Part shown: positions 1 to 64,000 of the stretch, in pieces
How the letters are laid out: every line of letters begins with the position of its first letter
Numbering within the stretch: position 1 is the first letter of the stretch
Virus record (IMG/VR): IMGVR_UViG_3300029908_000007
Location: 32,001-96,000 of that record
Strand: one strand, 5' to 3'
DNA: 64,000 nt
From: a virus
Translations under genes and position numbers: made by a program
Notes under the pieces: model-generated
The model's input: only the letters and a program-made list of their open reading frames with translations
Told to the model about the DNA's origin: nothing
The model's database searches: none

Positions 1-108
1 TTTGAGGGTAACACCCAGACCAATTTCCAGGTGCAACAGATGTTGGTTGTAGAATACTTGGCTGATGGTTCTGATCCAAACCTGCCAGATAATACGTTTT
101 TCTTTTAA
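1..108 (+). CDS. 3' end of an upstream (probably virion) gene, partial
   Basis: Frame 1 is open from the window start (FEGNTQ...NTFFF) to TAA at 106-108. Confidence 0.6.
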   Translation, partial: FEGNTQTNFQVQQMLVVEYLADGSDPNLPDNTFFF

Positions 109-114
109 ATTTAG

Positions 115-144
115 TTGACAAAACAAAAGGTTATGTGATATATT
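115..144 (+). promoter_or_regulatory. sigma70-like promoter for the endonuclease gene
   Basis: TTGACA (115-120), N18, TATATT (139-144) preceded by TG; 9 nt before the ATG at 153. Confidence 0.6.
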
Positions 145-152
145 AAGGGTGT

Positions 153-1160
153 ATGAGGAAGAATTGGGACTATCCAGACGAAATAATTCAACTAGCCCTG
201 AAACACGGGAGTATGACGGATTTTATCAAAAATAGCGCCGGAGCATGGCAGGCCGCGAAACGCTTTGGCATAGACAAAAAGATCAAATCTCTTATGCCTG
301 TAAAAAAGAGAGGCGCTTACACTTACGAAGAATTAAAAGAATTTGCTCTTTCGTGCGGAACTAGAGGAGAATTTAAAAAGAAATCTCCGTCTAAGTATAA
401 CGCAGCTCGTGATATGGAAATTTTAGACGAAATTTGTTCTCACATGCCTCCTCCAAAAACGGAGGCTTACACGTATGAGGAATTAGAAGCTCTAGTAAAA
501 ACTTGCTCTTCTAATCAGGAATTTAGAGATAAATATCCTGGGGCCTATACTGTTGCTTGTAGCAGAAAAGTGTTAAAAAAACTGTGTAAAGATTTTCCAG
601 AAGCTAAAAATAAGAAACATACAAGAGAAGAAGTGGTAGCATTTTTTGGTAAAGATGGATACGAAGTAGTTAGCGAAAAATATGTAAACGCCAACACTCG
701 TCTAGAAACCATTTGTCCGGCTGGCCACACTTATTTTGTTAGATATGGCGATTTCTATACTGGTTATAGATGCGCCGATTGCGTACTTAATAATGTCTCT
801 AAAATGGAGTTGGAACTTCTAGAAGCTCTTAGAAAATACGTTCCAGAATTAAAAAGAAAAAAGTTTAAGGTTACCGTTCTGAATAAATCCCATATTAAAG
901 CTTTTGAAGTTGATATGTATGACTCAGAAAAGAAAATTGGAATTGAATTTGATGGAGAATACTATCATTCTTTTGAGTACATGAGAAGCGATAAAAAGAA
1001 AAAGAAATGGTCCGATGAAGATATTCGAAATTATCATGAAATTAAGGATAGCGCTTTAATGGACTGTCACGGTATTTTGGTATTACACATTAAAGAAGAA
1101 GAGTGGAAAGTCGACAAACAAGCTTGTATCAACAAAGCTTTAAGGTTTCTAGGAGTATAA
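153..1160 (+). CDS. Free-standing homing-endonuclease-like protein: three ~50-aa helical repeats, Zn ribbon, PD-(D/E)xK/Vsr-like nuclease
   Basis: YTYEEL..A..C..R.EF....P..Y..A....L..IC repeats; CPAGH...CADC; FEVDMY...GIEFDGEYYHS; AT-rich. Confidence 0.75.
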   Translation: MRKNWDYPDEIIQLALKHGSMTDFIKNSAGAWQAAKRFGIDKKIKSLMPVKKRGAYTYEELKEFALSCGTRGEFKKKSPSKYNAARDMEILDEICSHMPPPKTEAYTYEELEALVKTCSSNQEFRDKYPGAYTVACSRKVLKKLCKDFPEAKNKKHTREEVVAFFGKDGYEVVSEKYVNANTRLETICPAGHTYFVRYGDFYTGYRCADCVLNNVSKMELELLEALRKYVPELKRKKFKVTVLNKSHIKAFEVDMYDSEKKIGIEFDGEYYHSFEYMRSDKKKKKWSDEDIRNYHEIKDSALMDCHGILVLHIKEEEWKVDKQACINKALRFLGV

Positions 1161-1161
1161 A

Positions 1162-2016
1162 ATGGCAGATTTCTCAGCCTCAAGGACATTTCAAACCGCG
1201 CAATACCCCGTACACGCATCCCAAACTTCTGGATTGCTTAAGCGCGTAGAACCATTTCTAACTCCCGAACTTTTTATAAACAGATTTCTTTTGGGAGTCC
1301 CTCTTAAATTTGCAAACGGACAGTCATTTACCGATGAGATTATAAAAGATCGTATCATGCTCGCAATGAACGAATCAGAAGCGCAAATCGGAACCACAAT
1401 CACAAGAGAAGAGTTTAAGGATAAACTAGGATTTGACGCCAATTTATACCGCAGCTTTATACATTTAAAGCCACGGCATTCTCCAATTATAAGCATTGAA
1501 AGTTTAGCTATTGTTGCGAGCAATGACGAAGTTATTTTTGTTGTACCTAGTATGTGGATAGAGCTATCTTCTTTATCAATGGGTTACATTAACGTCGTCC
1601 CACTTTTAGCTGCTTTTGGAAGTTTTTCTGTCACCGGTTCACCAATCACAGCAACGAATCAGGGGGCGGGCGTTGCTTTCCTGGCCCTGTGGGGACAAAA
1701 TGGCTCATCGCAACACGTCCCAGGATATTGGCAACTTAATTACAGTGCAGGTCTTTCAAATCGCGAAGGACACGTTCCGACTATCGTCAATCAACTCATC
1801 GGAACAAATGCGGCCATCAACATTCTCAGCCAAATAGCACAATCTTTTACAACTACTTCTCAAACATTGAGTCAAGATGGAATTTCACAAAGCAGTTCGG
1901 GTTTGGGTCCTCGCACCTACGCACTTCGCCTCGAAGAACTCACAAAGAACAGGGATGAACTTATAAAGAAAATCAAGGGAATCTTCGCTAAATCCTATGT
2001 AATCGGAGAATACTAA
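1162..2016 (+). CDS. Virion structural protein (neck/head-tail adaptor-like)
   Basis: Position in the morphogenesis cluster; P-I-x-S-I-E-S-L...Y-x-A-G and S-x-S-x-D-G-I-S-Q-S patterns typical of adaptor proteins. Confidence 0.55.
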   Translation: MADFSASRTFQTAQYPVHASQTSGLLKRVEPFLTPELFINRFLLGVPLKFANGQSFTDEIIKDRIMLAMNESEAQIGTTITREEFKDKLGFDANLYRSFIHLKPRHSPIISIESLAIVASNDEVIFVVPSMWIELSSLSMGYINVVPLLAAFGSFSVTGSPITATNQGAGVAFLALWGQNGSSQHVPGYWQLNYSAGLSNREGHVPTIVNQLIGTNAAINILSQIAQSFTTTSQTLSQDGISQSSSGLGPRTYALRLEELTKNRDELIKKIKGIFAKSYVIGEY

Positions 2017-3243
2017 ATGTCCTTGCTTAAGCATCTCCGCAAAGCTCTTACCGAAGAGTACTCGCTGAAGAAAGCTGAGGATCCCGTTGCCTACGCTAAG
2101 ACCGCTTCCACTGGTTTCATTCTTGCTCACCCTGTAAAGATCAACGGCGAAAGTCACAGAAAAGATAATGGTATCGATTACCATTCCACTGTAAAATTCT
2201 TCGATAAAGAAAAAGACAACCACGACGACGCCCACAAAACCGCTTCCCAATTAGACCTCACCCCACCCGATCCCAAAGAAACCCATATCGGCACCAATGT
2301 GATTAAAGATCGCATGGGTAACGACGTATACGCGATAACTTTGCATGGCAAGCACGCCGACAAGCTCAAAGAGAATCATAAAAAGTTCGATCACATGGGT
2401 CACAAAGAAAACTATGACTGGAACGCCCACATCAGTGTGCCTAAAGCCGTACACGATGAAATCAAAGCCAGCGGCCATAAGACCGCGCATGAAGCCGGAA
2501 TTGAATTCGGGCCAGCACAGCTGAAGCGTGGCAAAGAAGTTATTCATACTTATAAATTAAAAGAGCCGATGAAAAAGTCCGAAGGCGACGCTCCCTCAAC
2601 CGTCAAGCCTCCTGTCAAAATCAATCCCGAACACGGTAAGGCCATAGCAGATGCCTACGAGGGTATGAAACACGAGCCCAATAGCCCACACGTCAAAGCC
2701 GCCTACGATGCTTTGACCAACGAGACCGGCAAACAATTCAAAGACATCATGGGATCCGGACTTAAGATCTCGCAAATCAAACCCGGTCAAGCCAATCCCT
2801 ACAAAAGTTCCAAAGAAATGCATAACGACATCAAGAATAACAAACATCTGTGGTACTTCCCAACCGAACAGGGCTTTGGTAGTGGTGGGCAAGCTTCGGA
2901 CCACCCAATGTTGGGCCCCAGCGGTTTCAAACACGACGGCAAGTCTTTGGTACACAACGACATCTTTAGAATCGTTCACGACATCAACGGCCATCACGCC
3001 GGTGGAGAAACCGGATTTGGGCCAACCGGGGAGCACCAAGCCTATCTCACCCATAAGAAAATGTATAGCCCTCTAGCGGGAAAAGCATTGGCTACAGAAA
3101 CTATGGGACAAAATAATTGGGTGAATTTTGGTCCTCACGGAGAAAACAATAGAAAAAATCCAGCCCAGACAAAGTTTGCGGATCAAAAAGCGGGATTGTT
3201 ACCAGAACACATTACCAATGGAGACTGGCACAATGCATCATAA
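2017..3243 (+). CDS. Two-domain head-cargo protein: Acb1-like 2H phosphoesterase plus HDxxGH domain
   Basis: HST (2182-2190) and HIS (2428-2436) 2H motifs; NDIFRIVHDINGH...FGPTGE...ETMGQNNWVNFGP domain; domains bounded by LKKAE and MKKSE. Confidence 0.7.
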   Translation: MSLLKHLRKALTEEYSLKKAEDPVAYAKTASTGFILAHPVKINGESHRKDNGIDYHSTVKFFDKEKDNHDDAHKTASQLDLTPPDPKETHIGTNVIKDRMGNDVYAITLHGKHADKLKENHKKFDHMGHKENYDWNAHISVPKAVHDEIKASGHKTAHEAGIEFGPAQLKRGKEVIHTYKLKEPMKKSEGDAPSTVKPPVKINPEHGKAIADAYEGMKHEPNSPHVKAAYDALTNETGKQFKDIMGSGLKISQIKPGQANPYKSSKEMHNDIKNNKHLWYFPTEQGFGSGGQASDHPMLGPSGFKHDGKSLVHNDIFRIVHDINGHHAGGETGFGPTGEHQAYLTHKKMYSPLAGKALATETMGQNNWVNFGPHGENNRKNPAQTKFADQKAGLLPEHITNGDWHNAS

Positions 3244-4426
3244 TCAGTGGAAGAAAGAATTTGAAGATTCCGTGGAACCATCTTTACGTAAAGCCGAAGA
3301 TCTCCATCTAGTCCACTATTCCCCCCAAGCCGGTCTCAAATACATCGACCCAAAGTTCAGCGGAACCGGCGTCGACAGCAGAACCAAAGGCCGCAGCACC
3401 GAACACCCACACTCCTTCTATTATAGGCATGGAACCGAACCCGAAGAAGTGGTAACCGGTAGAGCTGCTAACAAATACCACGTTAAAATCGGCGCCGACA
3501 AACCCATTTACGATATTGGTAAAGATCCTAAGGGCTTGGTCAGACAAGCCATCGAGGAAAATCAAGGTATTACTAATATGGATACCGTACACTCCAAAAT
3601 CAAAGAACACGGCTTCCATGGATTCCATAATAGCGGGCACCCCAGTCTTTCCAATGTAGTGGCTATGTATCACCCGCAGCCGGTTCAGAACGACAGCATG
3701 CAGAAATCCGAAATCCAACCCCTTCTAAAACCCTGGTCCAGCCAAGCTCAAGCCGCATGGGGTCATTCACCTGAAGGTAAAGCCGCGCTTGGTGGAGAAG
3801 CCGCTGTGAAGGAATGGGATAACGCTACCAAAGGCAAGCATCTGCCAAAGCATGTTAAAAAGAACGAATCCCTCGAAAAAGGCGCACTCAAAAATCTCCT
3901 AACCGCTGGAACCATGGGCGCTGCTTTGGCCTCCGCTGTTCCCTCAGAAGCCCACGCGCCCAATCACGAACCCCTACATCCCCAAGCCGGTGCTCACCCA
4001 ACTACGGGCTACGATCGAAAAAAGATGTTAGACGCTATTTCACAAGTTGAGAGTAGCGGCGGAAAAAATACCGTGCACAAGCCAACCTCCATGGGCCGAG
4101 CATATGGCCGATTTGCCGAAATGCCCGACATGATCCACGACACTATTCGCCTCAACCCCGATCTGAAACGCCAGCATCAAAAAGCCCTAAATCTTCAGGG
4201 TGACGATCTCCACCGTTACATGCAGGACAACCCAAAGTTAGAAGAGCAGATCGCCGATAAACATCTTTCCAGACTCGAACACCATTTCGGCCAGAATCCC
4301 AGCCTAATAGCGTTTTCTTGGAACCAAGGTGTCACAGGTACGAATCGCGCCTTAAATCAAAAACACGACATTTCCTCGCACCCATATGTGCAGAAATTTA
4401 AACACGCCTACGAAGGCAAGGAGTAA
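3233..4426 (+). CDS. Multidomain head-cargo protein: ART-like domain, short linker motif, C-terminal lytic transglycosylase (SLT/lysozyme-like)
   Basis: ATG 3233 after GGAG; LVHYS...FYY...IYD...GFHG; AISQVESSGG...AYGRF...AFSWNQG...YVQKF; separated by LRKAE, MQKSE and LEKGA. Confidence 0.65.
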   Translation: MHHNQWKKEFEDSVEPSLRKAEDLHLVHYSPQAGLKYIDPKFSGTGVDSRTKGRSTEHPHSFYYRHGTEPEEVVTGRAANKYHVKIGADKPIYDIGKDPKGLVRQAIEENQGITNMDTVHSKIKEHGFHGFHNSGHPSLSNVVAMYHPQPVQNDSMQKSEIQPLLKPWSSQAQAAWGHSPEGKAALGGEAAVKEWDNATKGKHLPKHVKKNESLEKGALKNLLTAGTMGAALASAVPSEAHAPNHEPLHPQAGAHPTTGYDRKKMLDAISQVESSGGKNTVHKPTSMGRAYGRFAEMPDMIHDTIRLNPDLKRQHQKALNLQGDDLHRYMQDNPKLEEQIADKHLSRLEHHFGQNPSLIAFSWNQGVTGTNRALNQKHDISSHPYVQKFKHAYEGKE

Positions 4427-4428
4427 TT

Positions 4429-4920
4429 ATGTCAATGAATATTCGCCCCGAAGATATTGATACCATTGAAGACGCAGGTATTTTAGATGGACAACCGGTT
4501 AAACTCATCAGAACCCGTGGTGGATTTTGGATGAGCATTATCAACGGCAAAGTCGTTGCAGGCGGATCTCACCCAGCGATCGTTAAGCACAGTGTGTCTA
4601 AGATGTTCCCTAACTTCCAAGCCGCTCTCTGCAAAAGTGAAAACGCTGGCATGGACGCCATCGTTGACAAACACTCACACTTCTTATCTGACGATCTGCG
4701 TAAAAGTGGTCACGACATCTACAGTATCCAAGAAAACGACGCCATCGAATTCCAAGTCACCAAGCACAACATCAAAGTTGCTGGTATTAACGGTTCCATG
4801 GTTGAGGGCTCCCTATCTTTGGAAGCCATCGACTTCCCCGAAGAGTTCAAAAAATCTCTAGCTGCGGCTACAACCGAAAAAGCTCTCTCTGTTAAAGCTA
4901 AAACCATCCGGATCAAATAA
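4429..4920 (+). CDS. Hypothetical head-associated protein
   Basis: RBS GGAG, coupled to the upstream gene; LCKSE and LRKSG motifs. Confidence 0.6.
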   Translation: MSMNIRPEDIDTIEDAGILDGQPVKLIRTRGGFWMSIINGKVVAGGSHPAIVKHSVSKMFPNFQAALCKSENAGMDAIVDKHSHFLSDDLRKSGHDIYSIQENDAIEFQVTKHNIKVAGINGSMVEGSLSLEAIDFPEEFKKSLAAATTEKALSVKAKTIRIK

Positions 4921-4921
4921 T

Positions 4922-5269
4922 ATGTGCGTAGAACTTGTTAAGAGTGAAACCCAAGTCAGTTTTAAACCCGAACTTCCTCTAGAAGAGCAAATCTGTGGAT
5001 GCCAGGAAGCTATTATTGACTGCGAACCCGATTGCCCGAAGGTACTGAAGTTCTTGGCCGAAGTCGAAAAGGCCTGCCAATATGGGAAATCGTTGGGAAT
5101 CAAACTTAGCCTAGTTGATACACACAACTTCGGATTGTTTAAAAAAGTTAAGGATTTAAACCAAGCCATCGCTACTTCTGATATAATACATCAGATAGTT
5201 TTGTTTCACGACAAAGCCGATCGTAGACTAGAAGAGATTGCTAACATGTGTAGGAAACCGAATGAATAA
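4922..5269 (+). CDS. Hypothetical protein
   Basis: Tightly packed ORF; N-terminal LVKSE. Confidence 0.55.
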   Translation: MCVELVKSETQVSFKPELPLEEQICGCQEAIIDCEPDCPKVLKFLAEVEKACQYGKSLGIKLSLVDTHNFGLFKKVKDLNQAIATSDIIHQIVLFHDKADRRLEEIANMCRKPNE

Positions 5270-6254
5270 AAAGCCCGAAGGCGAACAGATCGAAACTATT
5301 TCTTCTGAAGCACCTTATATTCAGGAATCTTTCGATTTAAATCGAATGGACGCTTTTGTAAAGAGTTTAGGTGTTCTCCTAACTCATTGGAAAGCCACGC
5401 CTTCACCAATTGGCTTAAACGATAAAGGCGACTATCGTAGAAATACCGGGCAAGTCGATGTTATGACTAGCAACGGCTATATATATAGTTTGGCAGGACT
5501 ATTCGTTGGTGTTATGACTGGAAACAGCAAAGACCAGCGGCGCCCTGTTGAAGGCGGATTGCTAGACTCAGCGCAGGCCAACCTAATACTACCCAGGTAT
5601 TACGAGCGCAAACAGACCAACGACGTGGCTTGCGGCGAAGACGGCTGTGTTGTTGATACCGATAAAAACGAAAGAATCTATCTCACCCCCGGAGATAGGT
5701 TATACTACGGTGATCCACAAGCCGACGACTTAGTGGTTGGCAAAGAATTGATGAATTTTGAGATCGACAAAGACACCGTTCCCATGTACCCCATTATTAA
5801 GATGGACGCACCTATCGTTGATTCTCGCGGAATTTCATATCAACAGAACATCGATTTCGTCATCACTAATTGCGGCGACATTCGGTGGATAGAAGGAAGG
5901 CCAAATCCGGGTATTGATCCAAGTACTGGAGAAGGCAGGACATTTTCGGCCCGCTACCTTTATAAAGCGTTTTACTACGTCACCTCTATCTTAAGAGAAG
6001 TTAGGATCACCAACACCAGCAAGTTTGGCGAGCCGAGCTGCGACAACCAGGGCCTGAGAAGCGCGGAACGCATGCCGATGTTTGTGCAACTAACCCGTGA
6101 ATACCTCTATCACAACATCAACAAGGGTTCGGAGACCAATAAAGCACCTCAAAAAGGTGCGGAACTCAGACAGACCGTTGAACCCCCTAGTACGGTTCCA
6201 ATACAGACTGGAATTGTTAGGGTAGAAACCACGGACCTCGATTTTGATGAATAA
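5262..6254 (+). CDS. Virion neck/head-closure-like protein
   Basis: ATG 5262 with AGGA RBS; morphogenesis context; beta-rich DFVI...GDIRWI...P...G..FS.RY segment. Confidence 0.5.
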   Translation: MNKKPEGEQIETISSEAPYIQESFDLNRMDAFVKSLGVLLTHWKATPSPIGLNDKGDYRRNTGQVDVMTSNGYIYSLAGLFVGVMTGNSKDQRRPVEGGLLDSAQANLILPRYYERKQTNDVACGEDGCVVDTDKNERIYLTPGDRLYYGDPQADDLVVGKELMNFEIDKDTVPMYPIIKMDAPIVDSRGISYQQNIDFVITNCGDIRWIEGRPNPGIDPSTGEGRTFSARYLYKAFYYVTSILREVRITNTSKFGEPSCDNQGLRSAERMPMFVQLTREYLYHNINKGSETNKAPQKGAELRQTVEPPSTVPIQTGIVRVETTDLDFDE

Positions 6255-6306
6255 TTTAAAAAGCTTAAGGAAATCGGTATCCTGCAGGCTTTAAAATAAA
6301 GCAATG

Positions 6307-6314
6307 AATCTTTA
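6307..6314 (+). promoter_or_regulatory. Candidate late-promoter motif AATCTTTA
   Basis: The same octamer lies upstream of five structural/lysis genes (6307, 12512, 18265 on +; 21186, 27446 on -). Confidence 0.5.
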
Positions 6315-6336
6315 ATTAGTAAAGGAAAACAATAAC

Positions 6337-6807
6337 ATGGCCAACGTTTCAAAGCGCAATATTCCAGGTAATCAAGTTCAGGACCCCTCAGCCATTGGTA
6401 TCTTGACATACTCAGACCAAGCGGGCTCAGTAAAGACATCAGAAGTCGGCAGAAGTCTAGCGCCTCTTGGCGATGGCGCTGGTGGATTTACCACCGATGC
6501 TTCAACGGCGCGTATTTTACCCGGTGCTGGCCAAAATCTTGCCATTTATAATAAAAGCGGAACCGTACAATCGGTTACGGTTAGTTCTAGTGGCTCGACA
6601 ACGGCTTTGTCAATTGGAGCAACCAATGCAGCTGGCAATGTCGGCGTCGCGTGTACTCCTAATTCCTGGACTTACGTTGCTTGTAATCAATCCAACTGGG
6701 TCGTCACGGATTCCTCTAATCTGGTCGTATATTTAATCAATGATTATTCCAGCATCCAAGCCGTGGCACCGGTTTTGGTCAGCCAACCCAACTATCCTCA
6801 GCTCTAA
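6337..6807 (+). CDS. Virion structural protein (small, beta-rich)
   Basis: G/S/T/N-rich composition; RBS AAAGGA; AATCTTTA upstream. Confidence 0.55.
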   Translation: MANVSKRNIPGNQVQDPSAIGILTYSDQAGSVKTSEVGRSLAPLGDGAGGFTTDASTARILPGAGQNLAIYNKSGTVQSVTVSSSGSTTALSIGATNAAGNVGVACTPNSWTYVACNQSNWVVTDSSNLVVYLINDYSSIQAVAPVLVSQPNYPQL

Positions 6808-6811
6808 TTAG

Positions 6812-7738
6812 ATGAAACCGAACGCCGAGTACTTTCTCAGAAAGACACTTGGAGAAGACCTTAAAGAGTCGTTAGGCGAAGTCCTATCTAAGTCCGAAGT
6901 CTATAAGCAAGGTACTCGTACTATTACCGATACCGACGATCTTTTTCAAGGTCTTCAAATCGTTCCACGAGCACTACTAAGTCTTTTGGTTAGAGAGTTG
7001 TCTCCCATGCAAATCGGAGAAAATAAAGAAATTCGCATTCCAGGAAAAGAAGACACCACGGTTCAGGTTACCAAGCATGAGCGTGATTCCTATAGTGGTC
7101 AAATAATTCAAAACAACGTTAAAATCAACGACTTTATGCACCGCTCATTACCGGGTTTAGGTTTGGTTTTGATGACAATGCTAGAACTATACGACTTCGA
7201 AGATCTCAAAGAAACTCCTTCCGCCGACCACTCCCATATCAACAAGCTCATCGACGAACGCATGCATCTTCACTCCCTCATCAACCAAGTCGTAGATGGC
7301 AAGCTCATGCACCGCGACGCCGTTGAACAGCTTCTCATGACCAAGCTAAATCAGATGGGCACCGAACATAAAGAGATTAAAGAAGAACACAAAGAAATCA
7401 TGAAGCCCGAAGAACCTAAGGCAACAGTGGTTATTAACATCGAAACCGCTAAAAAACGTCGTCCGTTATCGGAATTCGTGGAAAATCGTAAAAAGAAACT
7501 TGCCAAGAAAGAGCATTTTATAGAAATGAAAAAATCCGAAGAAATTTCATGCCCGGATTGCGGGAACGTTATTTTTTCTGAGGGTGCTTACAGCGGCTGT
7601 ATTTGTTTTGGTGATAGCGATAAAAAGCTTTATGTTAAAAAATCTGAAAACGGCTATATGGTGCGCCCTGGTCGTGGGTGGGATGAAGAGAATCTGGAAA
7701 TGCTTTTGGAAGCTTTGAGGGGTAATAAAAATGGGTAG
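6812..7738 (+). CDS. Hypothetical head-associated protein with C-terminal Zn finger
   Basis: LSKSE, MKKSE and VKKSE motifs; CPDCG...CIC. Confidence 0.6.
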   Translation: MKPNAEYFLRKTLGEDLKESLGEVLSKSEVYKQGTRTITDTDDLFQGLQIVPRALLSLLVRELSPMQIGENKEIRIPGKEDTTVQVTKHERDSYSGQIIQNNVKINDFMHRSLPGLGLVLMTMLELYDFEDLKETPSADHSHINKLIDERMHLHSLINQVVDGKLMHRDAVEQLLMTKLNQMGTEHKEIKEEHKEIMKPEEPKATVVINIETAKKRRPLSEFVENRKKKLAKKEHFIEMKKSEEISCPDCGNVIFSEGAYSGCICFGDSDKKLYVKKSENGYMVRPGRGWDEENLEMLLEALRGNKNG

Positions 7739-8480
7739 CGGCGGCAAGAACAGACTATCCGTTGAAGAAGTTGAGCGGAGGGTTCAACTTGCTCATGGTG
7801 GCATGGTTACAATGGTCGGATCTACCTACAAAGGTATGCTTAAAAAAGCATTGTTCGTCGACAAGGATCATGGGGAATGGTGGACAAAACCGGGTGACGT
7901 AACATTTAAGAAATCGGGCCATCCCTTAAGATCTTTAGAAAAATCAAGAAATACCTTTACGAGTAAATACGGTATTGGTATCATTAATGCCAGTCAAGTA
8001 GAAGAAATAAAAGAAAAAAAGAAAGCAACTACATTCAAAAACCATGGTGTTAAGCATCCTTCTCAGAGTAAGGCGATCAGAGAAAAGGCTCAAAACACGA
8101 CCCTAGAAAGGCATGGGGCTTTATTCCCGTATCAATGTTCAGACATTGCTCTCAAGGCCGCAAAAAAAGTAAACAATCCCAGTACAAAAATTCATTGGAA
8201 AACCGGAGAAGAACTATTTTGTCAAGGCGGATATGAAGCCAAAACTGTTGACTATCTTAATGCCAACCAAATTAACTTCGAATGGCAGCCCAAGACATTC
8301 AAAATGCCTGATGGTAAAACATATCGTCCTGACCTATACCTGTCTGACACAGGCATTTGGGTTGAAATAAAAGGCTGGATGAGAAAAGATGCTGAGTTAA
8401 AGTGGGACTGGCTCAAATCTGAATACCCTAACGCAGAACTTTGGAATCAAAAGAAACTAGAAGAAATGGGGATATTGTAA
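7731..8480 (+). CDS. Homing-endonuclease-like protein (KYG-type repeats plus PD-(D/E)xK nuclease)
   Basis: T...K(Y/H)G...SQ..I.EK repeats; TYRPDLYL...WVEIKGW. Confidence 0.7.
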   Translation: MGSGGKNRLSVEEVERRVQLAHGGMVTMVGSTYKGMLKKALFVDKDHGEWWTKPGDVTFKKSGHPLRSLEKSRNTFTSKYGIGIINASQVEEIKEKKKATTFKNHGVKHPSQSKAIREKAQNTTLERHGALFPYQCSDIALKAAKKVNNPSTKIHWKTGEELFCQGGYEAKTVDYLNANQINFEWQPKTFKMPDGKTYRPDLYLSDTGIWVEIKGWMRKDAELKWDWLKSEYPNAELWNQKKLEEMGIL

Positions 8481-10150
8481 TGGATACTAATACGTCCCAG
8501 CACTTAGTCTTCGCCGGAGATGGCGATAACATTGGTCAAAGACACGCTCGGGCCATTTTGTCCGATGACATCGCTCAAGTAAGAGAAGTTTCGGAACATA
8601 TCACCGAAGGAAATAATTTTGTAAGAGACTTTGTTGAATCCCATGGGGGCGAATGGATTAGTGGCGGCGGCGACGAATTCTCATTTATGGCTCCTCCTGA
8701 GTTTGTGGAGCTTCTCGATCAGCTCCGAAAAGATTATGAATATATAGTTCAAGCCACACTATCCGTTGGATATGGAGATACTATCTCTCAAGCCGGTAAA
8801 GCACTTTTGGTTGCTAAAAGTCGCGGAAAAGATCAAGTCGTACAGTACGAAGATTCGATGGAAGACGAGCTTCAGCGTATCGGTGAAGAAGAAAATTCTC
8901 CCGACGCAGAAGCAAAAAAAATAAAAGGTGTACTTACTAGCGATAACGGCACGCAAGCACAAGAACCTGGAAACGCGCCTCCAGAATCTGACAAGGTATT
9001 GCCAGAAGGATCTGACGCTGCTGTTAACGAACCCACTTCTTGTGAGCCACCAGTTGAAGATAATAATAACGGATATGATTCGGGTTATAAAAATAGCAAT
9101 CCCACCACTAGAAAAGACTCTTATAGAGCCGAGGATATGACTCCTCCTACGATTGCAAAACCTAACCTAAAACAGCAAACGCCGGTCAAAGAAGCGGTTT
9201 CTACCGATATTCAAGAGACCAACCGTCAAATGAATGAAGAACCCGCCAATCCAGATGAAGAGGCTCCTATGATTGAAAAACCAGCACCAAAAGCATACCA
9301 TGGACAAGCTGAGGGCGACGAAGAAGTCCCACAAAGCAATGTTCCACAAAGTGAGGCTCAGCCTAGAGATAACGATAAACCCGGTGATCTTAAATATGGA
9401 CCCGGCGAAGGCGAACAGATTCAGCCCGAAGCCGATGTTCCCGTTGAAAACGCTACCACAGATGAAGCCGAAGCCACTGAAGACCAGGACATGGAAACCA
9501 AACATTGTGAGAGCTGTACTTGCGCAGATCACAAAGACGCAGAAACTACTTTGGACGAACACGTTGACAATGCTCAGGATTTTGAAAATACCTTAGATGA
9601 CGGCCAACCTGAAGGCGCGGAAGAAACTTTAGACCAGCACATCGATAATGCCACCGATATGCAAGATAACATGGATCAAGATGGAATTAGTCGTCCCGAA
9701 GACTATGACGATAAACGCGAAGACATGGGACTTAGCGAAGAAGACTCCGGCGAACCCGACCTAGACGGCGTTCTTCGCGATGGACTTGATGAGCACGCAG
9801 AAAATATCCAGAAAGAAAAAGTTGTCAACATGGTTGGAGAAGCCCTGGAAGGATTCAAGAGTCAGAAAGCAATTCTCGATAAAGCGAAGGAACAAGCGCC
9901 AGAATTGTACGCAAGTTGCATTTCCATGTTACGCGCTATGATCGAACTCTGCTCATTGGCTGGAATCAACGATGGTGAAGCCGAACAAGAAGTTAATGAA
10001 ATCGAAGGTCAGAGTACTGCTCCAGAAGAAACTCCTGGAGAAGAGGGTACGCCAGCTGAAGCCCCTGCTGAAAGCGCATGTCCTAGTTGTGGAAAACCTC
10101 ACGATGAAGCGGCTCCCCAGGAGGGGCCGCCTGGAGCCCCACAGCAGTAA
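8480..10150 (+). CDS. mCpol (minimal CRISPR polymerase, Cas10-palm/GGDEF-like nucleotide cyclase) domain fused to a long acidic region and helical C-terminus
   Basis: VFAGDGDNIG...ILSDD...ISGGGDEF...TLSVGYGDTISQAGKALLVAKSRGKDQVVQY matches the mCpol pattern; ~400-aa D/E/P-rich tail. Confidence 0.8.
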   Translation: MDTNTSQHLVFAGDGDNIGQRHARAILSDDIAQVREVSEHITEGNNFVRDFVESHGGEWISGGGDEFSFMAPPEFVELLDQLRKDYEYIVQATLSVGYGDTISQAGKALLVAKSRGKDQVVQYEDSMEDELQRIGEEENSPDAEAKKIKGVLTSDNGTQAQEPGNAPPESDKVLPEGSDAAVNEPTSCEPPVEDNNNGYDSGYKNSNPTTRKDSYRAEDMTPPTIAKPNLKQQTPVKEAVSTDIQETNRQMNEEPANPDEEAPMIEKPAPKAYHGQAEGDEEVPQSNVPQSEAQPRDNDKPGDLKYGPGEGEQIQPEADVPVENATTDEAEATEDQDMETKHCESCTCADHKDAETTLDEHVDNAQDFENTLDDGQPEGAEETLDQHIDNATDMQDNMDQDGISRPEDYDDKREDMGLSEEDSGEPDLDGVLRDGLDEHAENIQKEKVVNMVGEALEGFKSQKAILDKAKEQAPELYASCISMLRAMIELCSLAGINDGEAEQEVNEIEGQSTAPEETPGEEGTPAEAPAESACPSCGKPHDEAAPQEGPPGAPQQ

Positions 10151-10193
10151 GCCCGAAGCTCAGGCCGAGGGCGCCGTAGGATCGGTTAAGAAA

Positions 10194-10364
10194 TTGCCGA
10201 CTAAACATTCTACACCACATATTCCCAAAGAGACCACTCCGGTTGGAGGCGTCAATGCTAAAGGCCAGAAACGCTATATCGATCCCTCTACGGGAAAAGA
10301 TGCTTACATCGACATGAAAACCCCTAGAGTTAAGGGACCAAGAGGTCTTCCCGTAAAAGGCTAG
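10194..10364 (+). CDS. Small basic protein, or +1-frame extension of the mCpol protein
   Basis: Fills the gap between 10150 and 10366; only a TTG start after the upstream stop; frame open from 9972. Confidence 0.45.
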   Translation: MPTKHSTPHIPKETTPVGGVNAKGQKRYIDPSTGKDAYIDMKTPRVKGPRGLPVKG

Positions 10365-10365
10365 C

Positions 10366-11214
10366 ATGCTAAAATTCAATATTGACCCCAAAGATATATT
10401 GGCTGCATGTAAGGATTCCCAAGAAGAGGTTAAAAAAGCCTTAACTAAAGGTGTAAAAGATCTCGCAGTTGCGGCTCAAGGACATATTGTCGAACTTGCT
10501 AAAGGCGAACTGAGTCCGGCTTTGTTTAAGATCTTTAAGGGTGACCAAAAAGAACCCACACTTCGCATAGATACTATTGACGCCAATACCCATGTTATAA
10601 CCTTATCGGGCTCTGCTTACTGGATTGAAGAAGGCATTGAGCCGGGCAGTGATATGAAAACGGACAAGTGGCTTTTTAAATCTAAAAAGACCAGAACTTC
10701 TAAAGAAGGTTACCGCTATTTATTTGTACCATTTGAACATTCAGCACCTCCTAGCACCCAGACCGGCTATGAAAAAGGCCTAACCGACCGCGTTAAGTTC
10801 GAACTCAAGGCTAAAAACAAACAACGTAAACAGAATGGCCTATCTCAGATTCCTTGGATGGGGATAGAAAGAGATGAGCATGGTAAACCCAAAGAGGGTT
10901 TGATCCATGAATTTGATTTCAAAGGCACCAAAGCAAAAGATAGTTGGACATCTAATCCATTAGAACGTTTGAGGGTCTATCAAGCCGTTGAAAGAGATAA
11001 AGAAGGAAAAGCTAAGCTCACTAAAGGCGGCAAAGAAAAAGTAACCCGATCGTGGATGACGTTCCGTACTGCTTCCGAAAATCCAAAAAGTAAAGATAAG
11101 TTTATACACCCCGGTTATACCGGCAACAAGTTTATGGATAAAACTAAAGAATGGGCTGAAACCGAATTCTACGGCAAAATCCTACCTGACATTTTTGCGA
11201 AGTGGAAGGACTAA
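10366..11214 (+). CDS. Virion morphogenesis/neck protein
   Basis: AYWIEEG...DMK...YLFVPF...FRTAS...FIHPG pattern; upstream of the tail genes. Confidence 0.5.
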   Translation: MLKFNIDPKDILAACKDSQEEVKKALTKGVKDLAVAAQGHIVELAKGELSPALFKIFKGDQKEPTLRIDTIDANTHVITLSGSAYWIEEGIEPGSDMKTDKWLFKSKKTRTSKEGYRYLFVPFEHSAPPSTQTGYEKGLTDRVKFELKAKNKQRKQNGLSQIPWMGIERDEHGKPKEGLIHEFDFKGTKAKDSWTSNPLERLRVYQAVERDKEGKAKLTKGGKEKVTRSWMTFRTASENPKSKDKFIHPGYTGNKFMDKTKEWAETEFYGKILPDIFAKWKD

Positions 11215-11215
11215 T

Positions 11216-12229
11216 ATGGGTGGAATATTTCAAACCGACGCACTGCTTAAGACCATACTTGAAGAATCTCTGCAGGATGTTAAGAATAATCTGTGGCTTG
11301 TCGAATACATATTAGAAGATTTCACTCAAAACAAGTTCTTGCGCACAAAATTTGGACAAAAGCAAATCGCTGCTGCCAAAGAATTCTTTTTAAATAACAA
11401 TGTCAATGTTCAGTTACAGTTCTCCAAAGATAAAGAGAAATTCCCAGCTATCTTCTTAACGATGGGCAGTAGTAATGAATTTCAAGAAAATCGCACCATG
11501 GGCGACGTTGGAGAAAGAAATATCATTTTACAGCCGTCACAGGTTGGTTTAAAAATACCTTATGTGGTACCACCCTTTATTCCCACAAGTTTTGATGTCG
11601 CCACAGGAACTATCGGGGTCCCTGAAGGAATTGATCTCATGCCAGTTTCTCCAGGCATGGTCGTACTGAATCCTGAAAATGGTAACGGCTACCCAGTAAT
11701 CAGTATTAACGGTCAAAGTATTATGGTTCAAGCCGGGATCGAATTAGACGCGTCCCAACTCGGGGTTGTTCCTCAATATCGTTATTTCCAATCCCGTCTG
11801 GGACGTTCATTCTTCGAAGAAACCTGGGCCATGACTATTGCAACGAATGATCCTCAGACGTTGCTTTGGCTTCATAGTTTGGTAGTTTACACACTTCTCA
11901 GATATCGTGAGTTTTTTGAACACAATGGCTTTTTGGAAACCAAACTGAATAGTACCGACATTTTTACTCCCGAGTTTAGCAATGCCGGTGGCGAAGAAAT
12001 CTACTGTAGACAAGTTACCATGAGCGGTCGCGTAGTCCAGAGCTGGATTCGTGGTCTTCATAAGAAAATCGAATCCGTTCTTATTAGAGATATTAATCCT
12101 GCCGCTGTTACTTTAGCCGATCCTTCAGGCTATGTCGGCGGCATACGCATCGTTAGTAACCTAACAACTCCTCCTCTTCAACAGAATGATACGACCTATT
12201 TTACCGAAAATCCGGAAGACGAAGAGTAA
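11216..12229 (+). CDS. Tail completion/terminator-like structural protein
   Basis: Context before the sheath gene; FPAIFL and W.MTI.T patterns. Confidence 0.45.
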   Translation: MGGIFQTDALLKTILEESLQDVKNNLWLVEYILEDFTQNKFLRTKFGQKQIAAAKEFFLNNNVNVQLQFSKDKEKFPAIFLTMGSSNEFQENRTMGDVGERNIILQPSQVGLKIPYVVPPFIPTSFDVATGTIGVPEGIDLMPVSPGMVVLNPENGNGYPVISINGQSIMVQAGIELDASQLGVVPQYRYFQSRLGRSFFEETWAMTIATNDPQTLLWLHSLVVYTLLRYREFFEHNGFLETKLNSTDIFTPEFSNAGGEEIYCRQVTMSGRVVQSWIRGLHKKIESVLIRDINPAAVTLADPSGYVGGIRIVSNLTTPPLQQNDTTYFTENPEDEE

Positions 12230-12501
12230 TGAAACTACCCAAAACCCCCAAACTCGGTGCTACTTTGGGCTCGACTCTGGGTACAACTTTAGGTACGCCC
12301 GCCGCTAGTGCTCCTAAAGACATAACCAAAATTGGTAAGCAAGGTGTGGCTGCGAAAATGCCAAAGCCAAAAGCGCCACGCGATGCATTTGCGCCGCCAA
12401 GCGTGTTTTTTGGGAAAAGTGAAGATAAGCCAAAACATCTAAGTGTCTGTAAATTAAAGGATTTTATTGAACATAAAATGAAAAAACGGGCTCAAAAATG
12501 A
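12229..12501 (+). CDS. Small basic hypothetical protein
   Basis: TAATG coupling; TLG repeats; FFGKSE motif. Confidence 0.55.
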   Translation: MKLPKTPKLGATLGSTLGTTLGTPAASAPKDITKIGKQGVAAKMPKPKAPRDAFAPPSVFFGKSEDKPKHLSVCKLKDFIEHKMKKRAQK

Positions 12502-12537
12502 TTAGGGAATCAATCTTTATGTGTATAAGGGGCAACT

Positions 12538-13224
12538 ATGGCCGAAAACAATAAAACAGTTTCAGCACGCGATGCAATTCTAGCCGTTCTCGCCAAGGCC
12601 AAACAAGTCCTTGAAACTTCCGATCTTGTTAAATCCGAATACAAGACTGAAAATTCCCCTAAGCCCGGCGTTAAGTATGGCAAAATTGAAACCGCTCAAA
12701 AAGCGACCGAACGCGATTATAAAGAATATGAAGTGAAATCAGGTGGTTCCAAGGATTCTACCGGCCCTCGTGTTGCTAAGCAAATTTCTCCAAGTGGTAA
12801 TCCAAAAGAAGAAGCTGAAGGCAACAATAAGCCCGATGGCATGGAACCCCACTACGAGTTTAAAGACAAGGTTGCCGGAGAATTGGCTAAAGAAAAGAAA
12901 GCTTTAGGCAAGGCTGAAAATCCAGATAAAGAGCAAGACGCTGCGCTTGGTGAAAAAGTCGAGAACGACGTCGAAGAACATTTTAAAGAAAATGCAGGCG
13001 CTGAACGACAAGAAGGACATTCTATGGCTAATCCTGAAGATAAGACCGACAAAGCAACAACGATTCCAAGGCTGATTTTGTCGGCTAAACTATCGAAATT
13101 TATGGAATTTCGCCACGCAAAGAAAAAAGCTCAAGAATCCGCCGCCGCCGTAGGATCTCCAGCCGCTTCTGCTCCAGCCCCAAGATCGACCCAGGATAGT
13201 CAACCGGACACAAAGAAGATATAA
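12538..13224 (+). CDS. Charged hypothetical head-associated protein
   Basis: AATCTTTA upstream, RBS AAGGGG; LVKSE and LGKAE motifs. Confidence 0.6.
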   Translation: MAENNKTVSARDAILAVLAKAKQVLETSDLVKSEYKTENSPKPGVKYGKIETAQKATERDYKEYEVKSGGSKDSTGPRVAKQISPSGNPKEEAEGNNKPDGMEPHYEFKDKVAGELAKEKKALGKAENPDKEQDAALGEKVENDVEEHFKENAGAERQEGHSMANPEDKTDKATTIPRLILSAKLSKFMEFRHAKKKAQESAAAVGSPAASAPAPRSTQDSQPDTKKI

Positions 13225-13226
13225 TA

Positions 13227-13823
13227 ATGAAAACCTGTTCGAAGTGCGAAATCACAAAAGACCTTGAATGTTTTGGGAAAGCTCCCCAAAACAAAGACGG
13301 TCTTAATGGGCAATGCAAAGAGTGTAGAGCCGCTTATTTACTAGATTATAATGAAAAAAACAAAGAAAAGGTTATGGCGGGTCAAAGAAGATATTATAAA
13401 GAAAACAGGGTAGAGATTATAGAAGAAAAAAAGATCTATCGTGCTTTGAATTTAGAAACTATCAAACCCAAAACCAATGCTAGACTCAGGGCTAGAAGAA
13501 AAAATGATCCTCAATTTAAATTGGCAGCTAATTTAAGAGGACGTCTTAATATGGCTATTAAAAGAGGGTACAAGGCAGGTTCGGCGGTAGATGATTTGGG
13601 ATGTTCTGTAGAATCTTTTAAATCTTATATAGAAGGTCTACTCCAGCCGGGCATGACATGGGCTAACTATAGCCCAAGAGGATGGCATTTGGATCATAAA
13701 GTCCCCTTGGCTAGCTTTGATTTAACAGATAGAGAACAGTTTTTGAAGGCTTGTCATTACACCAATTTACAGCCTTTGTGGGCCGTAGACAATATTAAGA
13801 AAGGTGACAAAATTTATGGCTAA
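13227..13823 (+). CDS. HNH/endonuclease VII-like homing endonuclease
   Basis: N-terminal CSKC...CKEC; WHLDHKVPL...CHYTNLQPLWAVDNIKKG. Confidence 0.8.
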   Translation: MKTCSKCEITKDLECFGKAPQNKDGLNGQCKECRAAYLLDYNEKNKEKVMAGQRRYYKENRVEIIEEKKIYRALNLETIKPKTNARLRARRKNDPQFKLAANLRGRLNMAIKRGYKAGSAVDDLGCSVESFKSYIEGLLQPGMTWANYSPRGWHLDHKVPLASFDLTDREQFLKACHYTNLQPLWAVDNIKKGDKIYG

Positions 13824-14082
13824 GAAACAAACTCAAGCCGCAGAGATGACTCTAGAAGAAGCGAAGGCTTTTCGAGCTGCTTTAGCTCGTCCCCAAGAAA
13901 AAACTTTGTCCGGTAAACAAAGACGCGAAGCTTTTAAAGCCTTTTGGGCCCAAAATAAAAAAGCCTACGGCATGACCAATAAGCTAGAAGAAATTCTTTG
14001 GCTTCATATGGTTGCCACTAAGAACGATGAACCCGCTAATTTCGAAGCCGGTTTAAAACATTTTGGAATCAAGAAAGTTTAA
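13816..14082 (+). CDS. Hypothetical protein immediately upstream of the sheath gene
   Basis: ATG 13816 with AAGGTG RBS. Confidence 0.6.
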   Translation: MAKKQTQAAEMTLEEAKAFRAALARPQEKTLSGKQRREAFKAFWAQNKKAYGMTNKLEEILWLHMVATKNDEPANFEAGLKHFGIKKV

Positions 14083-14097
14083 TAGGGAGAAATACAA

Positions 14098-16236
14098 ATG
14101 AATCAGCAATTAGTCACTCCAAATGTGTCGACAAACATTCCAGGCACTTATGTTAATTATACCGTACTAAGTCAGCCAATCGGCGTAACTTCCAGCGGTA
14201 TTCTTTTGATCATGGGCGAAGCCGCAGGCGGCCCTAGCTACGAACAAGTCGCGCTTAAAAACAGCGTTTACACACCCGATCAGCTTCAAAAGGTCATCCA
14301 GACCTACACCAGCGGTCAGATCGTCGACGCTTTCCAGGCCATTACCGCTCCTTCTAACGACGCCAACATCTCGGGTACCGCTACCCAAATCTACGTCGTT
14401 AAGACCAACACGGGAACCAAAGCTAATGCGACACTTCCTAGTTCTTATGGAACGCTAACCGATATCAACTGGGGAGTTCTTGGAAATCAAGACCAATATC
14501 AAACTTTAGCTGTTCAAGCCGAAGTCGCTCCCACTGTGACCGGTGGAACCATTCCTTCTTTCAGTGCAACTCCCAACGCTACTTTTACCGTTCGCTTGAA
14601 CGGTGGCGCTGCTATGGTTGCAACGGTTGGATCCGGTCCCTATACTACGGGCGCTCAAGTCGCTGCTTCCATCACCGGGCTCCCATCTGGTATCACCGCT
14701 AGCGGTAACGCTACTTCTATCACTTTAACTGTCACTGCAGACGCTTCTGCTTGGGGTAAAGGTTGGGGTAAGAGCTTCGAGCTTATCGACAGCACTCCAG
14801 GCGATCTGGCAGCTTTAGGTCTTGCTCCTGGTTTGACCGTTTCTTCGGAAGAACCTGAAATCGAACTCCAAGATTCCAATGCTTCTCGCGGTGTCAGCGA
14901 AACCTTAACTGCCAACGCAGCGGTAGCTCTTGCTGTTGGTTATGCTGGAACCACAGCTACTCTCACTATTGCCTTGGTTTCTGGCGTCTATACCTTAACC
15001 ACAACGGTTACCGGCGGCAGCGGTGGAAATCTGAGCATTAACTTAAGCCAGTATTCCACAATCGGCGCTTTGGCGACATTCATTGCAAGTCAAATCGGCT
15101 ACTCCGCCACTGTCATTCCTGCCGCTAATTCTCTTCCTACTTCGGCATTGGACGCGGTTTCTGCAATAGGTATTTGCGCAACTGGCGCTGGAGACGAACC
15201 CGGTCGTATTAAAATGGGACTTTATCAGTTCGAACAAGCGATGGCCACCAGCAAACAGTTGGTTTTCACGCCAATCGCAACCGCAGGGCTTCCCGCTCCT
15301 ATGACCGCCCCCGCTTATCTGACTGGCGGAACCATCGGCGCCACTCTGGCTGCTGATATCGTTAATGTCGTCGACACCCTGGGCGGTGTAAACGTTGACA
15401 TTATCGTTCCATTGTTCTCGCAAAACGCTAGCGCCGATATCATCGCTGGTTTGACGGATCCTGCTTCGACTTATACGATTGCCGCTATCAATGCATTGCT
15501 TAAGAGTCATTGTATTGAGGAAAGCAATCCGAGCCTTAACAGAAACCGTATTTGTATCTTGTCTATGAACAGTACGTTTGCAATTGCCGCAGCCGCCGCT
15601 CAAGGCCTTGCAAGCGCTCTGTGTTCTTTGACCTTCCAGAATGTAACACAGGTTAATAGCCTTGGTGTTATCACTCAGTTCCAACCTTGGTACGCCTCGG
15701 TTGTCGCTGCTGGCATGCAGTTGGGCGGATTTTACAAAGCCATTGTAAACAAATACGCAAACCTGATCAGTATCATCGATCCATCGGACTACGATAGTGG
15801 GTCTCCTGGCGATACCTCAGAAGCTTTGTCTGCTGGTTTGCTTCCTCTATATACCGATATCGGTGGACCTAAATGGGTTAGCGATCAAACAACCTACGGA
15901 ATCGATTCCAACTTTGTGTGGAATTCAATCCAGGCCGTGTACGACGCCAACTTGATCGCAAAAGATCTGAAAGTCAGTTTCACCAATGCTTTTGTTGGTC
16001 AAAGTTTGGCCGACGTTTCCGCAGCATCAGCTTCTGCTTTCTTAACGCAGAAGATGGCTGGCTACATGCAGCTTAAACTGATTGCGCCTAGCAATGGTGC
16101 CCCACTTGGTTTCAACAATGCGAAGATCACAATTGTCGCACCTACAATGACCGTGGCCGTGAACATCTATCTCGCAACGGCGATTTATTTTATTCCAATC
16201 AGCTTCAGTATCTCAGCTGTGGAACAATCGGCTTAA
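14098..16236 (+). CDS. Contractile tail sheath protein
   Basis: 712 aa; N-terminal IPGTYV...ILLIMGEAAGGP; C-terminal DQTTY...IYFIPISFSI; followed by a tube-sized gene. Confidence 0.85.
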   Translation: MNQQLVTPNVSTNIPGTYVNYTVLSQPIGVTSSGILLIMGEAAGGPSYEQVALKNSVYTPDQLQKVIQTYTSGQIVDAFQAITAPSNDANISGTATQIYVVKTNTGTKANATLPSSYGTLTDINWGVLGNQDQYQTLAVQAEVAPTVTGGTIPSFSATPNATFTVRLNGGAAMVATVGSGPYTTGAQVAASITGLPSGITASGNATSITLTVTADASAWGKGWGKSFELIDSTPGDLAALGLAPGLTVSSEEPEIELQDSNASRGVSETLTANAAVALAVGYAGTTATLTIALVSGVYTLTTTVTGGSGGNLSINLSQYSTIGALATFIASQIGYSATVIPAANSLPTSALDAVSAIGICATGAGDEPGRIKMGLYQFEQAMATSKQLVFTPIATAGLPAPMTAPAYLTGGTIGATLAADIVNVVDTLGGVNVDIIVPLFSQNASADIIAGLTDPASTYTIAAINALLKSHCIEESNPSLNRNRICILSMNSTFAIAAAAAQGLASALCSLTFQNVTQVNSLGVITQFQPWYASVVAAGMQLGGFYKAIVNKYANLISIIDPSDYDSGSPGDTSEALSAGLLPLYTDIGGPKWVSDQTTYGIDSNFVWNSIQAVYDANLIAKDLKVSFTNAFVGQSLADVSAASASAFLTQKMAGYMQLKLIAPSNGAPLGFNNAKITIVAPTMTVAVNIYLATAIYFIPISFSISAVEQSA

Positions 16237-16258
16237 TTTAGTATAAGGAGAATGAAAA

Positions 16259-16789
16259 ATGGCTGGAGCACAACTACCTAATTTAAATCCCACCAATGGT
16301 GGAACAGGTCAAAGCTACACCGTAACTGGTGGAAGAGCTTTGCTTTATTTACCTAATCAATCTGGGCAACTGGTGTTGGCTGGGACCTTTGATACCGTTA
16401 GCAGAGGCCGAGGACTTGGGACTGAAGCAATTCATACCCTCGGTCAATATTCGGCCCGCGAAATTGCAATTACTTCTTACAACGAAGTTACTGTAAATTG
16501 TAGCGGATTCCGTGTAGTCGGAGCTGGAACTACGGTTCTTGGTCATTTCCCCACACTTGCTGAGATCTTAAACTATTCATCTGTCACAATCAAAGTTGTT
16601 GACAGGCAGACTGGCGATACGATTTTAGTCGTAACCGGCGCTGTTCCTACTACAGACAATGAGAACTATTCGAGCCGAGCCACCACCAAGACATCGATTT
16701 CTTATACGGGAATCGCGGCTTTCGATGAATCGACCACTGATTCTTCGGGTAATCCGACAGATGGTGAAGGCACGCCAAGTTGGCCATAA
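16259..16789 (+). CDS. Tail tube protein
   Basis: 176 aa directly after the sheath gene; strong RBS AAGGAG; LGQYSAREI...V.VNCSGFRV...IKVVDRQTG. Confidence 0.75.
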   Translation: MAGAQLPNLNPTNGGTGQSYTVTGGRALLYLPNQSGQLVLAGTFDTVSRGRGLGTEAIHTLGQYSAREIAITSYNEVTVNCSGFRVVGAGTTVLGHFPTLAEILNYSSVTIKVVDRQTGDTILVVTGAVPTTDNENYSSRATTKTSISYTGIAAFDESTTDSSGNPTDGEGTPSWP

Positions 16790-16822
16790 GTATTTGACAC
16801 TACATAGTTAAATTATTATTTG

Positions 16823-16855
16823 AGGCCGTCAAAATAAAAACTTGACGGCCTTTTT
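16823..16855 (+). terminator. Intrinsic terminator after the tube gene; its 3' arm contains a -35 box
   Basis: AGGCCGTCAA-N9-TTGACGGCCT followed by a T-run; TTGACG (16842-16847), N16, TATAGT (16864-16869) precedes the endonuclease gene. Confidence 0.75.
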
Positions 16856-16875
16856 ATATATGATATAGTGGGTAT

Positions 16876-18210
16876 ATGAATAGAACTTGGACTTTAGAAA
16901 AATTACAGAACGAAGCTATAAAATACACAAAAAGATCTGCTTTCCAAAAGGGAAGTAAGACGGCCTACAATACGGCTCAGCGCAAAAACCTACTGGACAT
17001 TATCTGTAAGCACATGGAAGCCTTTAACATCAATGGCGACAGAAATCCTAATTTTAAATGGTCCCTGGATATTTTAAAACAAGAAGCTCTGAAGTACAAT
17101 TCAAAAAGCGAATTTAAAGATAAAAATCCAAAAGCTTACCACGCAGCTTGGTACAGCGATGTGCTAGATGAAATCTGCTCCCATATGAAAAACCTTCTCC
17201 ATTATTGGACGGACGAAGAATTGGCCAAAGAAGCTTTAAAACATAAAAGCAGAACCAAATTTGAAGAAAAAAGCGGAAGTGCCTATCTAACCGCTTGTAG
17301 ACGAGGTCTTATAGATGAAATCTGCGTACATGCTCCAAAAAATGAGAAGAAAAGCTATGTACAAAAAGAAATATTTGATTTCATTAACTCTTTTTATCCT
17401 GATACCGTATACGATACTAGAAAAGTAATATCTCCGTTGGAACTAGATATTTACATACCATCATTGAAGCTAGCCATTGAATATTGTGGCCTATATTGGC
17501 ACTCAGAAGAATATAAAGAAAATAGCTACCATTATGATAAAATGAAATTTTGCAATGAAAAAGGTATAAGACTGATTACAATATTTGAAGATGAATGGCT
17601 AAAAAGGCAGGATCAAGTAAAGAACCTTCTTAAGTCGGTTATCAATAAAAATGAGTTCAAAATAATGGGAAGGAAAACTAAAATTAAAGAAGTGCCCAAA
17701 AAAGAAGCTAAAGAATTCTTAGAACAAAATCATATTCAAGGGTCTTCTGTATTTGAAATATCGTTTGGTTTGTATTATTTTAACGAACTACAAGCAGTAA
17801 TTACCGGCAACAAACATCATAGACAAGGCCATTCCGACACGCTAGTTTTAAATAGATTGGCTTTTAAGACCGATGTGTCTATTGCTGGAGGCCCTTCTAA
17901 ACTTTTCAATCGTTTAGTGAGCTATGCGAAAGAAAGGGGATACAAGAGGTTAATTTCCTGGTCCGACAATAGGTGGTCTGAAGGAAATGTTTACAAAAAG
18001 TTAGAATTTGAATTAACTGAAAATTTACCTGCCGACTATTCTTATTTTAGCAATCAGTCTAGAATATCCAAACAATCTTGTCAGAAAAAGATGTTAATTA
18101 AAAAAGGTGCTAAAGGAGATATGTCTATGACCGAAAAAGAATTGGCTTTAAGTCTAGGTCTATATAGAATTTATGACTGCGGTAAGAAACAGTGGTCCAT
18201 TAATTTATAG
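16876..18210 (+). CDS. Hef-like homing endonuclease: three helical repeats, PD-(D/E)xK domain, GNAT/Mom-like C-terminal domain
   Basis: W(T/S)...L..EA.K...F...AY..A....LD.IC.H repeats; ELDIYIP..KLAIEYCGLYWHS; FLEQNHIQG...LNRLAFK...ISWSDNRWS. Confidence 0.75.
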   Translation: MNRTWTLEKLQNEAIKYTKRSAFQKGSKTAYNTAQRKNLLDIICKHMEAFNINGDRNPNFKWSLDILKQEALKYNSKSEFKDKNPKAYHAAWYSDVLDEICSHMKNLLHYWTDEELAKEALKHKSRTKFEEKSGSAYLTACRRGLIDEICVHAPKNEKKSYVQKEIFDFINSFYPDTVYDTRKVISPLELDIYIPSLKLAIEYCGLYWHSEEYKENSYHYDKMKFCNEKGIRLITIFEDEWLKRQDQVKNLLKSVINKNEFKIMGRKTKIKEVPKKEAKEFLEQNHIQGSSVFEISFGLYYFNELQAVITGNKHHRQGHSDTLVLNRLAFKTDVSIAGGPSKLFNRLVSYAKERGYKRLISWSDNRWSEGNVYKKLEFELTENLPADYSYFSNQSRISKQSCQKKMLIKKGAKGDMSMTEKELALSLGLYRIYDCGKKQWSINL

Positions 18211-18276
18211 CACCCACAACCTCTTGTTTTACCTACTCTTTTTGGATTCAGACCCCCTAAAAACAATCTTTACCTT

Positions 18277-20130
18277 ATGGCGACAGAAACTCCTAAAACC
18301 GGCCCAACATATATCCATGGTGTTGGATCTAGCACTGCAATTGATACTGCCGGAGAAATTGTGGATTTGGCCGGTATCGACTGTTCTGCACTTCTGCAAG
18401 GCCCATTTTCCTGGGAACATCAAAATACTCAACCAAATCAACTAGTTGGAAAAATATTAGAATACAAAAAGATCTTTTCTGAAGCTGATTGCGAAAACGA
18501 ACATCACAAACGCTTTTGGGAAAAATGCCAAAATCCGTTCCTTTATGTAATGGGACGTCTTTTTGATGATAAAAAGGACTCTTCAAAAGAAGTCGCTGCC
18601 TTATTCATAGACGATGCGGAACATCCTGATGAGCCCCCAATGGTTGGATTCAGCATCGAGGGCAGCAAAGTCGACAAAAAGGGTATTATAGTGACAAAAT
18701 CTATTGCTCGCAAAGTAACCGTGACAAATGCTCCCGCCAATAAACAGTGCGTCGCCGAACTCATTCCCGGCCCTGAAGTCAAACAAAAATCCGAAGACTC
18801 CATCTTTAAATCCGAATTCACCCATACCATCGATCTTGTAAAAACCGAACTTAAAAAAGACGGCAACATGCCCGCTCCTGCGGCCTCACCAAAACCTGAT
18901 CTGGGTTGGACCGCTAATCCTACCCCTTTTGGTAATCCTATGAGCAATCTAATGTCAGGACTTGGAATGGGTAAAAAAGAAATGAAAAAATCCCAGGTTC
19001 CTGGTAGCAAATATCCGCCGAAGTCTGATGTTAAGCCTGGAACTCCTCCCCAAGAAAAAGTTGGAGGCATTCCTAAGTTTGGACCCATTGCTAAACCAAC
19101 ACCCAAACCTTTAGAAAAAGCCCGTGTTGATGAAGGCAAGACTCCGGAACGAAAAGCTTGGGATAGATCTGCTAGAAATGATAGAACTGGCACCACAACT
19201 ACAACTTGGATTAAACGTCCTAGTGCGGTTGGAGAATTGCTGGGTGCAAAACCTAAAAAAGAAACTCAAACCAATACTCGTTCCCATGCAGCCGCCGGTA
19301 ACATCGATATGAGAATCGGAACTGCCGCAACCCCAGGACATGCGCCCAGAACATCGTCTACACATGGCGGTGGGACCGTTACGTCGAGTAGAAAAGTAAT
19401 AGGTACACCTGCTAAATCAATGCAAAAAGCAATGACCGCTGGATCCGGTATGGCTGGACCCGGTACCCTTAGTGGTGGTGCCGCGCTTAGTAAGGAAAGT
19501 CTTGACAAGAAGATGAAAAAGGCCGAACTTTTGAAACGCGCCAAAGAAGCCTACCAGACCTGGGAAAAGAGAGAAGCTTTTGAGAATTTTATGGCAAAAA
19601 GTATGCCAGAACTTACGAAGCATGAAATTATTGCTATTGGTCAAACGATTGCTTTGTCTAAGTCCTTAAAAGCTGAAGCCAAATTAGCCAAGATGCTAAC
19701 TTCTAAAGAAGCTATTGATGAGAACGAAATCGGGACCAAGTTCGACAAGAACATGGCAGGCGACAATATCAGTTCTTATGTTTCGCCTGCAACTGGCAAT
19801 CTAGGTGCTTCTGAAGATTTTAAGAAAGCTGAAAAGAAAGCCCCTGGTGAATATGGTAATGTTGAGCCACATACTAGCCATAAAGGTATGATGGGTTTAG
19901 GTTTCGACTTTCACATGAAACAGAGTGGGATCCATAAGGAACACGCCGAAAAAGCCCATACTAGCGGAAATAAAGATTTGGGCCAGAAGCACCGTGAAAT
20001 GGCCGAAATGCATCGCATGTATACTCACGCTCTTCCTCATGAAAAAGATGAGCCGGGTCGTGATTATTCTTCCGCTGAAAAAAGCGCTAAAAAATTAAGG
20101 ATTGCCTTAACAAAATCTGAATCTGAATAG
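18277..20130 (+). CDS. Prohead protease with a long scaffold/cargo-like C-terminal extension
   Basis: IHGVGSSTAIDTAGEIV...SWEH...VGFSIEG...VTVTNAPAN (HK97/U35-type His-Ser protease); many K-S/A motifs in the tail. Confidence 0.8.
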   Translation: MATETPKTGPTYIHGVGSSTAIDTAGEIVDLAGIDCSALLQGPFSWEHQNTQPNQLVGKILEYKKIFSEADCENEHHKRFWEKCQNPFLYVMGRLFDDKKDSSKEVAALFIDDAEHPDEPPMVGFSIEGSKVDKKGIIVTKSIARKVTVTNAPANKQCVAELIPGPEVKQKSEDSIFKSEFTHTIDLVKTELKKDGNMPAPAASPKPDLGWTANPTPFGNPMSNLMSGLGMGKKEMKKSQVPGSKYPPKSDVKPGTPPQEKVGGIPKFGPIAKPTPKPLEKARVDEGKTPERKAWDRSARNDRTGTTTTTWIKRPSAVGELLGAKPKKETQTNTRSHAAAGNIDMRIGTAATPGHAPRTSSTHGGGTVTSSRKVIGTPAKSMQKAMTAGSGMAGPGTLSGGAALSKESLDKKMKKAELLKRAKEAYQTWEKREAFENFMAKSMPELTKHEIIAIGQTIALSKSLKAEAKLAKMLTSKEAIDENEIGTKFDKNMAGDNISSYVSPATGNLGASEDFKKAEKKAPGEYGNVEPHTSHKGMMGLGFDFHMKQSGIHKEHAEKAHTSGNKDLGQKHREMAEMHRMYTHALPHEKDEPGRDYSSAEKSAKKLRIALTKSESE

Positions 20131-20144
20131 ATCTTAATTTCCCC

Positions 20145-20173
20145 TTGACAAATTCTATCTCTTATAATAACCT
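20145..20173 (+). promoter_or_regulatory. sigma70-like promoter
   Basis: TTGACA-N17-TAACCT; GGAGG RBS downstream. Confidence 0.55.
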
Positions 20174-20190
20174 CTGTACTGGGAGGCATT

Positions 20191-20553
20191 ATGGGCACAA
20201 AAGTGTTTTGTTACAGGAATTTACACCAAAAAGGCGTCGTTTGGTCAGTAAAAAATGTTAAAACCGGATTAGTAATAGATAGATCTAAAACCGTATACAT
20301 TTCAATGGCCGATCTCATAGTTTCTCAAGCCGGACGCGATAGAGTGATAAGAGAGAAGAGAAAGCATGTCCACGCCGGTATCAGGGGTAAAAGGATCAAA
20401 GCAGCCCCTAAGAATGTGGTTTGGATTAAAGCTACTTACAATCCATACTTATATAACTCTTTTGTTACTTCCGAAGATGAAATTCCTATTCATTCTGCCA
20501 GATATGCTAAATTAAATAGGTTTGGTTTGTGGATTGGAAACCTTAAGCGTTGA
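20191..20553 (+). CDS. Conserved hypothetical phage protein
   Basis: VFCYRNLH...WSV...GRDRVIREKRKHVHA...YNPY pattern; own promoter and RBS. Confidence 0.65.
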   Translation: MGTKVFCYRNLHQKGVVWSVKNVKTGLVIDRSKTVYISMADLIVSQAGRDRVIREKRKHVHAGIRGKRIKAAPKNVVWIKATYNPYLYNSFVTSEDEIPIHSARYAKLNRFGLWIGNLKR

Positions 20554-21145
20554 AATATCTAGCATTCCCAACAGGATGTAGGTCGATATGAATCCATGTT
20601 GGAGTATTGCGTTCCATCCTAATCCCGTACTTCTCTAAAAATGGTTCCAAGATCCCATGCGTTTGTTCTATTGTAAGTTTAGGACTGCAATCGAAATCGC
20701 AAGCCAAAAACTGGGCATGGACATCGTTTGGAATTGCCTTGACTACTTGAGCGTTATACTCCGGAGAACGATACATACAATGCACGGATATAGGGCACCC
20801 CAGCAACGTCCTAATTTCTTCCATCTTATTGCAAAGTACTACTAGTTTTGCTTTCCCATCATCAGTTAAGCCGTCTGCTGCCGTAGCCAGTCGATTCCAA
20901 CTATGTAAAGTAACGGCATCTCCCACAGTGAAATGGGGGGTAATGGAGTAGTCCTTGTTGGTCCAGTCGATCGCCCCCACAGGGGTGATCCCAGCAGCAG
21001 GCGAGGAAGACTCAGGAGCCACCGCAGGTTCTTCCTTAGGCGCCCCAATAGGGATATCTACCGAGATCTCTGTCTTTCCATCAGCCTTATTACTAAGAAA
21101 ACTTAACAGTATCTTACCCAATGTAGCCCAAATCGAATCGCCCAT
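20543..21145 (-). CDS. Endolysin, peptidase M15A-like (Zn D-Ala-D-Ala peptidase fold)
   Basis: HFTVGD...YRSPEYN...HAQFLACD...WIHID; RBS AAGGAG; AATCTTTA upstream. Confidence 0.8.
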   Translation of the reverse strand: MGDSIWATLGKILLSFLSNKADGKTEISVDIPIGAPKEEPAVAPESSSPAAGITPVGAIDWTNKDYSITPHFTVGDAVTLHSWNRLATAADGLTDDGKAKLVVLCNKMEEIRTLLGCPISVHCMYRSPEYNAQVVKAIPNDVHAQFLACDFDCSPKLTIEQTHGILEPFLEKYGIRMERNTPTWIHIDLHPVGNARYFNA

Positions 21146-21154
21146 ATTATCTCC

Positions 21155-21183
21155 TTGACATCGGAATCTTTAACTGGTAACCT
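21155..21183 (+). promoter_or_regulatory. sigma70-like promoter
   Basis: TTGACA-N17-TAACCT with upstream TG. Confidence 0.55.
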
Positions 21184-21207
21184 TATAAAGATTGTCGTGG
21201 TAAATAC

Positions 21208-21522
21208 ATGAGATTAGACATAGTTTTTGGGTCGGATGGGACAAAAAAGAGAGTAGTTTGGGATCAATCTCTTGAGTCCTTCCCAAAGCTCATGTTGTAC
21301 CAGGGCAAGAAATGGGAATGGGCAATGTATAAGGAAACACCATACGCGGATTACGAACTCATTTATTCCCAACTCCCTACCTATGACCCCAATTTCTACG
21401 TGAACGACTACACGGTTTTCGAAGACAGATTTGAGAAAAGCATTGGCTGCGAATGCGGAGCACATTGGACCAGCTTTCCAAATTTTCACATGTTTTATTG
21501 TAAAAAATGGGTAGCCTGGTAA
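21208..21522 (+). CDS. Hypothetical protein with C-terminal Cys/His cluster
   Basis: CECGAH...H..YC; promoter upstream. Confidence 0.6.
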   Translation: MRLDIVFGSDGTKKRVVWDQSLESFPKLMLYQGKKWEWAMYKETPYADYELIYSQLPTYDPNFYVNDYTVFEDRFEKSIGCECGAHWTSFPNFHMFYCKKWVAW

Positions 21523-21890
21523 TGGGTTACAAAAGCCTCTACACAGAACTCGCCTCTGCTTTAGATCACCTAGGTGTAGCGGTTTGCGATCACGACTACA
21601 TGGGCTATTGCTTTCAAACCCTGGGTCTCAGAGGTTTTATCTATATCAAAAGTCGCCTGACCTACAAGGAGAAGTACATGGCACTCTGTCATGAAACCGG
21701 CCACCTGTTTTACATGAAAAAGGGTAAAACGTTGAACTGGTCGAAAAAGCCCAGAACCGAAGAACAAGCCAATTGGTTCGCCATGCAACTGCTTAGACGC
21801 AACGGAATCGACGTCGAAGAATACAAAGAATTTTACAACAAAGCATTAGTAGCTGTTAAAAAAAGAAAGAAATCGTGGTTTGAAATATGA
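21522..21890 (+). CDS. ImmA/IrrE-like Zn metallopeptidase
   Basis: LCHETGH...EEQANWFA. Confidence 0.7.
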   Translation: MGYKSLYTELASALDHLGVAVCDHDYMGYCFQTLGLRGFIYIKSRLTYKEKYMALCHETGHLFYMKKGKTLNWSKKPRTEEQANWFAMQLLRRNGIDVEEYKEFYNKALVAVKKRKKSWFEI

Positions 21891-21918
21891 ATGGTGACGA
21901 CTTAATCAATTTGCTGGA

Positions 21919-22680
21919 TTAATCGCGCTGTTTGGCGAGTTCGTCGTGGTCGGCATTGATGTAGGTGATGTGGCCGCTTTTGTTGAACCCATAACCCTGT
22001 GGAACATAAATCATAGTACAGCGGCAGTGTGGGTGCAAAAGCAGGATGGAAGGAAAATCTTCTCCCCTTACGTGATAGCCACCGGAAAGCTCTGACAGTT
22101 TAAATAAACGGGGTTGTCCGGAAGGAGTTAGGTGGACTTTTACACACTCCTTGCAGGTCACATTGTCTCTAATAACGATGAATGCCACGGTTGGATCTTT
22201 ATCGCCGGTTTCCGCAGCTTTCCTTGAGATATCCATCAAAGCGCCGAGATTACGAGTTTTCGTGGCTTCTGAGGCCGCAATCCTCTCCATACCGCTCTTG
22301 GCCTTACCCAGTTCTTCTTGTACAACCTGGTTCAGGGCTTCCTCTGGTATGGGTTGATTGGCGATCCTAGCCTCTCTGGCGAGCCCGTCAAGGCGCTCCG
22401 AGATGGCTGTGGTGGTCTTAGCCTTCAAAGACTCGATATACCCAAAGGCACCCCCTAGGATGCCTTTAATGACGTCGTTTTCGGTATGATTGAGGTATCG
22501 ATTGTTCATTGCCTGGATGAACAGCGTGGCCAGGGTAACGCCCTCGGCGAAGCCTATTAGGGTGATTTTCTTATGGTGGAGTTTGGGAATAGGGCCTAAA
22601 AGGCGCAGGGCGGTCTTATCGAAAAGGTCTTCGACTACTCTGTTGATTTGCTCTTTGGACTGAGAAGAGATGCCATACAT
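21919..22680 (-). CDS. Phage Mu gpF-like minor head protein
   Basis: RIAASE...D.VTCKEC...HPHCRC; downstream of portal. Confidence 0.75.
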   Translation of the reverse strand: MYGISSQSKEQINRVVEDLFDKTALRLLGPIPKLHHKKITLIGFAEGVTLATLFIQAMNNRYLNHTENDVIKGILGGAFGYIESLKAKTTTAISERLDGLAREARIANQPIPEEALNQVVQEELGKAKSGMERIAASEATKTRNLGALMDISRKAAETGDKDPTVAFIVIRDNVTCKECVKVHLTPSGQPRLFKLSELSGGYHVRGEDFPSILLLHPHCRCTMIYVPQGYGFNKSGHITYINADHDELAKQRD

Positions 22681-22690
22681 GAAACACTAC

Positions 22691-22888
22691 TTAGTTTTTA
22701 ATAATATTAAACAGAAGAGGAAATTTCTTTTTGAGTTCTGAATTGGTCATAATTTTATTGGGCTCTTTTTCAAGCATTCCCATACCCTTTTTAAATTCTT
22801 TAGATTCCAATTTGAACTTTTTCTTTTCCTTTTCAAAGTCCTTAAGAAATTTATCTACTTCTTTTTCTAATTGTTTTACAGTTTTCAT
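22691..22888 (-). CDS. Small Lys/Glu-rich hypothetical protein
   Basis: RBS AAGGA; fills the gap in the operon. Confidence 0.45.
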   Translation of the reverse strand: MKTVKQLEKEVDKFLKDFEKEKKKFKLESKEFKKGMGMLEKEPNKIMTNSELKKKFPLLFNIIKN

Positions 22889-22891
22889 AAA

Positions 22892-23530
22892 TCAATCCTT
22901 CTTAACGACTCCATCCACATTGAGAATATTAGAAATGTCTGAAGCCGCTTTTGATTCTTCTTGAGCCCACTTTGCGAAGACGTCGCCGACGATTTTTTCC
23001 TGCATACTGAGAGCTTTCTTGGCGGGTTCCGGCAGGTTGGCCTGGAGTCGTGGGGTGAAGTTAAGAGCAGCCTTAGGGGCTTTACCCATTTTGGTGTTCT
23101 TGATGGCGTCCATGGATTTGGTAAGGTTGATCTGAATTTGAAGTGATTTAATATCTGAAAGCGTCTTCTTGAGATCGCCGAGTTCCATGGAAGTGATTTC
23201 GGATTTGCCAAGCATCCCCTCAAGTTTGGAAATGTGTTGATCGAGTTCGTCGCCATTGGGGTTCTGAGAAACGGGTTGACCCGGCTGTTCCGGGGCTCCG
23301 GCTTCTTCGCCAGGTGCGGCTTCTTCGCCGGGTTGGCCGGGTTGGCCGGGCTGTTGGCCGCCCGCTGCGGCTTGTGCCATAGCGTTGGCATCTTGAACCT
23401 GTTGTGCGGCTTGATCGAGTTGAGATTGCTGGAGACCGGCTTCCACTCCCAACCTGAAAGCCAGGTCAACGGTGCTCTGAAACTTTGTCTTAAGATCTTT
23501 GTATTTTGCTTTGTAGTCGGTTAATGACAT
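22892..23530 (-). CDS. Hypothetical head-associated protein (QPG-rich linker)
   Basis: RBS GAGGT; LGKSE and LTKSM motifs; lies in the portal operon. Confidence 0.65.
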   Translation of the reverse strand: MSLTDYKAKYKDLKTKFQSTVDLAFRLGVEAGLQQSQLDQAAQQVQDANAMAQAAAGGQQPGQPGQPGEEAAPGEEAGAPEQPGQPVSQNPNGDELDQHISKLEGMLGKSEITSMELGDLKKTLSDIKSLQIQINLTKSMDAIKNTKMGKAPKAALNFTPRLQANLPEPAKKALSMQEKIVGDVFAKWAQEESKAASDISNILNVDGVVKKD

Positions 23531-23531
23531 A

Positions 23532-24587
23532 TTAGGCTACCTCTTTGAGTGAAACTTCTAAAAATTTAAGGCATTGGTCGACACATGCTTGTCGATCTAG
23601 ATCCCAATCGGTTTCTTTGATATGAAGAATTTCTATCCCTTTATTAGCAAACCAGAAATCCTTGATTTTCTGATAGTTGATCAGATCTTCGTCAGGCCAA
23701 TTAGGCCTACCTCTTTTAAGTCCTTCAAAGCTATGATGATATCTTCCATCAAATTCAATACCTTTACGAAGTTCTGGAATATAGATGTCTAACTCAAAAC
23801 CGTGAATATGAGGTTTTCCTTCTATTTTAACTTTTCGATCCCAAAATTTCTGAGCCTTTGGGTAAAGAGCTTTTATTACATTAAAAAGGTCTATTTCAGC
23901 CAATGAAGAGCCAGTATAGTTACTGTTTGGGAAAACTATTTTATCTAAGAGCTTCCTTTTCCATGCAACCCTGTACAGGTTAGGATTTTCCTTAAGAAAT
24001 TCACCCTGACTCCTATATTTAGAACCCTCTTTTATAACGTAAGAATTGGTATAAAGCGCAAGAGGATGGTTTTCTCCTATAGAATCTGTCATATGACCAC
24101 AAAGATCCTCTAATAGTCCTCTTCTATAGATAGCCATATAAGAATCAAAATCGTGTTCCCTAAAAAGAGATATTTTATCATAAAGAAGGGCTATTTTCTT
24201 TAACTTTTTGTGCGTGTGCTTTTTATTGGAATGCTCGTCTCCCGCCGGATTTGCCTCAACAACATGATCTGTAATTTTGTTAAAAATGCCTCTATTGTGA
24301 GCAAGCACATACTCACTAGGGTATTTTTTTCTGAATTCTTTTTTTGTTTTACAACTTCTGGCTTTTTTCTCAATAGCTGCGTCAGTATGCCTAAATTTAG
24401 GATGATTTTCTCCAAACAAAGTTCCGCTGATCATATGAGAACAAGCTTCTTTAAGAATTCGTCTTTTGTGACATAAAGTGTAAGCACTTCTATCCCCCTT
24501 AGAAAAAGCTCCAGGTGTTTCAAAGGATAGCGCTCTTTTAAACAATTCTTCATTAGAAACTGGTTTGTTGCTTTTCCTTTTCTTCAT
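23532..24587 (-). CDS. Homing-endonuclease-like protein, paralog of 153..1160 (four helical repeats plus nuclease)
   Basis: HIHGFELDIY...GIEFDGRYHHSFE...W.DED..NY..IKD...LHIKE..W..D.QAC closely matches ORF 153; GENHP linkers. Confidence 0.75.
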   Translation of the reverse strand: MKKRKSNKPVSNEELFKRALSFETPGAFSKGDRSAYTLCHKRRILKEACSHMISGTLFGENHPKFRHTDAAIEKKARSCKTKKEFRKKYPSEYVLAHNRGIFNKITDHVVEANPAGDEHSNKKHTHKKLKKIALLYDKISLFREHDFDSYMAIYRRGLLEDLCGHMTDSIGENHPLALYTNSYVIKEGSKYRSQGEFLKENPNLYRVAWKRKLLDKIVFPNSNYTGSSLAEIDLFNVIKALYPKAQKFWDRKVKIEGKPHIHGFELDIYIPELRKGIEFDGRYHHSFEGLKRGRPNWPDEDLINYQKIKDFWFANKGIEILHIKETDWDLDRQACVDQCLKFLEVSLKEVA

Positions 24588-24588
24588 T

Positions 24589-26448
24589 TTAGGCGCCTTC
24601 TTCCTCATCAAGAAGCATATCTTCTATTTCCATGGAAAGCAAATCTTTTATTAGTTCGGGTGGTCTAGGAGCATATAAGGCCTTGATAGCGTTAGGATTT
24701 GCTTGCATTAAAAGTTGAAAATTTTGAAGCCAGAAGGCATCACGTTTGAATTTAAGTAAAGGATCAAAAATTGCGCCAGGGTCTCCAAAGAACCTAGTTC
24801 TGACTTCGCCGACGTTCGAATAAAAATCGAGTACCTGTCTATAACGCTCATTAAACGGAACCGCTCCGCCCATTGCCTTACCAACCGGATCTAGATCAAC
24901 TTCTCTTTGTAGCGTATCGTAGTCGTAGAAAAGTGCGGAGTCCTGTTGAAGACGTGCGGCTTCCTGCTCCTTTGATTCGGAATCGAGGCCGGAAAGTTTT
25001 ATTTCTACGATTTGTGCGAGTTCGGCGTCGATGATTGGAAGCAGTCGTTGATTTAAAAATACCTGCCAGCCTAAGATCAAAGGGCGCAAGCCGGAATCAC
25101 GAGCGGCGGTCATTTTAAATTCGTTATTACTTTCGCTGAGAGTTTGAGAATTTGTTCCCTTAGACAGATGTCCATACCCAGGAATTTCATCAGGCGACAC
25201 ACCGAATGCCGCCAAAATATTTCTGGCTATTTGATCGTAAGTATAAGAGAATTCGGAATCGCCAAGTTTGTCCGCCGTACCAATCCACGCGACGTCATCT
25301 TCTTTCGCGATCCCAAAGATCGGGGTTCTAAAAGCGTTGGAGACAGAATTGATAGATGCGTTGAATTGCATTTTAATTGCATCAAGCATCTGTTGATCAA
25401 CCTCGTCGCTCTTGATAACTAACATCCCTTTGGCTGATTTACCGTTACTGAAATATGTTTTCCAGTAGGCTTCGATAGAAATATGCGTGGTGATGCAATT
25501 CATACAGGTATCTAGTGGTGAAACCGGATAGCCGTTGTGCTCGATGTCGGTGCTTGGGAAGAGATTGTAGACAAGCATTTCATTCGACGTAAACGCCTGT
25601 CGTGGCTGCATTTCAATAACTTGTAGCCAGGTATACTCGTCTTCCTTGAGTTTTTGCATGTCGATGTTAAACGACGCGCCTTCCATTTGCTCCAATGCTT
25701 TTAGCGCAAGTTCTCTTAGATTATTTCCAACGCTTTCGCCTTTACGAACGGCACGAAAAATTGTAGCAATATCTACGGGACGAAATCTATGAAAAGGATA
25801 ATTACCGTCTTTGTCGGGATCCTTAGATCTGTCGTAGATAATTTCAGTGCCATGCGATCCAAAAGCAAGTCCGTTTTGAGTTTGAATGCTCAAGTAATCC
25901 GATAACACCATTTGGTCTTGGTGTTCCAAACCCTCGGTGTGTCCGCAATTAAGCAAAATCTTTTCCAGACGTTTGATTCTTTCCACGACTTTTGTGTACT
26001 GCTCAGGAGTCAATAGTTTTAAAAACTCCGGTCTGATATCAACTTCAACACCAACGTCGAAACGGTCCTTTTTGAGGTGACCGTAGAGTTTCATGATGTT
26101 GCCGCGAGTTCTTAGAATGGCGGCGACAAGATGGTCGGTGACACGGATGGCCTTGATGAGTTCGGGAGGAAGCAGACGGGTACGGGCTTTGAACAAGCCT
26201 AAAAAATTTGATTGCGGTGCTGGGAGTTCGGAAAATGCAAGAGAGGGAGCTTTTTTCTTAGCAGCGGTTCCAGACAGAACTCTAATAGCTTCTGATAATG
26301 GTTTGGTTTCGCCCTTGCGTAGATCAGTTCCTGGAACTGCCAAAGCTTCTAACGCTTTGGCCAAAGACGTTAGGCTATGCTCTTGGCTTCCTTCTTCAGG
26401 ACTATCACCAAAGGTAATGCTGACGGTTTTTTTATCTTTGACGTCCAT
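24589..26448 (-). CDS. Portal protein
   Basis: 619 aa downstream of terminase; FRPVD.ATI, GYPVSPL, YFSNG...KGML, AFGVSPDEI motifs. Confidence 0.85.
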   Translation of the reverse strand: MDVKDKKTVSITFGDSPEEGSQEHSLTSLAKALEALAVPGTDLRKGETKPLSEAIRVLSGTAAKKKAPSLAFSELPAPQSNFLGLFKARTRLLPPELIKAIRVTDHLVAAILRTRGNIMKLYGHLKKDRFDVGVEVDIRPEFLKLLTPEQYTKVVERIKRLEKILLNCGHTEGLEHQDQMVLSDYLSIQTQNGLAFGSHGTEIIYDRSKDPDKDGNYPFHRFRPVDIATIFRAVRKGESVGNNLRELALKALEQMEGASFNIDMQKLKEDEYTWLQVIEMQPRQAFTSNEMLVYNLFPSTDIEHNGYPVSPLDTCMNCITTHISIEAYWKTYFSNGKSAKGMLVIKSDEVDQQMLDAIKMQFNASINSVSNAFRTPIFGIAKEDDVAWIGTADKLGDSEFSYTYDQIARNILAAFGVSPDEIPGYGHLSKGTNSQTLSESNNEFKMTAARDSGLRPLILGWQVFLNQRLLPIIDAELAQIVEIKLSGLDSESKEQEAARLQQDSALFYDYDTLQREVDLDPVGKAMGGAVPFNERYRQVLDFYSNVGEVRTRFFGDPGAIFDPLLKFKRDAFWLQNFQLLMQANPNAIKALYAPRPPELIKDLLSMEIEDMLLDEEEGA

Positions 26449-26470
26449 ATAGACCCTTATATATCACAAC

Positions 26471-27424
26471 TTACTCAGTACTAAGCAAGGTAATGTTGGA
26501 CAGGTTGATCGAGGTATTGGTAACCGCGAGGCTATAGACAGTTGCATTGAGCAAGAATAAACCGGGATTGACTAGACCGTTACTCACGAGCGGAGTAATG
26601 GTTGGACCAGGAGTTCCGCCGTTAATAATCAATTGCGTGTCCTGATCGACTTCCATATAGACCATGGTTTTGGCCATACTGTAAATGGCGACTTCTGTGG
26701 TAATAGGTCCTTCGGTTGGAAGATCCCCGGTATAACTAAACTGAACCCAATAATCGGTTACCAGGGTAATCTGATATGCGTTTTGAGAAACCGGAGAAAA
26801 GCCCGACGTGATCGCCAGAGTATCGCCGATTTGAACACCAGCAGCACTAAAAATCCTAACTTGATTAGCATAATCAGACCCCAAGGTGATAGGACCTTCG
26901 ATATAACCGCTTGGATTTACTACTGTAAAGCTATTACTTGTTTTGGAAATAATCTGCCAAATACCAGTAGTTCCCTGGTTTAGGGGATTGAAATTACTGC
27001 CGATTAATACGTCGTCGCCGGGCTGAACCGAGGTGAGTGTCGGGAGAGTCCCGCCAGTGAAGGTGTAGGTTAGAAGAGGGCCATTTACAGAAGTTGTGAC
27101 CTGAGTCGTAGCGTCGCTGCCGATAGTTCTTAGAGTTCGAAAAGTAGGAGCGGTGCCACCGGTATTGATGAGCTGGTAGATGCTGGTTTGAAACGGAGCG
27201 AGTGCTAGGCTGTATTGAGTGGTTCCATCTTGGGTGAGTGTTCTGGCACCACTAAAGAGCGTCTGTGTGGCGCCTGCGGCAACCTGGAACGTTTCAGAGA
27301 GCGCATTTTCAATAGTGGCGTTACTGATTTCGCGTGTCCATCTAAAATTTTGGGCGCGAGGCTGGTTTGAGGGACAACTGTCTTCGTAAGCATTAAGAAA
27401 AATGAGAGTTTTAAGAGTGGCCAT
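26471..27424 (-). CDS. Virion structural protein (beta-rich)
   Basis: T/G/S-rich; between terminase and portal; AATCTTTA and AGGAG upstream. Confidence 0.55.
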   Translation of the reverse strand: MATLKTLIFLNAYEDSCPSNQPRAQNFRWTREISNATIENALSETFQVAAGATQTLFSGARTLTQDGTTQYSLALAPFQTSIYQLINTGGTAPTFRTLRTIGSDATTQVTTSVNGPLLTYTFTGGTLPTLTSVQPGDDVLIGSNFNPLNQGTTGIWQIISKTSNSFTVVNPSGYIEGPITLGSDYANQVRIFSAAGVQIGDTLAITSGFSPVSQNAYQITLVTDYWVQFSYTGDLPTEGPITTEVAIYSMAKTMVYMEVDQDTQLIINGGTPGPTITPLVSNGLVNPGLFLLNATVYSLAVTNTSINLSNITLLSTE

Positions 27425-27494
27425 CGTTTTACGCTCCTGGTAAGATAAAGATTCATCTTTTGGAACGGGATAGATAAATAATGGTAATTATTGA

Positions 27495-29351
27495 TTAATT
27501 TGTAAAATGAAAGCCGCCTTTTTTCTTGGCCGTGCCGATATAAGTAGATGTACCGGCGATGCGCTTTGCGATTTCCTGTTGCATTTGCTCATTCACCGTG
27601 TAATTGGGTTTTGGAGGAACTCCGGCCTTTCCAGGATCGTCCGTATATCTCACATCAGGTTTGTAAGTTCCTTTAACGGACCAAAGATTCTGTCCTATAT
27701 ATCTCAAAGAATCGCAGATATCGGCAATACCCATTTCATCTGCTGGTTGTGTCGTTACGTTACCTTGGCCATCTAACTGAAAACGATGCTTGGAGATAGC
27801 GTTAATAGATCTCTTATTACTGTCCACATCAAGTATTCTAAGTGCCCTTTTCCCAACGGAATTGGTAATTTTAGAACGAACAGCGGAAATACCTCCAAGT
27901 ACGTCCTTTTTGTATTCGGCGCAACGCATGGCGTTTTTGTTAAAACTCTTAATGTAAGCTGGCATTGCGGTATCACAAAACCATTTCATTGGATTGTACT
28001 TGTCCCTAAATGTTTTTGCGGTTTCCAGCATATCGTCGAATTCCAAGCCAGGACATGCGTAGGTTTCCATTAACCACCAGTCGCCATTAGGAATTCTTGC
28101 CACTACCAAAATTACAAAATCGTGTGTGAATCCCCAATCAACACCGCAATAGAATTCTAGCCCCAATTTTTGCATTTCAATAAGAAGTGTTGTTTCATTG
28201 ATATTTTGAAGTCTAGTTGGCCCCATCAGGGTTTCATAGGCTTCTTTGATCGATATAGCATTTCCGTGTTTGCTGAATCTGGGATAAACCAATCCCTCAC
28301 TACCTGGTCTACGACACAGAAGCTGGGATTCAGAAATTTCTGGATCATTTTCTCGAAATTTCTGAATAACTGATGAAATAGGTTTATAGAAACCACCGGT
28401 GGCCGAGACATCTTTTGTGGCTAATTTTTTCTTACATAGTGGAAGTAATGGACATTTGATACAACCCGTGTGGGCCTGTGATACTAAATCGTATTTATTC
28501 TTCTCAATATCGGGCAAACCCACGTATTCCACCACAGTCAAATTTTTAAGAGGTAGAACTTTCGATACATACATGTCTTGTTTAGGCCCATCAGGTAGAT
28601 GGCGCTCGGTAGGACATCTTTCGGTTAGGTCCATTAAATTCCATCGTAGAACTTTGTAGTTCATGTCCGGAGCTTTTTCTAATGCTTCTGCGACATTACC
28701 AAAAGAATATTTATATGAACTTACATAAATTTGCATCCCATAAACACCACGAGAAAATCCTACGATATTCCGACCCTCTTTTAGTGCGGCTTTATCTGCG
28801 AGATCGAGTTCATCCAAAAAAAGTGCAGAGACATGCAAACCATTCATACCCTTTGACGAACAAATTACCACCTTCAAAAAAGGCGTTTTTCCTTGTGGGG
28901 TTTTGTATTTAATAACGCGCTTATTAGTTGAATGAGGTCTCCACCCAGCAGCCTCTAAAAGAGGTCCTATCTTAAATAAAAAACCTTCGATGTAACCTAA
29001 GGCAATAGAAGACTGCGACTCAATGGCGGCAGCATGCCCAACCTCTAACTGGAAATGCAGCAAAAGAAGAAGTTCAAGAATGGTTACAATAATTGTCTTT
29101 AGACCTTCTCGACAACTAATCATGATAGCGCCTGGTCGCTCATTACCTAGATTGTACTTAAAGGTTTCGTAAATATACCATGCACTGTGTAATGGATTCG
29201 ATGTACTATCAGGATCCGTGTTTTCGGTCGGAATCTCTAAGTCAAGAAAGAACTTCGCCCAATCCTTGATTTCCAGGGCGGAACTCAGGGGTGCTAGCAT
29301 AAATCGTGCCAATTCTTGCTTTCTCTCTTCGGGTAAGGTTGCAAAGTCCAT
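27495..29351 (-). CDS. terL: Terminase large subunit
   Basis: Walker A-like SCREGLKT; Walker B LFLDELD; RNase H-like GVDWGFTH...FCD...DICDSLRY. Confidence 0.85.
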   Translation of the reverse strand: MDFATLPEERKQELARFMLAPLSSALEIKDWAKFFLDLEIPTENTDPDSTSNPLHSAWYIYETFKYNLGNERPGAIMISCREGLKTIIVTILELLLLLHFQLEVGHAAAIESQSSIALGYIEGFLFKIGPLLEAAGWRPHSTNKRVIKYKTPQGKTPFLKVVICSSKGMNGLHVSALFLDELDLADKAALKEGRNIVGFSRGVYGMQIYVSSYKYSFGNVAEALEKAPDMNYKVLRWNLMDLTERCPTERHLPDGPKQDMYVSKVLPLKNLTVVEYVGLPDIEKNKYDLVSQAHTGCIKCPLLPLCKKKLATKDVSATGGFYKPISSVIQKFRENDPEISESQLLCRRPGSEGLVYPRFSKHGNAISIKEAYETLMGPTRLQNINETTLLIEMQKLGLEFYCGVDWGFTHDFVILVVARIPNGDWWLMETYACPGLEFDDMLETAKTFRDKYNPMKWFCDTAMPAYIKSFNKNAMRCAEYKKDVLGGISAVRSKITNSVGKRALRILDVDSNKRSINAISKHRFQLDGQGNVTTQPADEMGIADICDSLRYIGQNLWSVKGTYKPDVRYTDDPGKAGVPPKPNYTVNEQMQQEIAKRIAGTSTYIGTAKKKGGFHFTN

Positions 29352-29429
29352 ACCCCCTATATATCATAAATGAAAATAGTGCTTGACAATTGCCAAAAAT
29401 CAGGTATTGTGGGCTATAAGAGGAATAGT

Positions 29430-29897
29430 ATGGGCGATTACACACTTTGCAACCTACATTTTACCTTAAAAGAGGAAACCCCCGAGGAAGTACTGGATTT
29501 TGTTAGTAGAAAACTTACGCATAAACCAGGCCTGCCATCTGATCCCACCTTTCTTGATAATTTTTATCCCTGCTCTTCTGCCTATCACCACATAGAATCT
29601 TTTGTGGAGCAAAAAGATATGTGCAGTGAATTTTATGGAGACTATGAAGGAACAAAATTTAACACCATTTTTCAAGCTAAGTATGGCCGAGGTATTAGCG
29701 AATTTGAGGCCTATATTGGTCCATGGGTTATTGTAAATGAATGGAATCGCGGGTGCATTGGTTGGATTTTAAGTGAATATTGTAATGTTCCAACTTATTT
29801 GTTTGTTAAATCCCAAGAAGAAGATCCCAAAGATAAGTACATACATGAATTAGAAAGTAAATGTCAGGAATTGGTAGAAAAATTGAAAATTAAATGA
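29430..29897 (+). CDS. Hypothetical phage protein
   Basis: TTGACA promoter at 29383; RBS GAGG; MGDYT...LKEETPEEV. Confidence 0.6.
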   Translation: MGDYTLCNLHFTLKEETPEEVLDFVSRKLTHKPGLPSDPTFLDNFYPCSSAYHHIESFVEQKDMCSEFYGDYEGTKFNTIFQAKYGRGISEFEAYIGPWVIVNEWNRGCIGWILSEYCNVPTYLFVKSQEEDPKDKYIHELESKCQELVEKLKIK

Positions 29898-31399
29898 AAC
29901 TTAGAATCCTATCCCCCACACGCGCCTACATTGCCGACCATACCGAGTTGGAGATGGAAAGCCTTGTAAAACAGATGAGTTATGTAGATCTTACTGCGAA
30001 ACATGAACTTAAGAGAGTTTCTAAGAATCATTGGTTTAAAACACAAAATCCCGTAAAATGGCAGTTGACGTGTGATCTGCTCAAAGAACAAATCAATCAA
30101 TGTTTGATATTTACCGACAAGACCGGATTCAAATACATTCGTCCCGGCTCCATACCCTATCTTGAGGGCCTCTCACTGGAAATCGAAGATTTTCTAGTAT
30201 ATCCCACACCCAAGAGGATTCCATGGGTAAAACCGATTCCCTACACTTTGTACGATTATCAAACCCTATCCGTTACTAAACTAATAGAAGCAAAACACGG
30301 GAATGTTTCCATAACCACAGGCGGTGGTAAATCCAATATCATTCTATCCATCTGCCGTGAAACCGGATTTAGATGTGCCATCGTTGCCCCCTCCAAGGCC
30401 ATTTTCAACGAATTGGTCGAGAAATTCGAATACCATCTCGGCAAGGGCAATATTGGCAAGTTTGGCGCCGGTAAGAAAAAACTCGGCAAAAGAATTACGA
30501 TCTGTATCGGAGATAGTCTTTGTAACGTGGCAAAGGGCAGCGAGGAGTGGAAGTTCTTTTCTGGTCTGGAAATGCTCGTTATTGATGAAAGCCACACCTG
30601 GGGATCTGAAACCCTGGAAGAAGTATGCCATGGAATTTTCTCCGAGGTTCCCTATAGATTCTTCCTTTCCGCCACCCAGACTCGTGGCGATGGCGGTGTA
30701 AAGCTCTTACAATCTATTATCGGCAAAACCGTACACACCCTAACTACACGGGAAGCTGTCGAAGGTGGCTATATCATTCCCCACGATTACCGCATCGTAC
30801 AGATCGATGGCAGCGATCTCAGCCAGTTGGGCACCGATCCTCTGATGATTAAAAGAGAGCTATTCCTTAGAAATCCAAAGATTGCTAGGTTTTATGCAAA
30901 ATTAGCTAGCGCTCTCGCAAGTAGAGGAGAGCAGACTCTTATTCTAGTAGAGGAATTGGGTCAAATCGCCATGCTAACCAAGCTATTGACGGCCTCCTTT
31001 GGGTACGCACACTCAGAGTCCAATAAGGAGCGTCTGGCTTCTTTGGGATTAGAAAAAGTTGATGTAGCCGAGCAAATTGATCGGTTTAATAAAAATGAGT
31101 TTAAAATACTTATTGTAACTTCTTGCGGGCACGTAGGCGTTAATATCTATCCCATGACCAATACCCTTAACTGGGTGGGCGGAGCTTCAGAAATTAAGAC
31201 CAGGCAGGCCGCCATTGGCCGCTCGATTAGGCTACCGCAAGCCAACCCTTACAAGAGTAAGTGCGGAAATAAGAGCAAATGTACGATCTGGGATTTCGAT
31301 ATAACCGGAAATTATGTCCTTGAGCGCCATTTGGAATCTCGTATTCGATGCTATGCAGATTCTGGACCAAATCTCATCAAGTATATACGCTTGAAATAG
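29894..31399 (+). CDS. SF2 DNA helicase (UvsW-like)
   Basis: LYDYQ, TTGGGKS, IDESH, SAT, QAAIGRSIR. Confidence 0.9.
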   Translation: MKLRILSPTRAYIADHTELEMESLVKQMSYVDLTAKHELKRVSKNHWFKTQNPVKWQLTCDLLKEQINQCLIFTDKTGFKYIRPGSIPYLEGLSLEIEDFLVYPTPKRIPWVKPIPYTLYDYQTLSVTKLIEAKHGNVSITTGGGKSNIILSICRETGFRCAIVAPSKAIFNELVEKFEYHLGKGNIGKFGAGKKKLGKRITICIGDSLCNVAKGSEEWKFFSGLEMLVIDESHTWGSETLEEVCHGIFSEVPYRFFLSATQTRGDGGVKLLQSIIGKTVHTLTTREAVEGGYIIPHDYRIVQIDGSDLSQLGTDPLMIKRELFLRNPKIARFYAKLASALASRGEQTLILVEELGQIAMLTKLLTASFGYAHSESNKERLASLGLEKVDVAEQIDRFNKNEFKILIVTSCGHVGVNIYPMTNTLNWVGGASEIKTRQAAIGRSIRLPQANPYKSKCGNKSKCTIWDFDITGNYVLERHLESRIRCYADSGPNLIKYIRLK

Positions 31400-31420
31400 T
31401 TATGATATATAAGAGTTGTA

Positions 31421-32476
31421 ATGGCAAAAACAACTCCGAAAAAGAAATTCGAAACCTTCAGCAATGACTTTTATTGGCTGGCTACGGCTATCTCCCATAT
31501 ATTGGCTAAGAATAAGGAAGACGATACCAGTCAAAAAGAACAGGTAGAAGAGCTGATTTTAAGTGAACACCTCTTTAAAGAAGAAATTCTCAAGTATAAG
31601 TATTCCAGTCAGGTTTACAAGAAATTCATCCAAAAGATCCGCGTTACCGATCACAATATCCTATACGCCAAAGTCTATTTCCGTGAGTCCTCTGACGTTT
31701 TCTCTCAAAAGATCACCCCCTGTCTAAAAAGCGATGATACCGAGGGTCTAAAGAAGTTCAATATTAACTACAATTTGATCCAATTCATTAAAAAAAATTG
31801 GAGGGGGCCTCTAGGCGCTAGAGCTGAAAAACTCTATCTCAGAGTCGAAAGAGCCCGTCGTGTCCTCCAGGAAAACAACCTCCCCTTAGTTATCAACGCC
31901 GCCAAGCTCTTCTATCGAAAAGTCCCTAAAAGCTCCATCACCCTCCTAGACATGATCAACGTAAGCGCTATGGGTTTGAGTTCCGCTATAGACAAATATA
32001 TTGGTGACAAAAATGGTAATTATTCCGAGGTCTTCAGAAGTGTTATCCTGGGTAGAGCCACCGGTAATCTGATTAAACTCTACTCCGAAACCAGCCTTCA
32101 TTTCTACCCCAGCGACCGCAGGATCCTATATAAAGCCAACTCGATTCGTAGTAGGAAGGGAATCAGCGATGTCCAAGAATTGGCTGAAGCCATCAATGAA
32201 AGTTTTGTCGCCGACGCCGCTGAAGGCCTTAACGTTCCAAAGAACAAGATCAAGGCTGCGGAATTACAGGAACTTTTAAACGCAGCTTCCATTGTTTCTG
32301 TGGAACAGACCATTAACGAAGAAAACTTCAGCGCCTACGATCTCACTCCCGATAACAGTGCCAATGCCGAAGAAGCCATGCTTCACAAAGAAATGAACGC
32401 AAACGTCAAAAACTTAATCGATCAGCTCCCTCCTTTACATCAAAAAGTACTAAAACTCAGAGGCGTCACTTTTTAG
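31421..32476 (+). CDS. Phage sigma70-family RNA polymerase sigma factor
   Basis: Region 2 ENNLPLVINAAK...LLDMIN...GL..AIDKY; region 3-4 remnants (LIDQLPPLHQKVLKLR). Confidence 0.8.
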   Translation: MAKTTPKKKFETFSNDFYWLATAISHILAKNKEDDTSQKEQVEELILSEHLFKEEILKYKYSSQVYKKFIQKIRVTDHNILYAKVYFRESSDVFSQKITPCLKSDDTEGLKKFNINYNLIQFIKKNWRGPLGARAEKLYLRVERARRVLQENNLPLVINAAKLFYRKVPKSSITLLDMINVSAMGLSSAIDKYIGDKNGNYSEVFRSVILGRATGNLIKLYSETSLHFYPSDRRILYKANSIRSRKGISDVQELAEAINESFVADAAEGLNVPKNKIKAAELQELLNAASIVSVEQTINEENFSAYDLTPDNSANAEEAMLHKEMNANVKNLIDQLPPLHQKVLKLRGVTF

Positions 32477-32505
32477 TTGACAAAGGCGCAGCGGCCTGGT
32501 AGAGT
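32477..32505 (+). promoter_or_regulatory. sigma70-like promoter
   Basis: TTGACA-N17-TAGAGT with upstream TG. Confidence 0.55.
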
Positions 32506-32523
32506 ATCTGACAGGAGATCTAT

Positions 32524-32703
32524 ATGAGCAAAGAAAAACTAATCAGTGCCACTAAATACGTGGAATCACTTAAGAATAAGCTTGCCGATGGCGTTCCCGC
32601 CAAACATCGAACTCGTGCTGCCCAATACAAAGCTTTTTTGGAAAAGGAATTGAAGGCCGCTAGTACGAAGATTGAAAATCTTAAGATAACCGTTACCAAA
32701 TAG
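32524..32703 (+). CDS. Small hypothetical protein (59 aa, not in the ORF track)
   Basis: AGGAG RBS; MSKEKLISATKYVESLKNK...ITVTK*. Confidence 0.7.
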   Translation: MSKEKLISATKYVESLKNKLADGVPAKHRTRAAQYKAFLEKELKAASTKIENLKITVTK

Positions 32704-32710
32704 GAGAGCT

Positions 32711-33034
32711 ATGCTAGACAAACCCACTTCTTTTAATGGTAAACTCGTATTAGAGGTTTATGTCCACACAGAAGTTCGTAGCAATACGACCAAGGGTTGG
32801 ACTGGCGTTGTTCAAAAGAATAACTTAAAAGGGCTCAAAGTCTTGGTTGACGCCAATCTCCCAAATGGAAGTTCGGTTTCCGCTGGCTCTGTGGCTTGGA
32901 TTAAAGAAGATCTTTTGCACTCATCTCCTTGGGCCAAAGATGTGCGTAAATGCGATTTCATCCCTGGTGAATTCATTTTGGTTAACATGAACGAAGTGGA
33001 ATTTGTGAGTCCTCCCGAAGGGACTGTTGCTTGA
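32711..33034 (+). CDS. Possible GroES-like co-chaperonin
   Basis: P.SFNGKLVLE...T.KG..G...V..G.V...GEFILV....V.FV follows the GroES layout; 107 aa. Confidence 0.4.
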   Translation: MLDKPTSFNGKLVLEVYVHTEVRSNTTKGWTGVVQKNNLKGLKVLVDANLPNGSSVSAGSVAWIKEDLLHSSPWAKDVRKCDFIPGEFILVNMNEVEFVSPPEGTVA

Positions 33035-33225
33035 GAGTTGGAAGATATTTCCGAATAGGGCGCCTTGCAATCGTAGTAGGACCTTATGCTGCTTGGGGTT
33101 CTATAGAAGGCTCCTGCGGTTGTAAGATCTGGGGATTGGGGCGCTTCGAAATCACATGGTTTGACAAAACCTGTAAATGCCGAGCTTGTGGTAGCCATAT
33201 ATGCAAATGTAAGGATGCGGTATGA
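33031..33225 (+). CDS. Small Cys-rich hypothetical protein
   Basis: Overlapping start/stop with both neighbours. Confidence 0.45.
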   Translation: MRVGRYFRIGRLAIVVGPYAAWGSIEGSCGCKIWGLGRFEITWFDKTCKCRACGSHICKCKDAV

Positions 33226-34193
33226 CGGTACTTTATTTGGGAGATCCTCACGTAACCGTTTCCAACCTAGCAGAATCCGAAAGACTTCTAGTTTATGTCG
33301 AATCTTTGGGGTCTTCTGACCTTACTTTGGTTATCTTAGGTGATCTTACGCATACTCATGCCAACGTGAGAGTTGAGGTCCTGGAATTTTGGAATCGATG
33401 GTTTGCAAAATTAAATGACCTATTTAAGAAAGTTATCGTATTAGTCGGGAATCATGATCAAATCGGCGATTATAAATCTAATTCCCATTCATTAAGTGTT
33501 TTTAATGGAATATACGAAAAAGTTTTGATAGTATCATCGCCAATAAATCTCGGCATTTTTGGTTATATTCCCTATATTCACGACAAAAAACTGTTTACAG
33601 TACAAGCTAACAAACTGTGCTCTAATGGCGCTAAAGTAATTGTCGCCCACGCCGAACTGGATGGAGCTAAATACGAAAGTGGAATGCCCGTCGTAGACGG
33701 CGTTAAATATCAAGACATCAACGCTTCATTAATTATTTCGGGCCATTATCATTCCAGGCAACGTTTTGGAAATGTGATTTATCCCGGAACAGCCCGTTGG
33801 TTAACCGCAGCCGACAAAAACGAACCTAAGGCCCTTTGGTTCGTGAACTTTGACGATGAAGGCAAAATCCTCTCCGAACAATTCCTTGACACCTCCCATG
33901 TCTGCGTTCCCATCTATGCCTACCAATACAAAGAAGGCGAAGCCGAACCCGCTATTCCGGAAGGTAGCCGCGCATCTGTAGAACTTGTTGGCTCTTCTAT
34001 TTGGGTTTCTCAACAGAAAGCCAAATTCAAAGGCAAAGCCTCGGTCAGTTCTAAGATCACAGATAAAGCCCGTCCCGAGAACCGCAAGACCGGGAATAGT
34101 CTCGCACATTTTGTTACCAATGTGTTCGAGGTTTCTGGCGGCCTAAAGAAAGAAAAGATGATCGACTTTATGAAGGAACTTGGAGTGTTATGA
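33222..34193 (+). CDS. SbcD/Mre11-like nuclease (T4 gp47-like)
   Basis: GDPH, GDL, GNHD, SGHYH calcineurin-like motifs; SbcC-like gene nearby. Confidence 0.85.
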   Translation: MTVLYLGDPHVTVSNLAESERLLVYVESLGSSDLTLVILGDLTHTHANVRVEVLEFWNRWFAKLNDLFKKVIVLVGNHDQIGDYKSNSHSLSVFNGIYEKVLIVSSPINLGIFGYIPYIHDKKLFTVQANKLCSNGAKVIVAHAELDGAKYESGMPVVDGVKYQDINASLIISGHYHSRQRFGNVIYPGTARWLTAADKNEPKALWFVNFDDEGKILSEQFLDTSHVCVPIYAYQYKEGEAEPAIPEGSRASVELVGSSIWVSQQKAKFKGKASVSSKITDKARPENRKTGNSLAHFVTNVFEVSGGLKKEKMIDFMKELGVL

Positions 34194-34546
34194 GCGAAGA
34201 TATTTTAAAGCAACTCAAAGATATGGCCCAGATGTCTGCTATTACCGGAAAAATCTCTACGGTTCAGGAACGCAATCTAAAAATGTACCCACTTGTATTT
34301 TTTGATGGTGTGGAGCGGGTTGAAATCAACTACGATCTATCCCCCATCAGATCCTCCGAAAACGGCAGCGATTTGGTTGCAGCCAAGTCATTTGTGGCCT
34401 ATGACATCAAAACCGATGGTAGAGAAGTTATGAATTTAAATAGACGATGTGCTGCCATTGACAGAGCCGTTGCTACCCTGCTTTGGTCTGGGATCCACGT
34501 AGAAGTATTCGTTGATGGTGTTCAAAAATATGGAGGCGCTAAATGA
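34190..34546 (+). CDS. Hypothetical protein
   Basis: ATGA coupling, GGAG RBS. Confidence 0.6.
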   Translation: MSEDILKQLKDMAQMSAITGKISTVQERNLKMYPLVFFDGVERVEINYDLSPIRSSENGSDLVAAKSFVAYDIKTDGREVMNLNRRCAAIDRAVATLLWSGIHVEVFVDGVQKYGGAK

Positions 34547-35274
34547 GCTACGAAGGAACCCTGACCGTCCTCAAAGATGGCAAAACCACCGATCTCACTC
34601 CCAAAGAGCTTCAACAAATCGAAAAATTTAAAGAAGCCGGTTTGCCAGGCATAACTACTGTTTCTGACGTTGGAATGACCAAAGCCTTGGATCTCTATTT
34701 AGGTGGTAAGACCTACCACGAAATCTCTAAAATTCTTAGCATGAAAAAAGACGCGCTTTTGTATTTCGCCCAAAAATTCAATTGGTATGGAACCAAGATG
34801 GAACAATTGGAGATCTTAGACGCCAACCTTAAAGAACGCATTTTACACGCCAATCTCGTAAATCAAGACTTTGTATTACAAATCCAACAGTTCTTCTTAC
34901 ATAAAATCGGTAGGAAGATTAACCGCTACTTAGCTACTGGAGATGAAACAATTGCCGCAAAAATCGATTCTAAGGATATCGACAGATATCAAAAGGCTGT
35001 GGAATTATTAGATAAACTGACTACCGACAAGAAACTGAATCCCCGAAATCCATCGGTAGGTTTTAACCTCGGAGAAGGCGGCGTTGACGTTAAACGCGTT
35101 GGTGAGAACGAAATCACCATTACCCCTAGGAATAAGACTGTTGGTGAAATGCTCAATGAATTAGCCAACACAAAACGCAAAGAAGAAGCTCCCAAAGATA
35201 GTTATGATATAGTAATGGAAGAGTCTAAAAACGAAGAAACAGAACAGAAAGAAGAGAAAGAAGATGAAGAATAA
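34543..35274 (+). CDS. HTH protein, possibly terminase small subunit-like
   Basis: ALDLYLGGKTYHEISKIL HTH followed by a helical region and acidic tail. Confidence 0.4.
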   Translation: MSYEGTLTVLKDGKTTDLTPKELQQIEKFKEAGLPGITTVSDVGMTKALDLYLGGKTYHEISKILSMKKDALLYFAQKFNWYGTKMEQLEILDANLKERILHANLVNQDFVLQIQQFFLHKIGRKINRYLATGDETIAAKIDSKDIDRYQKAVELLDKLTTDKKLNPRNPSVGFNLGEGGVDVKRVGENEITITPRNKTVGEMLNELANTKRKEEAPKDSYDIVMEESKNEETEQKEEKEDEE

Positions 35275-36241
35275 AATGACCAGGGCAATTGAAAGCCGCT
35301 TAGCACCTATTTTTAAGAAAATCGAGTCCAGTCTCGGGGTAAAATCCAAGATCGCCCTTGGTTTGACAGCCCTATTGGCTATTGCCATCGCAATTGGCTC
35401 TAATATGCAACCCAATGATGTGACGGCTAGCAGTGTTGCAATTACTAATATCGCTGAAAACAGCGGTGGAACTGGGATTGTGCTTAGTTCCAGCGAGACA
35501 TCGAGCACGATTCTCACCAACTCCCATGTCTGTCACGTCGTCGAACACGGCGGTAAAGTTACTGGCAAGAATGGTCAATTTCTGGTCGCAACCTATAAGC
35601 ATTCCCAAGCCCACGATCTTTGCCTGATCACTGTAGATGGCAACCTCAAAGCTTTCACTAAGATCTCCAATCGCGCCCCTGTGCCATTTTACGAACCCGC
35701 TACGGTCAGCGGACATCCAGCTCTCTACCCCAACGTTATCACCAATGGTCATTTCAGTGGTCGCCGAACCATTGCTGTTATGAAGGGCATTAAGCCCTGC
35801 ACCGAGGAGCAAGCCAACGGACCCGCAGCTCTGTTATGCGCTTTGGTGGGTGGGATTCCTCAAATCGTTCAATACGACGCCACTTTAGTAACTGCAACAA
35901 TTATGCCAGGAAGTAGCGGTTCAGGAGTTTATAATGGAGACAAAGATCTCTCAGCTGTGGTTTTTGCTGGCAGCGGAGACATCGGCTACGGATGGACAGT
36001 TCCCTATGAATCAATGCGCAATTTCTTGGATCTCGAAGCTCGCACCCTAGAAGCGATTCGCCCAGACAATGCCGTTGATTTCTTGGGTCAGTTCGGTAAA
36101 AGGGACGCAGCCAATGAGAACAACTTGATTAAAAAACTTAAGGAAACCTGCGCTGGCGAAAATCGTGCCAAACTCCTTGAAACTTGTAATCTCGTTGATC
36201 AAGATCTTGTTGCCGACTCAAGCATGATTTGGTTCAAATAA
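35264..36241 (+). CDS. Membrane-anchored/secreted trypsin-like (S1) serine protease
   Basis: N-terminal hydrophobic helix; triad ILTNSHVC / HDLCL / PGSSGSG. Confidence 0.85.
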   Translation: MKNKMTRAIESRLAPIFKKIESSLGVKSKIALGLTALLAIAIAIGSNMQPNDVTASSVAITNIAENSGGTGIVLSSSETSSTILTNSHVCHVVEHGGKVTGKNGQFLVATYKHSQAHDLCLITVDGNLKAFTKISNRAPVPFYEPATVSGHPALYPNVITNGHFSGRRTIAVMKGIKPCTEEQANGPAALLCALVGGIPQIVQYDATLVTATIMPGSSGSGVYNGDKDLSAVVFAGSGDIGYGWTVPYESMRNFLDLEARTLEAIRPDNAVDFLGQFGKRDAANENNLIKKLKETCAGENRAKLLETCNLVDQDLVADSSMIWFK

Positions 36242-36489
36242 TGCCCTTGTTCTTCTATCTCTGTTCTTGTGGTCTGTCTTCTTCCAAGTTCTTCCGGGTG
36301 GTGGCTTCGGCCCCACTCGGAATTACTTGTAAGTGTGGACTGGAGATGAAGAAACAACTCAAGGGACCTAGCAACAATAGTGTAATTATTGTGGATAATG
36401 GAATTCAATCAAAAGCCACGGAAGTCGATCTCGCCGTAGTTGCCTCGAACGAGGAAAATAGTACCAAAGATTTTAGAGAAAAACCTTGA
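36241..36489 (+). CDS. FmdB-like Zn-ribbon protein
   Basis: MPLFFYLCSCG...CKCG..MKKQL. Confidence 0.6.
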   Translation: MPLFFYLCSCGLSSSKFFRVVASAPLGITCKCGLEMKKQLKGPSNNSVIIVDNGIQSKATEVDLAVVASNEENSTKDFREKP

Positions 36490-36514
36490 CTTTTTAAAGT
36501 CCCTCTGATATCCT
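36486..36514 (+). promoter_or_regulatory. sigma70-like promoter
   Basis: TTGACT-N17-TATCCT with upstream TG. Confidence 0.5.
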
Positions 36515-36521
36515 GTAATCG

Positions 36522-38693
36522 ATGCTAAAACTCAAAAAACTTACATTTTCTAATATAGGCCGTTTCACAGACGAGCAAAACGTTGACTTCACTAAACTCG
36601 GCTCCCTCGTGCAAGTAGACGCACAAAACAATAATACCGGTGGCAGCTCAGGTTCTGGGAAAAGTACCATTTTTAATGGGCTAGATTGGCTTCTCGGTCT
36701 ATCCGACATCAGCACTTCTACTTTACAATCTCGTCTAACCAAAAGTCATATCTCGGTTTCCGGTGAGTTCGATTGGGATGGGAAATCCGTTACAATAACT
36801 AGAAATCGAAAACTATCTATCGTCATAGATGGCAACGAAACGACAGGCTCTAGTAAGATCAGCGAAGAGAAGCTCGATGAGATCCTGGGAATGCCCAGGA
36901 ACCTATTCCGGCCTCTCCTTCATAAGCGCCAGGGAGAAACTGGCTTCTTTTTGGGCCTAACCCCGGCTAAGATGAATGATTTCCTAGTTGATACCTTAGG
37001 TCTGTCCCAAATCCGCTCTAAAGTCGACGTAATCGACGGCAAGACCAAAGAATTGGGTCTGGCAAAGATAGGTGCGCAAACCGGCCTTGCAGTCGCCCAG
37101 GCCAGTCTAGAGGCTAATAAACGGGCCTTAGAGGCAGTAGGAGACGAACCCGTGACTAGCGTACACCAGGACCTCGTAGAAGGCTGGAAGCTGCGCTGTG
37201 TAGCCGCTAATACCGACCTAATGACCGCCAAAGACCGGCAGGCCATTGAGAAGTCTCAATTGGAAACCAAAAAGCCAAAACTAGTCATTAATCCTTTTTC
37301 AGCAGCGGCTTTAGAAGCAAACCAAATGCGAGAAAAAGAACTCAACAGATTGATTAACGAATCTCTCTATCAGGAAAGAGATCGTCAGACTCTTGTAAAT
37401 AAGGAGATCTCCAAGCTAAAACTGGACCTATCTACCCAGGTCGCGACCATCAATGCCAGGACTAGTAAAGAAGTCGCCATTCTTAACGCTAAACTGTCGG
37501 AGACCGCTATGGCCATCCGTCTTGGAGCGATGTCTAAAGAGGAGGCCATTAAAATTGCCTCTAAAATTAAGACCGTAAGAGCTGGAACCTGCTATACCTG
37601 TAATCAAGTATGGGTTTCTGCTTCAGAAGAAGAGAGGTTATTGGCTAGTCTCGGCGAGCACAAGGCTAAGATAATCTCCGCAAAAGATGCGGAGAATAAT
37701 GCTATTGAACTCCGCACCGCAATTGCCTATATCCAGGATAGTTCCAGTAAAGATATCGAAGGCCTTAATAAGGATTATTCACTTAATATTCAGGGATTGA
37801 CGGAACAAGCCAAACCACGAATTCCTGCCGAGATCCCCGGTCTAAGAGCTGATTTGGCCAACATCATTGATTTGATCCAGAAAGAAAAAGTCAAGGAAGC
37901 CGCTCATAACGAAGAACAGAACAAGACCAACAATCAGACCATGTCTGCTTTCTTCGCCGACCAAAAAGTTTTGGCCGCTAGACATCAAGAAGAACTCCAA
38001 GTTGTTAATAAAGAACTTGAAGAAGCTCGAAGTCAGTGTGAACGGCTTAGCTCCGAACTCAGGAATCACGAAACCAATCTGGCCAAACATAAACAGGTTC
38101 TGAAGAGTCTGACGGATGCCCAAAACGAACAGACCTCAAAAGTAGAACAAATGACCCTAAAAGTAGGTCAAGTCGAAGAGAAGCTAGTCATGGCCGAGGA
38201 AGTCAAGCGCTGTCTTAAATCCTATCTGAGTTGCAGTTTTGATGATGCCTTGGATAGTATCAGCGATTCCGCGACGGCCATCCTACGGGCGGTTCCAACT
38301 ATGGCAAACGCAACTATCCGTTTGGAAGGAACAAAGGAAACCGGCGCAGGAGCCATCAAAGATCAAATCAATGCCTGTATTGATAACGATGGAGAAATTG
38401 GAATTCCTATCAAAAGTCTTTCCGGTGGCGAGCGCTCAGCCGTAGATCTGGCCATCGATCTCGCTGTAGGCAATTTGATTCAAGAAAAAGCCAATAAAGG
38501 AATCGATGTCATGATCCTAGATGAGCCCTTTAATGGATTTGACAGCATTGGTATCGAGCATTCCCTTGAAATGATTAGGACTTTTGCCGTCGACAAGAAG
38601 ATCTTGATCGTCGAACACGATGGCGTCGCAAAAGAGTTTATTCAGGACCGCATTACCGTAGTCCGCGACGGAGAAATTAGTAGTGTAAAATAG
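36522..38693 (+). CDS. SbcC/Rad50-like ATPase (T4 gp46-like)
   Basis: GSSGSGKST, coiled coil with CYTC hook, LSGGE, ILDEPF. Confidence 0.9.
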   Translation: MLKLKKLTFSNIGRFTDEQNVDFTKLGSLVQVDAQNNNTGGSSGSGKSTIFNGLDWLLGLSDISTSTLQSRLTKSHISVSGEFDWDGKSVTITRNRKLSIVIDGNETTGSSKISEEKLDEILGMPRNLFRPLLHKRQGETGFFLGLTPAKMNDFLVDTLGLSQIRSKVDVIDGKTKELGLAKIGAQTGLAVAQASLEANKRALEAVGDEPVTSVHQDLVEGWKLRCVAANTDLMTAKDRQAIEKSQLETKKPKLVINPFSAAALEANQMREKELNRLINESLYQERDRQTLVNKEISKLKLDLSTQVATINARTSKEVAILNAKLSETAMAIRLGAMSKEEAIKIASKIKTVRAGTCYTCNQVWVSASEEERLLASLGEHKAKIISAKDAENNAIELRTAIAYIQDSSSKDIEGLNKDYSLNIQGLTEQAKPRIPAEIPGLRADLANIIDLIQKEKVKEAAHNEEQNKTNNQTMSAFFADQKVLAARHQEELQVVNKELEEARSQCERLSSELRNHETNLAKHKQVLKSLTDAQNEQTSKVEQMTLKVGQVEEKLVMAEEVKRCLKSYLSCSFDDALDSISDSATAILRAVPTMANATIRLEGTKETGAGAIKDQINACIDNDGEIGIPIKSLSGGERSAVDLAIDLAVGNLIQEKANKGIDVMILDEPFNGFDSIGIEHSLEMIRTFAVDKKILIVEHDGVAKEFIQDRITVVRDGEISSVK

Positions 38694-38696
38694 TTC

Positions 38697-38725
38697 TTGA
38701 CTTTAGGGAGGGCTTGTTGTAGATT
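38697..38725 (+). promoter_or_regulatory. sigma70-like promoter
   Basis: TTGACT-N17-TAGATT; AGGAG RBS downstream. Confidence 0.55.
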
Positions 38726-38742
38726 AGCTGGCAGGAGACGAT

Positions 38743-38949
38743 ATGGAACGACAATGTCAATGCTCATGCAATTGTAGTGTTTGGACGACAAATAGCAACA
38801 GTATTTGTGGTTATTGCGATGATTGTTATAAGAAAAACTCTCGAACTTTCTCAGAGCAAATGAAAGAAGCATCGCTGACAATGGAAGCCAGAATTGAAGG
38901 TCTAGAAGCCGCCGTAAAACGTCTTAACCGAGAACTGGGGCTAAAATGA
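38743..38949 (+). CDS. Small Cys-rich hypothetical protein
   Basis: RBS AGGAG; Cys cluster plus coiled coil. Confidence 0.6.
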   Translation: MERQCQCSCNCSVWTTNSNSICGYCDDCYKKNSRTFSEQMKEASLTMEARIEGLEAAVKRLNRELGLK

Positions 38950-39353
38950 TTCTACTTGAACTTACAACTAAAGAAGCCGAATTCATTAGGGAAGTCATTG
39001 CTTTGGAGAAAAACTCTGTGACTAATTCCAAATTGGAATGGGCAGAAAAGGAAAGAAAAACAGGTATTTGTAATTCTTTTTTAGCTAAAGTAGATCACGC
39101 TTCGGAGCCACAAAAAGATGTTATGATTACCGCCAACGATCTCTTTCTCCTGATCTCCCAGGCCAAACGGGAATATCTGAGTTTAAATAGCGGATTGCAT
39201 ATTTCCGGCATAGAGGTTGACAAAAAAGACCTCCCACATATTAGTGTGACCAACGCCTTATTGTTGTTTTTGAATGGGGAAAACTTACTGAAAAAAATGG
39301 TAAGATTTGATATAACCGACCAAAGCGGTCAATACGAGGAGCTAGAAGAATAA
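38946..39353 (+). CDS. Hypothetical protein
   Basis: ATGA coupling. Confidence 0.55.
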   Translation: MILLELTTKEAEFIREVIALEKNSVTNSKLEWAEKERKTGICNSFLAKVDHASEPQKDVMITANDLFLLISQAKREYLSLNSGLHISGIEVDKKDLPHISVTNALLLFLNGENLLKKMVRFDITDQSGQYEELEE

Positions 39354-39354
39354 T

Positions 39355-39567
39355 ATGTTTGATACACATAAACTGAATGAAGCCGGATTTGCAGCGGTCA
39401 AAACGCTAAAAACGAATATGGCCGCAGCTGTCCAAGAAGCACTTTCCCTTATGCCAGAAGGTCGAGAAAGGTCTATTTTTGTAACCAAGATCGAAGAAGC
39501 AATGTTTTTTGGAACCAAAGCCGTTGCTTCCGATCGCAACTTTCACACAGAAGTAGTTAAATATTAA
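39355..39567 (+). CDS. Acb2/Tad1-like helical-hairpin cyclic-nucleotide sponge
   Basis: 70 aa; F.TH.L...P.GRERSI..TKIEEAMF...KAVA matches the hairpin consensus P.(S/G)RE.SLA.TKLEEA.MW...AIA. Confidence 0.7.
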   Translation: MFDTHKLNEAGFAAVKTLKTNMAAAVQEALSLMPEGRERSIFVTKIEEAMFFGTKAVASDRNFHTEVVKY

Positions 39568-39577
39568 GGAGAATAAT

Positions 39578-39778
39578 ATGGAAAGACAGAAAGAATTATT
39601 TTTAGTTTGGCAAGGTGGAGCAGACGAACAGTTTTATAATCAATACGAGTCATTGGTAGATGCTGTTAGCTCAGAAGAAGAAGGTACTGAAATTTTTGAA
39701 GCAAAACTCACTTCTCTTGGTAGTTATAGGCTAGTGACTAAGATGATAAAAGAAAAGAAATCAAAGAAGGCAGAATAA
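39578..39778 (+). CDS. Hypothetical protein
   Basis: AAGGAG RBS. Confidence 0.6.
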   Translation: MERQKELFLVWQGGADEQFYNQYESLVDAVSSEEEGTEIFEAKLTSLGSYRLVTKMIKEKKSKKAE

Positions 39779-39779
39779 C

Positions 39780-40082
39780 ATGGCAAAATTCAAAAAAGAA
39801 CCCCTCACAGAACTACAGAAAATTGCAAAGAAAATCGGACCCGATGCCGAAGACGTTCTAGCCGAACTCGAAGCCATGGATGTGCCCGGTCTTAACAAAC
39901 GCATTGCTCAGGCAAACCAGGCAATATCTGATACAAAGGAAGAACTGGATAACAATCCCGCCTATCAGCAAGTTCTGGCCGATAAGAAACTGCTCGGCAG
40001 CGGTTTCAAAGAAGTGAAAGCGCGGCAGAACGCGATTATTGCTATCTCGGTTCAACTCAGGAAGGACAAGGGAGAAGCATGA
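39780..40082 (+). CDS. Hypothetical helical protein
   Basis: Tight operon packing. Confidence 0.6.
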   Translation: MAKFKKEPLTELQKIAKKIGPDAEDVLAELEAMDVPGLNKRIAQANQAISDTKEELDNNPAYQQVLADKKLLGSGFKEVKARQNAIIAISVQLRKDKGEA

Positions 40083-40408
40083 AAACCGCAGTCGAATCTA
40101 ATGCAGAGACATTGGTGAGTAGAGGAGAGCGATTTAGTCTAGAAACCCTTATGTCTATTATAGAAGATAGTGTATGTAGATCTGTAGACGATGGCGAATT
40201 TGAAACTACTGTTGGTACATATAATTTTATCGCTTCTGATGTAGCTCTGGCTCAAAAAATACTAAAGAATTTGGGATACGATGTTGGAGATGGTGGTGAT
40301 TATCTAAGAATAAACTGGTCGAGCCGCACAGTTCCGAAATCCCAATCCTGTGGACCCAGCTTCTGTGAAGACTGTAATTGTGGTAAGAAAGAGCAAGTTG
40401 AATGCTGA
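40079..40408 (+). CDS. Hypothetical protein
   Basis: ATGA coupling, GGAG RBS. Confidence 0.55.
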   Translation: MKTAVESNAETLVSRGERFSLETLMSIIEDSVCRSVDDGEFETTVGTYNFIASDVALAQKILKNLGYDVGDGGDYLRINWSSRTVPKSQSCGPSFCEDCNCGKKEQVEC

Positions 40409-41063
40409 ACGCGTGCTAGCCCTAGACGTCAGTACGAAAACGGGATGGGCGGCTGCGATCAGCTCCTCTCAGGGCATTGAGTTATTGGACTACGGAACCA
40501 TTCCACAGATTCATAAACCCGATGGTGACTATCCTGGCGTCTACGTTGACTGGTCAATACTGTGTTTCAAAGAGATCAAAAAAATGATAGATAAGCTCAA
40601 ACCCCAAGTTTTAGTGATAGAAGAGACAAGTAAGGGTAGTAAGAACGCCATGAGCCAAAAGGTCCTTGAGTACATTCATTACAATTTGGCCTCCTATATT
40701 AAGGAATCTGGGATTAGGTCTGTCTATGTCCTAACAGAACAGTGGCGCCGTGAACTTGGGTGCGTTATGAACGACGCCGAAAAAGCAAAAAATAAGCAGG
40801 TCAGAGATTACAAGAAAAAGAACAAAACCAGCATATCTTATGATATAAACGGGAAACGTAATGGGTTGGTTGGCCGAAAACACGTGAATATTCGTAGGGT
40901 GAGCGAGATCTTTGCGGGACAACTAAAAGCTCCATTAAAACGCAAGGATGAAGATTTGGCTGATGGGCTCGGACTTTTAGCCTGTTACCACAACCGCAGA
41001 CTTAAAACCAACGGGAATATCCCCGAAATGACAGTCGAAGAGATTATTAAGGACAACCAATGA
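40398..41063 (+). CDS. RuvC-like Holliday junction resolvase
   Basis: VLALDVSTKTGWA, LVIEE, DEDLADGLGL; probable TTG start. Confidence 0.8.
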   Translation: MNAERVLALDVSTKTGWAAAISSSQGIELLDYGTIPQIHKPDGDYPGVYVDWSILCFKEIKKMIDKLKPQVLVIEETSKGSKNAMSQKVLEYIHYNLASYIKESGIRSVYVLTEQWRRELGCVMNDAEKAKNKQVRDYKKKNKTSISYDINGKRNGLVGRKHVNIRRVSEIFAGQLKAPLKRKDEDLADGLGLLACYHNRRLKTNGNIPEMTVEEIIKDNQ

Positions 41064-41071
41064 TTTTTCCC

Positions 41072-41100
41072 TTGACAAGTTCCCAAAACAGTGTTATATT
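41072..41100 (+). promoter_or_regulatory. sigma70-like promoter
   Basis: TTGACA-N17-TATATT with upstream TG. Confidence 0.65.
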
Positions 41101-41119
41101 TACCCCAGGAGCATAAACT

Positions 41120-42049
41120 ATGGCTAAAAATATTTGGGACGACGAACCCTTTCGTGATGGAGCGCCCACACTTCAAAACGGCGAGTGGCAGGATCAAGAA
41201 ACCTACACCCCGGCTCCTGATAATGTAATCAGGGAAGCTCGCGCTATTCAGGCCAAAACTCAGGAAGAATACGATGTTGAAGAACTTACAGATCAAGTAG
41301 CCGAAGATGGCGAGAACGAAGACGAAGATTTCACAGAAATGCTATCCGATGCCAGACTTCGCCTAGAGCAGGGTAAGCTATACGAGATGATCATCAAGCA
41401 CGATCTATTTAAGGATGTAGAAGCCGATCCCCGTGCTGTTAAAATCGTTACCAAACAAATGCAGAAAATAGCCAAAGAACTCATGGAAACCATGCTTGGT
41501 ATGCGTCAAACCGTTCAAGCCGCGCCTTCCATGATTAGTTCTCCCTTCAATAGCCTTGAAGTCGACATTCTAAAGAAACTAGCCAGTGCTGCCTCCAAAG
41601 GCGCCACAGAGACCGAAGAAGCCCAGGATGAGATGCCGGAACCCGCCGCATCTCCCAAGAGGAAGACACTTAATACCATTGGAAGCAGCCGACCTCAGCC
41701 TAAGCCCGCTCCTAGACCAATTGCTAAGAAACCCGAGCCCCTTAAGCGTCAGGCTAAGCCAAAGCTAGAATTACCACCTGAGTTTGAGCCCGATTATGTT
41801 CCCCTGGATAAGCCTATCCATAAGATGAGCGCCCAGGAACTTGCAGAACGTGACAAACAAGCCTTGGATCGCCAAAGAGGTCGTAAATCCGCGCCTCCTC
41901 CTGACAAAGCCCCTATGCCGGATTACCAAACCCAGGAAATGCTAGCAATGTCGCAGGCTTCTAGGGCAACTGGCGGAGTAGGTGGAATGACCGGCCTAAA
42001 TGGAAAGTTGTCACAGCTAATTATAGCTGGCGCAATCAAGAAAGTATAA
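41120..42049 (+). CDS. Hypothetical protein (acidic N-terminus, Pro/Lys-rich C-terminal half)
   Basis: AGGAG RBS and promoter. Confidence 0.65.
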   Translation: MAKNIWDDEPFRDGAPTLQNGEWQDQETYTPAPDNVIREARAIQAKTQEEYDVEELTDQVAEDGENEDEDFTEMLSDARLRLEQGKLYEMIIKHDLFKDVEADPRAVKIVTKQMQKIAKELMETMLGMRQTVQAAPSMISSPFNSLEVDILKKLASAASKGATETEEAQDEMPEPAASPKRKTLNTIGSSRPQPKPAPRPIAKKPEPLKRQAKPKLELPPEFEPDYVPLDKPIHKMSAQELAERDKQALDRQRGRKSAPPPDKAPMPDYQTQEMLAMSQASRATGGVGGMTGLNGKLSQLIIAGAIKKV

Positions 42050-42065
42050 AGTATAAAGTAGAAAT

Positions 42066-42299
42066 ATGGCTAAGAAAAAATTTAAAGTCAGTCCCGATGG
42101 TGTTCCACACAAACCCACTTGTGATTGTTTTCAATGTTTTCCCGAAGAATCAGAATTAGAAACAAAAACTAATAAAGCTCTTGAACTCGCTGAAGCCAAT
42201 GCTAAGGCTATTCAAGAACTCGAAGTTAAAATTCAAAAAACTTTTTTAGAGTACAGTCACACGCTGGCAACTCTAAAAGACCGCAACCGTCTGCGATAA
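42066..42299 (+). CDS. Hypothetical protein
   Basis: H..TCDCFQC plus coiled coil. Confidence 0.55.
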   Translation: MAKKKFKVSPDGVPHKPTCDCFQCFPEESELETKTNKALELAEANAKAIQELEVKIQKTFLEYSHTLATLKDRNRLR

Positions 42300-42322
42300 T
42301 AACCACAAACAAGGAGAAACGA

Positions 42323-42982
42323 ATGTCTGAAGAAAATAAGAAAACCGCCACAGAACGACTGGAAGACCTGGAAGGAGCGATGTCCCAAGTAGGCCAAGCG
42401 CTTTCCTCACTGGATCCCCTAATTAGGGACCTCGGTGGAGTCAAGGAAGCTCTTAAGCTTCTCAATAATAAATTGGATGCAGTTGTCAAGGCGATCTCTG
42501 CTGGAAGTCCTTTGACCGATGAAACCCTAAACAAGCTCATGACAGCCGCAAATGCCGAAGAACTTGCTGCCAAAGTAGCAGCCATGGTTGCTCAGGGATT
42601 GCTCGTTGCTTCTGACACGGTAACCAATGATAGCTTTGTGGTTATCAACGAAGCCGATGCCGCTGGCACTGTTGTAAACCCACGTATGCAGTTCTTGGTT
42701 TCCGCACTTCAGATCGAAGAAGTTCGCACCAAGCTCGGCGGCTCCAAGGTTGGTGACAACATTCCTGTAGGAGATAAAGGTGCTTCTATCAACGTGCTGG
42801 AATCGTATACGATCGCGATTCCAAAGGCTCCAGAAGCCGCTGCTCCTGGCGAAGACGCCAATGAAGCCGGTCCCGCCGCAACTCCAGCTGCTGAAGCCGT
42901 TCCTGCTCCCGCTGCAACGGACGCCGCACCAGCTACTACCGATGCAGCTCCAGCAACCGATTCAACAGCTGCAAGCGCTTAA
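42323..42982 (+). CDS. Coiled-coil plus FKBP/GreA-C-like domain protein with Ala/Pro tail
   Basis: AAGGAG RBS; KLGGSKVGDNIPVG...INVLESY. Confidence 0.45.
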   Translation: MSEENKKTATERLEDLEGAMSQVGQALSSLDPLIRDLGGVKEALKLLNNKLDAVVKAISAGSPLTDETLNKLMTAANAEELAAKVAAMVAQGLLVASDTVTNDSFVVINEADAAGTVVNPRMQFLVSALQIEEVRTKLGGSKVGDNIPVGDKGASINVLESYTIAIPKAPEAAAPGEDANEAGPAATPAAEAVPAPAATDAAPATTDAAPATDSTAASA

Positions 42983-42990
42983 GGAATACG

Positions 42991-44601
42991 ATGACGCGTA
43001 GAAGACATACCCTAGCTAGAGAAAAAAGAACCGAGTTGACCCCAACAGGTGTCGAAATTCTCAACGCGTATTTATCTATTATTGAAGATAGTGGTAAGTA
43101 CCCTAGCAGACCAGAAATGAACCTGCTAGGGTACAACAGGGACGCCATAAGAGATAATTTTGGATCATTGGAGTCTTTAAAGGAATACGTAGTCAAAAAC
43201 TATCCCGAAGTAGTTGAAAACATTACCGAAGAAAAAATCAAGAATAGTAACAGTGCTCAGGATCTAGCCAAGCTTATCAAAAATCACAAGAGATTTGTAG
43301 TTACTACTGCCATTAATGGCGCACCTGTTCGTGAGGGCTTTTTAAAGAACTTAAGAGTTTACTGTAAAAAGATGAAGGCGTTGCTTTTGATCTTGCCCGC
43401 TGGGAACGAAGTAACGGATATGGACGCCGATCTCGCGGACGATGCCTGGGTTTTTGATAAAACCTATCTGAATTCAAATATCTATATCAGTGCTATCAAA
43501 GTTCCTCCCAGGAGCGTCAATCCCCTCACTTCCTTGGGTAGAATTGGACAAAGAAATGGCAGTACTATAATCGCCAGCCCAAAACAGTTCATGGAACCCG
43601 TTGCAGTTGGTGATAGCAAGATGCCACACATTATGATGTCTACAGGCGCTATCACCGAGCCCCGCTATCAGAAGAAGGGCGTTTATGACAAAAACGGCCT
43701 AATCGCCCTACACGACCATGTTTTGGGCGCCGTTGTGGTAGAAATTGAAGACGATAAATTCTACCACTTTACTCAGATTCAAGCCGAAGAATCTGGGGCT
43801 TTTGTAGAACGATGTTTGTATGTCAAGAACGGCAAGATTGGCAAGCTCAACCCATCCCACATGGTTGTTGGAGACCGCCACGTAACGGAAACCGATCCAA
43901 CCGCTGCCAAAGCCTGGGATGAGATCTCCGAATTCTGTGGTTATCCGACTTTGGTAGAACACGACTTCCTTTCTGGGGTTTTCGGCAACCATCACGAAGA
44001 ACATAATCAAATCATTAGAGCGGCTTTGTCGGCCATGAATAAGTTGAACATGGAAGAAGAATTTAGAGCTTGCGGTAAGGAAATTGACAGGCTCACAGAA
44101 AAACAAGATATGATTATGGTGGCCTCAAACCATCACGATTTTGTCAACAAGTATATTACATATGGAACCTATCACAAGGATCCACAAAATCTGGATTTTG
44201 CTTCTAAGCTGATTTCTCCAATGATTCGAGGCGAAGACCCGGTTCGTTACGCCCTAGAAAAATTGATTGGACTTAAAAGACCGCATAGAGTAAAATGGCT
44301 AAAGAGAGATGAAAGCTACAATGTTGCTGGAATCGAACTAGGTGCCCACGGAGATAAGGGCGCCAATGGATCCAAGGGATCTCCAAATACCTTGGAAAAA
44401 GGGTACGGGAATTGTGTCGTCGGACACAGCCACACACCCAAGATTATAAGAGGATTCTGGCAAGTGGGAACTAGTACTTATTTAAAGCTGCCCTATACTC
44501 AGGGAACTTCGAGTTGGTGTCATACCGTCTGTTTGGTATACGATAACGGGGCTAGGCAGCAAATTTTCTCAATCGGCGGACGCTGGAGACTTAATGGGTA
44601 A
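42991..44601 (+). CDS. T5 A1-like protein (calcineurin-like metallophosphoesterase/nuclease)
   Basis: FVVTTA.N, VNPLTSL, ASPKQ, STGAIT, GDRH, SNHHD, HGD.G.NG, GHSHTP. Confidence 0.7.
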   Translation: MTRRRHTLAREKRTELTPTGVEILNAYLSIIEDSGKYPSRPEMNLLGYNRDAIRDNFGSLESLKEYVVKNYPEVVENITEEKIKNSNSAQDLAKLIKNHKRFVVTTAINGAPVREGFLKNLRVYCKKMKALLLILPAGNEVTDMDADLADDAWVFDKTYLNSNIYISAIKVPPRSVNPLTSLGRIGQRNGSTIIASPKQFMEPVAVGDSKMPHIMMSTGAITEPRYQKKGVYDKNGLIALHDHVLGAVVVEIEDDKFYHFTQIQAEESGAFVERCLYVKNGKIGKLNPSHMVVGDRHVTETDPTAAKAWDEISEFCGYPTLVEHDFLSGVFGNHHEEHNQIIRAALSAMNKLNMEEEFRACGKEIDRLTEKQDMIMVASNHHDFVNKYITYGTYHKDPQNLDFASKLISPMIRGEDPVRYALEKLIGLKRPHRVKWLKRDESYNVAGIELGAHGDKGANGSKGSPNTLEKGYGNCVVGHSHTPKIIRGFWQVGTSTYLKLPYTQGTSSWCHTVCLVYDNGARQQIFSIGGRWRLNG

Positions 44602-44977
44602 AACCGAAGATCTTGCAAAGCTAGGTGTTGCAGCAAAAGATATCGAACAAAGAATGACATCCATTAAAGCTAATATGGATACTATTAAAAAAGAACTCGA
44701 TTTTTTAACTACGGTAGAAGAACAGCTAGATAGCAATGTAAAGTATCTCAAAAAGGTAAAGATCGTCGCACTAGCCAGTGAATACAAAAAAGCCAGAGAA
44801 GACCTCAAAAAGACTAAGACTCGCTTGGGCCAGATCAAAGGCGACTTAGGCAATAATGAAAGAGCATATAAAGAGCTGGAAGCAATGCTCAAAAAGAACA
44901 AGGAGGTCTATGATAAACTCTCAAAAACAAGTGATAACAACGTATTACAAGGGAAGTTTGGCCGACGCAATGGTTAA
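44594..44977 (+). CDS. Coiled-coil hypothetical protein
   Basis: GGAG RBS, overlaps the upstream stop. Confidence 0.6.
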   Translation: MGKTEDLAKLGVAAKDIEQRMTSIKANMDTIKKELDFLTTVEEQLDSNVKYLKKVKIVALASEYKKAREDLKKTKTRLGQIKGDLGNNERAYKELEAMLKKNKEVYDKLSKTSDNNVLQGKFGRRNG

Positions 44978-45179
44978 AGAATTGATGATGAAAAGAGTTA
45001 TGGAAGAACCCGACTTCGTTAAATGCTCGAAGTATGGGAATTCATTGGTTAAATATCTTTCCGGCAATAGCGGTGAGATCAAGGATAAGACCATTGCTAG
45101 ATTACTAATGATCGCCGAAGACGACGTCGAAAGAATTTATCAAGAAGCTGTTGACATTTTAAGACGCGGTGTGGTATAG
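44970..45179 (+). CDS. Small sigma-region-4-like HTH protein
   Basis: DKTIARLLMI....VERIYQEAV..LR. Confidence 0.45.
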   Translation: MVKELMMKRVMEEPDFVKCSKYGNSLVKYLSGNSGEIKDKTIARLLMIAEDDVERIYQEAVDILRRGVV

Positions 45180-45180
45180 T
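45151..45180 (+). promoter_or_regulatory. sigma70-like promoter
   Basis: TTGACA-N18-TATAGT with upstream TG; 6 nt before ATG 45187 (possibly leaderless). Confidence 0.6.
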
Positions 45181-45186
45181 TGGCGT

Positions 45187-45834
45187 ATGAAGATCGAGAT
45201 CTACGCAGATGGGTCGGGGCAGACTAGTAACACCGATGGCGGATACGGCTGGGTAATGGTTGTAGACGGAGTCGTTCATTCCGAGGGCTCTGGACATGTC
45301 TCAAATGCCACAAACAACGATATGGAGTTGGAAGGCGCAATACAGGGACTATCGGCTGTAGGTAGACTGGCTTGGCCTCCTCTAAAGATTCTGGGCAATT
45401 TTGAGGCTGTGGAAATTGTACCACCAGAAGTTACATTGATAAGCGACAGTCAAATCGTTCTCGGCTGGGCTTCTGGAGCCTACCAATTCAAACAGCTCAA
45501 CAAGATAGATAAATATAATCAGCTGGTAACCTTAATGTCCAGGTTAGGAGCCAAAACCCGTTGGGTCCGTGGCCATAGCGGTGATATTCATAATTCCAGG
45601 TGTGATCAGCTCGCTAGTAACGCACGTAAAGGCGTAACTACGAATTGTCTTGACAAACTTACTCCAAAGATGGATACTCGTATCGGAACCAAAAAGGCTG
45701 GAACGGCCTCGGTTTGGCACAAGGACGTGCTTTACGTTATGGACTTTGAAAACATGGTCATGGAGAAATACGATCGCGAAGCCCATGGAAAACGGGGCTC
45801 TATGATTGAGATACGCGAGGAGAAGAGTAGATGA
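45187..45834 (+). CDS. rnhA: Ribonuclease HI
   Basis: IYADGS, TNNDMEL, SDSQ, WVRGHSG..HN.RCD.LA. Confidence 0.9.
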   Translation: MKIEIYADGSGQTSNTDGGYGWVMVVDGVVHSEGSGHVSNATNNDMELEGAIQGLSAVGRLAWPPLKILGNFEAVEIVPPEVTLISDSQIVLGWASGAYQFKQLNKIDKYNQLVTLMSRLGAKTRWVRGHSGDIHNSRCDQLASNARKGVTTNCLDKLTPKMDTRIGTKKAGTASVWHKDVLYVMDFENMVMEKYDREAHGKRGSMIEIREEKSR

Positions 45835-46010
45835 AACACTTGGATGAAGAAGTTAACTTTGTAAAATGTGAACACAACAATCTCAGTACCAATTGTAATG
45901 TTTGTTTTGTGCCAGTTTTTGATTCTTTTATGGAATTCGCTCGGGATATGTATAAAGAACAGAACGAAGAACCACACATCCATTCCCTTGAATTTCTGAG
46001 GAATACATGA
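45831..46010 (+). CDS. Small hypothetical protein (59 aa, not in the ORF track)
   Basis: ATGA overlaps at both ends; MKHLDEEVNFVKCEH...CNVC. Confidence 0.55.
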   Translation: MKHLDEEVNFVKCEHNNLSTNCNVCFVPVFDSFMEFARDMYKEQNEEPHIHSLEFLRNT

Positions 46011-46642
46011 GTAATTTTCTACTTGCTTTTGACACAGAAACCGGAGGACTATCCCCCAAAGCAGCCGACGTACTGACAGCCTACTTCGCTATCGTCGACG
46101 AAGATTTTAAGATCCTCGACGAACTAGACCTAAAGCTAAAGCCTGACAATGGTCGTTTACCCATCGCCGAGGATGGCGCGTTAAAAGTTAATAAGATCAA
46201 TATCCACGCTCATCTCGAAGATCCCGAAACTATCACATACTCCGAAGCCAAAACCAAATTAGTAGCCATGATACGAAAATACTTGAAGAAGACAGGAAGG
46301 CACTCCAATATCCGCCCCCTTGGCTACAACGTCCCCTTTGATATCGGTTTCATACAAGAATATGTCTTGTTCCCCGATGAATGGCAGTCTCTTATTAACT
46401 ACAATACCGTGGATCCCAAGGTTGTCGTTAATTTTCTGAAAGACGCGGGTTGGTTTCCTGCGGACCTAGGAACTCTCATCAGCGTAGTTAAGCATTTTAA
46501 TATTTCCATGGGTTTGGCTCATACCGCAAAAGCCGACGCGTTGGCTACTGTAGAAGTCTATAAGAAGTTATTGGAATTGATGGATTCCAAAAAAGATGGT
46601 GGCGGTGGATTGGACCTTTTGAGTCTTTTGGAGGCGGAATGA
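46007..46642 (+). CDS. DnaQ-like DEDDh 3'-5' exonuclease
   Basis: FDTETGG, GYNVPFD, AHTAKAD. Confidence 0.9.
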   Translation: MSNFLLAFDTETGGLSPKAADVLTAYFAIVDEDFKILDELDLKLKPDNGRLPIAEDGALKVNKINIHAHLEDPETITYSEAKTKLVAMIRKYLKKTGRHSNIRPLGYNVPFDIGFIQEYVLFPDEWQSLINYNTVDPKVVVNFLKDAGWFPADLGTLISVVKHFNISMGLAHTAKADALATVEVYKKLLELMDSKKDGGGGLDLLSLLEAE

Positions 46643-46890
46643 GAAAGGTATTTTGTCGCCTTATTGTTGTAGATTTATGTTTGTCGTTCGCAAAATTAGA
46701 TGGTGACAAACTGTCTCTGATTAGAATACCACTAGTCGCAAATCAGATTTTGGGCGCTTTAGCGTTTTATGATGAGTTGATAGGCTTTGAAGAAATGCCT
46801 ATAGTAGAATTTGTCGAACTTTGTAAAAAACAAGCAACAGAAGAAGAAGTTAAAAAATTCGAAAAATCATTTGGGGAAATTTATTCATGA
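46639..46890 (+). CDS. Hypothetical protein
   Basis: ATGA coupling, GGAGG RBS. Confidence 0.55.
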   Translation: MRKVFCRLIVVDLCLSFAKLDGDKLSLIRIPLVANQILGALAFYDELIGFEEMPIVEFVELCKKQATEEEVKKFEKSFGEIYS

Positions 46891-47156
46891 AAGCCTGGTT
46901 TGAATGGTGCCATATGTTTCCTGGCGACTATCCGGTTAAATTCGGAATTGACTGGTATGTTCACGCCAAACCCGTAAAAATGTTTAAACCATGGCGGGGG
47001 CTTACGATTACTTTTTATTTATTCAAACGCTTGGTTAATCTAAACATAGTCATGGACTACGAAGCCTACCAGGCTAGGATGAACTATAGACACGATCCCA
47101 ACGCTGCAATTAAAAGATTACGAGAAAGAAAAGCTGCTAGGGAGAATAAGCAATGA
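46887..47156 (+). CDS. Hypothetical protein
   Basis: ATGA coupling. Confidence 0.55.
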   Translation: MKAWFEWCHMFPGDYPVKFGIDWYVHAKPVKMFKPWRGLTITFYLFKRLVNLNIVMDYEAYQARMNYRHDPNAAIKRLRERKAARENKQ

Positions 47157-47917
47157 TGAAAAAGGGAACTATTTGTAAGAAGTACACTCAAGAGGAAAAG
47201 AATTTTATAATAGAAAATTATAAAACCATGACGAGTCTCGACATATCCAAGATTATCGATAGAACCAAAGCTTCAGTTATCGTAATGGCTGGCAAATTGG
47301 GACTTGGAGAATCATCCAAAGATCTTATATCAGGTCAAAAATTTAACAGACTTACGATTATAAAAAAAACAGATAAAAGAACAAAATGTAGAGCAATTAT
47401 ATATGAATGCTTATGCATTTGTGGAAATATAACCTATGTACCAAGAAATACTATAACAAGTGGTCATACAAAAAGTTGTGGATGTTTACAAATCGAAAAA
47501 ATTTCAGAATCTCTGCTTTTGTCTCCCGGAAAAGCTACAATAAATCAGCTATATTATTGCTGCAAAGGCGACGCTCAAAAAAGAGGTATCGATTTTTTGT
47601 TAACTATGGAACAACATGCAGAAATAGTTTCTCATGATTGCAATTATTGTGGAGAACCTCCTCGTAAAGCAAACTATCTTATCAAAAAAGACGGCAATCT
47701 AAAAAAAGTAAAACATATCGCAACAAAATCTTGCATTGACAATTCTTGGGCAGTCGCCAACACGGTTGACAGGATAGATAGCAATAAGGCATACACATTA
47801 GACAATTGCGTAGCGGCTTGCTGGCCCTGCAATCAAATGAAAATGATATCTTCTGTGAATGATTTTATATCTCAAACCTATAAAATTGTAGCTTTCCAAG
47901 AAAGTAAGAAAAAATGA
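47153..47917 (+). CDS. HNH homing endonuclease
   Basis: GQKFNRLT...CLCICG...KSCGC; CNYCG...VDRIDS...YT.DNCVAACWPCN.MK; AT-rich. Confidence 0.8.
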   Translation: MMKKGTICKKYTQEEKNFIIENYKTMTSLDISKIIDRTKASVIVMAGKLGLGESSKDLISGQKFNRLTIIKKTDKRTKCRAIIYECLCICGNITYVPRNTITSGHTKSCGCLQIEKISESLLLSPGKATINQLYYCCKGDAQKRGIDFLLTMEQHAEIVSHDCNYCGEPPRKANYLIKKDGNLKKVKHIATKSCIDNSWAVANTVDRIDSNKAYTLDNCVAACWPCNQMKMISSVNDFISQTYKIVAFQESKKK

Positions 47918-50900
47918 CTTTCGTATCCACTCATACACACACAGAGTCCTTCCTAACAGCCTCTAAGCTATCTTCGTTCATTTCTAGAGCAAAAGATTTG
48001 GGCCGTACTCATTTCGTACAAATAGATCAGGGTAATCTATCGAACGCTCTCAAAGCTCACGGACAGGCTAAAAAAGCTGGGCTCAAATCAATTCTAGGAA
48101 TTGAAGTGTTTTTTAAAGACTCTTCGTGCCCAGTAATTAGTGGAACAAAAACGGATAGATGTAGGTATTTTAATCTGTCTATATATGCGCTGGATCAGTC
48201 AGCGTATCAGGAAATAGTGCGATTGGTATCAAAATTTGACAGACCCGTTATCGACATTAGAGAAGAATCCCAATCTCTTTGGCAATGGTCGGATTTGGAA
48301 CACATCAGTAAATTTAACGTAAACGTAGTTCTATCCGGAGTTCATTGTATTGTCGGCAAACCAGCATTAGATAATAGACCAGATTTGGCCGAAGGCGTAT
48401 TTTTAAAGCTCAATACGCTATTTAAGAATAGGCTGTACGCGGCAATGCTTTGCACGGAATGGTCCAAGAAATACGCCCAAATAGTTCAAATAACGTATAG
48501 AGATGGAACCACGGATTGCTTAATGGACACCGATTCTGTAGCCACAGATCGAGCCCGCCGCATTAAGGCTATAGAGTTAGTGGATAACAATCGGCACGCT
48601 GTGATCAAAAACAAGATCTCTGGCGGAATCTATTCAGAAGTAGAAAAAGAAATAGAAAAAGTGATACTAAAAAAGGGATTTCTTCCTCTTCCTGTAGACG
48701 CAGCTTTAGTCGTAAACAGAACGCTTAAGAGTCTTGCCGAGAAATATGGAATCCCTGTTCTCGCTACGGATCACGCATTTTATGCCGAAGCCTCAGACCG
48801 TATCGTTCAAGATCTAATTCTAGAGGGTAAGACTAGGATTAAGTCTAGTTTGCACATGAGATCCCAAGAAGAGGTTCTGGACTACCTAACAAAAATAATG
48901 GAGTTATCTCCATCAGATGCCAATAAAATTATAAACAATAGCGCCCAATGGGCATCACTATTTGATACATTTGATCTCAAGTATGATTGGCACTTAGCCT
49001 CTACTAACGGACAAGACCCTCTCAAGATGTGTATGGCCGCGATCCAGAAAAATGGGCGTATGAAATGGGACGATAAGGCGTATACAGAAAGGCTAAAAGA
49101 AGAATGGGCGGTCCTTGTTAAGAATGGCAAAAAGAATATGCTCCCCTATTTTTTTCCAATCGAAGATATCGTAGAATTTTATAAAAACAGTGGATATTTA
49201 ACCGGACCTGGTCGCGGATCTGCTGCAGGTTCCTTATTGGCGTACCTGCTATGTATTACGCACGTTAACCCTCTTAAGCACGGACTCTCGTTTTCCAGAT
49301 TTTATTCTATGACTCGTATTGAAAACAATCAGGTCGCGGACATAGATTTGGACCTTGGAGATCGCGTACCATTAGTTGGGGAAGACGGGAAGTCTGGGTA
49401 CCTATACTCGCGCTGGGGGAACTGCGCTGCTCAGATTGGGACCAAAGCTATGATTCGTCTCAAGAGCGCGATAAAAGATGTTAATCGCTATCTGAACGGT
49501 TCGGTTGAACGATCTATCTTAACTCTAACCGAAGGATTACCAGCCGCTCCTCAAGGAGTATCGGACCACAATTTTATTTGGGGATACGAAGACGATGATG
49601 GCAACCATGTTCCGGGCTTGATAGAACAATCAAAAGAACTCCGAGCATATATGAAAGAAAAGCCAAGGGAGTGGGAAATTGTCAGCAAGACAGTCGGCGT
49701 TACCAGGAGCTGGTCAAAACACGCCAGCGGATTTTGTATTTCAGATATTCCCATTAGAGATATGGTACCACTAAGAGATGGGGTTATTACTCAATATGAG
49801 GCAAAGCAGGTGGAGGAAAGTGGGGCGTTGAAATATGACTTCCTTGTAGTTCACAACATTAAAGATATTCAAGTCTGTTTAGAACTTATTAATAAAAAGA
49901 ATAATGAAAAACATGAAACCGGATACTTTACCCATAATGGAGTCAAGACATTTGTTTGGGATCTTACGGAAGATTTGGAAGCGTTTAAATCCGTTTGGAG
50001 CGGTGACACTAACACAATTTTTCAGCTCAACACAAAATCTATGACACCTTTTGTAAAAGATATTTTACCTCAATCTATTGAAGATCTTTCTACAATACTT
50101 AGCTTGGTCCGACCTGGCCCACTCGATTTCGTTTCCGAAGATACCGGCAGAAACATGGCCGAAGAATTTGTTCACCGCAAAAACTGCGGTTCCTATAATG
50201 ATATTGAAATCTTAAATAAACTAATTCCTGAAACATATTCAGTCCTTGTCTACCAAGAACAGGTAACGAAGATCGCAAAAGAGCTTGCCGGATTTTCTGG
50301 GACAGAAGCTGAGATCTTAAGAGAAAATATCGGTAAAAAGAAAGCCGTAGAACTTGCTAAACAAAAACCTAAGTTTGTCGAAGGCGCTTCCAAGCATATT
50401 TCCAAAGAAGAGGCCGAACTTTTATGGGATCGAATCGAAACATTTGGCCGCTACTCCTTCAATAAAAGTCACGGAATTTCCTACAGTTATATCACTTATG
50501 CGTGCATGTTTTTGCGCCACAATTACCGTCTTGAGTGGTACGCGGCGATTTTAAGCAATGCTAGCGAGCAAGAAATTACAGGCAAGTTATGGCCTACGGT
50601 AAAAAACCTAATCGCTCCTCCGGACATCAATCTCTCAAATGAAATGATGGCCGTAGATTACGCGAATAAAAATATCCGATCTAAGCTTGGCATTATCCGT
50701 GGCATGGGCGACATTACCCTAGAGCCAATCATCGCGAACAGACCATACCGTGATATTCAAGACTTCGTCGACAAAGACGTCGCAGGACCCAGCTTAGCCC
50801 ACAAACTCATCCACGTCGGCATTATGGACTCCTTATTCGAACCCGGAATGTCCTTGGTTGAAAAACTCAAAGCCTACGAAGACGCCGCTGAAATTAAGAA

Positions 50901-51468
50901 GTTTAGAGACAAAAAAGCAGAGGCTGATAAGAAGTTCAAGAATATGAGAGCGTTACAGCCTAAAGAAGGTGTTGTTCCCTCCCAGTATCTCAATTTGTCG
51001 CCTCTCAAAGACATCGCTATGAAAAAAGCCGTACTCCCAACGCTCCCCGTAGATCTTCACGGACTGGGCTTAAAATATAGCCGCTGTTTGGATCCCTACA
51101 CTACCAATAGCAAAGTCACCGATCCCGTCACCAATAAGTCGACGTTCTTGGTGGATGGCAACGTAATCAAGCGTATCGACGCTCTGGAGGGCTTCCAGGT
51201 CGAAAAAGACATATACGCCGCTGCTACCTGCTATATCATCGATGCCAAGGAATTCAGCTATGCCAAGGGCGCTAAGACGGCTTTAAAGCTCACCTTTGAC
51301 ACCGGCGACGGCAACATCATGGAAAAAGTGCTATGGCCGGATTATAATACCGGGATTCTGGAATACCCAAAGGAAGTAAAACGGGGCAGTATATGTACGT
51401 TATTCATGAAGAAACGTCAGGACAAGAGCGGTGAGATGTCGGTGTTCTCAATTGTAGTAGAAGGCTAA
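47914..51468 (+). CDS. dnaE: DNA polymerase III alpha subunit (family C)
   Basis: PHP THTH; GPGRGSAAGSL; DIDLD; KHASG; KYDFL; YQEQV; YSFNKSH. Confidence 0.95.
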   Translation: MTFVSTHTHTESFLTASKLSSFISRAKDLGRTHFVQIDQGNLSNALKAHGQAKKAGLKSILGIEVFFKDSSCPVISGTKTDRCRYFNLSIYALDQSAYQEIVRLVSKFDRPVIDIREESQSLWQWSDLEHISKFNVNVVLSGVHCIVGKPALDNRPDLAEGVFLKLNTLFKNRLYAAMLCTEWSKKYAQIVQITYRDGTTDCLMDTDSVATDRARRIKAIELVDNNRHAVIKNKISGGIYSEVEKEIEKVILKKGFLPLPVDAALVVNRTLKSLAEKYGIPVLATDHAFYAEASDRIVQDLILEGKTRIKSSLHMRSQEEVLDYLTKIMELSPSDANKIINNSAQWASLFDTFDLKYDWHLASTNGQDPLKMCMAAIQKNGRMKWDDKAYTERLKEEWAVLVKNGKKNMLPYFFPIEDIVEFYKNSGYLTGPGRGSAAGSLLAYLLCITHVNPLKHGLSFSRFYSMTRIENNQVADIDLDLGDRVPLVGEDGKSGYLYSRWGNCAAQIGTKAMIRLKSAIKDVNRYLNGSVERSILTLTEGLPAAPQGVSDHNFIWGYEDDDGNHVPGLIEQSKELRAYMKEKPREWEIVSKTVGVTRSWSKHASGFCISDIPIRDMVPLRDGVITQYEAKQVEESGALKYDFLVVHNIKDIQVCLELINKKNNEKHETGYFTHNGVKTFVWDLTEDLEAFKSVWSGDTNTIFQLNTKSMTPFVKDILPQSIEDLSTILSLVRPGPLDFVSEDTGRNMAEEFVHRKNCGSYNDIEILNKLIPETYSVLVYQEQVTKIAKELAGFSGTEAEILRENIGKKKAVELAKQKPKFVEGASKHISKEEAELLWDRIETFGRYSFNKSHGISYSYITYACMFLRHNYRLEWYAAILSNASEQEITGKLWPTVKNLIAPPDINLSNEMMAVDYANKNIRSKLGIIRGMGDITLEPIIANRPYRDIQDFVDKDVAGPSLAHKLIHVGIMDSLFEPGMSLVEKLKAYEDAAEIKKFRDKKAEADKKFKNMRALQPKEGVVPSQYLNLSPLKDIAMKKAVLPTLPVDLHGLGLKYSRCLDPYTTNSKVTDPVTNKSTFLVDGNVIKRIDALEGFQVEKDIYAAATCYIIDAKEFSYAKGAKTALKLTFDTGDGNIMEKVLWPDYNTGILEYPKEVKRGSICTLFMKKRQDKSGEMSVFSIVVEG

Positions 51469-51476
51469 CTTTTCTC

Positions 51477-51505
51477 TTGACATTTTTAAAACGATTTAGT
51501 ATATT
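51477..51505 (+). promoter_or_regulatory. sigma70-like promoter
   Basis: TTGACA-N17-TATATT; 6 nt before the ATG with no SD (possibly leaderless). Confidence 0.65.
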
Positions 51506-51511
51506 ACCGAT

Positions 51512-52231
51512 ATGAAGCGTTTGGTTTACCCCCTACTCGTATGGCTTTTGGTCTCAACCCTGGTATACGCCAGGACCCACCACAAGCCCGGTAAGACGCT
51601 TCGTATTGCCGTAATCGACACCGGATTGGATCTCAACGATCCCCGCCTCAGCAACCATCTCTGCAGAACCGGTCACAAAGATTTCACCGGTGAAGGCCTG
51701 GTTGATTTGAACGGACACGGCACACATATCGCCGGTCTTATAGAAAAATATGCGGGTGAGGGAAACTACTGTCTTGTGATATATAAGTACTTTGCAACCG
51801 GTGACAAAGCCAAATACAATGCCAGGCATGAAGTCGACGCTATAGCCGAAGCCGTTAAAAATCACGTCGACGTTGTTAATATTTCCAGCGGTGGACCGGA
51901 GTTTGTAAAAAGAGAGTATGATTTAATCAGGTTTCATCCAAGAACCACCTTTGTTTTGGCAGCTGGAAACGAAGGACACGATCTAGACAGAGATTGTAAC
52001 TACTATCCGGCTTGCTACCTGCTCGGTAACGAAAAAATTGTCGGAAATGTCACAGAAACCGGAGCCATGGTTACATCTTCTAATTACGGCAACGTGCTTT
52101 CAGCGGTAGAAGTTGGGGACAATGTTTTGTCAACAGCACCTAACGGTGGTATGACACACAGCACTGGAACCAGCCAAGCCACAGCAATTAGAACCGGCAA
52201 GCTTATAAAGGAAATGTTAGATGCAAAATAA
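51512..52231 (+). CDS. Secreted subtilisin-like (S8) serine protease
   Basis: Signal peptide; IAVIDTG, NGHGTHIAG, AAGN, GTSQA. Confidence 0.9.
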   Translation: MKRLVYPLLVWLLVSTLVYARTHHKPGKTLRIAVIDTGLDLNDPRLSNHLCRTGHKDFTGEGLVDLNGHGTHIAGLIEKYAGEGNYCLVIYKYFATGDKAKYNARHEVDAIAEAVKNHVDVVNISSGGPEFVKREYDLIRFHPRTTFVLAAGNEGHDLDRDCNYYPACYLLGNEKIVGNVTETGAMVTSSNYGNVLSAVEVGDNVLSTAPNGGMTHSTGTSQATAIRTGKLIKEMLDAK

Positions 52232-52463
52232 CGTCTTTCAAAACAGAGTGGTCAAAACCAAAAAATTAGGCAAGGATGCTTTAATGCAGGTTAGCATAAA
52301 TGAAATCGCTAAGCGGATTTTTGTTGACTTTTCATCCGTAGATGGTAGGATTAAGATTCAGAAGAGTTTTCAAGACACTTTTGAGGGTAAGAAACTAGCT
52401 AAGGAATTTGAAAAAAGATTTAAAAATCTAAATGAAATTAAGGGTTATTTAGGTATTAAATGA
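52221..52463 (+). CDS. Hypothetical protein
   Basis: AAGGA RBS; operon packing. Confidence 0.55.
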   Translation: MQNNVFQNRVVKTKKLGKDALMQVSINEIAKRIFVDFSSVDGRIKIQKSFQDTFEGKKLAKEFEKRFKNLNEIKGYLGIK

Positions 52464-52822
52464 AGAAGATTAAAACCAAACCCAGAGAAGTAGAGGTTTA
52501 TCTGGATGGTACTGATTGGCGGTATGAAATCGGTCATGCCGCTGATGGTAATCGTGTCTATCCCAGCGTCGATTGTCTTAAAGAAGAAAATAAGTGCTGG
52601 GATGAGTGTGGGATAGTTAAATGTAAGCTGGTTTTTATGGAAACCGTGATTCCGGAAGTCGATCCTAAAGATTGGAAAAACACCACTCCTATGGTGGAAT
52701 GCGATGTAGATAGGGACCGCTTAGCAGCCGCAGAAAGACACTTAGGATATCTCGAAGAAAAAGTGATGAAACAGCTGAATAAGGTTATTCAGTTAAAAGC
52801 AAATATAAAGGGGAAGAAATAA
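52460..52822 (+). CDS. Hypothetical phage protein
   Basis: DW.YEIG.A.DGNRVYPS...CGIV pattern. Confidence 0.6.
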   Translation: MKKIKTKPREVEVYLDGTDWRYEIGHAADGNRVYPSVDCLKEENKCWDECGIVKCKLVFMETVIPEVDPKDWKNTTPMVECDVDRDRLAAAERHLGYLEEKVMKQLNKVIQLKANIKGKK

Positions 52823-53601
52823 TGTCGTTATCAAGTATTCTAGAACAAATCAAGACGGTTAAACCAATTGCAGAGATGGATATCCTCGTAGGACCCAGAG
52901 AAACGTATGCGGGACGAGAAGGTATGCAACGCAATGCCAAAGAAGAATTTAAGACGCTAAAAGAACAGTATACCAACGAACTCCGCCAAACCGCAGCCTT
53001 CATCCTGATATCGGGCTCCGGCAAGGAAACCTTTCAAACCCTAGCTACTACTGAGTTCAACTGCTTTTCAGCGGACAGCGAGGGCTTCTATAAGGCATTG
53101 GCTGATCGCATCCCCGCCGAACTCTACGCTAATAAGACGCCAGCGGGCAATCTGTTCGATGTCATGGGGCGACACCTTGAAGACATGGCCAATGATCTCG
53201 GGATTATCGGATATCCTCAACTGATCTTTAAACAACAATATCAACGCGCTATCGATGGAAAAGCTGACTTTGTGAAGCTGATTAAGCAAGCCATTAATGA
53301 ACAAGTGGGTTCGGAAATCGTGGGTATCTATACTGCTAAAGTTTTGACCGATGAAGCCATTTCTAAAAACCATGGTCTTTCTATTACTCCAGTTGTCATG
53401 ACTACCGATGACGAAGCCTTGGCTTTAGATCTCAACGAAACACTATATCGCGCTGGTTCCCGAGCTTTCTTGGTGGCTGCTGGGAAGGGCGCCAAGAGCA
53501 TTCGAGCCGTGGAAGGTGCATTTGCTATCAAAGAAGTCGATGCCGATAGTGTAAAAAATGTCTTGACAAATATAAGCAAGATGTGTAAGAATATACGATG
53601 A
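52822..53601 (+). CDS. Hypothetical protein, possibly a degenerate P-loop kinase fold
   Basis: FILISGSGKETF. Confidence 0.45.
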   Translation: MSLSSILEQIKTVKPIAEMDILVGPRETYAGREGMQRNAKEEFKTLKEQYTNELRQTAAFILISGSGKETFQTLATTEFNCFSADSEGFYKALADRIPAELYANKTPAGNLFDVMGRHLEDMANDLGIIGYPQLIFKQQYQRAIDGKADFVKLIKQAINEQVGSEIVGIYTAKVLTDEAISKNHGLSITPVVMTTDDEALALDLNETLYRAGSRAFLVAAGKGAKSIRAVEGAFAIKEVDADSVKNVLTNISKMCKNIR

Positions 53602-53645
53602 GAGATGAAATAGAAAGAATTGCTAAAATTAAAAAGGAAAGAAAT

Positions 53646-54716
53646 ATGAAAATTAATAACGGACGAAATAGTGCAAGTAGTAATTTTACCCAAGCAAAAA
53701 CGGTTAAGCTGAAGGACGGCGACCAAATCTATCGCATTTTGCCAGCAATTGGCGATCTCGCAGATGCCAATATTTGGCACGTATTTTATGGCGTTCATTG
53801 GGGCTATAAGACTACGGATGGTAAAAAGAAGCCCTTCGCCAGTCCCGAGAAGAAGGACCATAAGGTCAAACCTGCGGTTGTTGTAATTCCTGATGCAGCC
53901 AAAGATCGTTTGAATATGCTCAAGGGCAAGCTCGAAGAAGCTAAGAAAAGCGGGAACCAAGCTATTATTAATAAGCTCCAACCGTTGGTTGGTTTTGGAA
54001 AAGACACTGTTTATAATCTGGATAGCAATCATCACATGAATGCCATCGATGCCAGCGGCAACATTGTGGTTCTTAAGATTAAACATAAATGCTTCGTTCA
54101 ATTGGAAGCCTTAATCAAGAAGCTCGAAGCCAGCGGAACCTATCCCCTCAGTCTCGATGATGGCCGATACTTCGTGTTTACTCGTACCGGCATGGGTAAC
54201 GATACCGGATTTGCGGTGAACGTGCTTCAAGAAGACGTCGAAGTCCAGGGTTATGGTAAGATGAAGCGCGACGTAAGTCATGTTGTTACTCACGAAATCA
54301 TTAGCCGCTTAAGTAAAGAAGCTGGTAAGCTCGACCAACTGTTCGTAAAACCTACCGCTGACCAAGTCGCACGTATCGTGGAAACCTCGAATCTTGATAC
54401 CGGCGTTTCTCCTTACATGGACGAATTGTTCTCTAAGGCCGCTCCCGCAGCTGCCGACAACAGCGAAGGCAATGACGACGGAGACTATGTTCCCGAAAAA
54501 GCTCCTGTACCGGTTGCTGCGGCACCAGCACCAGCTCCGGTAATTACGCCGGTATCGGCTCCTGTGGCTGCCGCTCCCCAGGCTACTGTGAGCCCGATTA
54601 AACCGGCTCCAGCAGCAGTTAAACTAGGGGTTGTCTTACCAAAGACCAACAAGGTCTCTATTGAAGACATGAGCCAGGAAGATTTCTTGGCCGGACTTGA
54701 AAACGGAACTTTGTAA
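53646..54716 (+). CDS. Single-stranded DNA-binding protein (T4 gp32-like)
   Basis: KLKDG...YRILPA...VHWGY; Ala/Pro linker and acidic C-terminus; upstream of UvsY/RecA-like genes. Confidence 0.7.
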   Translation: MKINNGRNSASSNFTQAKTVKLKDGDQIYRILPAIGDLADANIWHVFYGVHWGYKTTDGKKKPFASPEKKDHKVKPAVVVIPDAAKDRLNMLKGKLEEAKKSGNQAIINKLQPLVGFGKDTVYNLDSNHHMNAIDASGNIVVLKIKHKCFVQLEALIKKLEASGTYPLSLDDGRYFVFTRTGMGNDTGFAVNVLQEDVEVQGYGKMKRDVSHVVTHEIISRLSKEAGKLDQLFVKPTADQVARIVETSNLDTGVSPYMDELFSKAAPAAADNSEGNDDGDYVPEKAPVPVAAAPAPAPVITPVSAPVAAAPQATVSPIKPAPAAVKLGVVLPKTNKVSIEDMSQEDFLAGLENGTL

Positions 54717-54802
54717 TAGTTAATGGGGTCACGAGTAGGCAGTTTAAATGGGGTTTTACCGTCCAGCGGGTAGTGAATTGTACAATAGCGAACCCGGTAG
54801 CC

Positions 54803-54870
54803 AATGGTGTCCCGGCCCACAATTTAAGGTAAAAAATGGTGTCCCGGCCCACAATTTAAGGTAAAAAATG
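54803..54870 (+). repeat. Perfect 32-bp tandem duplication (2 copies plus AATG)
   Basis: AATGGTGTCCCGGCCCACAATTTAAGGTAAAA at 54803-54834 and 54835-54866. Confidence 0.95.
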
Positions 54871-55392
54871 AGCGACTTAGTAACAAATGAACAAGCGATA
54901 GTGCTCCCAGCCTTTGGTAAAACACCCCAGCTGAGACTAGAGATGTCGGTTATAAGGGAAGCAGAACGACGGCTAATCGAAGCTAAAACAGTGTCTCCGG
55001 TGACTTACGCTGATTTGAGTCATACCTACAATGAAAGCTATCGCGTGCTTAAACAACACCTGTCCAGTTTAGGTTTCCATCTGATGGCGACTGATAAAGC
55101 CCTTGAGGAAGCCAAGGCCGAAGTAATCCTGGGAAGCTATGCGGAATTTCTTGTAGATAAACCCAAGAGTACGGGTAGTGCGGATCTCAGGAATGCTTTT
55201 CTTATCAAGGATCCCGCCTATAATGCTGCTTTGGACCGTATCAATCAACTCAAGGCGTTGATCTCCAACTTTGAGGGCAAGGTTAAAGTCTTAGAAAACG
55301 TGGTTTCTTATATGAAACAAGAGATGTACTTGGTCAGCAGGTCGGGATTAAGTGGTAAAAATTTACATGTAACGAGTGGAGAAGGAAATTGA
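54868..55392 (+). CDS. UvsY-like recombination mediator (putative)
   Basis: Helical 174-aa protein between SSB and RecA; DPAY...L motif. Confidence 0.45.
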   Translation: MSDLVTNEQAIVLPAFGKTPQLRLEMSVIREAERRLIEAKTVSPVTYADLSHTYNESYRVLKQHLSSLGFHLMATDKALEEAKAEVILGSYAEFLVDKPKSTGSADLRNAFLIKDPAYNAALDRINQLKALISNFEGKVKVLENVVSYMKQEMYLVSRSGLSGKNLHVTSGEGN

Positions 55393-55393
55393 A

Positions 55394-56443
55394 ATGGCTA
55401 ATAAATGGTTAAAAGAATTAAGGGCTTACGACGATACCGTAAAATACGACTACGACAGTTTTGCGCCAGAAAATTGTCTTTACACACCAAGTCCTTATTT
55501 CAATTGGATCTTCGCTAATAAAGCAAACGGCGCACCAAAGAACAGCTCCATTCTTTTCTTCTCCGAACCCAAGGCTGGTAAGTCTCTATCGATTTACGCT
55601 ATTATCAAAGAAATGCAGGCTCGTGACCCCGAAGGCATTAGTATCTATTTCAATACCGAGTGTCGTGGTCAGCTTCAGTTCGAAGCAATTCCTGGAATCG
55701 ATCAAGACCGTTCTATTATTTACGACACCAATCAAGCTACGGAGATCTTCGATCGTATAGAAAACGATATCAAAGCCATGGTACAGGACGGCATGCCACT
55801 CAGAATTATCGCCATCGATTCCTTGAATGGTATTATGGGGACCAAGCGCGGCGATACAGACTCTGTAGCCAATCATTTGATGGGTGATCAAGCGCTTACG
55901 CTTAAGAATGGTCTAAGTAAGCTAATCCCTTTCTGTAAGCGCAATGGTATTCTTCTTATTGGGACTGCGCAAATGGCTGCCAATCTAGATGCGGGCTCCT
56001 ACGGACCCAAGGAAAAAATGAGCGCGTCGTGGTATACCAAACATGCTTTTGAGTACTATATTTCCTTGAAACGCGCAGGCGCCGCAGAAGATAAACAGGA
56101 TATCGCCGGTAAGACTTTCGAAGAAGACGAATTTAAAGATGCCCGTGGAAACAAACTTCTAAACGCCCACAAAGTATATGTCAAAATGGAGCAATCCTCG
56201 ATCGGGCAAGCCGGTCGGGCAGGTGTTTTTACTTTGAGTTACGACCAGGGAATCATCAATCAAAACGAAGAAATTTTCTGGCTTGGCAAAAATCTAGGTA
56301 TTATTACAACTCCAAATAACAGAACCTACACTTTCGCCGGACAATCATTCAATGGTAAAAAGGAATGCGCTAATGCTATCAAGGATGACCCCAAACTTGC
56401 TGCCGCTATCTTAGAAGAAGTTCGTAGGCTCGACAATAAGTGA
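55394..56443 (+). CDS. RecA/UvsX-like recombinase
   Basis: TPSPYFNW, SEPKAGKS, YFNTE, IAIDSL, MGDQA. Confidence 0.85.
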   Translation: MANKWLKELRAYDDTVKYDYDSFAPENCLYTPSPYFNWIFANKANGAPKNSSILFFSEPKAGKSLSIYAIIKEMQARDPEGISIYFNTECRGQLQFEAIPGIDQDRSIIYDTNQATEIFDRIENDIKAMVQDGMPLRIIAIDSLNGIMGTKRGDTDSVANHLMGDQALTLKNGLSKLIPFCKRNGILLIGTAQMAANLDAGSYGPKEKMSASWYTKHAFEYYISLKRAGAAEDKQDIAGKTFEEDEFKDARGNKLLNAHKVYVKMEQSSIGQAGRAGVFTLSYDQGIINQNEEIFWLGKNLGIITTPNNRTYTFAGQSFNGKKECANAIKDDPKLAAAILEEVRRLDNK

Positions 56444-57345
56444 TACCAAAGGCACAAATGAAATTACCCGACATTCATAAGCGGATTTCGCATAAAAACG
56501 AGTTCGAACTCTGTTTTCTTAGACATCAATACCTGCGTCGTATAAAGCATAACGCCACCAGAGAGGAAATGGAGCCATATCTTAAGATCGTCGATAACTT
56601 CGGGAAGAACACTTATTATACTTACAAAAATCTATTTCTTTTGGTTGGCATGGACTTCGAAGACGTACTCAACATTACCCAGGTATATCTCGCCACTTAT
56701 ATTGGATTATTCGCCTTAGAAAGAAATCCGGATAAGCTCAGAGAATTTAAAGCGGCTTTCAAAAATCGAAACAGTATTCGTTGCTCAAAAGAAAATATTT
56801 TGGATAAGAATAAGGCAAACTTCACCTGCTTCCTTAAGCAACGCCTGCAAGACTTGGTCCGCGTCTGCCGTCAAAAAGCCAAGAATATTAAGGGGATTGT
56901 CGCCGAAGAATTTTTGGTCTTTACGGGAACCAAAGCCCCTCCAGTTGACATCGAAGAGCTGTTGGAAAGCCACGACAGGTACGGCTATCGCCCACTGGAC
57001 ACCAACGTGTTCAAAACCATTAAGAAGAAAATTATGGGCCAGGAAGGTCCGGTATACACATTTAATAAAAACTGGTATGTTTGTGTGCCAATTCGAAAAA
57101 AGGCCTTGACCTTAACCGACTTCGTGTGTAATAATTATGATCCAAGGGAGAACCTTTGCAACATGACACCCGAAGAGTACCTGGACGTAAAAGATGAAGC
57201 CGTGCGGTCTCGCGAATTCCAAGAGTCTTCCGCAGAAGATAAAGCCGAAGTCATCAGAACGTTTTTAGTTAAAAACGAAGAAAATCCAGAGTTTGAAGAA
57301 GAAGTTCGGATTGCTCAAAAGTTTCTCAAGAATTTAGGGGTTTAG
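56440..57345 (+). CDS. Hypothetical protein, possibly a second divergent sigma-like factor
   Basis: GMDFEDVLNI..VY...NFTCFLKQRL resembles sigma region 2. Confidence 0.4.
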   Translation: MIPKAQMKLPDIHKRISHKNEFELCFLRHQYLRRIKHNATREEMEPYLKIVDNFGKNTYYTYKNLFLLVGMDFEDVLNITQVYLATYIGLFALERNPDKLREFKAAFKNRNSIRCSKENILDKNKANFTCFLKQRLQDLVRVCRQKAKNIKGIVAEEFLVFTGTKAPPVDIEELLESHDRYGYRPLDTNVFKTIKKKIMGQEGPVYTFNKNWYVCVPIRKKALTLTDFVCNNYDPRENLCNMTPEEYLDVKDEAVRSREFQESSAEDKAEVIRTFLVKNEENPEFEEEVRIAQKFLKNLGV

Positions 57346-57927
57346 ATGGAAGCCAATGTAAGTTTCGAAGAAGTCGTCCGTGCATGGCTACTTGAGTACG
57401 ACGACCGCTTGCCAAATGACAAAAAAGATCGTATAGAAGCGTTTATAGTGCTTTTGGGCAACCTTGCCGAGTACGGTTTTAAAAAAGAAGACATCACTAA
57501 TACCAGAAAAGAAAAGATCGTTCGCAGCTGTGTCAATCCCAATCACCATAAGAGCAAATTGAAGATATGGGTTTCCATGGTAGTCCAGGCTTTTGAAGCC
57601 GCAGTCCTTATTTACTACGGCACGGTTAAGATCAAAAAAGACGTCGTGACCCCAGAAATGGCAGCTAAGATCGACTCCATCGGTCAGAAAGCCGAAGAAG
57701 GTAGGGAACTTAGAAGCCCTTCAGCTAGTCACGACGACAACCACGACCCCGACGCTCCCTTAAACCTAGAAGGCGATCCTATTGACATCGACATAGCCGT
57801 AAGACAGGCTGTTAGGAATCCCGGAGACGCGCCGGAATTTGAGATCACCGACGCCATGCTAGACGGGATGGACGGTCCTGAGATCGTCTGGGACGCTGAT
57901 TTTAACAAGAAACTGGGCATCGAATGA
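57346..57927 (+). CDS. Hypothetical protein
   Basis: Operon packing; acidic C-terminus. Confidence 0.6.
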   Translation: MEANVSFEEVVRAWLLEYDDRLPNDKKDRIEAFIVLLGNLAEYGFKKEDITNTRKEKIVRSCVNPNHHKSKLKIWVSMVVQAFEAAVLIYYGTVKIKKDVVTPEMAAKIDSIGQKAEEGRELRSPSASHDDNHDPDAPLNLEGDPIDIDIAVRQAVRNPGDAPEFEITDAMLDGMDGPEIVWDADFNKKLGIE

Positions 57928-59078
57928 GCGAAGCCGTTAAAAAGTTCCAAGAAGCGCTGGAAAAAGATCAAGCGTATGAAAAGGAACTCAATAAAAAGAA
58001 AAAAGAAGTCCAAGAAAAGCGACTTCTGGTGGATGAGTTCAAGCTCACCAATGAATTGGAGCGCATTACTCAAAACAAATCCGACATGGCTAAAGCTAAG
58101 AATGTCAACGTCGGTATTATGAGTGAAGAAGAAATCGCTGACACGCAGGCCAAAAATAGAGCCTATTTAGAGGGCGCTAAAAACGGCATGTTATTTTTAA
58201 ATGAAAGTTTTAGGAAGTACATCCCGCTATGGGCTGGTAATATCGTTTTAATCGGTGCCAGAACCGGTTCTGGTAAGAGTAGTGCGGCTGCTAATCTGAT
58301 CCTAACAACTATGACGCAAAAGCATCCGGAAACCGGAGAGAATCGTAAAATATTAACTATTAGCTGTGAAGAAACCCCTCTACAAGTCTATAACCGTCTA
58401 ACCTGTTTGGTTAAGGGCTACGACTACAGCGATCAAGACACCTATACCGATCAGCAAAAACAGGATCTTGTGGATTTCAGTGGTAAATGGCCAAGGCTCG
58501 GTATCAGCGTCATCGGAGAGGATGGTAGAGGTCGTACCGACAGCGTGGAAGGTATTCGTAGTATTTTTGAAGCTCTGGTCTCTAGCGGAACCCAATACGA
58601 TTTAATTATCATCGACTACATTCAGAAAATCATCAATAGTAAAAGCAATCCCAGCGCAAAACCTTACGATGTCCTTAAAGAAGTGATGAGCGTTCTTGAC
58701 CATTACAAAAACATATATCCGGCTTGTATAGTTGTGATGAGTCAGCTGAGTTCTCAGAAATCCGGCGATCCCGAAAACGAACTAGATTTTCAAGACCGCC
58801 TGAGAGGATCCAGAGATATTATCACACCGTGTACAGTGGCCATGGAAATGGTTCCCGACTTTCAAAAACTCAAGACTCGTTGGCATATCAGAAAAAACAG
58901 ATATAAGGGTAGTGTTGTTGGCGGTTACATTGATACCGCCTACGATAAAGGCCGTTTTAAGCCCCTAACCCCAGCATGGGAAAAGATGGTGGCTGAGAGA
59001 AATGAAGCCAAAGAACGTGCCGATAGTGTTGGTAAATACGAAAACAAAAAGGGAGATGAAAATGGACAGAAAAACTAG
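57924..59078 (+). CDS. DnaB-like replicative helicase
   Basis: GARTGSGKS, SCEE, IIIDYIQ, MSQL, LRGS, KNRY. Confidence 0.9.
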   Translation: MSEAVKKFQEALEKDQAYEKELNKKKKEVQEKRLLVDEFKLTNELERITQNKSDMAKAKNVNVGIMSEEEIADTQAKNRAYLEGAKNGMLFLNESFRKYIPLWAGNIVLIGARTGSGKSSAAANLILTTMTQKHPETGENRKILTISCEETPLQVYNRLTCLVKGYDYSDQDTYTDQQKQDLVDFSGKWPRLGISVIGEDGRGRTDSVEGIRSIFEALVSSGTQYDLIIIDYIQKIINSKSNPSAKPYDVLKEVMSVLDHYKNIYPACIVVMSQLSSQKSGDPENELDFQDRLRGSRDIITPCTVAMEMVPDFQKLKTRWHIRKNRYKGSVVGGYIDTAYDKGRFKPLTPAWEKMVAERNEAKERADSVGKYENKKGDENGQKN

Positions 59079-59436
59079 GGAAGAATTGAGTCAGTTGTCA
59101 ACGCAGGTATTTGGTAGCAGTTCGAAATGGCAGAAATTTGTCGAAGACGGCGAAATGGTGCCAGTTATGGAAACCGTCAAAGTTTTAGACGGCGCCACCA
59201 AGGAAACCAAAGAAGAACAACGCCAGGTCATGCACATGGGCAAGAATGGTGCCGAAGTACCAAAATTTGAGATCAAACACTACACCGCTGAAACCATTCG
59301 AGAACGGATGATTACGATTAAGACCCAAAAAAAACAGGTCCAGGCTCTGATTGAGAAATTACAAAAAGAAGAAGCTGATAAGAAAGCCGCTATCGAAGCC
59401 GTAACCGCTCAATCCGGCAGTGCAAATATCGCTTGA
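59062..59436 (+). CDS. Hypothetical protein
   Basis: GGGAG RBS. Confidence 0.6.
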   Translation: MDRKTREELSQLSTQVFGSSSKWQKFVEDGEMVPVMETVKVLDGATKETKEEQRQVMHMGKNGAEVPKFEIKHYTAETIRERMITIKTQKKQVQALIEKLQKEEADKKAAIEAVTAQSGSANIA

Positions 59437-59461
59437 CTTTTACATACAGTGGGTTTAGGAT
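59433..59461 (+). promoter_or_regulatory. sigma70-like promoter
   Basis: TTGACT-N17-TAGGAT. Confidence 0.5.
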
Positions 59462-59467
59462 GGGATT

Positions 59468-60328
59468 ATGAAGGATTTGAAATCCCTCCTAGTACTACTA
59501 TTTAACGAAGGCGAAGAATGTTGTCCGGCTCCAGGACCTCAAGCGTACCATTCAATTACTTTGCCAACTATGTTGTCAGGCGAATTCACATTGGTTAGTA
59601 ATAATCCCAATGTTCCCATAAAAATAGTTGGGTCTGAAACCCTTACTCACTTGGCCATCAACCCCGTCAAAGGACCTAGAAACGATGACAACGTAACCGC
59701 ATACCGTACTTTTATGTGGGAAATCGATGTCGGCAAACTCAGCGCTCAACTAGAATACTTTAAGAAAATAGGTATGCCCTATAGTGCTGCCATTTATAGT
59801 GGTGGCAAATCTATACATTTCTTAACAGTTCTGGACCAAGACATAGATAAGAAGAGTTACCACTATTTTTACGCTTGGGCTCTTAAGGTGTTGACATTAT
59901 GTGACGATAGCTGCAAGAATCCAACCAGGTGTGTTAGGATTCCCGGAGCCATCAGGCCGGATACGGGTAAGAAGCAGAGATTGGTAGAACTACATGGTAG
60001 GGTTAGATTTGAGGATTTCCAAACTTGGTTTGAAGCTCACGAGGATTCTAGACCCCAGATCCGTGAGAAAAGAAAAAGCTTGACAGGCGATGGGGACTAT
60101 GATAAGTTATCAGGGTGGGCGAAAAAGCAGTTAAAAGATGGAATCGATTTTAGTAAAGGTAGGAATAGAACATGGTTCGCTCTGTTTGTAGATCTGGCTC
60201 AGAGCGGTTATACTGAGGAAGAAGCGGAAGGGATTTTGCGACCCTACTATCAGGAAGAACACGATTTTAAGGAACGCGAGTGGCTGGCCTGTATAAAGAG
60301 TGGTTTTAAATACGCGGAAGGAAAATGA
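59468..60328 (+). CDS. Archaeo-eukaryotic-type primase (RepB/PrimPol-like) with PriCT-like C-terminus
   Basis: WEID, YSGGKSIHF, D..CKNPTR.VRIPG, GRN..WF. Confidence 0.8.
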   Translation: MKDLKSLLVLLFNEGEECCPAPGPQAYHSITLPTMLSGEFTLVSNNPNVPIKIVGSETLTHLAINPVKGPRNDDNVTAYRTFMWEIDVGKLSAQLEYFKKIGMPYSAAIYSGGKSIHFLTVLDQDIDKKSYHYFYAWALKVLTLCDDSCKNPTRCVRIPGAIRPDTGKKQRLVELHGRVRFEDFQTWFEAHEDSRPQIREKRKSLTGDGDYDKLSGWAKKQLKDGIDFSKGRNRTWFALFVDLAQSGYTEEEAEGILRPYYQEEHDFKEREWLACIKSGFKYAEGK

Positions 60329-60868
60329 ATGATAAGGGATAAAGAACTCGAAAGACTAATAAGTTACGCCAAGGGCTTAGGTCTTAAGGTTACTTTTTCC
60401 AATAAAGACTATGGAGCTTCCGCCCTTTGGTCTCTGGATAATTCTGAAATTACAATTTGTAAAAATAAAAATAAATCAAAAATAGAGACAATTCTTAGCA
60501 TAATCCACGAGTTAGGACATTCTTTACACAATACCCATGAGCAGAATCGAAAAATTGACACAAAACTAGAAGAGGCCTTGAACCATATCGAGGACGCCGA
60601 AGAATTTAATATAGAGTCTAAAAAGAGACAGCGCAAGATCAGTTTGGATTGCGAAATCGCGGGAACCAAATACTGGCATGTGATTTACAAAGACACAAAT
60701 ATGAATTTCCCTATTTGGAGACTCGAAGCCGCTATGGAATTTGATCTCTACCAATATGAGTATTTTTACGAAAACGATCGCTGGCCCTCTTTTAAAGAAA
60801 AGTCTAAAAAGAAAAAAGAGATCAAAAAAAAACACAGAGGTAGGCTAGTCAGGGTAAAGAAGGATTAA
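60329..60868 (+). CDS. HExxH Zn metallopeptidase-like protein
   Basis: IIHELGH...CEIAG. Confidence 0.6.
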   Translation: MIRDKELERLISYAKGLGLKVTFSNKDYGASALWSLDNSEITICKNKNKSKIETILSIIHELGHSLHNTHEQNRKIDTKLEEALNHIEDAEEFNIESKKRQRKISLDCEIAGTKYWHVIYKDTNMNFPIWRLEAAMEFDLYQYEYFYENDRWPSFKEKSKKKKEIKKKHRGRLVRVKKD

Positions 60869-61323
60869 TGGATTTATCAGCCTATACCTTAATGCCTGAG
60901 CCTAACAGCACGTACCTCTACAACACCCATACCATACCGGTCCAGGAACCCCTGAGCGGCTCTACGATGGGCCTAATGATGCTTCTATCTAGTCTACAGT
61001 ACCAAGCCCCCTATGTTCCGAGTCAATACCAGCAGGCGGCTAGTCAGGCAGGGAAGGCGGCCTTTATAGACGTAGGGGGACAAGCAACTCAAGATCAAGC
61101 CAATGCGGCTATAGGCAAGATGGGTAAACAAGCTTCAGATACGGCTTTAGGGATCGTCCATTCGATAGGGATCACCGATACAGAGCTTGGAGCTAGCTAT
61201 ATGGTCTATAAAGTCTTAAACGATCGTAAAATCGATCTGAGTATGATTAAAATAGGTGGGGTACGATTTAACTTGACATTGGATCCACAAGATGTTAGCG
61301 TCGGTCTTAACTATGGCTGGTGA
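60868..61323 (+). CDS. Hypothetical protein
   Basis: TAATG coupling; ends VSVGLNYGW. Confidence 0.55.
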   Translation: MDLSAYTLMPEPNSTYLYNTHTIPVQEPLSGSTMGLMMLLSSLQYQAPYVPSQYQQAASQAGKAAFIDVGGQATQDQANAAIGKMGKQASDTALGIVHSIGITDTELGASYMVYKVLNDRKIDLSMIKIGGVRFNLTLDPQDVSVGLNYGW

Positions 61324-61969
61324 AGAAAAGACTGACAGTATGGTAGTCGAAGAGAAAGCGGTGGCTGAAGAGCCTAAGATCGCTCGATTTACCGAGTTCG
61401 AAACTAAATATAGTTCGGACATCGCCATGCTATCTGCTTTTAAGGCCATCGTGGAAGTTCTGCCTGGTCTATTAGAATTCACTTATGCTGAAGGTCCGGA
61501 TACTTATTTGACAAAACCAGACGGATCTTTTGGCCGGTATCGGGCTGCCAAATATCCCCACGGAACCCAATATGCGCAGTGGACGCTAAAATTCAAACCA
61601 GTGGGAGCCAAAAACAACATCTCTAGATTAGAATACAACTGGCGTGTGGATGGAACTCCGGCCCAGGAGATCCTAGATGGCGCGGAGGCTATGGGGTTTT
61701 CGTTCAATTTTAAAATAAATAAGGGGTGCCACATCTACCGATTCCCAGAATGTACACTCGTTTTTTATTCTGTAAAAGAAGAAGGTAAGACCGAAGAAGA
61801 CTATTTCATAGAGATCGAAATAACAGAACAGACTGTCCATGAGCTTACCGAAGAACAAGCCTGGGAAATCATTAGAAAATATGAGAAGATCTTAGAACCA
61901 GTTGGGGTTAATGCGCAGAAGCGAATGCGTAGAAGTCTGTTCGAGATGTATAGGAAAGATCTCAAATGA
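61313..61969 (+). CDS. CYTH (triphosphate tunnel metalloenzyme; CyaB-like) protein
   Basis: EFETK (ExExK), DTYL, RYR, TLK.K, RLEYN, FIEIE. Confidence 0.8.
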   Translation: MAGEEKTDSMVVEEKAVAEEPKIARFTEFETKYSSDIAMLSAFKAIVEVLPGLLEFTYAEGPDTYLTKPDGSFGRYRAAKYPHGTQYAQWTLKFKPVGAKNNISRLEYNWRVDGTPAQEILDGAEAMGFSFNFKINKGCHIYRFPECTLVFYSVKEEGKTEEDYFIEIEITEQTVHELTEEQAWEIIRKYEKILEPVGVNAQKRMRRSLFEMYRKDLK

Positions 61970-62505
61970 AAGAGATTCAACTAACACAGGGAAAAGTAGC
62001 GCTAGTAGACGATGAGGATTATGAAGAACTCTCCAAGATGAGTTGGCATGCTTGGTATAATAAAAATAATAATAGTTTTTACACTCATCATTCTGTCTAC
62101 AACGGTAGCGGCAAAAATCCAAGTGTAATCAGAATGCATCGTCACATTTTAGGAATAAAAGATAATAAAGTACACGTAGACCACATAAATGGAAATACTT
62201 TAGACAATAGAAGATGCAATCTAAGGCCGGTAAATAGATCCCAAAATACTACAAATGCAACTAAAGTCAGAAGAGACAATAAATCTGGGTTTAGAGGTGT
62301 GGGGGAATATTTTTACACTGGTGTCAAAAAATGGACAGCTAAGTTAAAAAAAGATGGGAAGGTTATTAGATTGGGATACTTCGACTCCCCAGAAGAAGCT
62401 GCACGCGCTTTCGACAAAGCAGCAAAAGAGCTATATGGAGAATATTGCGGCAAACTTAATTTTGAAGAGGTTCATAAAAACTTGGAACATAAAAAGGAGA
62501 CCTAA
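61966..62505 (+). CDS. HNH-AP2 homing endonuclease
   Basis: ALVDDED, MHRHIL, VDHINGNTLDNRRCNLR, SGFRGV...KW.A...LGYF...EAARAFD. Confidence 0.9.
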   Translation: MKEIQLTQGKVALVDDEDYEELSKMSWHAWYNKNNNSFYTHHSVYNGSGKNPSVIRMHRHILGIKDNKVHVDHINGNTLDNRRCNLRPVNRSQNTTNATKVRRDNKSGFRGVGEYFYTGVKKWTAKLKKDGKVIRLGYFDSPEEAARAFDKAAKELYGEYCGKLNFEEVHKNLEHKKET

Positions 62506-62506
62506 T

Positions 62507-62773
62507 ACGCCATACATCAAAACCGAAGAAAGAAACAAGTGGAAAAATGGAATCGCAGAACTGGTAATGGCTATGCATGATCACGGAATCACGCCAGGCG
62601 ACCTTAATTATATTTACACCAAACTTGCCCATCATTACATTCAGCGTAAGGGACTTAATTATACCCATTTGAACGACATCGTAGGTGTTTTTGAATCAGC
62701 GAAGGCTGAATTCCAACGACGTGTCGTGAATCCCTACGAAATTTCGAAGATTGAAGAAAATGGTGATTTGTGA
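62507..62773 (+). CDS. Conserved phage protein (MPYIK...GxLNY...YE..KIEENGD family) with apparent ACG start
   Basis: AAGGAG-N7-ACG CCA TAC ATC AAA; PGDLNY...EFQRRVVNPYE.SKIEENGDL. Confidence 0.6.
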   Translation, partial: TPYIKTEERNKWKNGIAELVMAMHDHGITPGDLNYIYTKLAHHYIQRKGLNYTHLNDIVGVFESAKAEFQRRVVNPYEISKIEENGDL

Positions 62774-63048
62774 CCGATTCCCCAACCGATATCTATGCTA
62801 TTAGTGCTAGAGTTATGAATGCCGCTAGGATGGCCGTTGGAGCCAACCTAACGCCTGCTGGGACAATGGTTTGCAACACTTTTTCTACAACGCTCAAAGA
62901 GTTTTATGATTTCGCCGAGAACCTAGAAGATGCTATGATTAGGAAGGATCTAAAAAATCTAATCAAAGCCCAAGAAGAAGCGCCAGCCAGACCTATAGTA
63001 GCTTTATGCGCTGGTATGAAAAAGAAATCTAGTGAAGATTCCCAATAG
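62770..63048 (+). CDS. Hypothetical protein
   Basis: GTGA coupling. Confidence 0.55.
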   Translation: MTDSPTDIYAISARVMNAARMAVGANLTPAGTMVCNTFSTTLKEFYDFAENLEDAMIRKDLKNLIKAQEEAPARPIVALCAGMKKKSSEDSQ

Positions 63049-63139
63049 CCCTGGCTATGTCTAAGATTCCGATGCCTACGACATACATAACAAAAAGAAG
63101 CATCCCCACTAAAATAGCAGCGGTAAGGCTATTTTTCAT
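63029..63139 (-). CDS. 36-aa single-transmembrane peptide
   Basis: TAATG-coupled to the C1q ORF; MKNSLTAAILVGMLLFVMYVVGIGILDIARAIGNLH. Confidence 0.45.
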   Translation of the reverse strand: MKNSLTAAILVGMLLFVMYVVGIGILDIARAIGNLH

Positions 63140-63549
63140 TAATTTCCAATTCTTTCGAAACTCATGTAATTGTCAGAAGTAGAAGCTCCAGTAGTTTGCC
63201 CTACACCACTTATACTAAATGCCCCGACGAAGTTCAAAGTATCCCCAGCATTACATTGGATGATTATAGATCCTCCCAATCGTACAGATACAGAGGAGCT
63301 GGAAACTCCTACATGAGTATCCAATTCAGTATCTACTCCTCCATTGCGGTACACAGAGAGGGTTGATTGAGAACCAGGTATATCTGTTACGTTGAATATG
63401 AAGTTAGCCGTTGCCCTATATTTACCGCTCACTGGAACAGTGTATAATCCCGTTGAAGTATTATATGCGTTGTGGGTATCAAACACTTTCGTAGGCAAAA
63501 TAACTGTTGATCCAGCTGGTGGAAAAGTTACTCCAGAAGCACTGGTAGA
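63139..63549 (-). pseudogene. Orphan C1q/TNF-like tail-fibre tip domain with no convincing start
   Basis: STSASGVTF...VILPTKVFDTHNAYNTSTGLYTVPVSGKY...IQCNAGDTL...MSFERIGN; the frame opens right after a TGA inside the upstream ORF. Confidence 0.55.
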
Positions 63550-63776
63550 TCAGGCATTCCTGGAGCCATAAGAGGGGCAGCTTCAGGATTTGGTGAGTTG
63601 GGCATTGCTACATTTGCGTTGTGGATTTTTGGCATTGCAATTTTTGGCGCCCCGCCTGCTAAATTGTGGGGTACACTACCGGCAAGTTTCGGCGCAGTTA
63701 CGTTAGAATCAAGGGTACGCGTAGCCATTCGGCTTTTTAGGGCATTTAGGATATTGCCAAATTGATTATTTGCCAT
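63528..63776 (-). CDS. Hypothetical Pro/Ala-rich protein, possibly truncated
   Basis: ATG 1 nt after the upstream TAA; last codons overlap the C1q frame. Confidence 0.5.
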   Translation of the reverse strand: MANNQFGNILNALKSRMATRTLDSNVTAPKLAGSVPHNLAGGAPKIAMPKIHNANVAMPNSPNPEAAPLMAPGMPDLPVLLE

Positions 63777-63777
63777 A

Positions 63778-63954
63778 TTATTTTTTCTTTTCCTTCAACC
63801 ACTCTTTAACAGAAATCTTCTTTTTGGCTGCGCCCTGCATTGCTCGCTCTCCAAATTTATGACGACCTATGGCAGCCGCCGCAGCATTGGCCCCTTCTTT
63901 GCTATACCCACTCTTTTTTCTAATCGCTGCTGCTAATTTCTTAAATGCACTCAT
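63778..63954 (-). CDS. Small basic phage protein (58 aa, not in the ORF track)
   Basis: GGA RBS; MSAFKKLAAAIRKK...AAAIGRHKFG. Confidence 0.6.
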   Translation of the reverse strand: MSAFKKLAAAIRKKSGYSKEGANAAAAAIGRHKFGERAMQGAAKKKISVKEWLKEKKK

Positions 63955-64000
63955 TAAATCTCCATTTTCTGTGGCGTAACGCCGCTTAATTTCCCACTCT

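Follow-up and report, generated by a model that had tools for sequence, protein, structure and literature searches.

The pentapeptide [LMIFV]-x-K-[SA]-E that recurs in the head proteins of this phage is probably the recognition site of its own prohead serine protease, encoded at nt 18277-20130 of the window (the whole 64,000-nucleotide stretch of viral DNA analysed here), a reading to which, taken as a whole, we give a probability of about 0.7. It draws on enrichment, conservation, fold, homology and shuffling, and from these we infer cleavage, the scissile bond, encapsidation and ejection. Inside the assembling prohead, the protease would cut itself free of its long tail and chop both that tail and a scaffold-like protein into small pieces. 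It would also trim about 10 residues off the capsid protein and about 45 off the portal, strip helical leaders of 17-37 residues from a set of internal proteins and split these into single modules, such as a 2H phosphodiesterase, an SLT-like lysin and unknown viral domains. The enzyme modules are probably retained in the head and delivered into the host along with the DNA. Since a five-residue linker would suffice for cutting, modules have been swapped freely among these genes, into protease tails and across the phage family, and the proteins resemble phage polyvalent proteins. The element that targets these proteins is more likely a separate N-terminal helical leader than the motif itself.

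The recurrence of the motif, first noticed in a preliminary description of this DNA, is real, and each pentapeptide listed there was found in its ORF. The window genes between nt 2017 and 26448 (7,945 residues) contain 17 matches, all in the genes at nt 2017-23530, against a mean of 1.77 in per-protein shuffles, whose maximum in 2,000 trials was 7, and there are no strict matches in the remaining 12,794 residues of the window, where 3.2 would be expected. In the whole 162-kb genome, 20 of the 27 strict matches lie within genome positions 27091-55530. Among 400 sister patterns of the form PHI-x-a-[SA]-b, where PHI is hydrophobic, the pair K and E ranks first (17 against 1.69 expected, Poisson P 4e-12) and the pair K and L second (8 against 1.75); no tripeptides of the region are more over-represented than KSE and KAL. 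The looser variants in the preliminary list fared unevenly: the K-A-L-E flavour holds up, but several peptides without Glu are probably chance occurrences; such variants, K-A-L-E excepted, are enriched 2.3-fold, an extent similar to that of K-[SA] dipeptides at large (2.7-fold).

The sequence around the sites drifts, but the sites themselves are kept in Myxococcus phage Mx1 and some 60 uncultured relatives. In well-sampled sites, the column conservation of both Lys and Glu is 0.9-1.0, against a flank identity of 0.22-0.45, and P2 is free. In Mx1, whose proteins are 30-50% identical, 16 of the 20 genome-wide matches fall in the structural module at 5.6-39.3 kb. The carriers form a fixed set of families: the scaffold-like protein, the variable tail of the protease, the N-terminus of the portal and ORFs 2017, 3233, 4429, 6812, 12538 and 22892. 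Counted over orthologue groups, whose members are not phylogenetically independent, the number of sites per 1000 residues is 21 for the scaffold-like protein, 8.7 for ORF 12538, 6.0 for ORF 4429, 3.6 for ORF 22892, 3.1 for the protease, 2.9 for ORF 6812, 2.5 for ORF 3233 and 2.2 for ORF 2017, and only 0-0.3 for the capsid, sheath, tube, fibre, terminase and HNH groups. The reported absence of the motif from sheath and tube holds for the orthologues of both as well, and fibre, terminase and endonucleases are likewise without it in these counts. Many copies are close to N-termini; others lie between domains, at C-termini or in tandem 5 residues apart. Being kept while its flanks drift, and situated in the scaffold, the protease tail and the portal and capsid N-termini, the motif behaves as a protease site might be expected to.

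The prohead protease (18277..20130, plus strand; PHROG 1028, head maturation protease) consists of a conserved N-terminal protease domain (residues 1 to about 170) and a 440-residue hypervariable tail, with sites at residues 176, 187, 413, 515 and 611 (nt 18802-18816, 18835-18849, 19513-19527, 19819-19833 and 20107-20121). The predicted structure (pLDDT 84.6) has the T4 gp21/herpesvirus assemblin fold: the best PDB matches are T4 gp21 (5jbl, Z 9.7) and the VZV protease (Z 9.1), and nearly all the top Foldseek rows, among the matches listed, are herpesvirus proteases. Profile alignment shows it to be homologous to SPO1 gp3.2 (hhalign probability 98.6, E 1e-15). Across 17 relatives, neither H48 nor S126 varies, and the joint between domain and tail, a region with pLDDT below 50, retains I-F-K-[ST]-E. 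The tails of relatives are 302 to 1239 residues long.

The position of the cut is best judged from the major capsid protein (L005:11676-13061, minus strand), encoded just upstream of the window next to the scaffold-like protein, which is the most motif-rich gene (L005:13091-13945, minus strand). The capsid protein is of the Herelleviridae type, a full-length, distant homologue of those proteins. Its N-terminus carries a conserved L-x-K-A-L-E, whose invariant K10 aligns with the Lys of SPO1 L-N-K-A-L-E-A-G and of Listeria A-L-K-S-F. The capsid protein of Listeria phage A511 is reportedly cut at K|S. The staphylococcal-phage capsid chains 9row, 9rox and 9roz start, in the depositor's sequence, exactly at the aligned Ser, which in the full-length 5lii directly follows V-V-K. 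The start of the deposited chain after the aligned Lys makes cleavage on the C-terminal side of this residue the preferred reading, and the scissile bond is most likely PHI(P3)-x-K(P1)|S/A(P1')-E(P2'), judging from these alignments. The second flavour, PHI-x-K-A-L-E, is present in the capsid protein, the portal and two leaders; the two flavours have PHI-x-K-[small] in common and differ in the spacing from Lys to Glu. The portal protein (24589..26448, minus strand; PF04860, PHROG 12) has an N-terminal extension with the capsid-type LAKAL-EAL at residue 29 (nt 26350-26364) and LRKGE at residue 43 (nt 26308-26322). The core motif is found at residues 31-49 in 13 of 28 portal relatives, and the Mx1 portal has LAKSE at residue 45. 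A further portal peptide, VRKGE at residue 234, is probably no site, since it falls inside the region that is folded and conserved. PHI-x-K-S-E or PHI-x-K-S-x is also present in the portal, the protease and the scaffold of SPO1.

Two neighbouring genes illustrate how the sites punctuate multi-domain proteins. ORF 2017 (2017..3243, plus strand) encodes a leader with LRKAL at residue 7 and LKKAE at residue 17 (nt 2035-2049 and 2065-2079), a 2H phosphodiesterase (residues 20-184) and a viral domain (residues 188-408, phrog_3170), the two modules being separated by MKKSE at residue 185 (nt 2569-2583). H56 and H138 are invariant within the HxS/T motifs, and the predicted structure (pLDDT 88.7, though the confidence is low at both sites) matches in Foldseek the phosphodiesterase of phage BCSR5 (9q2g), Usb1, YjcG, the poxvirus cGAMP PDE and Acb1. 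ORF 3233 (3233..4426, plus strand) combines a leader, an unknown module and an SLT-like lytic transglycosylase module, with LRKAE at residue 18 in the leader (nt 3284-3298), MQKSE at residue 156 (nt 3698-3712) and VKKNE at residue 208 (nt 3854-3868). Its isolated C-terminal domain scores 23 bits against PF01464 (cut-off 21.3), which 4 of 15 homologues match, and one Glu is invariant in the homologues. In structure models, the sites occupy low-confidence linkers adjoining folded domains, in keeping with their suggested location at domain boundaries. That the domains between sites are interchangeable had also been proposed, and comparison of relatives does reveal exchange: the C-terminal domain of ORF 2017 is seen by itself after a leader, within two protease tails and fused to other modules, and three relatives combine the 2H domain with the SLT module in one protein. 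The shuffled modules include both the 2H phosphodiesterase and the SLT-like lysin, and some have moved into protease tails. Internal homology breakpoints fall within 12 residues of a site in 37% of cases, against 9.7% for random positions. In Mx1, a 1479-residue protein has sites at residues 129, 606 and 1251, none of which falls within its GNAT, ART-PolyVal and NUDIX domains, and a kinase is also among the modules of this phage.

Other interpretations of the motif deserve consideration. Glu varies as little as Lys across the alignments, T4 gp21, the closest solved protease and best structural match, cuts after Glu (I/L-x-E|), and so do the phiKZ and SPN3US enzymes, SPN3US gp245 after A-x-E (PMC10052503); the same system could therefore cut at PHI-x-K-S-E|x, with Lys and the small residue as P3 and P2 determinants. 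The capsid sequence K-A-L-E|A-G would even suit an A-x-E rule. However, the homologous Herelleviridae capsid chain starts directly after Lys and is followed by no Glu (S-F-Q/T-T-G), and the element common to both flavours is PHI-x-K-[small], the distance from Lys to Glu being variable. Moreover, K-[SA]-E without a hydrophobic residue two positions before Lys is only weakly enriched (3.7-fold, against 34-fold for the full motif, a ratio that is circular because the substrate set behind it was picked by the motif). We regard a cut after Glu as unlikely. Another possibility is that the motif is a short docking signal to the prohead, binding for example the scaffold, the portal or a phage GroEL, rather than a cleavage site. 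Its proximity to the N-termini of many carriers would suit such a role, but not its internal, C-terminal and tandem copies, its presence at the protease/tail joint, its highest density in proteins that other phages degrade or its correspondence to the start of the staphylococcal-phage chain, and docking seems quite improbable.

A doubtful but serious possibility is that the motif is cut while its carriers are merely core or scaffold parts that are degraded and expelled, with no enzyme retained or ejected and no cargo effectors. The densest carriers are indeed the scaffold-like protein and the protease tail, and most propeptide fragments exit the head in T4 and SPN3US. Against this stand the intact catalytic signatures of the 2H domain (both HxS/T motifs) and the SLT module (the invariant Glu), as well as the GNAT, ART-PolyVal, NUDIX and kinase modules of Mx1, enzymes that could hardly serve as scaffolding; domains of these types are known from virion-delivered polyvalent proteins (PMC5512222). 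That the pattern is an artefact, stemming from a composition rich in Lys, Glu and Ser or from common descent of paralogous linkers, has been largely refuted and is very improbable. The carriers are rich in K-[SA] dipeptides and some share homologous modules, but per-protein shuffles stay below the observed count, the pattern is the single outlier among 400, it recurs in unrelated families, in Mx1 and in SPO1, and Lys and Glu stay fixed while P2 varies.

A prohead protease acting on such sites would have parallels. The Herelleviridae head module (SPO1 gp3.2 protease, gp3.3 scaffold and gp6.1 capsid; phi812/K; A511) shares the homologous protease domain and capsid protein, the capsid N-terminus aligned on the same Lys and the SPO1 portal, protease and scaffold motifs; unlike it, the present system has a 440-residue protease tail studded with sites, which reaches about 1060 residues in relatives, a nearly fixed P2' Glu and a code that reaches a set of shuffled multi-enzyme proteins. 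We found no paper stating that the code extends beyond the capsid cut. Herpesvirus assemblin releases itself by cutting at sites where P3 is hydrophobic and P1' is small. The UL26/UL80 polyprotein resembles the phage enzyme in its fold and in the fusion of the protease upstream of a scaffold-like region, and differs in its P1 Ala, its only two sites and its lack of enzyme cargo. T4 gp21 has the same fold, cuts itself and acts on scaffold, portal-proximal and internal proteins, the short N-terminal capsid-targeting leaders of IPI-III and Alt being removed at I/L-x-E; in contrast, P1 here is likely basic rather than Glu, the leaders are 17-37 residues long instead of 10, and proteins with several domains have further sites between them. 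In phiKZ (gp175) and SPN3US (gp245), many head proteins, ejection proteins among them, are processed at A-x-E, N-terminal propeptides of 20-254 residues being cut at several sites, and the protease loses a C-terminal piece (PMC10052503). Here processing is predicted from sequence; the motif differs, the phage has a far smaller genome (162 kb) and the cargo consists of recognisable enzymes swapped between genes. Polyvalent proteins, encoded by virion genes with extensive mosaicism, unite unrelated effector domains (2H, ART, NUDIX, GNAT and GGDEF-type) in one polypeptide, and their processing by an assemblin-like peptidase has been predicted (Iyer et al. 2017, PMC5512222). That work places the peptidase C-terminally and names no cut-site, whereas here it forms the N-terminal part, its tail holds cargo, and the modules are set apart by a defined five-residue site. 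The proteins of the window carry just two modules apiece, and no MuF anchor was found in them.

The smaller carriers are of uneven quality. ORF 4922 (4922..5269, plus strand; 115 residues) had been listed for its LVKSE at residue 5, which is probably there by chance, being kept in 1 of 13 relatives in a group whose density (0.5 per 1000 residues) is close to background. ORF 12229 (12229..12501, plus strand; 90 residues), with FGKSE at residue 61 (nt 12409-12423), is a weak case, the site being kept in one of only two relatives. ORF 12538 (12538..13224, plus strand; 228 residues) has a helical leader ending in LVKSE at residue 30 (nt 12625-12639), and LGKAE at residue 123 (nt 12904-12918); its relatives are few, the motif is present in all four members of the orthologue group, and related leaders end in L-x-K-S-E. 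ORF 4429 (4429..4920, plus strand; 163 residues) is split by LCKSE at residue 67 (nt 4627-4641), kept in 32 of 35 relatives with column identities of 1.00 for Lys, 0.91 for Ser and 0.97 for Glu, against 0.36 in the flanks. ORF 6812 (6812..7738, plus strand; 308 residues), with a Cys-rich C-terminal piece, has sites at residues 25, 239 and 275 (nt 6884-6898, 7526-7540 and 7634-7648), and in 18 relatives Lys is invariant at all three and Glu present in 94-100%; the Mx1 homologue keeps VVKSE. P1' is S, T, G or N at residues 239 and 275 and mostly V or F at residue 25, which is odd for a small-residue site and counts against a K|S/A cut. Finally, ORF 22892 (22892..23530, minus strand; 212 residues), adjoining the portal gene, has LGKSE at residue 107 (nt 23198-23212), followed by LKK[TS]L and LTKS[LM]; the core motif is present in 22 of 29 relatives, and the two following peptides are conserved.

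The pentapeptide [LMIFV]-x-K-[SA]-E most probably marks the places at which a Herelleviridae-type prohead protease cuts; we infer cleavage, encapsidation and ejection of the proteins that carry it. Every pentapeptide listed in the preliminary description was found at its position, and the recurrence noted there for the head cluster holds: the genes at 2017-26448 encode 17 strict matches in 7,945 residues, where per-protein shuffles gave a mean of 1.77 and a maximum of 7. As a control against cherry-picking, all 400 patterns of the form PHI-x-a-[SA]-b (PHI, hydrophobic residue) were scored; the pair (K,E) ranked first (17 versus 1.69 expected, P 4e-12), with (K,L) a distant second, and an unbiased tripeptide scan returned KSE and KAL as the two most over-represented tripeptides of the region. 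The whole genome holds 27 strict matches, 20 of them within 28 kb of the 162 kb, and the scaffold-like gene contributes three of the genome-wide total. The motif is almost certainly functional. Outside the head set its depletion is weak, with 0 strict matches against 3.2 expected in the other 12,794 residues of the window and 8 in ~50,000 aa elsewhere in the genome, and no claim is based on it.

The region belongs to one 162,308-bp phage contig (bases 32001-96000) and had no match by megablast against 50,697 deposited phage records. Among cultured phages the nearest relative, and the only one matched by protein, is Myxococcus phage Mx1; its proteins show 27-53% identity, and synteny is largely kept. 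PHROG and Pfam scans identified a fibre-like protein (1162-2016), the tail sheath (14098-16236), a tube-like protein (16259-16789), the prohead protease (18277-20130) and, on the minus strand, an endolysin (20543-21145), the portal (24589-26448) and the large terminase (27495-29351). Directly upstream of the window, in the part of this phage denoted L005, lie the genes that encode the major capsid protein (L005:11676-13061:-), 53% identical to that of Mx1, and a scaffold-like protein of 284 aa (L005:13091-13945:-). Six HNH/homing-endonuclease genes are dispersed in the head-tail module (153-1160, 7731-8480, 13227-13823, 16876-18210, 23532-24611 on the minus strand, and L005:10173-11606:-), one of them between a GroEL-like gene and the capsid gene, and they probably account for the differences in gene order from Mx1 and many relatives.

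The motif is also a conserved property of the group. In Mx1, 16 of 20 strict matches fall in the 5.6-39.3-kb structural module, and the carriers include the portal (at both termini), the scaffold-like protein, a multi-enzyme protein of 1479 aa and a kinase-like protein, among others. From IMG/VR came loci of relatives with capsid identities of 56-95%: 66 with the capsid gene, 20 with the portal and 6 others, many of them on 150-177-kb contigs. In orthologue alignments covering all three scaffold sites, the site of ORF4429 and the three sites of ORF6812 (window genes are named by their left-hand coordinate), the Lys and Glu columns are 0.9-1.0 conserved versus 0.22-0.45 identity in the flanks, and the residue at the second position varies freely. 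The small position can be S, A, T, G or N. The ORF22892 site is kept in 22 of 29 relatives. The match in ORF4922, which had been listed with the others, is not conserved and probably arose by chance. When the relatives' proteins were grouped by orthology, the scaffold-like protein (all 57 members) had 21 strict sites per 1000 residues, followed by the groups of ORF12538 (8.7), ORF4429 (6.0), ORF22892 (3.6), the protease (3.1), ORF6812 (2.9), ORF3233 (2.5), ORF2017 (2.2), the mCpol protein (1.3) and the portal (0.7); a background of 0-0.3 applied to the capsid, sheath, tube, fibre, terminase and endonuclease groups and to several further structural ORFs.

Allowing G at P1' in such scans produces systematic false positives, L-x-K-G-E being part of the NUDIX box (G-G-H-L-x-K-G-E) in small proteins of the relatives; small NUDIX proteins beside the relatives' protease genes (L041:3125-3520:-, L045:4980-5381:- and similar) match the relaxed motif solely through that box. 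Mx1 (with VVKSE at aa 244) conserves the last two inter-site pieces of ORF6812 (aa 239-308, window 7526-7738). Both pieces are short, rich in Cys (C-P-D-C-G) and possibly zinc-ribbon modules.

Major capsid proteins of the Herelleviridae type were said in the preliminary description to be matured by a cut between Lys and Ser. The capsid protein here is a full-length distant homologue of these proteins, with tblastn identities of 22-27% over 95-99% of its length to those of SPO1 and of Bacillus, Listeria, Staphylococcus and Lactobacillus phages, and it matches phrog_752 (E 1e-41). Nearly all 55 relatives retain its N-terminal L-x-K-A-L-E-[AV]-G; K10 is invariant in the capsid alignment and aligns with SPO1 L-N-K-A-L-E-A-G and Listeria-phage A-L-K-S-F-T-T-G. 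The capsid chain in PDB entries 9row, 9rox and 9roz starts exactly at the aligned Ser, before which the full-length phi812 sequence (5lii) has V-V-K, in agreement with the K|S cut stated there. The same K-A-L-E flavour is found at portal residue 29, and a close variant, K-[AT]-L-x-E, at residue 7 of ORF2017 and residue 9 of ORF6812. PHI-x-K-S-E or PHI-x-K-S-x also occurs in the SPO1 portal, protease and scaffold, the last having eleven copies. In the SPO1 scaffold gp3.3 (L099:5186-5920:+), these are one L-S-K-S-E and ten further PHI-x-K-S-x repeats; cutting between Lys and Ser may be a general code of Herelleviridae head modules. The scaffold-like protein of the present phage showed no sequence similarity to gp3.3.

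Since hydrophobic-x-Lys-small is the element common to all flavours of the site, a predicted cut after Lys is favoured; the A511 capsid, too, is reportedly cut after Lys. A cut after Glu seems unlikely, yet it stays a live rival because the Glu is conserved as strongly as the Lys and because the proteases of T4, phiKZ and SPN3US all cut after Glu.

The candidate enzyme for the favoured cut after Lys is the 617-aa protease, with which the relatives share only the first ~180 residues, the tail being hypervariable and total lengths in the relatives ranging from 302 to 1239 aa. A pattern-based locus search with the whole protein drew its patterns from the low-complexity tail and for that reason returned a single locus. 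All 17 relatives compared have H48 and S126 (the latter in G-F-S-I/V-E-G), a putative catalytic pair. The pair is also present in the SPO1 maturation protease gp3.2, to which the protein is homologous by profile comparison (probability 98.6%, E 1e-15). Sequence searches gave no Pfam or PDB match for the protease domain, so a fold search was needed. The model (pLDDT 84.6) was closest to T4 gp21 (5jbl; Z 9.7, rmsd 3.8 over 120 aa), with herpesvirus proteases next (Z 9.1 for the VZV protease, and 7.3) and unrelated folds at 5.6 or below; the leading Foldseek rows were nearly all herpesvirus proteases. The protein is thus predicted to have the characteristic fold of assemblin and T4 gp21-type prohead serine proteases. 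Its gene is part of the head module: in Mx1 and most relatives the scaffold and capsid genes are a few kb away, and here the portal is at a distance of ~4.5 kb. The junction of domain and tail coincides exactly with the first site, a conserved I-F-K-[ST]-E at residue 176, in a segment modelled at pLDDT <50. The relatives' tails, up to ~1060 aa long (L069:5772-8171:-, L032:1656-3887:-, L043:2358-6053:-, L001:13002-16721:+), hold cargo-type modules bounded by sites, for example the ORF2017 C-domain, and the protease gene itself appears to act as a carrier of cargo.

The exchange of domains between motifs, foreseen in the preliminary description, is observed among the relatives, where the ORF2017 C-domain and the 2H and SLT modules are reshuffled. 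ORF2017 consists of a leader, a 2H phosphodiesterase module (aa 20-184), a site and a viral domain of unknown function (phrog_3170). The 2H module has two H-x-S/T motifs, with H56 and H138 invariant in 18 sequences; an alignment of ORF2017 with partial homologues (A2) misaligned this domain, and another (A3) was used instead. In the ORF2017 model (pLDDT 88.7), both flanking sites lie in low-confidence segments outside the compact fold, and the module matched 9q2g (a phage phosphodiesterase), Usb1 and YjcG with Foldseek probability 1.0, with further fold matches to the poxvirus cGAMP phosphodiesterase and Acb1 (7t27) and weak profile matches to 1vdx and 2d4g. By motifs and modelled fold, it is a predicted 2H phosphoesterase. 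In the ESM Atlas, the relatives of the C-domain were all viral and unnamed, and a further alignment (A5) gave no PDB sequence match. ORF3233 joins an unknown module to a C-terminal SLT-like lytic transglycosylase domain (23 bits against a cut-off of 21.3), which 4 of 15 homologues match and in which one Glu is invariant. In relatives, the ORF2017 C-domain stands by itself after a leader of 19 aa, precedes an ORF3233-like module, is combined with GNAT in a 952-aa protein (L048) and, immediately following a site, forms part of the tail in two protease genes; three relatives have the 2H domain fused to the SLT module. A site is found within 12 residues for 37% of the 76 internal homology breakpoints, versus 9.7% for random positions. 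When inter-site segments were clustered by single linkage, uncut fusions caused the 2H and SLT modules to be merged, and only the qualitative result of this clustering was therefore used. The sites of the Mx1 1479-aa protein (at 129, 606 and 1251) are all outside its GNAT (156-271), ART-PolyVal (649-896) and NUDIX (923-1033) domains. Most carriers start with an amphipathic leader of 17-37 residues that ends in a site; the motif had been taken as a packaging tag as well as a cleavage tag, and the leader is the likelier targeting element.

These modular carriers resemble the 'polyvalent proteins' of Iyer et al. 2017 in joining unrelated effector domains in one polypeptide, in lying among virion genes and in their mosaic make-up. 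That study (PMC5512222) lists an assemblin-like peptidase, along with 2H, ART, NUDIX and GGDEF-type domains, for such proteins and predicts their delivery with the virion; a cut-site is not named in it. The signature domain ART-PolyVal was found in Mx1 and in one relative (L054), and Pfam detected none of ART-PolyVal, MPTase-PolyVal and the MuF anchor in the window's own proteins. The principle of head-protein cutting is already well known from T4 and phiKZ/SPN3US; the feature shared with the T4 IPs and the phiKZ/SPN3US E proteins is a conserved protease motif concentrated in head proteins, and that shared with Herelleviridae capsid maturation is full-length capsid homology with PHI-x-K and a small residue at the aligned position. 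In the Mx1-like lineage, the code would have been expanded to the scaffold, the protease tail and the portal, and also to head proteins that bear enzymes and form a shuffled set.

We tentatively propose, at a probability of roughly one in three, that the five-residue site is the punctuation of a plug-and-play encapsidation system, in which domains would be carried into the head, cut free, kept there and injected with the DNA, so that Mx1-like phages could swap pre-made anti-defence enzymes as cassettes. Any domain would qualify that follows a helical leader or lies in the protease tail, flanked by PHI-x-K-S-E sites cut between K and S; the cassettes would include 2H phosphodiesterase, ART, NUDIX, GNAT, kinase and SLT lysin. 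The 2H cassette would act against cyclic or 2'-5' nucleotide alarm signals, and the prediction is that the enzyme may enter with the DNA, ahead of the host nucleotide alarm. The cutting code itself offers a concrete, testable rule for myoviruses of ~150-177 kb, a large, almost unstudied group comprising Mx1 and over 60 metagenomic relatives, and links this group to the Herelleviridae. From the computational concept of 'polyvalent' virion-delivered proteins it derives precise predictions of cut positions and cutting enzyme. Because host CBASS enzymes reportedly sense prohead-protease activity via bait loops (10.64898/2026.03.04.709575), the code of a phage family would predict which sensors could detect it. 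The site together with a leader could also be used as a tool to load foreign proteins into phage heads.

Several neighbouring genes may be noted. A 127-aa protein between the endolysin and the portal-side genes (21507-21890, plus strand) matches phrog_87 'metallo-protease' (E 1e-11) and is a possible second protease. The 253-aa product of 21919-22680 (minus strand), beside ORF22892 and the portal, lacks the motif, has a clear Mx1 orthologue and a weak match to phrog_4728 'head morphogenesis' (E 3e-4), and could be a MuF/gp7-like head anchor. The GroEL-like chaperonin gene (L005:8376-10142:-, genome 22376-24142; phrog_5725, E 7e-75) is two genes from the capsid gene, and Mx1 encodes one too. 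Finally, a 569-aa protein (8441-10150, plus strand) has an N-terminal mCpol domain (minimal CRISPR polymerase, Cas10-palm-like; PF18182, E 6e-16). The cut-site motif is present in 43% of its orthologues in the relatives, the window copy being without a strict site; the gene sits within the structural gene block, and the Mx1 'nucleotide cyclase' adjoins the protease of that phage.

Follow-up and report, generated by a model that had tools for sequence, protein, structure and literature searches.

Organization of the locus

The stretch of DNA analyzed here (the window, 64,000 nucleotides) is part of a 162-kb virus record that is 98% complete, and its source is an uncultured large phage, a relative of Myxococcus phage Mx1. 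The structural block of this genome contains a gene for a protein, referred to below as the carrier, with an N-terminal mCpol (minimal CRISPR polymerase) domain. The open reading frame (ORF) starts at an ATG at 8480 that overlaps the TAA of an upstream endonuclease gene, and ends with a stop codon at 10148–10150, in agreement with the ORF proposed in an earlier first-pass annotation of the same DNA (8480–10150). The carrier gene and its surroundings are as follows.

6812–7738, plus strand: 308-residue head-block protein with the motifs LSKSE, MKKSE and VKKSE; its gene directly adjoins the carrier gene in relatives
7731–8480, plus strand: endonuclease gene (homing/HNH-type; PHROG endonuclease and homing-endonuclease matches), between the genes of the 308-residue protein and the carrier
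8480–10150, plus strand: carrier gene, short form (556 residues), defined by its ORF and translation, more than 120 homologs of like layout, and conserved synteny
10366–11214, plus strand: conserved 282-residue neighbor (phrog_16819), present in 72 loci and always beginning right after the carrier extension
11195–12229: terminator-like gene (PF23932)
14098–16236: tail sheath
16259–16789: tail tube
24589–26448, minus strand: portal

The short form consists of the mCpol domain, an acidic linker, a C-terminal module (C-module) and a Pro/Glu-rich tail, in that order. In the family, mCpol at the N-terminus is followed by an acidic linker that varies between members, the conserved C-module with its three helices, and a basic extension of about 70 residues.

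The placement of the gene in a virion cluster, also recognized in the first-pass annotation, is confirmed by the terminator-like, sheath, tube and portal genes. Gene order is identical in relatives (head-block genes, the carrier, then the terminator-like, sheath and tube genes), and throughout a large Mx1-like clade with genomes of 150–177 kb the carrier belongs to the core genes and is strictly syntenic. The position of the endonuclease gene is empty in one locus (L003) and holds a gene of 166–174 residues in two others (L004 and L005). Sequence searches of the PDB with the neighbors at 5238–6254 and 10366–11214 gave no match. No sigma70-like promoter above chance was found for the carrier gene, which is probably co-transcribed with the late genes and expressed late. 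A proposed late-promoter motif, AATCTTTA, occurs in 10 copies compared to 5.2 ± 2.5 by chance, which is no excess; six of the copies lie directly upstream of structural genes.

Two structural assignments were considered and ruled out. The carrier is not the main scaffold, as the sequence upstream of the window encodes a separate acidic scaffold (284 residues) and a probable capsid protein (461 residues), and a search of the phage genome for a paralog of the C-module found none. Nor is it a tail-assembly chaperone, as its gene precedes those of the terminator-like protein and the sheath rather than following the tube gene.

Neither the region nor the carrier protein as a whole nor the C-module had a match in a phage collection searched at the DNA and protein levels; the N-terminal domain alone gave a weak syntenic match in Mx1, which was later confirmed by a family HMM. 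No family was found for the protein in PHROGs, and no description of an mCpol carrier family was found in the papers searched. The single protein had no match in genome contigs, and the full carrier alignment matched four short contigs of metagenome-assembled genomes (MAGs), among them a bog MAG labeled ‘Deltaproteobacteria’ and a Flavobacteriaceae MAG. These contigs are probably phage DNA that was binned in error, and as a hint of the host they are only faint.

The mCpol domain

The N-terminal domain of the carrier includes the following features.

8504–8854, plus strand: mCpol palm domain, residues 9–125 (PF18182, NF033576, AF2 model and OptS fold match)
8519–8527, plus strand: first acidic motif, D14-G-D16, with D14 aligned to the catalytic D6 of KpOptS (alignment with 9nwn and 9mnr)
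8666–8680, plus strand: GGDEF hairpin, residues 63–67, with D65 aligned to the catalytic D57 of KpOptS

The first-pass annotation had proposed an mCpol pattern with both acidic motifs, and profile and structure comparisons agree. Residues 11–123 match Pfam family PF18182 with 59.2 bits (cut-off 26.4 bits) over profile positions 2–114 of 114, and the NCBIfam model NF033576 scores 41.5 bits (cut-off 40 bits). The AF2 model has a pLDDT of 95–98 over residues 9–125, and its best fold matches in the PDB are the OptS structures 9pd0, 9mnr and 9nwn (TM 0.88–0.90, rmsd 1.6–1.9 Å for 116–119 residues); a phmmer search of the PDB with this domain gave an E-value of 1e-5. The motifs GDGD (residues 13–16), GGGDEF (62–67), SVGYG (95–99) and ALLVAKSRGK (108–117) are all present. 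Mutation of either D6 or D57 in KpOptS abolishes synthesis, and S30, the residue aligned with S38 of the carrier, influences which nucleotide forms (PMC12657218). Among GGDEF-type Pfam families only PF24898 was matched, at 15.5–16.8 bits and below its cut-off of 30, and PADLOC reported mCpol and Cas10 matches that were both weak. In comparison with GGDEF and Cas10 families mCpol is thus far ahead, and the best structural match is OptS rather than an unrelated fold. The carrier N-terminus is a true mCpol domain with intact active-site residues, and judged by these residues it is apparently enzymatically competent; a phage with an apparently working mCpol may itself be a producer of immune-type nucleotides.

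Conservation of the active site

An alignment of 67 homologs shows that D14, D16, G63, G64, D65, K113 and G116-K117 are invariant, whereas the mean column identity of the rest of the domain is only ~55%, a pattern expected of a selected active site. Among 193 family representatives, 165 (~85%) contain both DxD and GGD[EQ]; the aspartate equivalent to D65 is kept in 192, and the position of E66 is occupied by Glu or Gln. However, the first aspartate (equivalent to D6 of KpOptS) is replaced by Asn in 27 of the 193 (~14%, the NxD subgroup), and a D-to-N substitution at D6 kills the KpOptS enzyme (PMC12657218). The active site of the Mx1 carrier is fully degenerate, with D14 changed to Ser, GGD to LGA, and both lysines lost. 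The catalytic aspartates of phage homologs, whose conservation the first-pass annotation had named as a check, are therefore retained in most of the family but not throughout, and the dead Mx1 site and the NxD subgroup point to a non-catalytic role of the domain in some lineages.

Linker, C-module and extension

The C-terminal part of the carrier contains the following features.

8858–9676, plus strand: variable acidic linker, residues 127–399 (pI 4.05, 70 Asp and Glu, 26 Pro, one CxxC)
9677–9970, plus strand: C-module, residues 400–497, a near-invariant DMGLSEE followed by three helices including KEQAPELY (alignment and AF2)
10120–10126, plus strand: Shine-Dalgarno-like GGAGGGG, 5' of the shift site (from the sequence)
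10136–10150, plus strand: candidate recoding site GCC_CCA_CAG_CAG_TAA, whose NCC_CCA is common to all +1-type junctions
10140–10364, plus strand: basic C-terminal extension of about 74 codons in the +1 frame (pI ~10; peptide conserved in 71 loci)

The linker is mostly modeled with pLDDT below 60 (AF2) and differs in sequence and length between homologs. The first-pass annotation had described about 400 acidic, probably disordered residues after the mCpol domain; this description fits residues 127–399, but the last ~160 residues of the protein hold the three-helix C-module. Its helices (residues 429–493) have a pLDDT of 80–89, and L456, F459, K460, K463, P474 and L484 are invariant. A profile search with the C-module retrieved 265 representative clusters, while no match was found in Pfam, PHROG or Atlas; comparison of the extension with Pfam and Atlas yielded nothing usable. 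The AF2 model of the C-module and extension of a relative that has both in one frame shows three helices and one β-hairpin in an otherwise low-confidence chain, and the hairpin corresponds to the extension (pLDDT 80–85). Complex prediction for the C-terminal part of the carrier and its conserved downstream neighbor scored 0.00, a value that counts neither way on binding.

Coding past 10150 very probably continues in another frame to 10364, so that the extension ends 1 nt 5' of the next gene and the predicted long form has about 628 residues. Of the 71 loci with the extension, ~18 have it in frame with the carrier, as does Mx1; 36 distinct junctions place it in the −1 frame and eight in the +1 frame, and the two-frame C-terminus is conserved in the family. 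An in-phase XXXYYYZ heptamer, mostly C_CCA_AAG, is found at 35 of the 36 distinct −1 junctions, and ATG, GTG and TTG codons are absent before the extension homology in this group, one locus excepted. The window, which is of the +1 type, has no heptamer. Instead, NCC_CCA is present at all eight distinct +1 junctions, the window included (GCC_CCA, 10136–10141), and we infer that entry to the extension would occur here by a +1 shift, or by tRNA-Pro slipping −2 from CCA to the C4 run. The extension frame of the window also has upstream ATG and GTG codons inside the main ORF, and independent initiation is thus possible. A Shine-Dalgarno-like 4–5-mer is located 5–17 nt upstream of the shift site at 8/8 of the +1 and 25/35 of the −1 distinct junctions, which is no more than suggestive of a frameshift stimulator. 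The CCC_C at 10115–10118 was ruled out as the +1 slip site because it is not conserved in other loci of the same frame type. Recoding likewise gives C-termini of two lengths in several proteins of virion structure and assembly.

The basic extension could bind DNA, and the gene adjoins head-completion-type genes. Together with a palm fold common to mCpol, Cas10, GGDEF and Thg1 (PMC12657218), this raises the alternative that the carrier is a nucleic-acid-directed enzyme, which would add nucleotides to, or prime on, a DNA or RNA end in the capsid or at its mouth, for example to protect the genome end that is injected first, or in a Thg1-like reaction. We regard this as very unlikely, since the domain has nothing beyond the minimal cyclase fold and its nearest relatives in sequence and structure all make free cyclic oligonucleotides.

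A protease-type motif and the case for packaging

The motif [LMIV]xK[AGS]E has a density of 1.86 per 1000 residues in the head block compared to 0.17 elsewhere (11-fold), with 20 matches observed and 3.0 ± 1.8 in shuffled sequences; this enrichment suggests that it is likely the motif of the prohead protease. It is found in 40 of 192 carriers among the relatives. Nine relatives are extended at the N-terminus, with a GNAT-like domain in two and domains of unassigned type in the other seven, and in six of the nine the motif lies 10–20 residues before the start of mCpol, which suggests that the domain is capsid cargo. In some relatives a motif-rich N-terminus takes the place of mCpol, with the linker, C-module and extension kept. 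The carriers form a family so far without annotation, in which the cargo is swappable and the predicted frameshift is conserved.

The carrier of the window itself has neither a match to the motif (nearest variant MGLSE at residues 416–420) nor a visible N-terminal propeptide, and the case for cleavage and packaging therefore rests on relatives and context. Delivery from the virion, as put forward in the first-pass annotation, is plausible on the strength of the late, syntenic structural block, the junction motif of relatives and the two-length C-terminus, with the motif-free protein of the window as the point against it.

A protein with neither motif nor propeptide would suit an enzyme that is not packaged but acts late in the producing cell, where a flood of cyclic nucleotide could block host effectors or trigger them too early, or could retune c-di-AMP-type physiology ahead of lysis, the C-terminus serving only for localization or regulation. 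Probable co-transcription with the late genes and the lack of a separate promoter speak for this reading, and OptS-type enzymes are constitutively active (PMC12657230). However, a protease-type motif at the domain junction of related carriers, recoding at a presumed fixed ratio and the strict placement between the genes of the head block and those of the neck fit a particle component better, and a purely cytoplasmic late enzyme would have no need for a conserved anchor and extension. We therefore consider this explanation improbable.

A mainly structural or assembly role, in which catalysis would be dispensable and the mCpol fold would give a head-completion or scaffold-like protein a head for oligomerization or nucleotide binding, would account for a core syntenic gene of the structural block whose recoding is typical of virion proteins. 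KpOptS is a stable tetramer (PMC12657218), so the fold is usable as an oligomerization module; Mx1 retains the whole protein despite its dead site, the NxD subgroup persists, and some relatives lack mCpol altogether. The last observation also cuts the other way: if the domain is dispensable for the role of the anchor, it is cargo rather than scaffold. Moreover, near-invariance of the aspartates, the GGD hairpin, K113 and G116-K117 in ~85% of representatives, in a domain otherwise at ~55% identity, is not what a purely structural head would predict, and this role is judged unlikely.

Candidate signaling partners

39355–39567: Acb2/Tad1-like gene (PF24729, 29.8 bits, cut-off 27)

The first-pass annotation noted that no CARF or 2TM effector adjoins the carrier gene, and searches of its neighbors with Pfam and PHROG likewise found none; nor did Cap15_CD_rec or SAVED (PF18153, PF18145) match anywhere in the phage genome, in a search to which control genomes were also silent. 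Encoded in a phage structural block, the carrier is not a gene of a bacterial anti-phage operon. The Acb2/Tad1-like sponge that the annotation placed at 39355 is supported by its Pfam match, whereas the gene at 2017, called ‘Acb1-like’, has a 2H-superfamily domain but no support for the Acb1 identity. As to co-occurrence with mCpol, among loci with enough upstream sequence, which are not phylogenetically independent, the 2H domain accompanies 38 of 45 carriers with intact DxD and none of the six others. Of 15 near-complete relatives, all of which have the carrier, only two contain the Acb2-like gene.

These genes bear on the role suggested in the first-pass annotation, an anti-Panoptes decoy, in which the phage mCpol would make the nucleotide of OptS or type II mCpol and silence OptE or a CARF-TM effector while the sponge and phosphodiesterase clear alarm signals. 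The nearest relative by sequence and fold is indeed OptS, S38 corresponds to a residue affecting product choice (PMC12657218), the same genome contains both an Acb2/Tad1-hairpin gene and a 2H phosphoesterase domain, the latter skewed toward intact carriers as above, and Panoptes is known to be triggered by sponges (PMC12657218, PMC13712596). However, mCpol systems are relatively rare in bacteria (PMC12657218), a poor fit with a core gene of hundreds of phages; expression is probably late; and a sponge or phosphodiesterase would clear the phage-made copy of the signal too. Given also the scarcity of the Acb2-like gene, the dead site of Mx1 and Asn at the D6-equivalent position in ~14% of representatives, the decoy role did not find support. 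We consider it quite unlikely, and one among several signaling roles that fit equally well.

Proposed function and significance

The explanation that we favor, at a little under an even chance, is that the protein is a virion-associated carrier, most probably inside the capsid, that holds a competent mCpol domain on an acidic tether attached to a helical anchor, with or without a basic extension supplied by programmed frameshifting. The C-terminal anchor would load the carrier into proheads and would be made in two lengths, with or without the basic β-hairpin, by programmed ribosomal frameshifting. The carrier would then accompany the DNA into the next host, or act in the cytoplasm ahead of packaging. 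Its mCpol domains may gather as OptS-like oligomers and consume host NTPs, and the product may be a cyclic di- or tri-nucleotide that disturbs nucleotide-based immune signaling of the host. A bolder version extends this to the whole clade: capsid-packed mCpol would be injected and forge immune-type cyclic nucleotides, which pre-empt Panoptes-like guards or compete at CBASS or type III CRISPR effectors, while a co-packaged 2H phosphoesterase erases the host signals. This version has in our view a small chance of being correct.

Work on mCpol has to date concerned a single setting, the bacterial side of a guard system that acts against phages when they remove immune nucleotides. Here, an apparently active mCpol is conserved in hundreds of phage lineages, with a product that is probably carried in the particle, which suggests that viruses may write immune-type second messengers in addition to erasing or sponging them. 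If the bolder version is correct, it would represent the first viral ‘signal-forging’ counter-defense and a virion-delivered pair that writes and erases. The carrier family bears on how phages could answer loss-of-signal guards, and it could help to locate further virion-delivered effectors.

Comparison with known systems

The closest known relatives are the Panoptes enzymes OptS and mCpol of types I and II (KpOptS, 9mnr and 9pd0; mCpol, 9nwn; PMC12657218, PMC12657230, PMC13577387). They share with the carrier the palm fold (TM 0.9), a domain of about 120 residues, the aspartate pair (D14/D65 and D6/D57) and a Ser at the nucleobase-contact position. In contrast, the carrier has a full GGDEF motif, which is largely absent from OptS (PMC12657218), and sequence identity is only 24–25%. 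The mCpol domain of the phage is also encoded in a late structural block instead of a bacterial defense operon, is fused to a carrier of about 430 residues, and has no OptE or CARF-TM partner among its neighbors or, for Cap15_CD_rec and SAVED, genome-wide. GGDEF cyclases and the Cas10 palm likewise share the palm fold and a GGDEF-type hairpin, with weaker fold and profile matches; the carrier domain is about 40 residues short of a GGDEF domain and comes with none of the other domains of Cas10, and mCpol scores far higher.

Internal proteins of the T4 and phiKZ type are late-made enzymes or anti-defense proteins that are loaded into the prohead, trimmed at a motif ending in Glu and injected with the DNA. 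T4 IPI-III and Alt have a capsid-targeting sequence and are cut by gp21 at L/I-x-E, and the inner-body proteins of phiKZ are cut by gp175. An analogous motif is enriched 11-fold in the head block studied here and bounds mCpol in relatives. Unlike those proteins, the carrier of the window has no N-terminal targeting peptide or motif, and any targeting would instead go through its putative C-terminal helical anchor.

Programmed frameshifting of virion genes occurs in lambda G/GT and other tail-assembly chaperones and in T7 10A/10B, and a −1 shift of the dnaX type is stimulated by a Shine-Dalgarno element. Carrier genes of the −1 type resemble these in having XXXYYYZ shortly ahead of the 0-frame stop, a start-less extension, an upstream Shine-Dalgarno-like element and in-frame relatives. 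The carrier genes differ in encoding neither a tail chaperone nor a coat protein, and the window would require a rarer +1 or −2 event at NCC_CCA.

Polyvalent proteins of phages and conjugative elements, the subject of a 2017 study by Iyer and colleagues, reportedly combine a constant carrier with interchangeable enzymatic modules. MuF-fused toxins similarly have a constant virion-associated carrier with swappable enzymatic modules at one end. We know of no signal-nucleotide synthase among the cargo of either group. The present family follows the same design, with mCpol alone, mCpol preceded by a GNAT-like or an unknown domain, or no mCpol at all on a common C-terminal part; it differs from both groups as a separate, unannotated family of carriers whose cargo is a signal-nucleotide synthase.

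mCpol domain of the carrier protein

The virus record from which the window was taken (bases 32001–96000) is 162,308 bp long and 98% complete (IMG/VR), and contains no tRNA genes. The protein under study is encoded by:

8480–10150, plus strand: carrier gene with a 556-aa product (P0001); the start codon (ATG) overlaps the preceding gene's TAA

Residues 11–123 of P0001 score 59.2 bits against the Pfam mCpol family PF18182 (cut-off 26.4) and 41.5 bits against NCBIfam NF033576 (cut-off 40). The mCpol score lies far above those of Cas10 palm and GGDEF-type profiles, and a search of PHROGs returned no family for the protein. An AlphaFold2 model, built from 67 homologues, has pLDDT values of 95–98 across residues 9–125. 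The top PDB fold matches of the model are the Panoptes synthases 9pd0, 9mnr and 9nwn (TM 0.88–0.90 on target, rmsd 1.6–1.9 Å, 24–25% identity), with GGDEF domains and Cas10 ranking after them. A plain PDB sequence search placed the same two synthase proteins on top (E 1e-5), and the gapless alignment equates D14, D65 and S38 of P0001 with D6, D57 and S30 of KpOptS, the mCpol synthase of the bacterial Panoptes guard system. In KpOptS, D6 and D57 bind metal ions and mutating either abolishes synthesis, and S30 affects the identity of the nucleotide made (PMC12657218). Since the profiles, the fold matches and the aligned catalytic residues agree, the N-terminal mCpol domain described in the first-pass annotation was correctly called, and its presence is practically certain.

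Within the mCpol part of the 67-homologue alignment, D14, D16, G63-G64-D65, K113 and G116-K117 are invariant, and position 66 is either Glu or Gln. The active site was surveyed in 193 representative mCpol domains of the carrier family. DxD is combined with GGDE in 141 and with GGDQ in 24; a further 27 carry NxD with the second Asp retained, and the equivalent of KpOptS D57 is present in 192 of the 193. The NxD domains form a subclade (representatives P0203–P0246) with Asn at the first catalytic Asp, reading NGD and SGDE; the equivalent D6N exchange inactivates KpOptS (PMC12657218). In Myxococcus phage Mx1, the only relative in culture, whose carrier is WNM70340.1, D14 is replaced by Ser and GGD by LGA, and both lysines are lost. 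The retention of these motifs speaks for an active site that would be under selection in most lineages, including that of the window, and there is a good chance that the window's own domain is catalytically competent. The persistence of the protein in some lineages that, judged from their motifs, would lack catalysis shows that the carrier has an independent role.

Linker and C-terminal module

Both ends of the protein are conserved among the 67 homologues and the middle is variable. The linker (residues 127–399 in P0001) is an acidic stretch (pI 4.05) rich in proline; its structure is poorly predicted and its length varies widely. It is followed by a C-terminal module (residues 400–497) with a near-invariant DMGLSEE and then three helices, in which L456, F459, K460, K463, P474 and L484 are invariant. 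A profile of the module matches 265 representative clusters at 50% identity, and mCpol and module occur together in 192 of the 247 family proteins examined. No relative of the module was found in Pfam, PHROG or Atlas, and no paralogue within the phage genome. The linker contains a CxxC pair (CESC in HCESCTCADH, 9506–9535), and a second (CPSCGKPH, 10079–10102), conserved in close relatives as CP[SN]CG[HK], directly precedes the shift site described below; these pairs may be zinc knuckles.

Gene order and distribution

Clusters at 90% identity with the same architecture number more than 120; all are metagenomic, and many lie on contigs of 150–177 kb. Among isolates, phage Mx1 is the nearest, with 38.7% identity in the tail sheath. 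Gene order was compared gene by gene in three relatives, and the downstream neighbour in 72 loci. The order is fixed as head-block genes, carrier, a 250–290-aa protein, a terminator-like PF23932 protein, sheath and tube, with portal and large terminase farther along on the opposite strand, which bears out the virion-cluster setting noted at first pass. The carrier is a core gene of this phage group, not an accessory one. Its usual upstream partner, a 308-aa gene, is separated from it in the window by:

7731–8480: endonuclease gene with homing/HNH-type matches

Four endonuclease genes, with homing/HNH-type and endonuclease VII-type matches, are spread across the structural module (153–1160, 7731–8480, 13227–13823 and 16876–18210). 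A 120-aa gene at 20191–20553 strongly matches Phage_L5_gp82 (PF25735, 112 bits) and phrog_586, both families of unknown function. At each end of the whole record, the outermost 60 bases are made up of copies of a ~22-nt repeat (CGATTCGAGCCAGGTTA.GGCGT-like), which makes it probable that the assembly broke off inside a repeat array.

Carrier genes also occur on short contigs binned into bacterial MAGs, at loci L083, L085 and L086 (MAG 'Deltaproteobacteria bacterium bog_1112') and L084 (a Flavobacteriaceae MAG); three different carrier contigs thus fall within one bog MAG. These contigs are probably mis-binned phage DNA, and the four of them give the only, faint, hint of a host.

Predicted programmed frameshifting

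The carrier stop codon (10148–10150) is separated by 215 bases from the next gene (10366), and a frame open up to 10364 encodes a basic peptide with a pI of about 10. This extension is conserved in 71 of 77 IMG/VR loci tested. It follows directly in frame in about 18 loci, and also in Mx1. Where it lies in the −1 frame, 35 of 36 distinct junctions have an in-phase XXXYYYZ heptamer 1–6 codons before the stop (C_CCA_AAG in 20, C_CCA_AAA in 7, A-runs in most others), and, except in one locus, the extension frame has no start codon before the homology begins. Eight distinct junctions, the window's included, are of the +1 type; all share NCC_CCA_CA, which in most runs on as NCC_CCA_CAG_CAG_TAA. A short SD-like purine stretch is present 5–17 nt upstream at all eight +1 junctions, the window's with a GGAGG element, and at 25 of 35 −1 junctions. 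The conserved peptide, the heptamers, the NCC_CCA element and the scarcity of start codons together make programmed frameshifting a well supported prediction for the family. In the window, the putative event is of a +1/−2 type: a −2 slip of tRNA-Pro from CCA (10139–10141) onto a run of four C would restore perfect pairing, and the lengthened product would have about 628 aa. Separate initiation of the window's extension is formally possible because its frame contains internal ATG and GTG codons. Modelled in an in-frame relative, the extension has a beta-hairpin as its conserved core (pLDDT 80–85).

Relation to nucleotide signalling

The Panoptes papers and reviews searched, up to autumn 2026, place mCpol only in prokaryotic defence operons and mention no phage-encoded copy. 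The mCpol on this conserved carrier is a real and probably active member of a known enzyme family, in what is probably an unreported setting. It is likely, though unproven, to act in nucleotide signalling. The first-pass annotation had proposed, more specifically, that the phage supplies a decoy signal against Panoptes, alongside Acb1-like and Acb2/Tad1-like genes. The two genes concerned are:

2077–2601, within ORF 2017–3243 (aa 21–195 of its product): 2H-type phosphoesterase domain, flanked by LKKAE and MKKSE
39355–39567: Acb2/Tad1-hairpin gene, 70 aa, Pfam 29.8 bits (cut-off 27)

The sponge-like gene exceeds its Pfam threshold, in line with the first-pass call. Its co-occurrence with mCpol was found in only two of 15 near-complete relatives, and the hairpin was not detected in Mx1; at this frequency, a sponge does not explain the universal presence of mCpol.

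The two Hx[ST] motifs of the 2H domain are invariant across 31 relatives. Its profile has weak best PDB matches (E 0.016–0.3) to the LigT-like 2H phosphoesterases 1vdx, 2fyh and 2d4g; both His motifs line up in each of the two alignments inspected, and Acb1 is absent from its PDB matches. The first-pass call is supported for the 2H superfamily and not for Acb1. The domain is located 3.5–6.4 kb upstream of the carrier and is conserved in at least 35 relatives. Among loci with enough upstream sequence, it accompanies 38 of 45 carriers with an intact DxD and none of six that lack an intact site; it was not found at the Mx1 locus. As these loci are not independent, the apparent association is only a lead.

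Cap15-type and SAVED receptor domains were not detectable in the phage genome, with the caveat that the control genomes gave no match either. With the sponge in two of 15 relatives and no receptor domain detected, the decoy role is unsupported; it is possible, but other signalling roles are at least as well supported. We consider it improbable that P0001 is specifically an anti-Panoptes decoy, and regard the broader proposal, that it manipulates host nucleotide immunity, as a tentative one.

Likely protease motif and proposed capsid cargo

The pattern [LMIV]xK[AGS]E was counted over all predicted proteins of the genome. It occurs 20 times in the 10,757 aa of the head block (within the window, about 1–26448) versus seven times in 40,647 aa elsewhere, an enrichment of about 11-fold; shuffled head-block proteins gave 3.0 ± 1.8 matches (maximum 9). 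Among the motif-bearing proteins are the portal, the scaffold-like protein (acidic), one that weakly matches head proteases and those encoded directly upstream of the carrier; ORF 18277–20130 and several small head-block proteins also carry it. The pattern is likely to be a prohead-protease code. T4 gp21 and phiKZ gp175 cut at short sites ending in Glu, and the motif of this phage is similar.

P0001 itself lacks the motif; 40 of 192 family members carry it. Nine relatives have an extra domain before mCpol, GNAT-like in two (one clear, one weak) and of no known type in the others; in six of the nine, the motif stands 10–20 residues ahead of the mCpol start, where cleavage would leave a start like that of P0001. 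These extended carriers include P0104 (GNAT-like), P0097 (weakly GNAT-like), P0070, P0085, P0075, P0008 and P0182, and most of those listed, not P0097, have a KSE-type motif 10–20 aa before mCpol. Other relatives are devoid of mCpol; they have a Cys/His- and motif-rich N-terminus, and behind it the same type of linker, the module and the extension. Among them, P0172, P0171, P0190, P0193, P0168 and P0187 start with MKKLCK.H and contain repeated LC..HKS and KSE motifs, then acidic CPYC repeats, the C-terminal module and the extension.

Because both the mCpol-less and the N-extended relatives keep the C-terminal part, this part would, by homology, be a constant anchor and the N-terminus an interchangeable cargo on which the head protease acts. 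Association of the carrier with the virion is somewhat favoured; it is probably packaged inside the capsid, and is predicted to be made in two lengths. A constant anchor with protease-handled cargo, here recognized by homology, matches the logic of packaged internal proteins.
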